DNA of 63,309 nucleotides, filler included, from Octopus bimaculoides (taxonomy: Eukaryota), in NCBI RefSeq assembly GCF_001194135.2. It is 6 parts of 6 records of this genome, joined end to end, with 100 filler letters (N's around TTAATTAATTAA, not from the genome) between each part and the next. Parts side by side here need not be neighbours in the genome. Positions count along the whole stretch, not along the records: positions 1 to 17,118 come from NC_068997.1; positions 17,219 to 23,409 come from NC_068986.1; positions 23,510 to 36,230 come from NC_068996.1; positions 36,331 to 45,305 come from NC_068984.1; positions 45,406 to 58,569 come from NC_068995.1; 1 more part is not named here. One strand, 5' to 3'. Shown here in pieces: positions 1 through 63,309 of this stretch. Under the pieces are notes generated by a model, which saw only the letters and a list, made by a program, of their open reading frames with translations, was not told where the DNA came from and searched no databases. The stretch's first letter is position 1. Each line of letters starts with the position of its first letter. A program made the position numbers and the translations under genes.

Positions 1-319
1 TAAAACGGTAGGCTGTGATCTGAAGGATATTTTGGTGTTCTTTCTAAGAAAACGGCGAGAATCGAAAAGGATAAAACTTTACAGTGAGTGAGAAAGAAAA
101 AAAGAAAAAGTTATATTAAGAGTTTAATAACACTTCAAAGAATTAAACTCCTGAATTCTGCGGATGTTTTTGTTTTTTCTCTCGGTGCATAAGCACTTAC
201 TCAACATCCCTATATGCATGCATGCATCCACACTAACCCGTTGCGTTGTGGTCGAACGAATAAGAGGAGTGCTCAATATATTTTGTTGAGGATATGGTGT
301 GTGTGTGTGTGTGTGTGTA

Positions 320-483
320 GCGCAGGCGTGGGTGTGTGGTAAGAAGCTTACTTCCCAACCCCATGGGTCCGGATTCAGTTCCACTGCGTGGAACTTTCGA
401 CAAGTGTCTTCTATAGCCTCGGGTCGAGCAAAGCCTCGTCAGTGGATTTGGTAAACGGAAATTGAAAGAATCCCATCGTATAT
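320..483 (+). mobile_element. tRNA-derived SINE family A. Other copies about 3908-4065(+), 6525-6648(-), 9560-9710(+), 13785-13935(-), 16800-16895(+), 17972-18125(+), 19095-19240(-), 31222-31372(+), 36040-36180(+), 42865-43018(+), 57020-57180(-), 60945-61100(-)
   Basis: A-box-like TGTGTGGTAAG and B-box-like GGTTCAGTCC, then a CORE-like ACCTTGGGCAAGTGTCTT body. At least 13 mutually similar copies, each ending at a microsatellite. Confidence 0.85.
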
Positions 484-502
484 CTGTTTGTATGTATGTA
501 TG

Positions 503-545
<43 letters not shown>

Positions 546-546
<1 letters not shown>

Positions 547-1297
547 AATGGGACAAGAATGCGAGACATCCAGTTAGGTGATACAAAAAAGGGACAACAA
601 AACATCCAGACAGATGATACAAAGAAAACAAGGACGGGTCATTCGGAGTTTTCTTTCTTCAGTCGAGTTCCAGATTATCTTTGCAATTTCGGCTGGTTAT
701 ATTCGAGATTGCTCCAATCTGGCCAGCCCCTAAAAGCATTGTATTTTTTACATATAAAAATATAGCGGTGTATGTACACTTTGGTCTCATATATGTGTGT
801 GTGTGCGTATACTATGAGGCTACTTAAACCTCTTATAGAGATAGTTTTATCCAAGATACTCTGATTTAATGTATTGTATTTTGAAGAGATATTTCTTCAA
901 TAATTATATTATAAAACATCGAATATTATTAATAATAAGTTTGAAAATAGAGACGTTCAATGGATATAGATTAATTTATTAATTAATTAACATTGCCTAC
1001 AATTGTTACACTTCACGCCTAATTTAAATTACAAAACATATAATTATATAAGTTTGCATTTTGAGTAGTCTAGGTGTAAAATCTTTAGGACAAAATGGAC
1101 ATTATAGAATTTACATTTTGATCAGTTGAAATACTCCAACAGACTTTAGTTTGCGAAGTGAAACTATTGTAGGCAATGTTAAATGATTAATAAATTAATT
1201 TATATGTTGTTTTTTTTTTGTATCGTCTATCTAGATGTTTTGTTGTCCCTTTTTTGTATCACCTAACTGCCTGGATGTTTTGCGTTCTTGTCCCATT
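546..1297. repeat. Nested inverted repeats (546-628/1211-1297 and about 968-1018/1153-1202)
   Basis: AAATGGGACAAGAA..GATACAAAAAAGGGACAACAAAACATC and TTAATTTATTAAT..AACATTGCCTACAA each recur as a reverse complement. Confidence 0.8.
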
Positions 1298-2387
1298 TTG
1301 TATTTTTTATGCATATGTATGTACATACGAACGTCAAGTCATTCATTCTTAATATGTCAAATATGATATCGATTTGATCATAAAGAAACGTGTTCTATAT
1401 TTTTTTAAATATTTTTATTTACAAGAAGATACCTCTCGATTCCTAATTAAAGCCAAACTTTATTTCGTTTCAGTTAATCACTTGGGGGAATATATGAATA
1501 TATTGTTCATGAATTCCTACTTCTCATGTTCTTCTTATATGATCCAAGTAAAAACTCAGAATTATTTCAAAATCAAATGCTAGATTTTTGTTTTTAATTA
1601 TATTATATTGTGTTGGAAATTCTTAATTTGCGATCATTTTTAAGGTCACAACAGCAATAACTAAAACATGACATTTTGTTTTTAAAAGTGACTGATGTGT
1701 CTTTTGTTACTCTGAATCACTTATTTACTGCGAGGACGTTGAAGATAATAATAGTAATGATAATGATGATGATGATGATGGTGGTGGTGAAGATGATGAT
1801 GATGACAGCTATTGTAACGTTCATCTTCTTTTGGGCCATGAAATAAGATTCAAACGTTGACATTACTTAACTATTATTAAACAGAAGACTGAAATAAATT
1901 TTAGTGCGTGCTTTCACACACATAAGTACATACACAGACAGACATACTTATAAATACTTTTATACATATACACATAAATACGCACATATATACTCGTAAT
2001 TATATACACGTATACACATACATGCATACACATATGCCGACACGTACACATATATACTGAAATACATACACGCATGCACATACATGCATACACACACGCG
2101 CGCGCACACATATCCAGTAACAAACGAAAACAGACTGTCACCAAACGAGTATTATTCAATATCTGTTACGCTGATTGATTTCCAATTATTCCATAAAGTA
2201 TCATTTCATTACTGTATCATTTGAATGAAAATTATCGTTTTATTATTATCATTATTGCTTTTCGTTTTACATTAACTCAAGGCCACATATTTGTAAAGAA
2301 AGGGCTTAAGTTATTTGAATCGATTTGCTAAAAAGAAATAGCAACTGAACCAACCAATCGCTCTAAAATCATACGTTACTGTCTTGT

Positions 2388-2770
2388 GGAGGCGCAATGG
2401 TCCAGTGGTTAGGGCAGCAGCGGACTCGCGGTCATAGGATCGCGGTTTCGATTCCCAGACCGGGCGTTGTGAGTGTTTATTGAGCGAAAACACCTAAAGC
2501 TCCACGAGGCTCCGGCAGGGGATGGTGGAGAACCCTGCTGTACTCTTTCACCACAACTTTCTCTCACTCTTTCTTCCTGTTTCTGTTGTGCCTGTAATTC
2601 AAAGGGCCAGCCTTGTCACACTGTGTCATGCTGAATATCCCCGAGAACTACATTAAGGGTACATGTGTCTGTGGAGTGCTCAGCCACTTGCACGTTAATT
2701 TCACGAGCAGACTGTTCCGTTGATCGGATCAACTGGAACCCTCGACGTCGTAAGCGACGGAGTGCCAACA
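2388..2770 (+). mobile_element. tRNA-derived SINE with a 3' module shared with 62055-62375
   Basis: A box TGGTCCAGTGG and B box GTTTCGATTCC. The 3' about 190 bp (GTGCCTGTAATTCAAAGGG..GGAACCCTCG) is nearly identical to 62190-62350. Confidence 0.85.
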
Positions 2771-3227
2771 TGTACCTATGTATGTATGTTTGTATGTATG
2801 GATGGATGGATGTACATAGGTATGTAGTGGTACGTAGTGTATATACATACATAAATGTGTATGCATGCATGTTTGTACACACACACACACATAGATAAAC
2901 ATTGTGTGAGAAGAAAAAAATATAAGATCGTCTGTTTTTCATTATAAATCTGTTTGATCAGGACTAACCTGAGGCTGGGCTTGAACAACAAAAAATAGCT
3001 AGTATTTCTTTTATTGAATCAGGAGGCAAGAATGGCAAAACATAATTAACGCCAGTGGGAACAGAATTCAAAACTTAAAGAGACGAAATTAAATACTGTG
3101 AGACGTTTCGTTGCTTGACGAAACATTTGCCTTCAGAGGGTGTAATAGTTAAGGTTTAGTAGTTCAGCAAAGTAGGATGTGTGTGTGTGTAACAATATCT
3201 GTCTAACCATTCGTCTGTCTCCGTCTG

Positions 3228-3258
<31 letters not shown>

Positions 3259-3526
3259 ATGATCGTACATCATCATCATCATCTTCATTGAACATCCGTT
3301 TTCCATGCTGGCGTGGATTGGATTGGACTGTTTGACAGCAGCTGACAGGTCAGAAGACTGCACCAAACTCCACCCTGCTTTGGGCATGACTACTATGGCT
3401 GGATGCCCTTTGTACATTGTTTGTGTGTATGCGTGCGTGTGTGTGCATATGCGCGTTTGAAAGGACGAATAGGAATGGCTTTTCTGATAACTTTTCTATT
3501 TTAATTAGATGTTTATAAGTTATATA

Positions 3527-3570
<44 letters not shown>

Positions 3571-5701
3571 AGTACGTGTATATACGTACACACACACACA
3601 CCAGTATTTTCTGAACAACCCTGTGTCCACTCCTTATTCAGCAATGATTTGCCAATGAGGGAATTTCTATGCAATTGCTTTACCTGCTGAAAATTGCTTG
3701 TGAGATGGTTATCTGATTATGTTGTATATTTTGGACACATTGGTTTAAGTGGTTTGTAATACCTTTAACTAAAGAAAGGTTGGCCACAGCCAGAACTCCT
3801 TTGATTATGTATCTGTCCCAAATATTCTAGCTGTCTTATGTTCGAACCTGCCAGAACTGCCCTCTCACACCTACTGTATATTTTCATTCTAAGAATAAAC
3901 AATCAGTTGGCATGGCTGTGTGGTAAGAAGCTTGCTTTCCAACTGCATGATTCTGGATTCAGTCCCACTGCATGGCACCTTGGGCAAATGTCTTTTATTA
4001 TCACCTCGGGCCGACCAAAGCCTTGTGAGTGGATTTGGTAGATGGAAACTGAAAGAAACCTGCTCAGTGTGTGTGTGTGTGTGTGTTTGTCCCCCACCAC
4101 TGCTTGACAACCAGTGCTTGTGTGTTTATGTCCCCATAATTTTGTTGTTCGGCAGAAGGCGTCAATTAGAATAAGCACCAGATTTTAAAAGAAAATAAAT
4201 CCTGGGGGTTGAGTCATTCAATTAAAATTTCTTCAAGCCGGTACCCCAGCATGGTCGCAGTCTCATGACTGAAACAATTAAAAGAATTTCATCATAGAAA
4301 TCTCAAAACTACAAGATAACGCATGGTTAATTCTATAGAATAAATAAATAAGGAATAAGCAACGCCGTGTAATCTGAATACTGGAGGGTTAAGCAACATT
4401 TATCAAAGAAAACAAATGAATCCATTTTAGAACCCTAGGTACAACACTGTGTTATTAGTAAGGTTTGACCTTACAACAATATCACTTGTCTCTCTCTTTC
4501 TCTCTCATTCATAATTTTTTGCTTATCTCAGCGGAAATGAAGGTTGTATAAAAAGAAAAGCAAACAAAAAATATCCTGTTTTAGCCTCTCAAATTACAGA
4601 AATATAACTGAAGCTCTGGAGAACTAAAACATGAAGAAAGCTGTACATAAAAGAGAACGAAAAAAAAACGATTTAGAGAGAATTTACAGACATAAATGCC
4701 ATGAATGTTGTACTGACTAGTCTATAACATGTTGTTGTTGTTGTTGATGATGATGATCCTTTCTACTATAGGCACAAGGCCTGAAATTTGATGGGAGGAG
4801 ACTGGTCGATTAGATCAACTCCAGTGTTTCCACTGGTACCCAATTTATCAACCCCAAAAGGATGAAGGGAAAAGTTGACACCGGTGGAATTTGAACTCAG
4901 AATATGAAGACAAATGAAATACCGCTTAGCATTTTGCCCAGCATGCTAACGACTCGGCCAGCTTGCTGCCTTAATAAGAAGAGATGGAGTTTGACTGCGG
5001 AGAAGAGATGAAAAGGTTTGGAATTGGCTGGTGAAAGTGACCCTTTTTCTGTTAGACTCTTATAGATAAAGTAATACCTCTTAACCAATGTTATTATTGG
5101 AAAACTCTGAATATATTAGCGGTGGTGGTGGCGATGGCAATGACAAGAACAGTTTCAACATACTTTCTTTTACATCCTGTTATTTTTTCATATTTGCACA
5201 GATGAATTTTTGCCCAGAAAACCATGCCATTTATCTAGTTTTTTGTAGCAATTATTATCAATGGTATTTTCTGTGCTAAAACAATACCTGACCCCACCCA
5301 CCCCCACTCCTCAACACACACACACACACACACATCTTAAAGATCACTGACAAATGTTAGAATTTAAAGCTTTATCAAACACCTGACTGGTACCAAGCCT
5401 TTCCTTGATCACAGTACCACCATTAGCTTGTCACTGATTTTTATCTTCACTGATTTGACACAAATTGGGGCTTCTAGTACCTATCACTGCTCTCTTTATG
5501 TTTCTGTCTGTCTGCATGTATGTATGCCCTTCCCCCCTCCCTCCTTGATCTCTTGTTTGCTATCTTTTCCATTACTGCACTGCTCTCTGTTTCTCTCTAA
5601 GAGTCTCTCTTCCCCCCTCTCTCTCTCCCAGTGCCTACAGATGTGTATATATAACTTAGATGTATACACTGTTACACTTACACACTTGATATTTAGTATT
5701 G

Positions 5702-5748
<47 letters not shown>

Positions 5749-6728
5749 ATGTGTGTACACACACTTGTACTTGTATGTATAAGTGTGTCTCCATGTGAAT
5801 AATATATACATCTATGTATGCATGTCTGAGTATATGTGTGTGTTTTCCATTATATGTTTATTCTGTCTTGTACTAGTTATAGTCATTAGACTGTAGTCAT
5901 GCTGGAGCAATGCCTTAAAGGGTCTTTAGTTAATTAAAAATATACTTCATTACTTAATTTATTGATTCCTATTTATTGAATTGCTAAGTTACTTTTTTTG
6001 ACCAATAGTGTTGTGTCAAACAAGAATACCAACAAACATTCACATATATATTATATATACGCACACACACACATGCATCTGTACAAACAGCTGCATGACT
6101 GCTCCTATAGCCATGTCTGCACCAATAGTCATGTCTGTGCCTATAAAATCAGTTGACTTTAATGGAATTTAAACCCAGAATGTAAAGAGCAGGATGAAAT
6201 ATCATGAAACATTTTATTCTTTGAAGATGTATATAATCACACATGTACTTTGAAGCTAATGTCTAATTAGTTATAATTACATTTGTAATAAAAAGAGAAA
6301 TCATTTGCGTTAATTGTTTGTAAAATCATACCTACATCCTCTCCACAGGGTCTTGCTCGGTTTTTAAGAAATTTGCATTTGAATACACAAAAGGCATCCC
6401 TGGAATCAATTTTCTGTGCATCATATGTGTACATAGACATACATGCACATTCCACTTGAATATAATTGTGTGTGTGTGTGTGTGCGTGTGCGTGTGTGTG
6501 TGAGCACATTTTCTGTTTAGCAAATTCCACACAAGGTATTGGTTTGCCAGATGTTATACTTGAAAATACTTCTGCAAGTCACTGCACAGTGGATGAAACC
6601 CAAATCCATGTGGTTTTCAAAGTGAACTTCTAATCACACAGTCATATCTGTATCTGTATGTATGTACACATATATATGTATGTATACATATATTCTATTT
6701 TTAATTCTATATATATATTCTATTTTTA

Positions 6729-6768
<40 letters not shown>

Positions 6769-6865
6769 ATAGAAAAGGTAAGACAACAAAAGAAAGAAAG
6801 AGACCTCGATATTATGTAAATAGAGGAATTTATCTGTAAATAATATGTGACAATTATTCGGTACC

Positions 6866-6932
6866 CATGATAAAACTCCGAGTTTCGGATGCTGGGGCGG
6901 AAACCCATGCTGCCATCTCTTCAGTTATCTGG
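6866..6932 (-). ncRNA. Type I hammerhead ribozyme motif (family 1)
   Basis: Minus strand reads GAUAA-CUGAAGA-GAUG..CAUC-C-GAA-ACUCGGAGU-U-UUAUC. Helix I GAUAA/UUAUC, intact cores, GUU site. One extra C at the base of helix II. Confidence 0.72.
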
Positions 6933-6959
6933 CCATCGATAACGTAGTCTAGGATGCAG

Positions 6960-7260
6960 TTTGCTTTTTGTTGGGATATGTTCCTTTTGAAAGAGATAGA
7001 GCGATTAAAGATGGTGGTAAGGATAGGTACTAGCACTGGTGTGTATTGTTTGATGGTTATGGAAGAGATGTTGTTAGGGCAGGTTGCCTTTTTGGGGGGC
7101 TTGAAGCAGTTGCAAGTGTTTTCAGAGCTGAGGTATTTGTATCTGTGTACACAGTGGTGAGCCTTGGCAGAGTGGAAAGGGAGAAGTTTTTTGGAAGAAG
7201 AATTAGTGAGTGGTGAGCAAATGTGGAGGATTTCTTTACAGGATGACTGCTTCAAGAACC
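6960..7260 (-). mobile_element. CR1/L2-type LINE RT N-terminal fragment
   Basis: KPPKKATCPNNISSITIKQYTPVLVPILTTIFNRSI resembles the KAxGPDxIxxxxLKxxxxxLxxxLxxLFNxSL motif. Confidence 0.6.
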
Positions 7261-7457
7261 ATTATGTTTGAGAAGTGGAGGAAAAGAGGATCTTGCTAGG
7301 GTAATAGTGATCCTCCTGGTAAAAGACTAAAAATGATAAGCTTCAGCAGTTTCTGATGCAAGTGAGCTTTTAGGCTGCGTACGGTATGTATGTGTTTGAC
7401 CGTTGACTGAACACTATTCAATTTTTTTTCTCCGTGTTTTTCTCCTTGTCTCCGTAT

Positions 7458-7494
7458 TCTTTCTGTTGAAGAGCGTAGCTCGAAACGTCAAAGA
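7458..7494 (+). ncRNA. Minimal type I hammerhead-like motif (family 2), variant core
   Basis: UCUUU-CUGUUGA-A-GAGC(GUA)GCUC-GAA-ACGU-C-AAAGA. Helix I 5 bp, helix II 4 bp, palindromic ACGU helix III, GUC site. A6 is replaced by U. Confidence 0.55.
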
Positions 7495-7584
7495 CTTTCC
7501 GTATTCCCGAGCGTCATACTAATATATACTTTTGTTATTTACACCACCTGTCCTCGTCTGTTGTTATTTTTTGTATATTCTCCC

Positions 7585-7617
<33 letters not shown>

Positions 7618-10600
7618 TATATATACATGTATGTATGTATGTATGTATACAAGTGTGTGCATGTACACACGTTTATAAATATATACACGCTTGCTTGCAA
7701 ATACACGCTTGCATATAAATAATCATTATCTCCTTCTTATCATTTGTAGTAACTTAGGAAGATTTAGCTATGTTATCATCACAGTGTATTATTTCTATTC
7801 AGACATTGAAATGTGTTGCAGAGAAAATTTGTTGTCCAAATTATATTTTCTCTAATGCTAATCATACCAAAACAGCATTTAATCCACTCAATCTTCCCAC
7901 CTCTCTTTTTACTCTATGTCTGACGTCATGGCTTATGCTTAAGTAAATCTTCTTATGCTCTCTTTTTCTCTCTTCTCATAATTCTAATCTCGAATGCCGA
8001 TACACTGTACAGCAGAAACTTCCAACCCATGCCAGTATAGAAAAACAGGAATTCATGTAGAGACAATGGTGGTGTTGGTGATGCTGTGAAGGTGCATGGT
8101 TCAGTTGTTAGAGCATCGGGCTCACAGTCTCGAGGTAGTGAGTTTGATTCCCTGACTGGGCTGTATGTTGTGTTCTTGAGCAAGACACTTTTTATCATGT
8201 TATTCCAGTTCACTCAACTGTAGAAGTGAGTTGTGATGTCACTAGCGCCAAGCTTTATTGTAACCCTAAGCTGACCAATGCCTTGCGAGTGAATTTGGTA
8301 GATAGAAACTATGAGGAATACAACTATACATATTCATGCATATATATACATGTCTATGTGTTTGTGTGTGTGTGTATGTGCGTGCATTCATGTATGTTGT
8401 GTGTGTATGTTTGTGTTTGTCTCCCCACTGCTTGATAACTGGTGTTGGTTTGGTTATGTCTAAGTTAGTACTTTGGCAAAACGTAACCAATAAAATAAGC
8501 AATCACGTCATGTGATCACATGACCAACCAGACTATCAGATGTTGTTACACATCACTGGTCACAATGCGCTTTTACATTGTTTTAACCTTCAAATGACAC
8601 CAGCCCTCTGGCTAGGCAAGTAGGCCAACACTCCCCTTTGATTGAAGGGGGATTGGGGCAAGGTGAAATAAAGTGTTTTGCTCAAGAACACAATGTGCTG
8701 CTCTGTCAGAGAATCAAACCTGCAACCTTGTGATTGTGAGTGCAACAGCCTAACCACTAGAATAAGTACCAAACTTTAAAACAATTAGTAGGATTAATTT
8801 GTTTGACTAAACCCTTTAAGATGGTAGCCCAGCATGGCTGTAGTCCAGTGATTGATGCAAACAAAAGAGTAAAAAGGATCTCAATGACTAATTCTGGTCA
8901 AGAAAGACAAGGGAGATAAATTTAGATTCAAATTGATTAAAAATAAAATACAACAGTGAAGAGTGAATCTGATCTTTGGCAGTGCAGTGACAACTGTAGA
9001 TAAGCACTGGTTTTATTAGAGGAAAATATTCACACCAACAATTTACAAACTGCTCGAATTTACAAACTATTGGTGATGCACCTATGACACTCTTGTCAGC
9101 AGTAACATGCCACAAGATTATAGGCAACAAATGATGGTCTGAATAAAGAGAAAAAACTTCCTGTAATATCATGCCATAAAAAGCTTATCTATAAGCAATT
9201 AGCTAAAGCTAAAATACTTGTAAGTGACACTGTAATAAGTAGATTATTAAAGAAATTATAATTTTGACACATCAGGCTTAAATTGTTTGCTGTCACAGCA
9301 ACAGAAAGATACCAAAATACCATGGTTATGATGGTTGTAATAATGTAAATAAAAAACAAAAACAAAAAAAGTGCGTCTTCTTATCTTGACATCACATAAT
9401 GGCTGTAAATGAGTATCACCACTATATAAGTGGTGGTATTTGTAACTAGGCTTCCATGAAAACATGTTCAGCCAAGGGGAAATATTACTTTACTTGGAAA
9501 CAGGTGAGGGAATCCAACTGTAGAAAATCTGCCTCAACTAATTCCAAATATGAATAAAATGCATGGCTGTGTGGTTAAATAGTTCACTTCTCAACCGTAT
9601 GGTTTTGGGTTCAGTGACACTGTGTGGTACCCTGGGCAGGTGTCTTCTTTTGTAGCCCCAGGCCAACCAAAGCTTTGTAAGTAGACTTGGCAGATGGAAA
9701 CCCACACACACATATATGTGTGTGTGTGTCCCTGTCTTGATATCATGCAATGGCTGTAAACGAACATCATTGTTGTACAAGTGGAGTCATTTGTTTCTAG
9801 TCTTCTTAAAAACATGTCTGGCCAAGGGCTGGAAATATTACCCTACTTGGAAATAGGTTAGGATCAGCAACAGGACATAGGAAATTTACCTCAACAAATT
9901 CCATCTGACTTAGGCAAACCTGGAAAAGAAGATGATAATGATGATGATGGTGATGATGACAAAGGAAAATGTTTTGCTTCAGTTTTAGCCTTTTGTAAGA
10001 ATTGTTGCAGTTATATGCTAAGTCAACCTTGATATAGTTGACATATGATCAAGGTTTTCCAGCCATGACCATCCCATCTCATAAATACATGTGTAGTTGT
10101 GTTAGTCTACCACCATGCCTAACAACCGATGTTGGCCTGTTTATGTCCATGTAACTTAGCAGTTCAGCATATAAGACCATTAGAATAAGTACCAGGCTTT
10201 CAAAATAAGTCCTGGTGTTGATTGGTTTGACTAAAATTCTTCAAGGTGGTGCCCCAGCATGGCTTCTGCCCAATGACTGAAACAAGTAAAAGACTATATG
10301 TATGTGTATGTATATATATGTTTGTATGTATGTACATACATACATGCATGCATACATGGTCCAATATGTATTTGTTTGTAGGACAGAAGGGTACGATACA
10401 AAAGATCTTTTTGCTGCTTTTTCTAGCAGGTCTAACAATTGCATAGAGGGTTACTCATTGGCTCATGTTTCAGGAATGTTTTACACATGCCAAGAATTTC
10501 AGAGTTTGTTTATTTTTTTTTAAAAATCGTTTTCACATCTTTATTTTGCAAGATCACAAAATATTTGTCATATTTCTCTCCATCACTTTACCTTATGACA

Positions 10601-10859
10601 GGGAACCTATATACCGATATGCAAAACACCTCAATCTTCAGTCTTGACTTACTTGAAGATCCTGTGTACTCACAGGTGAAACACAGAACAGCAAGAGACT
10701 GACTCTACCAAAATTATGTGTATAAATACGTGTGTGTGTGTGTGTGTGTAGTTCTTAGTGAGGGATTATCAATTCTGGCAAGACTACTTTATAAGCTCTA
10801 TGCTAATTCATCAGGCTAACATTGTTTAAAAGAAAAATATGTAATGACCATTATTTATA

Positions 10860-11190
10860 CCCTCTCTCTCTCTCTCTCTCATTCTCTCTCACTCTTTCTC
10901 TCTCACTCTCTCTCTCTCTCTCCCTCACTATCTCCCTCTCTCTCTCTCTCCCTCTCTCTCTCCCTCTCTCACTCTCTCTCCCTTTCTCTCTCTCTCCCTC
11001 TCTCCCTCTCTCTCTCCCTCTCTCGCTCTCTCTCCCCCTCTCCCCCNNNNNNNNNNNNNNNNNNNNNNNNNNNNNNNNNNNNNNNNNNNNNNNNNNNNTC
11101 TCCCTCTCTCTCCCCCTCCCACTCACTCTCTCTCTCCCTCTCTCTCCCCCTCCCACTCACTCTCTCTCTCCCTCTCTCTCCCCCTCTCTC
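10860..11190. repeat. (CT)n-rich imperfect microsatellite spanning an N gap
   Basis: Directly visible. Confidence 0.95.
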
Positions 11191-13021
11191 TGTCACACAC
11201 ATTATTATCTACATATACTTAACATATATGCTTTGTGCATTTCCCAGTAGCTGCAATACATGAAACATATACATATATACATTGAGTATATGTGGTTAAT
11301 AATATTTATTATACTAGAGCTGCTTTTATTTCATATATATATATATTTGTATTGATACCATTTATCTTATATTTTAATACTATTTCCATCATTATTATCA
11401 TGGTCTTTGATTCTTTCTGTTTACCTGCCTGTCTAGCTGCTTGATTAACTGTCTCTAGCTACCTACCAGTCCATCTATTTGCTTGTCTGTTTCTATGTCT
11501 CTCTGTTAGCCTGTATCTACCTGTCGTCTGGCTAACCATCTGTCTATCTACATGTCTTTTTATTTGTCTGTCTGTCTGTCTATCTGTTTAATTCTCTGCC
11601 TGTCTGTCTATCAACGTGATTGTCTGTTTCCCTGTCTATTTGTCTACCTGCCTGTCTGCGTAACAACCTATCTACCTGTATGTCAGTTTGTCTGCCTACC
11701 ATTTTGCAGACCAACACTTTCAATTGCTGTGCCATCGTATTCTCCCCCTCACCTTCTTTTAACCCTGGTCTTTTATCTGATCATTGTGACCATCAACATG
11801 CAGCTGCTCATTACCAATGACATCATTAGCATTGATTAATTTCCGATACATATTAGAGTCTCTTTGCTAGGAGTATGAAATTATTTGCCCATGGGCAAAA
11901 TTCTACCTGCAGTCAGATTTGGAATCACATATTGACAAAGTTCAATAATCACTTATCCCATCACATGATCACGTGACTGACCAGACTGTCAGATGTTGTT
12001 ACACATCGCTGGTCACATGGCACTTTTTGCATTGTTTAGCCTTCGAATGACACCACCTCACTGGCTACATGAGCAGTCCAACATTCCCCCCTGATCGAAA
12101 GGGGGGACTGTAACAATGTGAAATAAATTATTATGTTCAAGAACACAATGCACTGTCCAGTCACGGAATCGAACCCACAATCTAGTGATCATGAGTGTAA
12201 CAGCCTAACCACTAGGCCATGTGCCTTCACTAATTACTTATATGCAGAGAAAAAGGACCATAAAAACAAAACAGTTAGTTTAAGCCTTAAGACCAAAACA
12301 GTAATTTAATATAACTTTGCTTTCAACACTATCTGATTAATTAATCCATTATTACTGTATTTTAATTAATGTTGCTTGATGTGATTCCTTGCATACCTGT
12401 GAATTTGTATAGTTAAAGAAGATTCATTATTCTTAGTACAGATGCACCTCTACAAGTTCTTATGTACTTACAATTTGCACTTGGTGCTAAAATGGCTCTC
12501 AACCTCTGCTCTCTGCAGTCACTCAAGTTGCTGAATATAGCAGCCAAGTTTCCCTGAGATCACATCCTGCAATCTGTTTTTGTTTTTTTTACTTTTTTTT
12601 TTTTTTTTAATAAAAAGAGGAAGGCCTCACTTATCAATGTAATTCTTAATACAGTGGCTTACCATATTCCTGATGAAATGCTTTGCCTTTGTTTCAAATA
12701 ATTTTGAAAATAACGAAGAATTTAGTAAAATAACTTTGTCATTATTAAAGTGGTGTTTGGAACTTAAATTAACAAGAAACTTTAATGGAAGGTTTTATTT
12801 TAGATCACTTTAAAACAGGGAGCTTGTATTGTAGGGTCCAGGGGCAATCACAAGTGAGTTGACATCAAAAGGGTTAAAATAAAATAATTAAAAAAATGTA
12901 TGATCATTCATGACTGGAATGCTTTTAATCATGTCTACTCAAAGAAGACTGACTTAGGGCTAAACAACCGTTAATATCGCATCTACCAGGTTTTTTTAGT
13001 TTTTCTATAGAAGGTAAGGTG

Positions 13022-13044
13022 TAGGGTTAGGGTTAGGGTTAGGG
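13022..13044 (+). repeat. Short interstitial (TTAGGG)n
   Basis: TAGGG TTAGGG TTAGGG TTAGGG. Confidence 0.8.
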
Positions 13045-14304
13045 GGATTTCTCTGGTGTCTGCTAATTGTTTAATGTCAAATTTTTTTCTGGTCTTCACC
13101 ACCTGCAGACATAAGAAACAAATATTTCAATTATGTTGGAAGAATGGTGACAGTGTTGGCAAAACTGAAGCAATGAGTAAGTCAGAGGTAAGCAAGCTTG
13201 AACAGGTTTGGCACTAGAGCCATGGAAACTTATAAAAAGCAACAATTCAAACAAATGTTTCCTGCTGAAAAGACGACCACCACCACTGAAGTTTTAAACT
13301 GTTGCTTGTCAGTTGTTACCAGGGAAATCATCCAAAGAATTCATGTCGTACAATAAACGTAGTGATTTAGTTCTGTTGTCGCTGGCTGCTACCGTTGCTG
13401 CTGCTGTTGGTAATTATTTCTTTTGATTAAGTAGAATGTCAAGTGTTGTAACTAAAAGGAGGGTATATACACAAGGGTCCTGTTAATCATCATCAACATC
13501 ATCATCATTGTTATCATCGACATTAGCATCATCATCATCATCATCACTGTCATTTTAGTGTCCACTTTTTAATGCTTGCATGGGTTGAATGGAATTTGTT
13601 GAACCAGATTTTCTTTAGCTGGATGCTCTTCCTGTTGCTAACCCGCACCTGTTTTCAAGTAAGATAATATTTCCCCATTGCCAGACATGTTTAACATGGA
13701 AGATTGGAAACAAAGAATATTGCTTGTATGGAGGTGATACTCATTTACAACTATCTTGTGATGTCCAGACAAGCAGGTGGACTTCTTTCAGTTTTAGTCT
13801 ACCAAATCCACTCACAAAGCTTTGATCACCCTGGAGCTGTAGTAAGAGACACTTGTCCAAGGTACCATGCAGTGTGACTGAACCCAAAAACCATGTTGTT
13901 GGGAAGCAAGCTTCTCACCCACATAGCCACGTCTTTGCCTACATAAATAGGAAAGTAATAAAAGTTACTCAACAATGCAGAGCTGGAGAAAAATAAATGC
14001 ACTGGCAGAATCGTTAGCATACCAGGCAAATGCTTAGCGATATTTCATCCATTTTAATGTTCTGAGTTCAAATTCCACCATGGCTAGCTTTGCATTTTAT
14101 CCTCTCAGAGTCAATAAAATAAGATACCAGTTGAACAGTGGGGTCAATTTAATCGACTTAGCCCCACCCCAAAGCTGCTGGTTTTGTGCCAAAAAATTTG
14201 AAACCAATAATTTGCTGCATCGGTAGACATGTTGTACATACAGGAAATAATAGTTGGATAAAGAAGCGTGAAATAATCCAAATGTAAGGAAACCATCAAC
14301 ATTA

Positions 14305-14870
14305 TCATCATTCATTAATGTCCATTTTCGATGCTGGCATGGTTTGGATGGCTTGACCAGAGCTGGCAAGCTAGAAAGCTGCACCAGGTTCCTGTTTGAT
14401 TTTGCTTGGTTTCTACAGTTGGATGCCCTTCCTAATGATAACCATTTTACAGAGTGTGCTGGGTGCGTTTAACATGGCACCAACACAAGTGCTTTTTATG
14501 TGGCACTGGCACAGGATCCTTGCAGGTCAATCCTCTTCACCGGTGGGAGTGGCCTTAACACTTCTGCTGTAGTGGATGGGTCTTGAGTACAGCAAGGCAC
14601 CAAGTATCTTAATCTTTGTCATCTCATCTGAAAGGTTCAGCATCCTGAGGTCGTCCTTCAGTGCATTGTCCCATATCTTTCTGCGTCTCTCTTTCTCTCT
14701 CTTCCACAAATTCTATCCACCTTGAGAGATTGAAAACCTGGGAAGATGTGGTGAAAGCTGATTTCAAGAAGCTGAGCTTCATAAAAATGACAAAGAATTG
14801 TAAAGAATCAACACTACGCTAGAGACAACTCCAGCCCATGCAGGTATGGAAAAATAGATGTAAAATGAAA
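14305..14870. mobile_element. Two head-to-head RTE 3' ends (about 14305-14710 minus, about 14730-14870 plus)
   Basis: RKIWDNALKDDLRMLNL (minus) and KTWEDVVKADFKKL (plus), each followed by the RTE-type 3' UTR and tail. Confidence 0.65.
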
Positions 14871-16334
14871 TTATGGTTCACCTTTAATAAACTCTGCTCT
14901 GAAATATCTGAAATGAACAGTGAATTGCAGACAATGCCAGGAGTTAATTGTCTTAACCCAAGAGGAAAACATAGCACTGATGACCAAATGGTCTTCTAAT
15001 CTCTTTGAGGATTGTCCAAATTATCATCTACCCAGCCCTATCTACTTAGCCATTCATAATCTCCTTCATTTATTTACTTAACTGTTTTCTAATTGTTTTT
15101 TCTATTAAGTAGTCCTCTTTATTAAGACTGACTTCTTTCCATTATAGATTCCTCGTTAAACAAAGCTAATATCATTCTCTTTTCTTCTTCATTAATCTTC
15201 TTTAATCTCACCTCTTTCAGTTAATTACCCACTTCTAATTATCTCCTTCACTCTGTTCTCTTTCTTAATTAAGCTCTTTTTAATCAATTTGTCTATTTAG
15301 TTAAATGTCTTCATCATCTTTAATTTCTAGACTAAACACTTTCAATTTCATAGTGTCTTGGGGAGAGTATATGTCTGTCGTTTACTGTTGTTTGCTGTTG
15401 CCTTCTTCAGCTAAGCATGTCTTTAGTCCTCCTCCTCATCATCATCATCATCATCCTTAAAGACTTTTTCACTTCCCGAGCTTGATACTAATACATCTGT
15501 TTGTTGTCTACACCACCTGTCTTCGTCTTTTGTTTTTTTGTGAATTGTGTTCACGTCCCTGTAACATTAGCAGTTCAGCAAAAGAGACTGATAGAATAAG
15601 TACTAGGCTCGAAGAGAATGAGTCTTGCGGTCGAGTTCTTCGACTAAAATCCTCTAAGGTGGTGCTCTAGCATGGCCACAGTCAAAGGACTGAAACAAGT
15701 GAAAGAATAAAAAAATTTTTTTTAAATATGAATGAAAGTTTATGAATCACAATATAGAACATTTACTAACGGAGAGATTTAATACAGAAAGTTGTGTTGA
15801 ATTTAATATGTATATGTAAATATATATATATTATATATTATATGTGTATTATATACATACATATATATGTATATATATATATTTGTTGTACTTGGGGATG
15901 GTCATATTGCCAGTTTAGCCAATAAAAACACACGCACTGTATATTTGGTGTTAATTTGCTTTAGCTTTATATTACATTATATTACATTAATCCTATTTCA
16001 GCCAGAGTTCTTTCGTCACACTTCTGTGATCTCATCAGTGGTCCTTTGCTTTCTTCTTTCTTATGTGTGTCTCACCTTGCTAACTATCAGCCATTTTGTA
16101 TTCCTATTGTATGTGTCTACGCATGCGTATCCTTCAATGTATCTATGTTTTTGTAAGTGCATGTGTGTGTATGGGGAGTGCCTGTATTATCTATATCCTC
16201 TGTTAATACATGTTCGTTTGTTTTTGTTTTTATTTATTTATTTGTTCATGTGTTTATATCTACTTTTTTTTTGTATTTAATTTAATTTTGTTAACGTATG
16301 TAGTATTTAATTCCATTTGTTTATCTATGTATTG

Positions 16335-16365
<31 letters not shown>

Positions 16366-17415
16366 CTGTGTGTGTGTGTATGTGTGGCTTGTTTTTAATT
16401 CCTCTTACTCCTCCTATTATTTAGATAGCCATTCAGTGATTACAGAATAAAAAATCTAATTTATGACAGAAATTAATATCACTATAAAAGCAGCCTGGGA
16501 GTAAAACTTAGAAATTTTTATATGCTAAATGATTTTCATTGCAATGATGGCCACTTTGAAGCCATGGCGTTTGATGAAGTCTTAATGTGCGTATGACATA
16601 ATAAACAAGATACAATATATAGATGCAGAGTAATTAATAAAGTAATTAACACGGATTTTAAAAGAAGGAATTTTAAGACCAAAAATGAGATATAAATATT
16701 TTCTAAGTCATATTTTAAAATAACCAGAAAATATGTCACCTAGTTTTTTTTATTTATATATATATATGTGTGTCTGTGTCTGTGTATGTGTGTGTGTGTA
16801 GGTGTAGCTGTAGCTGTATGGTAAGATGTTAGCCTCCCAACCATATGATTCCAGGTTCAGTCCCATTGCATGCCACCTTGGGCATATGTCTTCTGTTAGA
16901 TATATTGTTGTGTCTAGGAGAGTGTTATTGTGCCAATATAAAATATTTAATTCATAATCGTTACTCTAACCAAATTTATTTTGTCAGGTTAACAATTATG
17001 GGTGAAATATTTCATTCACTCTCAAACCTATCTTTGAGTACTTTATTTTAAGTGGCCGGATATAGCTTCTTTTTGAACTTGTCACCTCCTGAAATGCTTT
17101 TTTTTTTTTTTTTTTTTTNNNNNNNNNNNNNNNNNNNNNNNNNNNNNNNNNNNNNNNNNNNNTTAATTAATTAANNNNNNNNNNNNNNNNNNNNNNNNNN
17201 NNNNNNNNNNNNNNNNNNATATTCTTATAAAATTAATGTGGGATATAGATGATGATGATAGAATATGGAATATATAATATAAAATATAAATAGTAAAATG
17301 AAATGAAGTATTGAATGTCTTATTGAATATATGAAATATTGAGTATTAAATATATATAGGGGCTAGTATACTTTCCTGCTTTATAGCAGTCATCAAGGTC
17401 ACAGACACACACACA

Positions 17416-17457
<42 letters not shown>

Positions 17458-17463
17458 ACATAC

Positions 17464-17494
<31 letters not shown>

Positions 17495-20329
17495 ATGGTT
17501 GATGTAGTGTGTCTCAAGTAGTAATGTTTAATTGGTATTGCTACATTCTACTTGCAAGCAATCCTCTCTGTAGTTAAACTAGGAAGCAACAAAGTGTTGC
17601 AGACAGCTTCTCTCTCATCAAGACTTCTGCCAGACCACCACAGCCAAAATCAGTAATTGGGTGCTTACAACTCCAGGCTAATTTGCCAAGTTGATTGCTT
17701 TTTGGCCTCATTTTCAGTGTTGAGCTTCTGTAATTTTTAGCAGTTTGGTCCATTAGGCTAAGATACAAGTTTCTTCAGTGCAGGGTGGTCATTCAGAAGC
17801 TGTAACTTTTACACTTTGAGGTTTTAGGTTGCAAACTGTATTCTTAGTTAGCATAGTCATTTTGCTTCAGTGTTAGAAAATATATATATTCTAATGGAAA
17901 AGACTCAATTACAAATGATATCTATTTAAATGTATAAAAACTTAAGAATCGCTTGCGTAAATATATTGTGTATGTGGCCATGTGTTAAGAAGTTTACTTC
18001 TCGCCCAGTGGTTCCAGGTTCAGTACTACAATGTGACATCTTGGGTAAATGTCTTCTACTAGAGCCCCAGGTCAACCAAAGTGTTGTGACAAGATTAGGT
18101 AGACAGAAACTGAAAGCAACTTGTAATGTGTATATATATATATATATATATAAAACCACAGATTTACAATATAAAATAGTGATGAATACATGGAATTCTT
18201 TACTAACCTAAACAATATTTTAGCCTAGTGTCCTAACAGCCTAGGGTCATAAAGTATTTAGCCCAGATTGATAATCCGTCACTAATAATTGTGTGTCTGT
18301 GTGCATGCATGTGTGTATGTTAGTGTCTACTCATCTTGATATCATGTGATAGATGTAAAATGATTGTCACTGTCATACAAGCAACGTCATTCATTCCAAT
18401 ATTCTGCAAGAACATGTCTAGCAACAAAGAAATATTAGCTTGCTTGGAAACAGATGAAGACTAGTAACAAGAAGGGCATCCAACCATAGAAAATCTGTCT
18501 CTTTCATTCACTATACTATGCTAGCCATGTAGGGATATCATTGGACCTATTCAATCTAGTCATCTCTCTGTCACCGTTCTCCTCTCACTAAGCCAAGCCT
18601 ACCATGTATCATGAGATAGTACTGAACCTACCAGTACTCAGGGCGCTACTTGCCTACCATCTGCACTCAGTACATCTTTTAAACTAGTGTATATATATGT
18701 GTGTTACATATATTATATCATACCTTGGTACTGTGTGGATTGAGATCCCTGTTGACATGCCCCTGATATTAAATAAAGTGTTAAAACTTACAATATGCAA
18801 ATTAGTAACCCCAGTTTTCTGTAGCTTCTGTAATTGTTGAGTATATAAAGAAATTGGCTGCTTGCTTCTCTAGGATTGGCCAAAGTGATGCAGACACTTT
18901 TGATGATAATCTCTGATTATGGCTGTTCAACATGTTTTTTCCCAATTTACTGAAAAATTGCTAAATAAGCCGTTTATGTATGTACTATATAGGTTATATA
19001 TATATTTATTTTAATATATATGTATATACACACACACTCTCTCTCTCTTTCACACACATACACACAATAGACTTCTGTATAGTTTTGCCAATCAAATTTC
19101 ACACACAGGGACCAGTCAGTGTGAGGTTATACAGAGGACACTTGCCCACTGCATTCTGCAGTGGGATGAATCGGAGATGACATGATTGGAAAGAAAATTT
19201 CTAAACTACACAGCCATACCAGTGCTTCAGCAAGCATACAAAATGAGCAACAAACTATTGATGACACTGATTCATAAATTATACCAGTGAGAATGTCTGA
19301 GAAATGAACTCCATGAGATGGAGTGACTGCTGCAGTATCACAGGCCATTCTCTATGGCAACGCCATTGTGGTCATTACGGCTGACCTCACCATTTGTTCT
19401 GGGGACTGTGGCCCATCACTTCCTCCCCCTCTATCTTCTGCTTTACCCCCTCATTGTTTCTTTCTTTTTTTTCTGTTTCTTTGTATAATTATAACATTTT
19501 AAATGTTCTAATTTAAAATGTGAGCTGTTGTATAAATGAATGTAGCAATAAAGCTTTTTTTCTGATTAATTATACCAGTTATATTCAGACTCAGTTTAGT
19601 TACATTAATCTGAATATTCAGTTTCATCTGGTTATGTTATAAGTAAAAAATCAATAAACTTAATATAAGTTTAAACCATCATTAGAATCATCCTCTAAGA
19701 TGAAAATCTAAATTTCACATCAGAATAGACATAAGATATTGAAAGAATGTATTTTTAATAGACATCATATACACATCTTATGGTTTGATGAAATACTTCA
19801 TTTTATGATTTGTGTATACCTTTGTAACATAAGAATTATAATAATGTTATCCCATTTTTCATTTATTTACCTACAATGTCAAATAAATCAACAGTATCAT
19901 TCTTCCCTCTGGAAAAGTTAGATAGAATATGAATATTCTGTAATAACACAGTGTTATTGCAGAATACGAATATTCTGTAATAACACTGTGTTATTGCACT
20001 AATGTTGTGTGGTTGTTATCACATACTATTGTAGCTTCTTTATTGTATGAACACCTTTAGATCAGGAGGAGCGAGAGAGAGAGCAAGTCATTGATAAGGT
20101 TGCAAATGACAGAGAAAGGTCTTTGGCAAAAAAAAAAAAAACTGGGTTTATTATTGGTATAATGACTAAGATACAAAATTTGTTTCAAAACATGAGTAGT
20201 TAACATCAAAAATTTTGCAAACCAAATACAAAAAAAAAAGTCACACACATATAATGTTATATATATATATATATACATTTTAATGGAATTGCTTTAGACA
20301 TTGATATAGTTAATTTTCTCTCATATGTT

Positions 20330-20778
20330 TAGTTGACATACAATTTTGAGAAAATGATTTACCACAGACATCACAGTTATATAGTTTCTCTCCTACATGA
20401 ATGCATTTGTAAGTGGTGAAGTTATCTTCCTGAGAGAATGATTTATCATGGATATCACAATGATTACGGATTCACTCTAATATGAATAAGTTTTTAAGTG
20501 ATTAAGGTATTTCCAAGAGAATGACTTACCAGACATCATAGTAGGAAGATTTCTCTCCTGCAAGAGTAATGTCTACAAGTAGCCAAGGTGCAACTTTCAG
20601 AGAATGATTTACATATCACAGTGACATGTGGTAAATCCTGTATGAAAGTGCTTGAGTGAAATTATTTCCAGCAGAATATTATTTACAAGAAATATCACAG
20701 TGATATGGTTTCTCTCCTGCTGAATGATTGTAGTTTTAGTTAAGTTACCATTTTAAAGAGTACAACTGACCATAAATA
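20330..20778 (-). pseudogene. About 5 decayed C2H2 finger units continuing past the ORF stop
   Basis: Finger-type DNA words (ggagagaaac.atat.actgtgat..ctgtggtaaatcatt) recur near 20690, 20610, 20530, 20450 and 20365, with stops and indels. The ORF-ending TGA fits a 2-nt deletion in cac tgt gat. Confidence 0.8.
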
Positions 20779-22104
20779 TCAGTGATATGGTTTTTCTCCT
20801 AAATGAATGAGCTTGTGAGTGGAGAGATGACCTTTCTGAGAGAATGATCTATCACAGACACCACAGTGATATGGCTTTTCTCCAGTATGAACACGTTTGT
20901 GAGTAGTTAAGTTACAATTAATGGAAAATGACATACCACAGATATCACAGGGATATGGTTTCTCTCCTGTGTGAATGCGTTTGTGTCTAGCTAAGTGGCT
21001 ACCATCAGAAAAAGACTTATCACATATATCACAATGATATGTTTTTTCTCTATCATGAATGCATTTCTGTTTCTCTAAGTCACTAGTGAAAGTAAAAGTT
21101 TTATCACATATATCACATGGCTTCTCTCCTGCATGAATTTGTTTGTGAATAACTAAGGTATTTCCATGAGAGAATGACTTACCACAGACATCACAATGAT
21201 ATGGTTTCTCTCCTGTGTGAATGCGTTTGTGAACATTTAAGACATTTCTATGAGAGAAGGACTTACCACAGGTGTTACAGTGATATGGTTTCTCACCTGT
21301 ATGAATTCGTTTGTGTGTAGTTACATGATAATTTTGAGAGAATGATTTACCACAGATGTCACAGCGATATGGCTTGTCACCTGTATGAATATGTTTATGA
21401 GTAGTTAAGTCACCACTTCGAGAAAAAGATTTACCACAGATATCACAATAATATGGTTTGTCTCCTGTATGAATAATTTTGTGAGAAGTGAGATTACCTT
21501 TCTGAGAGAATGATTTATCACAAATATCACAATGATATGGCTTCTCTCCAGTATGAATACGTATATGATTAGTTAAGTGACTTTCATCAGAAAATGATTT
21601 ACCACAAATATCACAATGATATGGTTTCTCTCCTGTATGAACACGTTTGTGTCTGGTTAAATGACTTCCATCCGAAAATGATCTACCACAGATATCACAA
21701 CGATATGGTTTCTCTCCTGTATGAATATATTTGTGTCTAGTTAAGTGGCCATTTAAAGAGAAAGATTTGCCACAGATATCACAATGATATGGTTTCTCTC
21801 CAGCATGTGGCTTCTCTCCGGTATGAATGCATTTGTGTCTAGCTATATGTCTGTCATCAGAAAATGATTTATTGCAAATATCACAACGATATGGTTTCTC
21901 ACCCATATGAATATATTTGTGTCTAATTAAGTGACTTACATTCAAAAATGGTTTACCACAGATATCACAATACAGGAGAAAAGCCTTTTCTCCTGTATGA
22001 ATGTGTCTGTGTCTAGTTAAGTGACTTCCAGTAGAAAATGATTTACCACAGATTTCACAGTGATATAGCATCTCTCCAGTAGTTAGGTTTCTTTTTAGAG
22101 ACAT
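20779..22104 (-). CDS. Tandem C2H2 zinc-finger protein, 441 aa, 15 fingers (finger 12 lacks the first His)
   Basis: Repeated CDICGKSFS..xxLxxHxxxH-TGEKPY units with 84-bp DNA periodicity and no internal stop. Coleoid C2H2 expansion is established knowledge. Functional status uncertain. Confidence 0.92.
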   Translation of the reverse strand: MSLKRNLTTGEMLYHCEICGKSFSTGSHLTRHRHIHTGEKAFLLYCDICGKPFLNVSHLIRHKYIHMGEKPYRCDICNKSFSDDRHIARHKCIHTGEKPHAGEKPYHCDICGKSFSLNGHLTRHKYIHTGEKPYRCDICGRSFSDGSHLTRHKRVHTGEKPYHCDICGKSFSDESHLTNHIRIHTGEKPYHCDICDKSFSQKGNLTSHKIIHTGDKPYYCDICGKSFSRSGDLTTHKHIHTGDKPYRCDICGKSFSQNYHVTTHKRIHTGEKPYHCNTCGKSFSHRNVLNVHKRIHTGEKPYHCDVCGKSFSHGNTLVIHKQIHAGEKPCDICDKTFTFTSDLEKQKCIHDREKTYHCDICDKSFSDGSHLARHKRIHTGEKPYPCDICGMSFSINCNLTTHKRVHTGEKPYHCGVCDRSFSQKGHLSTHKLIHLGEKPYH

Positions 22105-22500
22105 TTCAGAAATATCACAGTAACATAATGAATGTCCTATCTTATCAGATGAAAAAAATTCAACCTTTTAAATTTCTCACACAGTTAATTTTCCCAATGT
22201 TTTTCTTCTCTAACCATATCATATGGCTACATTCTTTTACTTGTGTTATAGTTTATTCCAAACAAATATTTCTTCAGCTATACTTCCATCACTATGATCT
22301 TCATCAGTATCTGAAAATGCCTCAAACACCTTTGTAAGTAAATATGTCCAAGTTTAATTGGAATGCAAAATCATCTTGTACAGATTCCCAGCAGTGAATT
22401 AGAGAAATTATGCTTTTAGTCTCATTTCAAAGGAAATATTTTATTGGTATCTTAACAGTTATTATAAACAGACTTTTTATCAGTTGCATGGAGTTTCTTC
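22105..22500 (-). pseudogene. Frame-disrupted N-terminal region of the zinc-finger gene
   Basis: VEFFSSDKIGHSLCYCDISE is in frame directly upstream of the Met at 22104. Further upstream, coding-like pieces (..EENIGKINCVRNLK; ATG GAA GAA..) are separated by frameshifts and stops. Confidence 0.55.
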
Positions 22501-22875
22501 CATTAGTCTTCAAAATATAACTAATGACAGTGTAACTAAGGTTAAAAATTCTTTAAATCTGATGTCATTTGATGTTCTGAAATAATAAGGAAACAGTATA
22601 AGATGTAGTGAATAGTTAAAAATGTAGATTTAACAAAATATTTACATTAGCGTACAACTAAACTGTTTCATGACTTAAAGGCCAAAATATCTTCAAAAGA
22701 ATCACATCTATTGGAAGAATAATTCATTTAGCATGGAAAATATTATCATATTTATCAACTATATAATATTAATATATATTTGCCTATGTTCCCTTGATGA
22801 GGGGAACCAGACTTATTGTAGTGTTTTCATGTGACTGGTTACTGGTTACGTACTCATATTTTTTACACATTTCAC

Positions 22876-22910
22876 CTGCAAATTATGATTATTACATAAC
22901 ACTGGGCATC
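22876..22910 (-). other. Candidate 35-nt 5' non-coding exon of the zinc-finger gene (next acceptor at 22576)
   Basis: ctgtttcag|GATG...TTGCAG|gtgaaa, followed downstream by the acceptor ttatttcag|AAC at 22576. Splice signals only. Confidence 0.35.
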
Positions 22911-23074
22911 CTGAAACAGCTGATGAGTTAAGAAATTACAAATTTTCTTCATATTTTATATTGTATTTTGTGGGGAACAAAGTAACAAAGACAGATCTAA
23001 AGCTGTTATATCTCATAGTAAAGGACTGAGTTACTGTGTGGAAGGAGGATTGGTAAAATGAATATTAAAATTAT

Positions 23075-23400
23075 TTATATATATAAAAATGAGAATGTGT
23101 GTCTGTCTCTGTGTGTGTGTGTGTGTGTGTGAATCCCTAAAACTCGAGAACTACGCAACCAATTTCATTCAAATTTTACACATGCCTTACTTAGGGTTCC
23201 AGTTGTGTTTTAGTCAAAAAAAATTTTTAACTTCTTGCAGAGTTCGAGCCCAAGGCAACATAATATCTCCTCCACTATTTAAGTATTACGTGTCAAAAGT
23301 GAAACAAAAACACTCATGTCAAATACTTTCACTTTAAAAATGAAACTATTCCACTAACTGAAACAATCACATTTCGATACTGTAATGACAGATACTTTCA
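23075..23400 (+). mobile_element. Helitron/Helentron-like non-autonomous element
   Basis: ATATAAAAATGAGAATGTGTGTCTGTC start and AACTACGCAACCAATTTCATTCAAATTTT, resembling DINE-1-type 5' cores. Confidence 0.45.
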
Positions 23401-23700
23401 GAGAGAGAGNNNNNNNNNNNNNNNNNNNNNNNNNNNNNNNNNNNNNNNNNNNNTTAATTAATTAANNNNNNNNNNNNNNNNNNNNNNNNNNNNNNNNNNN
23501 NNNNNNNNNCCTTGTTCCACCACCACGTTACTCTGGGTTGGGAGGGGACCTTACAATATATATATATATATATATTATTTGTATATTCTCCCATATATAT
23601 ATATATATGGGAAAATTTACAAAAAAACAACAACAGATGAGGACAGGTGGTGTAAACAACAAAAGGATGTATTAGTTTAACGCTCGGGAATAGAGAAAGT

Positions 23701-23735
23701 CTTTAACGTTTCAAGCTACGCTCTTCAACTGAAAG
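23701..23735 (-). ncRNA. More degenerate copy of the family 2 hammerhead motif
   Basis: CUUU-CAGUUGA-A-GAGC(GUA)GCUU-GAA-ACGU-U-AAAG, inside a module (about 23608-23810) homologous to 7430-7585. Confidence 0.45.
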
Positions 23736-24654
23736 GAACACAGAAAGAAACAAGGGAAAAAACAAGGAGAAAAATATATAAATGTAGTGGTCAGCGATCT
23801 ATCATGGCGAATATGTCTGTGTATGTGTGTGTTTGTGTGTCTGTGTTTGCTTCCCCAACATTGCTTGACAACCGATGCTGGTGTGTTTATATCCCTGTAA
23901 CTTAGCGGTTCGGCAAAAGAGACCAATTGAATAAGTACTAGGCTTACAAAGAATAAGTCCTGGGATCGATTTGCTTGACTAAAGGTGATGCTCCAGCATG
24001 GCGCAGTCAAGTGACTGAAACAAGTAAAGAGTATACAGTACAGTACTGTTTCTATTTCTTGGATTTTCACCTATCACAGGAGATTTTGGAATGCAACATT
24101 CACGATTGTTGAGGGATTACTGTACAGTGTGACCAGAAAGATGTGGCATCACTGGTAAGTTCCAGTAACAGTCTGTGGTAGATAATGTGTTAAAGAGGTG
24201 AACTATCAGAATTGTGAACACATTGCTTAGTAGCATTTCATCCATTTTTACATTCTTCATTCAAATTCTACCAAGGTTGACTTTGCTTTTCATCCTATCG
24301 TAGTTGATAAAATAAGTATCTGTTGAGCACAGAGGTTGATGTAATCGACTAGACAACCTCCTTACAAAATTCCAGGCCTTGTGCTTATAATGGTAAAGAT
24401 TATAGTTTGGTTATTAGAACATAAGTCAATGAATTACAATATGTTATTATGACATGAAATTAAACAACAAAATCAATACCTTATGAATTGCTTATTTAGA
24501 GGTTCATTTTAAATGATACATTTAAGGTTGTAATGTAAATTGCTTTAATCAGAAAAGAATTCTGTTTATATTATTTATATATATTATTTTTTATTTAATC
24601 ACTGATTATGATTATCTGTAAACGATATGTTATTCAAATTTATTTGGCTTAGGC

Positions 24655-25014
24655 CATTCATGGAGACTCTTCACATATAAGTTTTACAGAAAATTTCTTT
24701 GCTTTTACAGAAAATGTCTTTGCCTTTTATACAAAATGAAAAGAGGAAGTTGTTTTGTTTTGTTTAGAAAAGGAGAAAAAGAAATAAGAAAAGAAGAGAG
24801 GAGAGGAAGACAGAGAGGCCAGAAAAGGAGAAGAAGAAGGAGAAAGAAAGAAAGAAAGAATGTTTTTGGGGATGGTCTGTGATTAACAGGTAGCTGATGC
24901 TTAATGACATTTCAAGATGTCAATTTTGTATTTTTAAGAGAAAAACAAAATTGACATCTTGAAATGTCATTAAGCCTCAGCTACCTGTTAATCACACATC
25001 ATCCTCAAATACAT

Positions 25015-25061
<47 letters not shown>

Positions 25062-25295
25062 NNNNNNNNNNNNNNNNNNNNNNNNNNNNNNNNNNNNNNN
25101 NNNNNNNNNNNNNNNNNNNNNNNNNNNNNNNNNNNNNNNNNNNNNNNNNNNNNNNNNNNNNNNNNNNNNNNNNNNNNNNNNNNNNNNNNNNNNNNNNNNN
25201 NNNNNNNNNNNNNNNNNNNNNNNTCTTTTCATTTTGTATAAAAGGCAAAGAAATTTTCTGGAAAAATTACATCTGAAGAATCTTCCATGAATGAG
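24655..25295. repeat. About 640-bp palindrome (foldback) with a 17-nt centre
   Basis: 24900-24928 is the exact reverse complement of 24946-24974. Pairing continues through (GAAA)n/(TTTC)n to CATTCATGGA/TCCATGAATG. The right arm contains an N gap. Confidence 0.9.
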
Positions 25296-25368
25296 ACACA
25301 AAAGTGCTTATAAAGAATTATCCAAAATTCCTACTAAGTCCTTTTTCTTAATACATATAATAAATATA

Positions 25369-37385: not shown

Positions 37386-38603
37386 TCAGAGAGCAACTTC
37401 TACACGAGGTAGTTGTGCTTCGTTAGACACAATGAGGGTGATGTCGTCCGCGTAAGCAGAAGAGAACCTACAGCATCCAATCTCATCTGGGTTGCCACCT
37501 AACTTCTCCAGTCTCCACAGTAATGGTTCCAGGGCCAAAACATACAGAATCGGGGACAAGGGACACCCTTGACGAACTGAACACACAATCAAAAACGGCT
37601 CCGTTAGGTAACTGTTTATCTGGACAGTGGACTTGATGCCGCTATACATAGCGGAGATCCAGCCACGAAAGCCAGGGTCCAGCCCAGCCGCTTCGAGGAC
37701 GGCCTCCAGATACCAGTGGTCTACCCTATCGAATGCTTTACTTTGGTCTAAATGGACCAATGCCCCTCCCTTGCCGGGTATTTTCCCTACCCTGTCTAAG
37801 GTGTNNNNNNNNNNNNNNNNNNNNNNNNNNNNNNNNNNNNNNNNNNNNNNNNNNNNNNNNNNNNNNNNNNNNNNNNNNNNNNNNNNNNNNNNNNNNNNNN
37901 NNNNNNNNNNNNNNNNNNNNNNNNNNNNNNNNNNNNNNNNNNNNNNNNNNNNNNNNNNNNNNNNNNNNNNNNNNNNNNNNNNNNNNNNNNNNNNNNNNNN
38001 NNNNNNNNNNNNNNNNNNNNNNNNNNNNNNNNNNNNNNNNNNNNNNNNNNNNNNNNNNNNNNNNNNNNNNNNNNNNNNNNNNNNNNNNNNNNNNNNNNNN
38101 NNNNNNNNNNNNNNNNNNNNNNNNNNNNNNNNNNNNNNNNNNNNNNNNNNNNNNNNNNNNNNNNNNNNNNNNNNNNNNNNNNNNNNNNNNNNNNNNNNNN
38201 NNNNNNNNNNNNNNNNNNNNNNNNNNNNNNNNNNNNNNNNNNNNNNNNNNNNNNNNNNNNNNNNNNNNNNNNNNNNNNNNNNNNNNNNNNNNNNNNNNNN
38301 NNNNNNNNNNNNNNNNNNNNNNNNNNNNNNNNNNNNNNNNNNNNNNNNNNNNNNNNNNNNNNNNNNNNNNNNNNNNNNNNNNNNNNNNNNGAGCGGACCA
38401 CTCTCCCCGAACAACCGAGCGAAATTCTGGTGAAAAGCCTTTTGCATCTCCTCCTGTCCATAGTTCTTGCATCCTTGTTCGTCGGTTAAAGACTTAATAC
38501 AGGACTTCTTGCCCTTCTGACACTCCTCACGACGTGCCCATCTGGCTACGTTAATTCCTTCTCGTTTCCTTGCACGTAATTTAGCTGACTCTGCAAACTT
38601 CAT
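37386..38603 (-). pseudogene. LINE ORF2 reverse transcriptase (spans an N gap)
   Basis: LDQSKAFDRVDH, VRQGCPLSPILY and AYADDITL motifs. Confidence 0.92.
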
Positions 38604-38853
38604 GCTTGGCGTTGAGGTGATGATACAAGACCATTCTCGCCGCTAACACTCTAGATGCGGAGCCAGATTCCAATGCCTTGTCTAAGTTCTTAACTAATTC
38701 ACCCTCTACCCTAGACCTATCTAAACTTAGCTGTTTGCTAAATCTAATGGACTCTATGCTCTCTGAACTAACTCCTTAATCCGGGCACGGAAAGCTTCAC
38801 AAGTCAAAATAGACTTGTTCATTTTCCAGTACCCGGGTCCCTGTCTATGACAC

Positions 38854-39555
38854 TTAATCTACATGCACCTCACACGTCACAAGCTTGTGATCAGTGTAAG
38901 GTACAATACAGAATTGTGGACAACTAACAGTATCCTTATCTAGGTCCTTAACGAATACTCTATCTAAGTACGATCTGCGTGAGCCATCGTTATTACTCCA
39001 AGTCCACTGTGGAATGCTTGGCTCACTCAGTCGGTAACGGTCTACTAGGTTATAGCTTTCTAGTAGCCCCTTGAGGCAAGGACTCTCCTTCCTATCAGTG
39101 GAGCCAACACTATCGACCCATGCATCGAGAATAATGTTGAAGCCCCCTACCATTATTACCGTTTTTGGCGTCACCAGAAAGTGCTCCAGATTCCGGTACA
39201 AACCTGACTGCCTACGATCCATAGGAGCATAGACAGCTACCAACCTGAAGGACTGTTTACTCACATGAGTCACATCCAGGACGACCAGCCTACCTTCTGG
39301 GTCCAGAAAGACAGTACTAACCTGTAAGTCCAAGTTCTTCCTGATAAGGACTGCCACGCCTGCACCTCCTCCTCGGCTAGGAGAAATAAATTTCTCGTAA
39401 CCATTCAGAAGAGGCAAGAACGCTTGAGGTCCCTTCATCTTGGACTCGGTTACAATAGCAACATCTATTCTATGTGTTGTGAGGTCGTTCAGGAAACAAG
39501 CCTGTTTCCATCTTGACCCAATTCCACGTACATTTAAACAGCCTAACTTAATCAT
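38854..39555 (-). pseudogene. LINE ORF2 apurinic-like endonuclease domain
   Basis: MIKLGCLNVRG, VTESK, VAVYAP, MVGGFN (GDFN variant), TWSN..SYLDRVF and TDHKLV motifs, followed by frameshifted GPGYWKMN. Confidence 0.92.
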
Positions 39556-40177
39556 CGAGAAAAGAAAAGTATTTACTTNNNNNNNNNNNNNNNNNNNNNN
39601 NNNNNNNNNNNNNNNNNNNNNNNNNNNNNNNNNNNNNNNNNNNNNNNNNNNNNNNNNNNNNNNNNNNNNNNNNNNNNNNNNNNNNNNNNNNNNNNNNNNN
39701 NNNNNNNNNNNNNNNNNNNNNNNNNNNNNNNNNNNNNNNNNNNNNNNNNNNNNNNNNNNNNNNNNNNNNNNNNNNNNNNNNNNNNNNNNNNNNNNNNNNN
39801 NNNNNNNNNNNNNNNNNNNNNNNNNNNNNNNNNNNNNNNNNNNNNNNNNNNNNNNNNNNNNNNNNNNNNNNNNNNNNNNNNNNNNNNNNNNNNNNNNNNN
39901 NNNTAATAACCAGCTTTCTAGATATCACCTCTTGGGTGACATCTTTAATTAAATGTTCTTTCACTACTTCTTGGAGGAGGTTTTCTCTCCATTCCTCCTC
40001 GCCGATTCTTGCGTATCTCACTTCACTGTCCGTAACTTTGAAAGTTTTAATTCGGTGGTGCGCCTTAATTAGGCAAACCACCTTCTCATTTTTGGCATTG
40101 AAAGCCACTATTTTGTCTGTGTTTTTAAGTCCTTTTAATGTTGGTGGGTGGGGGATGGCAAAATGTTGGCCTATCAA
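39548..40177 (-). pseudogene. Probable C-terminal part of ORF1 (spans an N gap); stop overlaps the ORF2 start
   Basis: Coding-like sequence between the ORF1 5' part and the endonuclease. Ends GAT GAT TAA at 39548. Confidence 0.55.
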
Positions 40178-40363
40178 TGTAGTGCCAGCAGGGTAGGATT
40201 GGAGAATTTTTTTATGTTGTTCGTCAGTATTATTAATTTTTATTTTGTTTGGGGTGGGGAGTCCGGGGTATTAGATTTTTTCCTTTTATGCGTGACAGTT
40301 GTGAATTCCATTTCATTTTCATTTGTTTGTTTTTTTTCCTCTTTTTCATTTTTATTTTGTTTT

Positions 40364-41275
40364 TCATTCTTTTTTTTTTCCTCCTTTTGATTTTCGATTT
40401 GTTTTTTTTTTGTCCGGGTTTTCTTTGGTTGTTGCTGTGTTGTCTGGCTCGTTGTTGTCTGTATTTATCACAGCCTTTTGGGGAGGGGCATTAGCCATTT
40501 TTTTTTTTGTGCAGACGGAGCGAATATGGCCCTTCTGACTGCACTTAAAGCATCTTGGCCTACGTCCCTCCACTGATACACGAATAGCATGCCCCTCCCC
40601 CACGAAGACCCTATCTGGTAAATTTTCTAGGGTCAAATTGTCTGCCTGAATGACCATTTCAAGGCTCTGACCCTTCCAATTTGTCGCCTCTTTCTTTCTC
40701 ATGCTCAATATCGTTAGTTTTCCCTCTACATCATAGATTATAGCAGTTGCTACCCACATAACATTGAATCCCTTGGGTATCTCCTCCAAAATAATTTTTG
40801 CCGTTCTGCGGCCAAAGTATGTAGGCAGCAGCATTATATGCTTGTTCTTTAGAGTCTGAGTTGACACTTCCTTCGCGACGCTCTCCGACTCGAAGTGGGC
40901 TTCTATTGTAGCGTTTCTCACTCCTCGGCTAACGTAGCGAATCTTGTTCCATATTGGTGACAAGTAACGTTCTACAATTTCGTTTTTTATGTCCATTATT
41001 TTTTTTTCTTTTATGTTATAAATTTTATAAACTACGGTTTTTTTTCGTATGGCATCTATAGTTTCAGGGGGCGATACCAGTTTTGTCACTTCACCAGTTT
41101 TCTCTATTAAGTTTCTGAACTGGAAGAGTTTCTCCATTGCTACTTCCAGTTCAATTATGTTACCGTCAACGGCGTCTGAAAAACTTTGTTTCGCCTGGGT
41201 GTCCTTTGGTATAACAACTTTTTTTCCTTCTCCCATCTCGGGAAAATCAGATTTTGAAGATAATTCAAATTCCAT
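40364..41275 (-). pseudogene. LINE ORF1 (5' part) with CCHC zinc knuckle
   Basis: GRRPRCFKCSQKGHIRSVC matches CX2CX4HX4C, preceded by an RRM-like region. Frame is lost in A-rich homopolymers. Confidence 0.85.
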
Positions 41276-42379
41276 AATGAATACGAAAACTTGTCACAAA
41301 TGACAAGTAAAATAACTTTTCAAAATAACCTAAAAAGGTTAACAAAAAAACAGAAATTTTCTGCCTTGGAGGGCGAAAATAACTGTAAAATAGTTCGCAT
41401 CAGAAAGTAGAAATTTTCTGCCCTGTAGGGCAAAAATAATTGTATAACAGTTCACCAAAAAACAGTCCAAATAAATTATTCAACAAAATTATTAACAAAT
41501 AAGTAACTAAAGAATGAACTCACATTAACAAGGGTAGCAACAATAAAGATGTAAACGCCGAAATTCAATGCAAAAGATGTCCCAATGCAAATACGTATAT
41601 ACTTTTTCCAGTGAAAATATTCACTGATCTCGAAAAAGTGAAAACAAGCAATGTTAAATCTCTGAATGAGGTATAAACAGTAACTGCACGACAACGTGAA
41701 GTATATTTGCCACTTAAATGCGGCTAAACCCTAATGTTACTGTTGCTTTTAGCCCCAGGAGAACATCTCCTCCAGCTGGCTATTGACACACATCTGTGTC
41801 CTGTCTGTATTTGCAAAGGGAATATATATATTTCTTCTTTCTTTTTCTTTTCTTCCTTTTTCTTACCATCCCTAGAAACCATCTCAAAACAATGGTGTAA
41901 GTAGTAAACAAGTTTTTTACCTTTATTTATTTATTTATTTATCTATTTATTTTTTTGACAATCCTTAAAAAGACCATTTCAATACAATGAAAGTGGTGAA
42001 TAGGAAAATGAATAGCCCTTCTCTCTCTCTTTTACCCTACCCATCTTTCTATCTGTCATGCTATCAATCTATCTGTCTTATCTAACTATCTATGTCTGTC
42101 TGTCTGTCTGTCTATCTGCTTATCCATCTTCCATTGTCTCCAAAACCTCACCCCCAAAAAACAAAACAAAACAAAAACAATGTTCTCTTATAAACAAAAT
42201 GCCAAATAAAACATGTTTTATATAAATAAGCAAGATTTGTGTATTTTCACAGAACTATATTTGACAAGTTCAAAAGATGAACAAATGCGCTAATATCGAA
42301 ATGAAAGTATAAAATAAATGAAAGAAGTTTTTTCCCAAATTCTGACGATTTTTTTTCAATATATACATACATATATATA

Positions 42380-42423
<44 letters not shown>

Positions 42424-43265
42424 CATATAAATATTCTATAATTATAAACATAATTATAATTAGGGGTCAGCTAATTGCTTCACCACATACCGAATTTAGA
42501 AATAGGAGCTAAAAATTGCTTTTCTACTACCATAAGAATCTCCCAGACAGTAACACTTTTTACGTAAGCAAAAAGAAAAATAATGAATCCAAACGACTCT
42601 GATTAGCCACATATGCGTTTCGAGATTGAAGTACTTTACTTACTTATTTCTCATCATCAATGTAGCATTTCAAATAAATTTAAAAGTGCTAGGGTTAAAT
42701 GTGTACACGATTAAGTGTCATTGCGCAACAGATATCCAACCAACAATTCCAAAATTTACACAGCGGAGGCAGACACGTGGCTGTGTGGAGGCACAGATGT
42801 GGCTGTATGGAGGTACAGATGTAGCTGCGTGGAGACACAGAGTGGCTGTGTGGAGGCACAGACATGGAAGTGTGGTAAGTAGCTTGCTTACCAGCTACAT
42901 GGTTCAGGTTTCAGTCCCACTGCATGGCACCTTGGCCAAGTGTCTTCTACTATAGCCTTGGGCCGACCAAAGTCTTGTGAATGGATTCGGTAGATAGAAA
43001 CTGGAAGACGCCTGTTGTGTATATATCTACCTATCTATATATATATGTATGTATATATATATACATTTGTATGCCCAACATCACTTGAGAACCGATGTTG
43101 GTGTGTTTATGTACCTGGAACTTAGCGGTCTGGCAAAAGAGACTGATAGAATAAGTACCAGGCTTACAAAGAATAAGTCCTGGGGTCGATTTGCTCCACC
43201 AAATGCAGTGCTCCAGCATGGCCGCAGTCAAATGACTGAAACAACCAAAGAAAAGAACAAAAGAA

Positions 43266-43294
<29 letters not shown>

Positions 43295-43296
<2 letters not shown>

Positions 43297-44917
43297 CTGT
43301 AAATAATGTGACAATTATTTGGTAGCCACGATAAAACTCCAAATTTCGGATGTTGGGGCGGAAACCCACGCCGCCATCTCCCTTAAAGGTAAGGGAGTAA
43401 AAATGTCCATAGTATTCACGTAGGCGCACCAGTCCATACATACACATGCGTGCCGCACACCCACGTACATGCGCCTATATGTATATACTCATCTACCCTC
43501 ACTTGAAACACACACATGCTCACCCACACATTCGCCAAAAAATATATATATATACCTGCAGATACGCTCACACACGCACACATGCAACACACTTGCACAC
43601 ATATACACACGTGCAAAAGAGTTTAATACACATGTCTATATATGCACATGCACAAGAAAAAACAGGGCTAAAGGCAAAATACAGAAAAAAGTGTAAAAAA
43701 GCCATAAGGGTAAAACATGTCTATATGTGCACATTCTCGCATGCATACAAGGCCAGGTTCAATAATCACACCTTGAGCTTCAGGCACTGGGATAAAAGGA
43801 AAACGACCAAATTATCCAGTCCTTAAAAGATAAAGGTGTCAGTTACAACATCCATTGGAAGATCTACACCAACGGCAGCAGAAAGTGCGGTCTTTGTGAT
43901 ATGGAAAGATGGCTCATCTGGAAAAGCAGCTTAGACCCTGCCACACGTCTAAATTCAAGAACTGAACTTTTCGGATCATATCCACATGTGGCTAAATATT
44001 TGTTACGATTTTGGTCCCCCTGAGATTACAGATAGGACTTGCTCTCTATATTGTGTCCACGTACAAGCTTTTTAGCTCTCTATACTTTTTACTTATATTT
44101 CTTATATATTTTTTATATTATTTTTACATATTTATAGAGATATTGTTTTATAAGTTTATCACTCATATATTTTTTACACATATTTTTTCTGTATTCTACC
44201 TTCCACCCTGCTTTTTTCCATTGCGTATATAGACATGTACATCGAACCTTTTGTGCGCACTTGTGAATGTGTGCATGTACGTGCATAAATAGATGTGTGT
44301 GTGTGTGTGTGTGTGTGTGCGTGCATGCGAGAATGTGCACATAAAGACGTGTTTTACCCTTATGGTTTCTTTACACTTTTTTCTGTATTTTGCCTTTAGC
44401 CCTGTTTTTTCTTGTGCATGTGCGTATATAGATGTGTGTATGAACCTTTTTTGCGCGTGTGTATGTGTGTAAGCGTGTTGCGCGCACATGTGTGTGAGCG
44501 TATATATATATATATTTTTGGCGAATGTGTGGGTGAGCATGTGTGTGTTTCAAGTTAGGGTAGATGAGTATATACATATAGGCGCATGTACGTGGATGTG
44601 CAGCATGCATGTGTATGTATGGACTGGTGCGCTTACGCGAAAACTATGGACACTTTTACTCCCTCCTCTCACTTAGCGGTTATTCTAATAGCACTTTTGT
44701 CTTAATAACGGTCAATCACACAGTAATTTCCCTTTGTTTAACAGTCATTTTCATAGCATTTTTCGATGACCAGACAACTGAAGAGATGGTGGCGTGGGTT
44801 TCCGCCCCAACATCATGGCTGCCGAATAATTGTCGCATATTATTGACAGATAAATTACTCTATTTACATAATATCAAGGTCTCTTTCTTTCTTTTGTTGT
44901 CTTACCTTTTCTATCAA
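43295..44917 (+). mobile_element. 5'-truncated Penelope-like element with inverted pseudo-LTR arms
   Basis: GIY-YIG C-terminal remnant in the middle. 43392-43748 is the reverse complement of about 44318-44664. Hammerhead-module copies lie at both outer ends, each abutting (TA)n. Confidence 0.75.
43746..44023 (+). pseudogene. Penelope-type GIY-YIG endonuclease C-terminal remnant
   Basis: YKARFNNHTLSFRH..TKLS / LKDKGVSYNIHWKIYTNGSRKCGLC..LNSRTELF..H resembles the PLE motif RYxNHxxSF..LSK..LK..WxI..CxLC..LNxRxE..H. One frameshift. Confidence 0.75.
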
Positions 44918-44949
44918 TATATATATATACATACATACATACATATAAG

Positions 44950-45305
44950 AAAGAGGTCTGGAGATGCCACTACGATAGATTGTTTAATAAAGAGAATGAA
45001 TGGGAGAAAGAGAGCCTGCCGTATGTCGACCCAACAGAGGGACCAATTATCCGAGTTGACAGAACCAGGGTAGATAAAGCAATTAAGAGTATGAAGACAG
45101 GGAAAGCCCCAGGCCCATCAGGAATCACTGCAGAGATGCTCAAAATATCTAGCAGTGTTGGCTACAGCCTAGTCACCCGTATTACGAACCAGGTGATACA
45201 CGAAGGAGTCATACCCAATGACTGGTGTAGCAGCACCATAGTCAACTGCTACAAAGGTAAAGGTGACGCTTTAGATATAAATAATTACAGAGGCATCAAG
45301 CTGTT
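44950..45305 (+). mobile_element. RTE-clade LINE RT fragment, cut by an N gap
   Basis: VDKAIKSMKTGKAPGPSGITAEMLK..IPNDWCSSTIVNCYKGKGDALDINNYRGIKL. Confidence 0.88.
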
Positions 45306-45405
45306 NNNNNNNNNNNNNNNNNNNNNNNNNNNNNNNNNNNNNNNNNNNNTTAATTAATTAANNNNNNNNNNNNNNNNNNNNNNNNNNNNNNNNNNNNNNN
45401 NNNNN

Positions 45406-45436
<31 letters not shown>

Positions 45437-45878
45437 AGACAAAACATTTTGTGTTCTAAATATAACTCAAAGAGGAGAAAAATTGAGGGAAAATAGAACG
45501 TAAGCAGGGGGAAAAGAGAAAGAAAGCAAATAACTTCCAGTGATGACCACACGACGACTCTTTTCTCATATTTACCATCAAGAGGTCACCATCCTTAATT
45601 AAACTCATTTCAATACAATGGTAAATGGCTAAGTAAATAGATGAATGCTGAATAGGAAGGCAGATACCCATTCTTTTCTCTGTCTCTCTCCCTCTATCTA
45701 CCTATCTATCTAACTATCTATCTATCTGTGTGTCTATCTAACTACATATCTTTCTCTCTATCTCCATTATCTTGGAACCTCACCAAAAAATAAAATGTTC
45801 TCTTCTTTTAAACAAACCCACCCCCAAACATCTGTTTTATATAAATGAACAAGCTGTTTATACATTCACAAAACTATA

Positions 45879-46553
45879 TCAGGTCATCCCATAAGGTCTG
45901 TCCGATTTTACCTTTTTTGAAAACTGAATGAAATTTAATAGTATTCTAGAATGTCTTATCGAATTAAAAATTCTTTTATGCATTTGTGGACATTTAAACT
46001 AATTAAATTTAACTTACAGAATAATATAATTAAAATGTTTTGATTAAAACCTTTTCTAACATGGAAGTATCCAAAGAGCATTTATCAATGCTCAAGTCTA
46101 CTGTCAGCAATTAGATAGTTTGAACCAAGCTTTGAAGAAAAAAAAACCCGCTTTAGTGAATCGAAATGGAGTGATGTTTCATCAGGACATTGAGCGACCC
46201 CACACTGCAAAGATCACATCACGGAAGATCGAAGAACTCGGTTTGGAAAAACTTCCTCATCGCCCTTATTCTCCCGACCTTGCTCATTCAGACTACCATT
46301 TGTTTCGTAGCTTACAGAATCATTTGGGGGACATAACTTTCGCAAGCCAGGAGGAGGTCGAAACTGACATTTCAGAGTTCTTCGCTTTCAAACCAAAAGA
46401 GTTTGACATTGATGGGATTAAAAAGCTTGTAAATAGATGGAAGTCATAGATAATCAGGAAAAGTACATTGATTATTAAATTTCATTTCAATATAACATTT
46501 GATCACTTGTTTTCTTTATTCAAAATTCGGACAGAACTGATGGGATGGCCTGA
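45879..46553 (+). mobile_element. Internally deleted DD34D mariner with both TIRs and TA target-site duplication
   Basis: TA|TCAGGTCATCCCATAAGGTCTGTCCGATTTT ... AAAATTCGGACAGAACTGATGGGATGGCCTGA|TA. ORF 46120-46449 has HQD-x34-D and the YSPDLAHSDYHLF motif. Confidence 0.92.
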
Positions 46554-47344
46554 TATTTGACAAGTTCGAGAAACGAACGAAAGTGCTAATAATAAGGAAT
46601 AAATAAAAATATTTCTTTCCAAANNNNNNNNNNNNNNNNNNNNNNNNNNNNNNNNNNNNNNNNNNNNNNNNNNNNNNNNNNNNNNNNNNNNNNNNNNNNN
46701 NNNNNNNNNNNNNNNNNNNNNNNNNNNNNNNNNNNNNNNNNNNNNNNNNNNNNNNNNNNNNNNNNNNNNNNNNNNNNNNNNNNNNNNNNNNNNNNNNNNN
46801 NNNNNNNNNNNNNNNNNNNNNNNNNNNNNNNNNNNNNNNNNNNNNNNNNNNNNNNNNNNNNNNNNNNNNNNNNNNNNNNNNNNNNNNNNNNNNNNNNNNN
46901 NNNNNNNNNNNNNNNNNNNNNNNNNNNNNNNNNNNNNNNNNNNNNNNNNNNNNNNNNNNNNNNNNNNNNNNNNNNNNNNNNNNNNNNNNNNNNNNNNNNN
47001 NNNNNNNNNNNNNNNNNNNNNNNNNNNNNNNNNNNNNNNNNNNNNNNNNNNNNNNNNNNNNNNNNNNNNNNNNNNNNNNNNNNNNNNNNNNNNNNNNNNN
47101 NNNNNNNNNNNNNNNNNNNNNNNNNNNNNNNNNNNNNNNNNNNNNNNNNNNNNNNNNNNNNNNNNNNNNNNNNNNNNNNNNNNNNNNNNNNNNNNNNNNN
47201 NNNNNNNNNNNNNNNNNNNNNNNNNNNNNNNNNNNNNNNNNNNNNNNNNNNNNNNNNNNNNNNNNNNNNNNNNNNNNNNNNNNNNNNNNNNNNNNNNNNN
47301 NNNNNNNNNNNNNNNNNNNNNNNNNNNNNNNNNNNNNNNNNTAT

Positions 47345-47880
47345 ATATACTTAAAAATGATGAACTATAAACTTTTACAAATTTTCTTAGAATCAGCTTT
47401 CTCTTTTCCGGTTCTGGGAAACCTAATTTCTGAAGGTTGGTACTTAGAAAATATTAGATATCTCAGTGACCCAATAAATACTGGTACAAACCTGAACTTG
47501 TAATTTACGGAGAGTAACGGTAGATTTATCCATAGTACAGCGTAGGTATTTTCTTTTCCGCCGATCTTCAGCCATGTGTTAACATCTACTGGGCAGTTGA
47601 CTTCTGCCACAGCACACAGTTTCTTTCCTCTGTCCCAAATCAATGTCAAGTCTGTTATGTTTCCATTTCATTGAGGTTTTCACTGGGACATTCCACCAAT
47701 ATTATTTTTTATTATGAATGGCTATGGCCTTTACCATACTGTGAGATCTTCTTTCTTTCGTCTCAGGATTATCTTTCTGACGGGTCTCATACAGTGTCCT
47801 GGCACAGCATTAAGTCTCTTAGATAGACATACCGCGATGACATTTTTGGACAACTGCTTATGATGTGTGTTATCTCCGGT
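47345..47880 (-). mobile_element. R4/Dong-like (RLE-bearing) non-LTR element, CCHC plus restriction-like endonuclease fragment
   Basis: EITHIISSCPKM; YWWNVPVKTS..HNRLDI/IWDRGKKLCAVAEVNCPVDVN..FVPVFIGSL. Confidence 0.75.
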
Positions 47881-48389
47881 GCTAACTCCAAAGGACTTCT
47901 TATGTGTTTTCTCTTCTACGCATCAGGTATTTTTTTATTTATTTGCACGTATGTATGTACATATGTATCTACGTATGCAGGTATCACGGTGTGTGTATGT
48001 GTGTATGTATGTACACACGCGTATATATAGATGTAAATATATATTTAACGGAATGCGCAATGCATAAGACTTAGGAAAAACATAATGAAGGCCAAAAATA
48101 TCCATGACATCAGGCATTTATTTGAAACATTTGCTGCTTGTAAGTAGTTTAATAGGAAAGAGAAATTTTAGCAGCATCGTGACTTCGTATCCAAGATTTG
48201 CAAATAACCGGTTACGATTGAAGTAATTACTATGTAGTATTGGTTATTTTAAATAGATACGCATACTATTACTTTCACAAAGACACTATACATGTGGTAT
48301 ATATGAAAATATGTTCCTCATACATTTGAAGATCGTCAGATTCTCAGCAATATTTTCAGATCATATTTTTACTCATTGATCATATTTAG

Positions 48390-48830
48390 GCACCTTGAAA
48401 CTCATTTGGAATCCGGACTGCACCCAGGTTCTTACTCCATAGATGATGAAAGGCTTCAGAAAAAATTCGATTTCTTGAAGGTTGTCGGGTGTCGCTTCTG
48501 GCCGCTACGTGTCATCACACGAAGAGTAAAAGAGCGAGGTAACGTCGTTTCTTTATTCATATGAGGGATGGGCCCTTTACAGGTATCATATCAATGTCCT
48601 TCAAACCTTCCATCTGAGATAGTACACATCATGAATTTGACTGATCCTTTTGAACTCTTGACACGGAGGTCTTGAGTGGAGCCGTTTACGTTGGCCAGGA
48701 CATCTTGCCCGGAAGTATGATCAAAGCATCCCCAAACAAAGGCTTGCAAATTAATTTGTTTGTGGAAATCACACCCAGAGGAAATCAAGATTACGACTTA
48801 AGAGCCCAGTGAAGCCCTCGTTGCAGGTAT
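48390..48830 (+). mobile_element. Decayed RTE-type LINE C-terminal fragment
   Basis: YEGWALYRYHINVLQTFHLR and SRLRWPGHLARKYDQSIPKQ resemble RTE YGCETWTLY.. and LRWxGHVxRM..RIPKQ. Confidence 0.65.
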
Positions 48831-49280
48831 GTATAATATGTAGAACTGAAAAAGCAATGCTTGTCATGACCACAAATGGAAGAAAAAAGTAAGGGAATAA
48901 GGGATGGAGTGGATATTTTCTTTAAAAGCACGCACTTTCCATGGAAGGGGGGGGGGGGGGNNNNNNNNNNNNNNNNNNNNNNNNNNNNNNNNNNNNNNNN
49001 NNNNNNNNNNNNNNNNNNNNNNNNNNNNNNNNNNNNNNNNNNNNNNNNNNNNNNNNNNNNNNNNNNNNNNNNNNNNNNNNNNNNNNNNNNNNNNNNNNNN
49101 NNNNNNNNNNNNNNNNNNNNNNNNNNNNNNNNNNNNNNNNNNNNNNNNNNNNNNNNNNNNNNNNNNNNNNNNNNNNNNNNNNNNNNNNNNNNNNNNNNNN
49201 NNNNNNNNNNNNNNNNNNNNNNNNNNNNNNNNNNNNNNTGTGTGTGTGTGTGTGTGTGCACATGCCTGTTTCTATGTCTA

Positions 49281-49342
<62 letters not shown>

Positions 49343-49599
49343 GAGAGAGAGAGAGTGAGAGAGACTGAGGGTGCAGAGTCAAAGTCCTTTATAGCCACAA
49401 AAAGAACGTTGTTTATGTACCGAGAGGAGATTAGAGAGGAGATACCGAGAGGAGATTAGAGTTAACCGCCCCACAGCGAGTGGGACACTATACCAGCAAG
49501 CTAGTTTCGTTTGAATTTAAAGTGCCTATTCTATCGGTGATAGTGAAGCTAAATCCTACCTGTAAGTATATGGTATATACCATATGAATCAATGGATGA

Positions 49600-50930
49600 T
49601 TCAGGGAAATGGTAATGTGAAAATTTAGAAACTCTAGCATCCTTTGAATAATCACACAATTAGAGCCGTTCTAATCGACACATTTAACGAGGAGGAGGCA
49701 TTACGGACCTGGTACTCAGAGTACAACTGGAAGATCTTGCGAGAAAACTTACTAAGTGTCATAGACGAAATCTGTGGTTGGTGCAAAGTCCCAACCAGAC
49801 CTAGATTGATGTGGTGGAGGAACAGTGTAGTATCCAATGCCATTAAAGTGAATAAACATGCTTAAGAGGACTGGAAGATCGGTAGTAGCAGAGAACTATA
49901 TCAGGAAGCTAGAAGGAAAGCTCGAAGACAGGCGTACTTACCCATAAGATAAGCAGAAAGGAAGAAGTTTGGAAATATTATGTGGCATATGGACCAGAGG
50001 ATTGACAGTATGTCAGAGACAACCATGCTTTAATAAGATAGACATGCGTTCTCATAGATGATGACTCACTGTTAGTGGTCCTGCAAAGAAGACGGCTTGG
50101 AAGTGCCGCTATGAATGGTTGATAAAAAGAATTACAGAGTGCATGGCAGAAGGAGAACATGCCTAACGTGGATCCAACGGAGGTTCCACGTTATCTGAAT
50201 CAACATTTGCTTAGCAGAAAAAGCAATTAAGGGTGTGAAGACAAGGCAACTCCCCATTCCATCAGGAATGACCGCTGTGATGCATGAAATATCTGGCAGT
50301 GTGAGACACGGCCTAGTCAACTGTATAATTAATCACATCAAAACTAAGCTGTCGTACCCAATGAGTGGTGTACCAGCGATAGAGTTAACTACTGAAAAAA
50401 TAATGGTGACCGCTTAGGCAGAAATAATTACACAGGTAATAGATAGTTTCTGTTACTTTGACGACAAAGTTAGCAGTGAAGGAGATAGTTCTAAAAGTGT
50501 AGTTGCTAGAATAAGAACACTATAGGCATAGATCAGAGAGCTGTTACTTTTGTTAGTAAATAAGTGCCTCTCTCTAGGAGTGAGAAGCAAATTGTATGAT
50601 GCTTGTGTACGAAGAGCTATGCTATATGGCAGTGAGACATGCGATGGCTTTAAAGAGATGAAGCCAGCATGCTCTGCCGGATGGGTAATGTCATGTGCAT
50701 GTACGATTAGTTGTAGTGTGCGAGAGAGACGACTCTGCTAGTATGGTCATGTGATTCGTATGAATGAGGACAGCTGCTTCAAGATGTGCCGATCTTGTAT
50801 TATTGAGGGAACGTGTAAAGGGGTAGATTAAGGATATGTTGGACTATGTGGTGCAAAGAAGATGAAAAGGAACCGAGACTTCTGGCGTTTTATTGTGGTT
50901 GAGAAGACACTTCTTTCTAAGTAAATTCGG
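49600..50930 (+). mobile_element. Heavily decayed RTE-clade LINE (linker, RT and C-terminus)
   Basis: Pieces WKILRENLLSVIDEICGW..WW, SFCYFDDKVSSEG and RSKLYDACVRRAMLYGSET, with many stops. Confidence 0.75.
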
Positions 50931-50982
50931 TCGTCAATAGAGACAGGCATGCTTTCTACGTCTCTCTCTCTCCCTCTCTCTC

Positions 50983-51027
<45 letters not shown>

Positions 51028-51582
51028 TGAGGAGTCATAGTCTTGTGAGATTGTAGGTGGTTGCACCCCAGTAATGAACCAGTGCCGGAGACACTTTAGA
51101 TTCACCCAGTCCACACTGCAAAATGACTGGTGTTAGGAAAGATATCCAGCCGTAGAAACCATGCTAAAACACATAAATTGAGCCTGGGCAACACTCCAGC
51201 TGGGCGGCTCCTGTCAAACCATCCAACTCACACCAGCATGGAGAAGATTNNNNNNNNNNNNNNNNNNNNNNNNNNNNNNNNNNNNNNNNNNNNNNNNNNN
51301 NNNNNNNNNNNNNNNNNNNNNNNNNNNNNNNNNNNNNNNNNNNNNNNNNNNNNNNNNNNNNNNNNNNNNNNNNNNNNNNNNNNNNNNNNNNNNNNNNNNN
51401 NNNNNNNNNNNNNNNNNNNNNNNNNNNNNNNNNNNNNNNNNNNNNNNNNNNNNNNNNNNNNNNNNNNNNNNNNNNNNNNNNNNNNNNNNNNNNNNNNNNN
51501 NNNNNNNNNNNNNNNNNNNNNNNNNNNNNNNNNNNNNNNNNNNNNNNNNNNNNNNNNNNNNNNNNNNNNNNNNNNNNNNNNN

Positions 51583-51618
<36 letters not shown>

Positions 51619-54600
51619 ATGTATATATACAATTTTTTGTAAGATGTCTAGAATTATGTAGAACTGAATATATTTATTTTTAAAATTAGATTTCAATAAA
51701 AACTGACATCAAAACAGATTGAACGTTTAATTGGAAAATATATATTTCTTTCGATGGTGAAATATCTGTATCTGAATTTTGAATGTTTCTTGATGTATGC
51801 TTCTGGGTACACTTTTTCTATATCTTTCCTCTTGTCTACATACGTATCTTGACGTGTGTTAATGTATGTGAACGTAATGTTGTATGCGTGAGCATGAAAA
51901 ATACTACAAACTTTTTAATTTCAGCGTACCCACGGATACAAAGGTATACAAAAATATCCACACATACATAAACGTAAACAAATTTATAGAAATTGTTACT
52001 AAGAGATAAAAAAAAACACACACACAGTGAATGTGAAACAGAAACGAATGAGAAAATATATTAGGAGTAAGAAGATAAAAAAATAAAGAAATGGACAATG
52101 TAATTTGTTAATAGATTTATGAAACATCGGCGCCTTTCCATTGTAATCTACTAATTATTACATTGCATTATGATAAATCTAATTGTTACTTTGATGACCT
52201 TGTATGTCCTTCGAACATTTTCACATATAACAAAAACCACAAATTTCGTTAATGGAAGAAAAAACTGTTGACTGAATTTTCTTGGATTTATAAATTGGAT
52301 TTTCTTATTTATAAAATTTGGTGGTATGTTAAGATGTATGCAATTTATTTTGTTTTTGCATTTTATCATATTTTTTTCAAATATGTTACATTTATTAGAT
52401 TTCATATAATTTTGTGTATTCATATATATGTAAGCAAGAGCCGTGTGCATATGCCAGGATGTGGTGTTTTCTTTTCTTTTTTTTTTAATTATTTCTATCG
52501 ATTTAACTGATTAATGTTTCAAGTAGAAAGGAAGATAATGATCATTAATTGCTGCAATTAACTTATTAGGATCAAACATAAATTTGAACTGATAATTGAT
52601 GTCACCCTCGCTGTTGAGTGTGATTTCAATCTTGCATATTACATAGAATGTGCTGATTCAATAATGATTCTTAGGTATTTTTGGCAAATATTTATTACAC
52701 GTAACAGTTTATGCTCATTAATGGATTATAGGAATTATTCATTTAATTTTCATAAAATATTGCCAGGTACATAATTACCTTTCCTTCTCTTTTAAAGGGA
52801 TCTAAACGATCAGTTTAAGAGTAATTTCTAATTTTTGTCAGGAAGATTAACAATTGTATTCATTATAATTAACTGATAGGACATAATGTGAAACAGATTT
52901 TCAACGATGGCGAAACAAAAATAGACAAAACTATGCATTTTACTGATAATATTTGCAATCAAGTCAACAGATTTCACATAAACAACAAAGAAATATGTTT
53001 AACTCTTTTAGTATTTCGCGTTAACTTGGCTAGATATATATTTTTTTTCCTTTTTCACATATGTTGTTCTTTCCTTTTTTAATTCTTTCATCGTTAATTT
53101 ATTTCCAGTATGCTGAGTAAGTAGGATGTTCAAAAGTAAACCTTAATGAGACCGAAAAACATACTTGCATTTACAGACATATATATGCATATGCATATGT
53201 AAATACATACACAAACTTACTGTATACAAGAATAAACGCTCAAGTGTATATTCATATCTATATATACATATATACATACACATACACGCGTGTACATACA
53301 GGCTTACATCTATGTGAATATACATGTGTATCTCGCGTGAAAGAAAAACTAGAGTTCAATATTAACAAGCACCGTTGGTGCTTCCGTTTAATATTTGTGT
53401 ATTGCTTCGCAGTTATATTATTTCTACTATTTCTAGTATCAGTTTGTAATGTCGTTCAAAAGCCAGTAAACTGCGTACGGTAGTAGTATAACAGAGTTAC
53501 ATTCTAAAATCAATACTATTAATGTATTTTACATTTACTTTTTCTTACGACACATACTATTATTACACTTAAATATCTCCAATTAAGCATTTACAGTTTC
53601 CTAAATTGACACAGTAATCTTCACTTTGCTCCATTTAAATAGGTAGCTGTTTAAGCAATATTTTAGAAATAAATTGAAACTATTATCTCTGAGACAACAT
53701 CCAGTACACTGTATATATAACAATAAACTGCTTGAAAAATGTAGTTTCTCAGCAGTTTGAAACATTTAGACACGGCTGAAAAGGATTAACCTATAATTAA
53801 AGATGTAATAAATTCATTTTATTTATTAGATATCAGCATACTTTGATTGTTAAATTCAAGTGTTCAGCATCTTCACTGTGCGTCAACTAGATATAATTGA
53901 GTAGTAACAAGTATGTATTAATTAATAAATTTGTTGGCGGTTACTCTCAAACGGCAAAGCTATAAAAAAGTAAATAATCTTAGTCGAGCGAGTAAGATAT
54001 TGAATAGTGTGCTCTCAGTCTCATTGTATAAAGAGCACCATGGTATTAAATGTACATTAAGTAGCTTTATTGATTTTTGAGAAGTGGTAATATTTATGGG
54101 AAGTAATGTAAAGCAAAACTTATTAGTTTGGGGGAGGTTCTTGATAGATATTTACCTATAAATGTAATAGATCTGAAAACTCCATTTGATTTATAAGTGA
54201 ACGTAAGGTAATATTAGTATACGCAAAATCCACAAAGCAATCATTTATACATCAATTAATGTAGCTAATTTTTTACTATAAAATCTCTACTTGCATTAAA
54301 GGATACGAGACGTTAATGCTTTTATGTTTCCAATATATTTGGCTGTTAGCTAGCTGTTCTCAGAGAACTTTCGGTGTCATGGTTGATGGTAAGCAATTTG
54401 AAATACTAAATCGAATTCAGCTGGTGTCAGATATTCCTTATGCACGAAGAATAAATAAATATTATGTTGATATAGGCTTACTCCACTTTTTATTTTCTCT
54501 TCTTAAAAATATATTACTTGTGATCACATACTCATCAATCATGGATATATTTTTATTAAAGTGCATAAAATTCTAATACAGCCTGCCCTACAGGTGAATT

Positions 54601-54959
54601 CAGTACACTTCCCGGAAATATTTATTCAAAGCATTCCGCATTTCATCGACATAATGTTACTAGATGTCTGTAGAAATGATATTATAAATTTAAGACCAGC
54701 AGAACATATTTACTAGTTAGAAATCGCATAGAAATCACCCTGCAAATTAATCAGTAATCATAGAATAAACTAAACATTTATATTTTAATGAACCATTGAA
54801 GCAAATTGTTTGGAATGCTCAAACAATGAATGTTCAAGATAGTGATAATAACAAAAAGGAATATTGGTACAAAAAAGAATATTTTAGTAGTTCCGATAAA
54901 GTTAATCATGCAACACCAGCAACATAGGAATTTTAAATATAGAAGTGTCCCTCGAAAAT

Positions 54960-56720
54960 AAAATTAGTTGGAGTAATGTTGTAAAACTTCTCAGTATTTA
55001 TTTGAACATGGCGTATAGATTCAAGAATCCATACCGATATCATTTGCTAAACTGTTTAATAGTTATAAGCAGCCCTTCTAGCTGTTGGTCATCTCTTGCA
55101 AAAAGCTTTCGAACATCCGTGTAAAAACAAAAGGAAAAAAAAACAGTTTATTATCTTGTTTAGAATTTTGTATCCATATCCAGTGTGAATGAATTCATTT
55201 CAGAGTGGGATCAGTTCCATGCAAAAGAATAAAGGAGAGAGAGAGAGTCACCTTGAAAGATGCCTCGTTCAATGTTGATGTTGTTGCATAGGATCATCCC
55301 ATTACTATGGTTTAGAAAGTGACGTGTATTCTACTTGGTCAGCTAATTTGTAAGAGATGGAGATGAGAAGAGAGATTTTGTATATTTCAATAGCCTTTGT
55401 TATCCATCTATGTAGGATAATATCAAATGTTTCCCTGTGCCGAATCTATGTCACACTCAGGTTCTTGCTTTTGCCGCGACGATTTTCTAAAATCAATCTA
55501 TTTATGAGCAATTTCGTTTATAACTTTTTCAAGTTTGTGGAATGATAGAGCTCGCTTCAAGGAAAGCGTACGTTATTTCATTCATTATGGATGTGAGAAT
55601 CTCTTTTGTACTGTTGAGACATGTTCTTGGTCGGAAATTCTTCGGGTTTCTTCAAGTGTGTCATTGGTTTTTGGTAGTAGTTAGATAATTTCTTCAGTCA
55701 GCCAAGCACGTATTTGTTCTGGGTTTTGAAGGATATCCGTCAGAGAGAGTGATACTTTCTTATGCTTCTGTCAAACAATTTAATCAGGAGTTACGGAAAA
55801 GGTCCAGTTCTAGGGGTTTCTATGTTTGAGATTTTCTTAACTATTCTATTCCTAATGCTTCTAACCTCTGTGCTTCACCTTTATCCATTCGCTGCTTTTC
55901 ACATTCTATCCAGTCAACCACAGTGCTATACTCTTTTTCGTGGTTCCATATATTTTTCTGACTCTTCCACTTCTCAGTCTGAAGTGGTACTTTTACCTCT
56001 ATCATAGTTTTGCCAATTTCCCTATAAAATTTCTTTGTATCTGTTTTGAATATTTTGTTTTAACTCTAAAACTTGTTTCTTTTATCAGAACTTCTAAGCA
56101 GCTGTTTCAACAGTTCCTACATAGTACGGACATTTATAAGATCTTTGATTTTATATTTTTTGTTTGATTTTTCTGGCTTTTCTTGTTTTAATATTTACTT
56201 CCCTTGGAAGTTCATCGAGAATTGATACATCCGCCCAAAGTGATTCAAAATCTGTTTGTATTTTTATTTTCAAACGTGGAGATCTTTTGACATATCTCGA
56301 CATTTGATTCGTAATCTTGATACCTAGTTTTGAAGTTACTACAACGGCAGTAGAATAGATAAGCTTATCTCAATCCGTTATATCATATCCCTTATTTCTT
56401 AAGATCTGTCTTAGAGCAACGTTATAGATAATGATTTTGTTGTTATTCTTCGTGCTGTATCTAAACGTTGGTAGCATTTCTTTATTAACCAAGCCAGTAA
56501 ACTCAATCTTCCTCAGTTCTCTTGTAATGTCTTCTGAAATCTTTTCCCAATTATTCATGTGAAATTCTGTGCCATTTCTATTTTAGTGTTCTTCCTTTTC
56601 TTCCCTATTTTTTTTTTTCAGTTTTCATATTTACTGCTCTTACAATAAGTTCTGCATTTCTGTTACCAATTTCATCTGCATGGTTGCTGTTTCCATTTGC
56701 CTACTATGATTTAAGAACTG
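54960..56720 (-). mobile_element. Decayed R4/Dong-like LINE, RT region
   Basis: Frame-broken PKNFRPxTCL, LLINRLILENRRGKSKNLSV, remnants of GIFQGDSLSPL and FYTDVRKL..NDIGM (YMDD region). Confidence 0.7.
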
Positions 56721-56965
56721 ATTTAAGTGTCGGTTAGTCTTTTGTTTTGACGACACCTCAACGTAAATTATTTATTTGCATCTCTTTTACTCTTTTACTG
56801 GAGCACCGCCTTTAGTCGAGCAAATCGACCCTAGGACTTATTCTTTGTAAGCCTAGTACTTATTCTATCGGTCTCTTTAGCCGAACCGCTAAGTTACGGG
56901 GACGTAAACACACCAGCATCGGTTGTCAAGCGATGTTGGGGGTACACACAGGCACACAAATATAT

Positions 56966-57018
<53 letters not shown>

Positions 57019-57189
57019 TACGACGGACATCTTTCAGTTTCCGTCTACCAAATCCACTCACAAGGCTTTGGTCGGCCGGAGGCTATAGTAGAAGACAATT
57101 GCCCAAGGTACCACGGAGTGGGAATGAACCCGGAACCATGTGGTTGGTAAGCAAGCTACTTACCACACAGCCACTCCTTGCCTACTAAA

Positions 57190-57600
57190 TTTCTCCATGA
57201 AATATGTTCGTACAATGAAGTTATTATTTGGGTTTAGTTGAACCATGTCCTCTCTAGTCCATTGTATGCATTTTGCTTTAAGTGGTGCTTTTTGGTGGCA
57301 TCACTACAGGCCTATCCTTATGATTATTCTTGCTCTTGTTACATGTTAGAACGTGTGCTTTTGTTTTTGACCAACAGATATTTCGAATCCTGTCAGGTTC
57401 TCGACTAAATAATGCAGCACCTGTTGTTGCAGGCGATGACCGTTCAGCAAGCTTTTTGCTTTGCCATTAAAATATTGAGTCTCACATTAGGAGACGGGTC
57501 GGTTTGTTTTGAGTTATCTTTTTGACAGAATACTACTTCTTTGAATGGGCATGCTTCACATATCGCAATCGCATGAAGCTTATAAATCGAAACTCGCTAC
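57190..57600 (-). mobile_element. Probable 5' ORF part of the same R4/Dong-like element, separated by a SINE insertion
   Basis: Coding-like decayed sequence with KCIQWTRED, collinear with the RT piece. Confidence 0.45.
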
Positions 57601-57754
57601 TATCTTTTATTTCGCATCCGACTTGAAAATTTTATTTCGTCTGTATGAGTTACTTACTTTAGCAAACCCTCTGTAGATTTCGTTTTAGTATCTCTTGACA
57701 TTTTATTGTTTTATTCGTGCCAGTTGTGTAGTATTATTGATTCACAATTGTAGT

Positions 57755-58075
57755 AGTGGTGGTGGTAGGAGTTGGGGTGGTGGCAGTCTTCATCGTCACC
57801 GTCGCCGTCGTCGTCGCCGTCGTCGTCGCCGTCGTCGTCGCCGTCGTCGGCGCCGTCGTCGTCGCCGTCGTCGTCGCCGTCGTCGTCGTCGCCGTCGCCG
57901 TCGTCATCGTCGTCGTCGTAGTTGTAGTAGTAGTAGTAGTAGTAGTGGCAGCAGCAGCAGTAGTAGTAGTCGTAAGCGGAGGAGGAGGAACAGCGGCGGC
58001 GGCGGCAGCAGCAGCAGCATCAGTAGTAGTAGTAAAAGGAGGGGGAGGAGGAGTAGCAGTAGTAGTAGCGTCTCA
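57755..58075. repeat. Compound trinucleotide array: (GTCGTCGCC)n, (GTA)n, (GCA)n, (GGA)n
   Basis: Directly visible. The most CpG-dense tract of the window. Confidence 0.9.
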
Positions 58076-58319
58076 GCTGTGATGAAGAATATTAAGTTCG
58101 AAATTGAAAAGAATTGTTTTCGAGCAGGATACAGTAACATACATATGTATGTATACATATATATATATATATTATTTAAAATGTATTATTCATTTAAAAT
58201 GCAGAGATGCCTATAATAGGACATCTAACCCGCTAGAAAGAGCAGCAAAAGACTACATACCACAAAATTAGGGATAATTTCGAAAGGGAATGAAAAATAA
58301 ATACATTTACCAATCTATA

Positions 58320-58397
58320 TTCTATACCATGGTTTCAAGTCAATTTTAGTAAGATAAAAATTATATATCTTACAAGGTCGGACTATCATCAGCAGAA
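58320..58397 (-). ncRNA. Type I hammerhead ribozyme motif (family 4)
   Basis: UUCUG-CUGAUGA-U-AGUC..GUAAGAUA/UAUCUUAC..GACU-U-GAA-ACCAUGGU-A-UAGAA. Intact cores, palindromic helix III, GUA site. The 10.1/11.1 pair is U.U in this copy. Confidence 0.68.
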
Positions 58398-59060
58398 ATG
58401 ACCAGACGACATATGAAGCACGAATCAATAGGGAGCATGGTTCGTGTTTCTATGTCTAATTTTTCAAACTTACCGTGTATTTGCGGTTTATCTAATCGGC
58501 AGCAAATACAAAAATGCCGATTTTCTTTCAGAAATTAGCCAAAAAAAAAATTTTTATCATTATTAATTANNNNNNNNNNNNNNNNNNNNNNNNNNNNNNN
58601 NNNNNNNNNNNNNTTAATTAATTAANNNNNNNNNNNNNNNNNNNNNNNNNNNNNNNNNNNNNNNNNNNNAGTAGCTAGTGTGAAAAAAACCTCATAAGGG
58701 AAAAAATCCATCATTTATTCCCGAAATATATATTTATATTTATATAAGGGCATCACTATATAATAATGCCTCACGCTATGAGGGACTCTAAGGTCAGGTT
58801 ATATATATATATTATTGAGTTAGAAAACAGAGAGATCTAATGGACACAAATTAATTTGTTAACTAATTAACATATTCACCTACAATTGTTTCATTTCACA
58901 AACAAAATTAAAAGAGGAAACGGGAGAGGGGGAAGGAGATAAGGAGGAAGTGGAAGACAAGGAAGAAGAGGAGGTAGAAGAGGAGGGTGATGACACTATC
59001 AAAGCACTAACCCCCACCTCATAACCACTGACCCACAACACCCTCTCAGTGGTTCCTTAC

Positions 59061-59229
59061 CTGATATATTCTGGTGCCAGAGTTCCAGATGAAGTCCTGC
59101 AGCCTCCAATTGCTCAGCTAAACAAGAGGTCATACCATTGTTGGTCGCCACCAGGGGGCAGTAGAAGTCGAAATATTGTCCAATGTTAGCATGGAAACAC
59201 TTTGCCATTGTCCTAGTTGTGAAAATGCG
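59061..59229 (-). CDS. C2CD3: C2CD3 coding exon (169 nt, ends phase 1): RIFTTRTMAKCFHANIGQYFDFYCPLVATNNGMTSCLAEQLEAAGLHLELWHQNIS
   Basis: Acceptor tctgtttgtcag|CGC and donor CAG|gtaagg. Resembles the human C2-domain segment [24 protein letters not shown]...[20 protein letters not shown]. Confidence 0.85.
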
Positions 59230-59261
59230 CTGACAAACAGACAGACAAAAGAAAGATATTA

Positions 59262-59430
59262 GCCATTTAGCATTTAAACTGGTCAAATCCAGCCTAAATA
59301 TTCTTTTTTTTGTTTGTTTTATGCTCAAACTGACCACATCTGGCCTATCAGGTCAACCTGACAATGTCATTCTAAAAATAAACAATCACATCATCTCAAG
59401 ACAACAAAAAGATAATGCAGGATTAATTCT
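59262..59430 (+). mobile_element. Remnant of a non-autonomous DNA element with a TTAA/AGGG-type end (related piece about 4290-4390)
   Basis: Shares CTCAA..ACAA(A)GATAA.GCA.G.TTAATTC with 4300-4335. The 4290-4390 piece ends GAGGGTTAA. Confidence 0.35.
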
Positions 59431-59794
59431 TTTACTTGTTTCAGTCATTTGACTGCGGCCATGCTGGAGCACCGCCTTTAGTCGAGCAAATAGACACAAG
59501 CACACACAAGCACGACCACACACACATGCATACACACACACACAGCCATACATAAAGACATACAAACACACACCTGGACACAAACACAAAGACATACACA
59601 AACACACAACCATACATAAACACACACAAACATATAACCACATAGCACACACCAACACACACACAAACACAGTCACACGCAGCCACAAACCTGCACACAC
59701 AAACACACAGCCACATGCAACCATATACAAACACATAACCACACGTAAACGCAGTCACACACACAAACATACAGCCACACACAAACAGACAGTC

Positions 59795-60025
59795 GGCGAG
59801 CTGGCAGAAACGTTAACACGCCGGGCGAAATGCTTAGCGGTATTTCATCTGCCGCTACGTTCTGAGTTCAAATTCCGCCGAGGTAGACTTTGCCTTTCAT
59901 CCTTTCAGGGTCGATAAATTAAGTACCAGTTATGCACTGGGGTCGATGTAATCGACTTAATCCGTTTGTCTGTCCTTGTTTGTCCCCTCTGTGTTTAGCC
60001 TCCTTGTGGGCAATAAAGAAATAAA
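59795..60025 (+). mobile_element. tRNA-derived SINE family C with a Meta-domain-like core. Other copies about 4790-4975(-), 14000-14210, 24195-24410, 60295-60350
   Basis: GAGCTGGCAGAA head, GAGTTCAAATTCC B box and GCCTTTCATCCTTTC.GGGTCGATAAATTAAGTACCAG. Domain name recalled from memory. Confidence 0.75.
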
Positions 60026-60132
60026 ACAGTCACAAACCAACACACAAACACACCAGTACACGTACACACAGAAACAAACACAGAATAAAATGGAGAAAGC
60101 ATTCAAAGAAGTTGACGGAGATGTCTACTGAC

Positions 60133-60234
60133 CTGATCGATAAAAGAGAATCTAGCCTTTAGGTAGAGGTTGACCCCTACCTTGGCAGGGTGCAGCATAT
60201 CTGGGTTCTGCAGGGCACACATCTCTGCAGCAGA
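60133..60234 (-). CDS. C2CD3: C2CD3 coding exon (102 nt): SAAEMCALQNPDMLHPAKVGVNLYLKARFSFIDQ
   Basis: Acceptor ttttgtccattacag|TCT and donor CAG|gtcagt. Resembles human [34 protein letters not shown] (VGVN and SF shared). Confidence 0.85.
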
Positions 60235-61417
60235 CTGTAATGGACAAAAGAAAAGGAAGGGGGTCACCAAAAATATATTAACGGCTCTGTGAAGGGTGGG
60301 AAGCTGGCAGAATCATTAGCATGCTGGGCAAAATGCTTAGCAAGATTTTGCCCAGCCCGACATTCACCATCATCATCATTTAATGTCCATTGTCCCTGCA
60401 ATAGACACACATAAATATATACATACACATATATATATATATCATCATCATCATCGTTTAACGTCCACCTTCCATGCTAGCATGGGTTGGACGATTTGAC
60501 TGAGGACTGGCAAACCAGATGGCAACACCAGGCTCCAATCTGATCTGGCAGAGTTTCTACAGCTGGATGCCCTTCCTAACACCAGGATGCCCTTCCTAAC
60601 GCCATGATATATATATATATATNNNNNNNNNNNNNNNNNNNNNNNNNNNNNNNNNNNNNNNNNNNNNNNNNNNNNNNNNNNNNNNNNNNNNNNNNNNNNN
60701 NNNNNNNNNNNNNNNNNNNNNNNNNNNNNNNNNNNNNNNNNNNNNNNNNNNNNNNNNNNNNNNNNNNNNNNNNNNNNNNNNNNNNNNNNNNNNNNNNNNN
60801 NNNNNNNNNNNNNNNNNNNNNNNNNNNNNNNNNNNNNNNNNNNNNNNNNNNNNNNNNNNNNNNNNNNNNNNNNNNNNNNNNNNNNNNNNNNNNNNNNNNN
60901 NNNNNNNNNNNNNNNNTATATATATATATATATATATATACATGATGGGCTTCTTTCAGTTTCCGTCTACCAAATCCACTTGCAAAACTTTGGTCATCCT
61001 GAGGCTATTGCAGAAGATACTTGCCCAAAGTGCTGCACAGTGGGACTGAACCCAGAACCATGTGGTTGAGAAGCAAGCACCTTACCACACAGCCATGCCT
61101 GCACCTATGTATGCATGTATGTATGTATGTATATGCGTATTTATATGTGTGTGTGTTTGTGTTTCTTTGGCTTCTACCACATGACAACCAGTGTTGGTTT
61201 GTTTAGTGGTTCAAACCAATAAGATATGTACCAGACTATAAAAATATGTATTGGGGTTGATTTGTTCAACTAAACCCTTTAAGGTTGTGCTCCAGCAAGG
61301 CCACAGATCAATGAATGAAACAAGTGAAAGAATAAAAGATTATCATTAGATGCAATGACAAGGTAATAAAGAGAAAAAAAACAGAGAGAAAGAGAGAAAG
61401 AGGTTATAAAGTCTTAC

Positions 61418-61504
61418 CTGAAGGCCACATGTGCGAAGGATGCCGACACAGATGTAAGTAAAAGGGGATTCAGAGGTTGTGGTGACTGGTGGTTGATTGG
61501 TCAA
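61418..61504 (-). CDS. C2CD3: C2CD3 coding exon (87 nt): LTNQPPVTTTSESPFTYICVGILRTCGLQ
   Basis: Acceptor ccctgccag|TTG and donor CAG|gtaaga. ICVGILRTCGLQ resembles human ISVQIIRACGLQ. Confidence 0.85.
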
Positions 61505-61544
61505 CTGGCAGGGATTCAAAAGAACAAAATAAAAAAAATATAGA

Positions 61545-62010
61545 TAACTTTCTTTATTAGCCACACAGGGCTGAACACAGATGGGACAAATACAATGTAG
61601 AGTTTTTCTTTTCGATGGGGGCCAGAAAAAAAAAAAATTAAAAAAACAAAAGTAGGGACAACGATCAAAAGGGATCGAAGACGTTTGGGGTGTGTACAAG
61701 AAAGATAAATATATACAAAAAGTTCCCAAGGAATGGGGAGGTTTATCCGTGGAAAGGAAGACCTACGAAAAGACCACGGTAACCTCAGGCAATAATGTTA
61801 CATGTTAATAGATTTAATTACACAAGGTAAGTAACTTTCTGCTTTAAAATTTTTCCATTTCATAGGATCAAGCTGAAGGTCGCTTCGTCATTTATACGTG
61901 CCGTCCTTGCTACATTCACCCATCTTTTTTGGAAACATTCATTAGACAACACTTGCCTCTCGACTCTCACCTTCCTTTTCAAGTGATACTTGAAAAAGTT
62001 GATGAGAGAA
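61545..62010 (-). mobile_element. 3' end of a second L1/Tx1-type LINE (ORF2 C-terminus, 3' UTR, AATAAA) in a C2CD3 intron, sense to C2CD3
   Basis: Minus frame LINFFKYHLKRKVRVERQVLSNECFQKRWVNVAR..* resembles a Tx1 ORF2 end. AATAAA at 61558-61553. Confidence 0.7.
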
Positions 62011-62054
62011 AGGAAATATAGATAGATAAGATATGCAGGTAGATAGAAGTGAAG

Positions 62055-62375
62055 ACACGTGGCTTAGTGGTTAGGGTATTTGGCTCATAAATTGTAAGGT
62101 CAAGGGTTCGATTCCCAGTGACGTGTTGTGTCCTTGAGCAAGACACTTTATGTCATGTTGTTCCAGTTCCCACTGCTGGTAAAAACGAGTTGTGCCTGTA
62201 ATTCAAAGGGGCCAGCCTTGTCACACTCTGTGTCACGCTGAATCTCCCTAAGAACTACGTTAAAGATACATGTGTCTGTGGAGTGCTCAGCCACTTGCAC
62301 GTTAATTTCACGAGCAGGCTGTTCCATTGATCAGATCAACTGGAACCCTCGTCATTGTAACCAACAGAGTGGTAG
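62055..62375 (+). mobile_element. CORE-type tRNA SINE. Related copies about 8085-8310(+), 8500-8760(-), 11955-12230(-), 31428-31600(+)
   Basis: TGGCTTAGTGG and GGTTCGATTCC boxes, followed by the CORE-like GTGTTGTGTCCTTGAGCAAGACACTT. Confidence 0.8.
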
Positions 62376-62653
62376 TCATATACAGATAGACACACATATA
62401 TATAGACAGACAGGCAGATAGGTAGATAGATGTGTGTGTGTGTGTTTGTCTTTTTTTGTTTGTCTCCCACTACTGCTGGACAACCAGTGTTGGTTTGTTT
62501 ACATCTCTATTAATTAGCGGTTTGGCAAGATACTAAAGCACTAGACTTAGATAGGTACTAGGGTCGATTTCATTCAACTACACTCTTCAAGATGATGCCT
62601 CCAGCATGGCCACAGTCCACAGAATGAAACAGATGAAAAGTGATAATTCTTAC

Positions 62654-62707
62654 CTGTTTCACATGGGTTTTATAGCTGATAACGACATTCAGATCTCCAG
62701 AGGTTAC
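62654..62707 (-). CDS. C2CD3: C2CD3 coding exon (54 nt): VTSGDLNVVISYKTHVKQ
   Basis: Acceptor tttactttcag|GTA and donor CAG|gtaaga, after a 120-nt intron. SGDLNVVISY resembles human SGLLDVGLRY. Confidence 0.8.
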
Positions 62708-62827
62708 CTGAAAGTAAAAAAACAACAATACAGTAATATATACACACATATATGAGACAGTGCCAGGAACAGATTTGAGAAGGGGTAGGGGTGGAGAGGA
62801 AAATGCAAAGAAAAGAAAAGCACTCAC

Positions 62828-62947
62828 CGATTCACTGGTTTGTGTATCAGTCGTTACCATGGTGAGAGGGAGTTTGAATTTCTGCGTCAAGGGTTCTTGC
62901 TTGTACATTGAAATCATTGCACACAGCTTCACTAGGGGCAACATTGC
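62828..62947 (-). CDS. C2CD3: C2CD3 coding exon (120 nt, phase 0/0): AMLPLVKLCAMISMYKQEPLTQKFKLPLTMVTTDTQTSES
   Basis: Acceptor ctttcctag|GCA and donor TCG|gtgagt. Peptide resembles human C2CD3 [29 protein letters not shown] (recalled from memory). In frame with the next four exons. Confidence 0.85.
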
Positions 62948-62950
62948 CTA

Positions 62951-62990
<40 letters not shown>

Positions 62991-63036
62991 GAAAAGAAAT
63001 ATATTTGCACTGAAGCACAAGGTACATATTTATACA

Positions 63037-63120
63037 ATACTAGCAGAAATACCCGGCTTTGCCCGGGTTAAAGAGAATAATGAAATCTAAAAACGCCGTC
63101 TAGACTACGCAACCCTCAAC
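63037..63120 (+). mobile_element. Helitron-like 5' terminus (truncated)
   Basis: TACTAGCAGAAATACCCGGCTTTGCCCGGGT, a Lep1-like start with a subterminal hairpin. Confidence 0.5.
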
Positions 63121-63309
63121 TGTTAGTAGCTACGATACCATATTTCTACATTAATAACTCTCCAATCCATGCCAGCATGGAACATAGACATTAAGTGGAG
63201 TGCCAGTCTCTCATCTAGGAGGGCCTTGAAATCAATGTTACCAACTGGGGACTATGTGTGTCGTAGTGATAATAAAAAGACCCAAAGGAGGTCTGCAACG
63301 AAATAATTT

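Follow-up and report, generated by a model that had tools for sequence, protein, structure and literature searches.

Penelope-like elements (PLEs) of the Hydra clade, which include an octopus family, are described in PMC8557442 as having a hammerhead 25-150 nt from the 3′ end, a near-palindromic helix III, a TA target and an inverted truncated copy. The tables of that paper list a (TA)n target for 26 of 27 Hydra families, and by our arithmetic on them the distance from the end of helix I to the 3′ end is 25-148 nt in 23 of the 25 families that have a sense hammerhead row; what PLE hammerheads do is described in its text as unclear. According to PMC4209133, a genome can hold many unrelated hammerhead consensus families, mostly single motifs from truncated PLEs, and the minimal PLE hammerheads are dimer-dependent and of low activity. 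For cephalopods, the supplement of PMC13282606 gives 190 PLE families (6.83%) in the Octopus vulgaris genome, and PMC6962438 gives 235 hammerhead_1 loci in the giant squid.

We analysed a window of 63,309 nt of Octopus bimaculoides DNA, joined from six records of the assembly, in which a preliminary description had proposed four hammerhead families as a candidate retrozyme or PLE-ribozyme system. In our judgement the motifs are quite likely the 3′ ends of several PLE families, with family 1 and probably motifs 3 and 4 belonging to the Hydra clade, left as 5′-truncated insertions into TA microsatellites.

Four type I hammerhead motifs

Direct reading, together with a structural descriptor run on both strands of the whole window, bore out the four motifs:

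6869..6929, minus strand: type I hammerhead 1, with a 5-bp helix I, CUGAAGA, helix II, GAAA, helix III ACUCGGAGU and a GUU site
7458..7494, plus strand: minimal type I hammerhead 2, with UCUUU, CUGUUGA (A6U), a bulged A, a 4-bp helix II, GAAA, ACGU and a GUC site
33863..33991, plus strand: type I hammerhead 3, with a perfect core, a 7-bp helix II closing a 100-nt hairpin, helix III ACGGCUGU and a GUA site
58320..58397, minus strand: type I hammerhead 4, with CUGAUGA, a 4-bp helix II with an inner hairpin, helix III ACCAUGGU and a GUA site

The descriptor, composed after the preliminary finding was known, called for helix I of at least 5 bp, CUGANGA with at most one mismatch, helix II of at least 4 bp, GAAA, A15.1-U16.1 plus a 15.2-16.2 pair, and NUH. 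Three perfect-core matches were obtained in the window versus a mean of 0.015 in 200 local dinucleotide shuffles, and four with one mismatch allowed versus a mean of 0.075; no shuffle contained more than one match and the reversed sequence contained none. The four motifs are confirmed as real sequence features. A further motif, 23701-23735(-), is a more decayed homologue of the one at 7458 and does not pass the descriptor.

Motifs 1, 3 and 4 combine a perfect core with type I order and both helices I and II; the core of motif 2, CUGUUGA, is non-canonical. Helix III is palindromic or nearly so in every case, as had been claimed (ACGU and ACCAUGGU perfectly, ACUCGGAGU and ACGGCUGU nearly), and the reported absence of a common stem sequence agrees with the best pairwise BLAST between modules, at an E value of 0.09, which is not significant. 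A relaxed scan returned 23 candidates, among which only the five known motifs have a downstream TA tract. Among 142 Rfam matches in the window, none was a hammerhead model at E<=5; the matches were to miRNA models only and were driven by microsatellites. In all four motifs the minimum free energy fold of the monomer differs from the active hammerhead, and the forced active fold is 2.4-6.6 kcal/mol less stable. The motif 3 hairpin has a z-score of -2.3, with 3 of 200 shuffles equally stable.

Motifs 1 and 2 are multi-copy and can be called families; the copy evidence does not extend to motifs 3 and 4, each of which is a single copy in the window. Their possible surroundings are:

33676..34212, plus strand: possible module around hammerhead 3, between TA tracts of 35 nt and 10 nt, with putative boundaries; single copy in the window
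58173..58569, minus strand: possible module around hammerhead 4, its 3′ end at (TA)n 58172 and its 5′ side cut by the gap at 58570; single copy in the window

The motif 3 module, which starts TGTAAC, was considered as a solo LTR and set aside, as no target-site duplication or primer site was seen. An 18-base motif 3 pattern occurs at 7 loci in metagenome contigs (GC 0.50-0.72), where we saw no hammerhead context, and we attribute these occurrences to chance.

Family 1 and the endonuclease locus

The features assigned to family 1, apart from hammerhead 1 itself, are:

6767..6942, minus strand: 5′-truncated PLE 3′ end, followed by (TA)n at 6766; homologous to 44760-44947 and 43291-43380
43297..43745, minus strand: inverted 5′-truncated arm that lacks the CUGAAGA half of the hammerhead; (TA)n at 43296
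43748..44023, plus strand: broken C-terminal Hydra-type PLE endonuclease in two reading frames, with a stop at 44021-44023
44024..44916, plus strand: likely 3′ UTR belonging to the endonuclease-bearing element, containing a (TG)n tract and a duplicated internal segment; (TA)n at 44917
44775..44822, plus strand: hammerhead remnant, in which a 19-nt deletion takes out GAAA, helix III and the cleavage site

At 43297-44916 two family 1 arms form an inverted pair pointing outward to (TA)n on both sides, a 5′ truncation with an inverted truncated copy and a short tail, as described for PLEs in general; in family 2 a short inverted tail occurs at 23573-23592. The left arm matches the reverse strand of 44322-44664 with 89% identity over 354 nt, rising to 97% over 32 nt in helix II, and the 3′ junction of the copy at 6767..6942 is identical to that of the copy ending at 44916. 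The endonuclease C-terminus, which shares its strand with the right-arm hammerhead, begins where the two arms meet head-to-head; weak endonuclease homology reaches into the inverted arm by about 40 nt (43707-43745), which leaves the junction inexact. From this single locus we infer that 44024..44916 is continuous with the endonuclease as one element.

The endonuclease remnant has 8 homologues at E<=1e-3 in an HMMER scan and a tblastn E value of 1e-17. Its full-length relatives have YRDD, CxCx5C and RWK or DKT, with the features that define the Hydra clade distributed as CxCx5C in P0001, P0002, P0004, P0011 and P0012, RWK in P0011 and DKT in P0010. By eye, its last residues resemble the C-terminus of Hydra-1_Obim. 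A word-index protein search with a 64-aa piece gave no matches, and a Pfam comparison matched nothing in the remnant, and GIY-YIG only below cut-off in its relatives; tblastn found no reverse transcriptase remnant in the window, and no PLE protein remnant near families 2, 3 or 4. The link between endonuclease and family 1 is seen at one locus only, where the sequence supports a physical tie between the family and a Hydra-clade endonuclease remnant.

Reads from public runs extend 5′ past both window copies of families 1 and 2, and these copies are therefore truncated; for family 1, reads continue 5′ of 6936 into sequence that, compared by eye, is like 44700-44765. In run X2 the majority bases at 6864 (99%), 6908 (89%) and 6911 (90%) differ from the window copy and restore three helix I and II pairs lost at 6767..6942, on a pairing assigned by hand and from a table that does not give linkage. 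No two-sided compensatory change was seen, among copies too few for pairs to be counted. A peptide at 6854-7261(-) was rejected as part of family 1: it has a CxC motif but no PLE match by tblastn. It resembles a LINE fragment.

TA tracts, family 2 and read data

Helix I lies 102, 90, 92, 221 and 147 nt from the next TA tract. In families 1, 2 and 4 (5 of 6 measured copies) the spacing is 90-147 nt, in line with the roughly 95-225 nt given earlier; for motif 3 the tract at 221 nt is only 10 nt long and is common to another interspersed repeat that starts at 34209, the long tract lying upstream at 33641-33675. The window contains 73 TA tracts of at least 4 units, and a random position has a probability of 0.13 of falling within 225 nt of one of at least 5 units, so that the motif 3 association is at chance level. 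In families 1 and 2, two independent copies each stop at the same base before TA; (TA)n insertion of motif 4 is one case.

Family 2, in addition to hammerhead 2, comprises:

7396..7584, plus strand: copy a, with (TA)n at 7585, a read depth that is very high, and loose 5′ ends at 7396
23609..23805, minus strand: copy b, with a hammerhead at 23701-23735 (core CAGUUGA, G-U at the helix II base) and (TA)n at 23608
23573..23592, plus strand: short inverted terminus, across the TA tract from copy b, tail-to-tail
15459..15546, plus strand: copy c, starting within 2 nt of the predicted cut, with no TA tract at its 3′ end

Copy b is 84% identical to copy a over 202 nt, the two hammerhead-bearing copies begin within about 10 nt of each other, and 7565-7600 matches 23573-23608 at 97%. 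Both depart from the invariant core, as CUGUUGA in copy a and CAGUUGA in copy b, and T>A at 7466 was absent from the best 40 of 86 read-variant rows; abundant as it is, family 2 appears to retain the non-canonical CUGUUGA. It is a minimal-hammerhead family for which no partner ORF was found, and may belong to another PLE clade.

Summed contig depth was 56 for the unique spacer, 0.17-1.6 million for family 1 and 2.2-3.4 million for the family 2 core; families 1 and 2 are very high-copy, summed depth not being equal to copy number. Family reads were present in RNA (3700, 3616 and 2831 in three runs); not one RNA read from these runs fell on the unique spacer that separates motifs 1 and 2. The predicted cuts lie between 6874 and 6873 for hammerhead 1 and after 7489 for hammerhead 2, and three unstranded runs, sampled at about 6 in 100 reads, had no pile-up of RNA ends at either, a result that says little for or against self-cleavage. 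A fall in family 1 DNA depth was considered as a sign of cleavage and rejected: it lies at 6879-6892 rather than at 6873/6874 and is missing from the RNA reads, and so is no evidence of cleavage.

The window gave no support to the idea that the motifs are scattered through host introns: only an ABHD11-like exon (35842-35973, plus strand) and one zinc-finger exon were located, and the spacer from motif 1 to motif 2 is empty of RNA reads.

Alternative readings and comparison with known elements

On the PLE reading, a full-length element would be about 2-3 kb, with one ORF for a reverse transcriptase along with a GIY-YIG endonuclease at the C-terminal end and, as established for Hydra PLEs, a type I hammerhead near the 3′ end. 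The endonuclease would nick (TA)n and the reverse transcriptase would copy the RNA from its 3′ end, an established model that we presume to apply here. Copying would usually halt early, so that most copies would keep only hammerhead and tail, and a second truncated copy would sometimes be attached head-to-head, as in the layout at 43297-44916. In the published model, tandem precursor transcripts would be cleaved as dimers through the palindromic helix III. The single copies in the window are predicted to be largely inactive: half the ribozyme is gone from two copies of family 1, and the family 2 core is changed.

Families 2, 3 and perhaps 4 could instead be short non-autonomous elements of 250-550 nt, retrozyme monomers or SINE-like, that borrow PLE enzymes, maybe through circular RNA; we consider this rather unlikely. 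No ORF lies near families 2-4, TA flanks the motif 3 module on both sides, and non-LTR retrozymes are reported in 10.64898/2026.07.22.740005 to derive from PLE termini, yet the window holds no head-to-tail tandem hammerhead units. The shared start of the hammerhead-bearing family 2 copies would fit a short unit, but 613, 782 and 524 reads run 5′ of 7396. A few RNA reads join the family 2 3′ end back to 7396 (7580->7396 in 3, 3 and 2 reads, with one form running through the TA tract); such joints are equally compatible with genomic tandem copies, whereas circles made by the ribozyme would join at 7489/7490, and no joint at a predicted cut site is among those listed from these ordinary cDNA libraries. 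The start of copy c at the predicted cut is one case among six copies, and the non-canonical core and the lack of RNA-end pile-ups also weigh against this reading. Membership of the retrozymes, as first proposed, is thus not borne out, given that neither tandem arrays in the window nor evidence of circRNA were found and that families 1 and 2 extend 5′ beyond the short modules; family 1, moreover, is tied to a coding region, contrary to what defines a retrozyme. We also give a small chance to a combination in which family 2, as a short PLE parasite that is non-autonomous and very abundant, has fixed the A6U core, and in which the motif 3 hammerhead has a structured helix II of 100 nt. If so, dimer cleavage by family 2 would make it a new natural core variant, and failure to cleave would make it a natural test of the need for a hammerhead in PLE retrotransposition.

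That the ribozymes are retained because they serve the host, for instance by cutting pre-mRNA within introns, is very improbable: the family reads in RNA would suit it, as would the ABHD11-like exon, which shares its strand with motif 3 and lies 1.9 kb downstream of it, but the window copies are decayed relative to the family majority bases, two family 1 copies lack half the ribozyme, no RNA reads fall on the unique DNA next to motifs 1 and 2, and PMC4209133 saw no cleavage by single motifs of this kind as monomers. An origin by chance in DNA rich in AT and microsatellites, to which the Rfam result, the disfavoured monomer folds and the frequency of TA tracts might point, is largely refuted by the shuffle control; repeated copies and the match to published Hydra hammerheads likewise leave this explanation with next to no probability.

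The preferred reading, then, is one of ordinary PLE remnants, which add a few uncatalogued or unannotated families where PLEs are already abundant. The PLE-ribozyme part of the original proposal is supported, with family 1 beside a Hydra-clade endonuclease remnant; a hammerhead followed by (TA)n is the published signature of Hydra PLEs, and the system is therefore not new. In the literature accessible to us, we found no paper on these families beyond Craig et al. 2021 (PMC8557442) and the giant squid count of PMC6962438; RepBase, Dfam, the O. vulgaris repeat library and bioRxiv supplements may already contain them. Rfam models miss ribozymes of this genome type, and a high-copy family with a changed core beside intact-core families in the same genome makes a direct comparison of the role of the hammerhead possible.

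The non-LTR retrozymes, as presented in PMC7229834 and 10.64898/2026.07.22.740005, resemble the modules in their type I hammerhead, short non-coding units, similar size and PLE connection; they are tandem arrays of canonical hammerheads with circular RNA, whereas the window copies are single or inverted. Family 2 is like the minimal hammerheads of PMC4209133 in its 5-bp helix I, unpaired base between 9 and 10.1, G10.1-C11.1 and ACGU without loop 3, and differs in having U at position 6 (or, in another register, U3 with G8), compared with the U3-A8 variant described there.

Against the Hydra sequences of PMC8557442, no motif of the four corresponds by eye to the hammerhead or the tail of Hydra-1_Obim, motifs 1, 3 and 4 have a longer helix II than the elements compared, and the putative 3′ region of family 1 is about 900 nt versus about 200 nt in Hydra-1_Obim. 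In exact 12-nt searches only the motif 1 helix III matched, in Hydra-2_Amil. This helix III, ACUC-G-GAGU, is identical to those of Hydra-2_aMil and Penelope-16_HM, and that of motif 4 is one central base away from Hydra-1_oBim's. Also common to the Hydra clade, Hydra-1_Obim included, and the elements described here are the type of C-terminal endonuclease, a type I hammerhead close to the 3′ end, a helix III of 8-10 nt that is nearly palindromic, (TA)n as the target, and truncation at the 5′ side together with an inverted copy that is itself truncated.

Four hammerhead motifs and their controls

The preliminary description had placed four type I hammerheads in the window, and all four can be read directly in the sequence. 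Searching both strands with a descriptor of the type I hammerhead returned exactly four matches, three of them with a perfect core:

Descriptor matches (position, strand, feature)
6869-6929, minus: hammerhead (motif 1), perfect core CUGANGA
7458-7494, plus: hammerhead (motif 2), core CUGUUGA
33863-33991, plus: hammerhead (motif 3), perfect core CUGANGA
58320-58397, minus: hammerhead (motif 4), perfect core CUGANGA

As had also been claimed, the four modules are unrelated, with no significant sequence similarity among them. That they are chance matches is very nearly negligible: 200 local dinucleotide shuffles gave on average 0.015 perfect-core and 0.075 one-mismatch matches, with a maximum of one. 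Because the descriptor was composed with the finding already known, this figure is a control rather than a blind test; none of the 142 Rfam matches at E<=5 was a hammerhead. The best of the Rfam shape matches was a near-perfect long inverted repeat at 24867-25006, a MITE-like or miRNA-like hairpin of about 65 bp. In none of the four motifs is the active shape the minimum-energy monomer fold, and the longer segments of helix III pair with themselves at -9.7 to -11.2 kcal/mol (ACGU at only -1.7); these predicted folds are as expected for dimer-type hammerheads. A degenerate hammerhead-like string, CUGAAGG ... GAAACGUC, at 3090-3140 (minus) lacks a pairing helix I and was excluded from the count.

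Termini, copy number and core variants

Each motif had further been described as lying upstream of a TA tract. This holds best for families 1 and 2 (motifs 1 and 2 with their homologues), in each of which two copies share their terminal base before TA. Self-BLAST of the window, by which copies were sought, added two places to family 1 (44760-44947 and 43291-43380) and one to family 2 (15459-15546, plus). From the end of helix I to the next TA tract, six copies measure 102, 94, 90, 92, 221 and 147 nt. For a random position, the probability that a tract of at least 6 units lies within 100 nt is 0.05, rising to 0.074 for 150 nt; the common terminal base is stronger evidence for the TA link than these distances. 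The link does not extend to motif 3, whose tract is 10 nt long, 221 nt off (chance 0.13) and common to another repeat, or to the family 2 copy at 15459-15546, which has no terminal TA tract; one family 1 arm (43297-43745) stops about 60 nt before its tract. The ends of two abundant families of short interspersed repeats (e.g. 23811-24033, 43015-43251, 56798-57178, 34209-34417) likewise touch TA or TG tracts, and neighbouring repeats thus have TA tracts in common. A long run of mixed trinucleotide repeats (57794-58072) lies 67 nt downstream of motif 4's tract.

Public reads (three unstranded RNA runs and one DNA run) were compared with 6770-7580 at 80% likeness. Families 1 and 2 are plainly high-copy: summed contig depth, which is no copy number, was 56 for the unique spacer, 0.17-1.6 million for family 1 and 2.2-3.4 million for most of family 2. 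Reads continue past 6936 into sequence resembling the longer copy at 44700-44765, and before 7396 (613, 782 and 524 reads); both copies are therefore 5'-truncated. When motif 1 is given the majority base at 6864, 6908 and 6911, pairs in its helices I and II are regained, as paired by hand. The three RNA runs placed no reads on the unique spacer and revealed no site within 6770-7580 where many RNA molecules start or end; a host function for the motifs is, in our view, highly improbable.

The family 2 cleavage triplet is GUC or GUU (GUU in 33% of DNA depth), and none of the best 40 of 86 variant rows restores A6. Because a position 6 change (A6C) lowers activity in other hammerheads (PMC3088659, PMC7151607), weak activity or none is predicted for the family 2 hammerhead; a limited literature search found no report of an A6U hammerhead (U for A at core position 6). 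A reading that we consider doubtful is that a family of very high abundance has fixed a non-canonical core, alongside a hammerhead whose helix II spans 100 nt. A uniform family 2 RNA variant at 7477 (178-363 reads per run, 98-99% agreement), in which upstream sequence is joined directly to helix II, with loss of helix I and of the core's first strand, is probably one expressed locus.

An inverted family 1 pair and an endonuclease remnant

The family 1 copies added by self-BLAST form the outer ends of one inverted repeat, whose arms are 89% identical over 354 nt:

Features of the inverted unit (position, strand, feature)
43297-43745, minus: left arm, points into TA tract
43748-44023, plus: broken reading frame between the arms, begins at about the head-to-head junction
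44322-44916, plus: right arm, points into TA tract

Among 1.84 billion representatives scanned, the broken frame, an endonuclease remnant, has 8 relatives, which return by tblastn to 43748-44023 at E 1e-17 and to no second place in the window at E<0.05. In full-length relatives YRDD is accompanied by a CxCx5C linker and by RWK or DKT. Craig et al. (PMC8557442) list the linker, RWK and DKT as motifs of Hydra, a clade of Penelope-like elements (PLEs). The remnant's last residues resemble, by eye from supplement DNA, those of Hydra-1_Amil and Hydra-1_Obim, the O. bimaculoides consensus. From the inverted arms and the endonuclease remnant we therefore read 43297-44916, a single locus, as a truncated sense copy with an inverted truncated copy attached, an arrangement reported for PLEs (PMC8557442). 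Weak homology extends 40 nt into the left arm, so the junction's position is uncertain.

An RT-like LINE fragment (44944-45300, plus; second copy 50136-50436) directly follows the family 1 TA tract. Elsewhere lie a broken non-LTR retrotransposon (36283-41293, minus) with ORF1-like, endonuclease-like and RT-like pieces, which we take to be L1/Tx1-like, and transposase-like remnants (32580-33299 and 46060-46449, both plus), presumably Tc1/mariner-like. Host genes are represented by a long tandem C2H2 zinc-finger coding exon (20320-22167, minus; ORF of 462 aa, 15 zf-C2H2 stretches), beyond which come further 84-nt repeats, and by one exon of an ABHD11-like hydrolase (35842-35973, plus), no further exons of which were found in the window.

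Origin of the motifs and comparison with known elements

The motifs probably derive from several families of PLE that carry a hammerhead near the 3' end. The endonuclease would nick (TA)n, reverse transcription would proceed from the 3' end of the RNA, mostly short truncated copies would be left, and tandem precursors would be cleaved by the hammerheads as dimers. Motifs 3 and 4 probably belong to the Hydra clade, an assignment drawn solely from the type of helix III and from position. The preliminary description had proposed a combined retrozyme/PLE-ribozyme system; its PLE half is supported by the endonuclease remnant and the TA termini. Retrozymes are tandem arrays expressed as circles (PMC7229834); the window yielded no tandem units and the three RNA runs no clear circles. 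The few reads in which the end of family 2 leads back into 7396 would fit genomic tandems or circles alike, and we think it unlikely that non-autonomous retrozyme-like elements, mainly families 2 and 3, account for the motifs.

In the Hydra tables of Craig et al. (PMC8557442), 26 of 27 listed families have a (TA)n target. A sense hammerhead row is given for 25 families, and in 23 of these the distance from the end of helix I to the 3' end is 25-148 nt (outside this range lie a distance of 350 nt and a row at the 5' end). Hydra helix III is a near-palindrome of 8-10 nt, identical in two families to that of motif 1. The tables include one O. bimaculoides family, Hydra-1_Obim, and our families seem distinct from that single octopus consensus. 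Cervera and De la Pena (2014; PMC4209133) had already described genomes that each hold many hammerhead families unrelated to one another, most of them single motifs that stem from truncated PLEs and need dimers for cleavage, and 190 PLE families are given for O. vulgaris (PMC13282606). The motifs are real, and the kind of element is already known.
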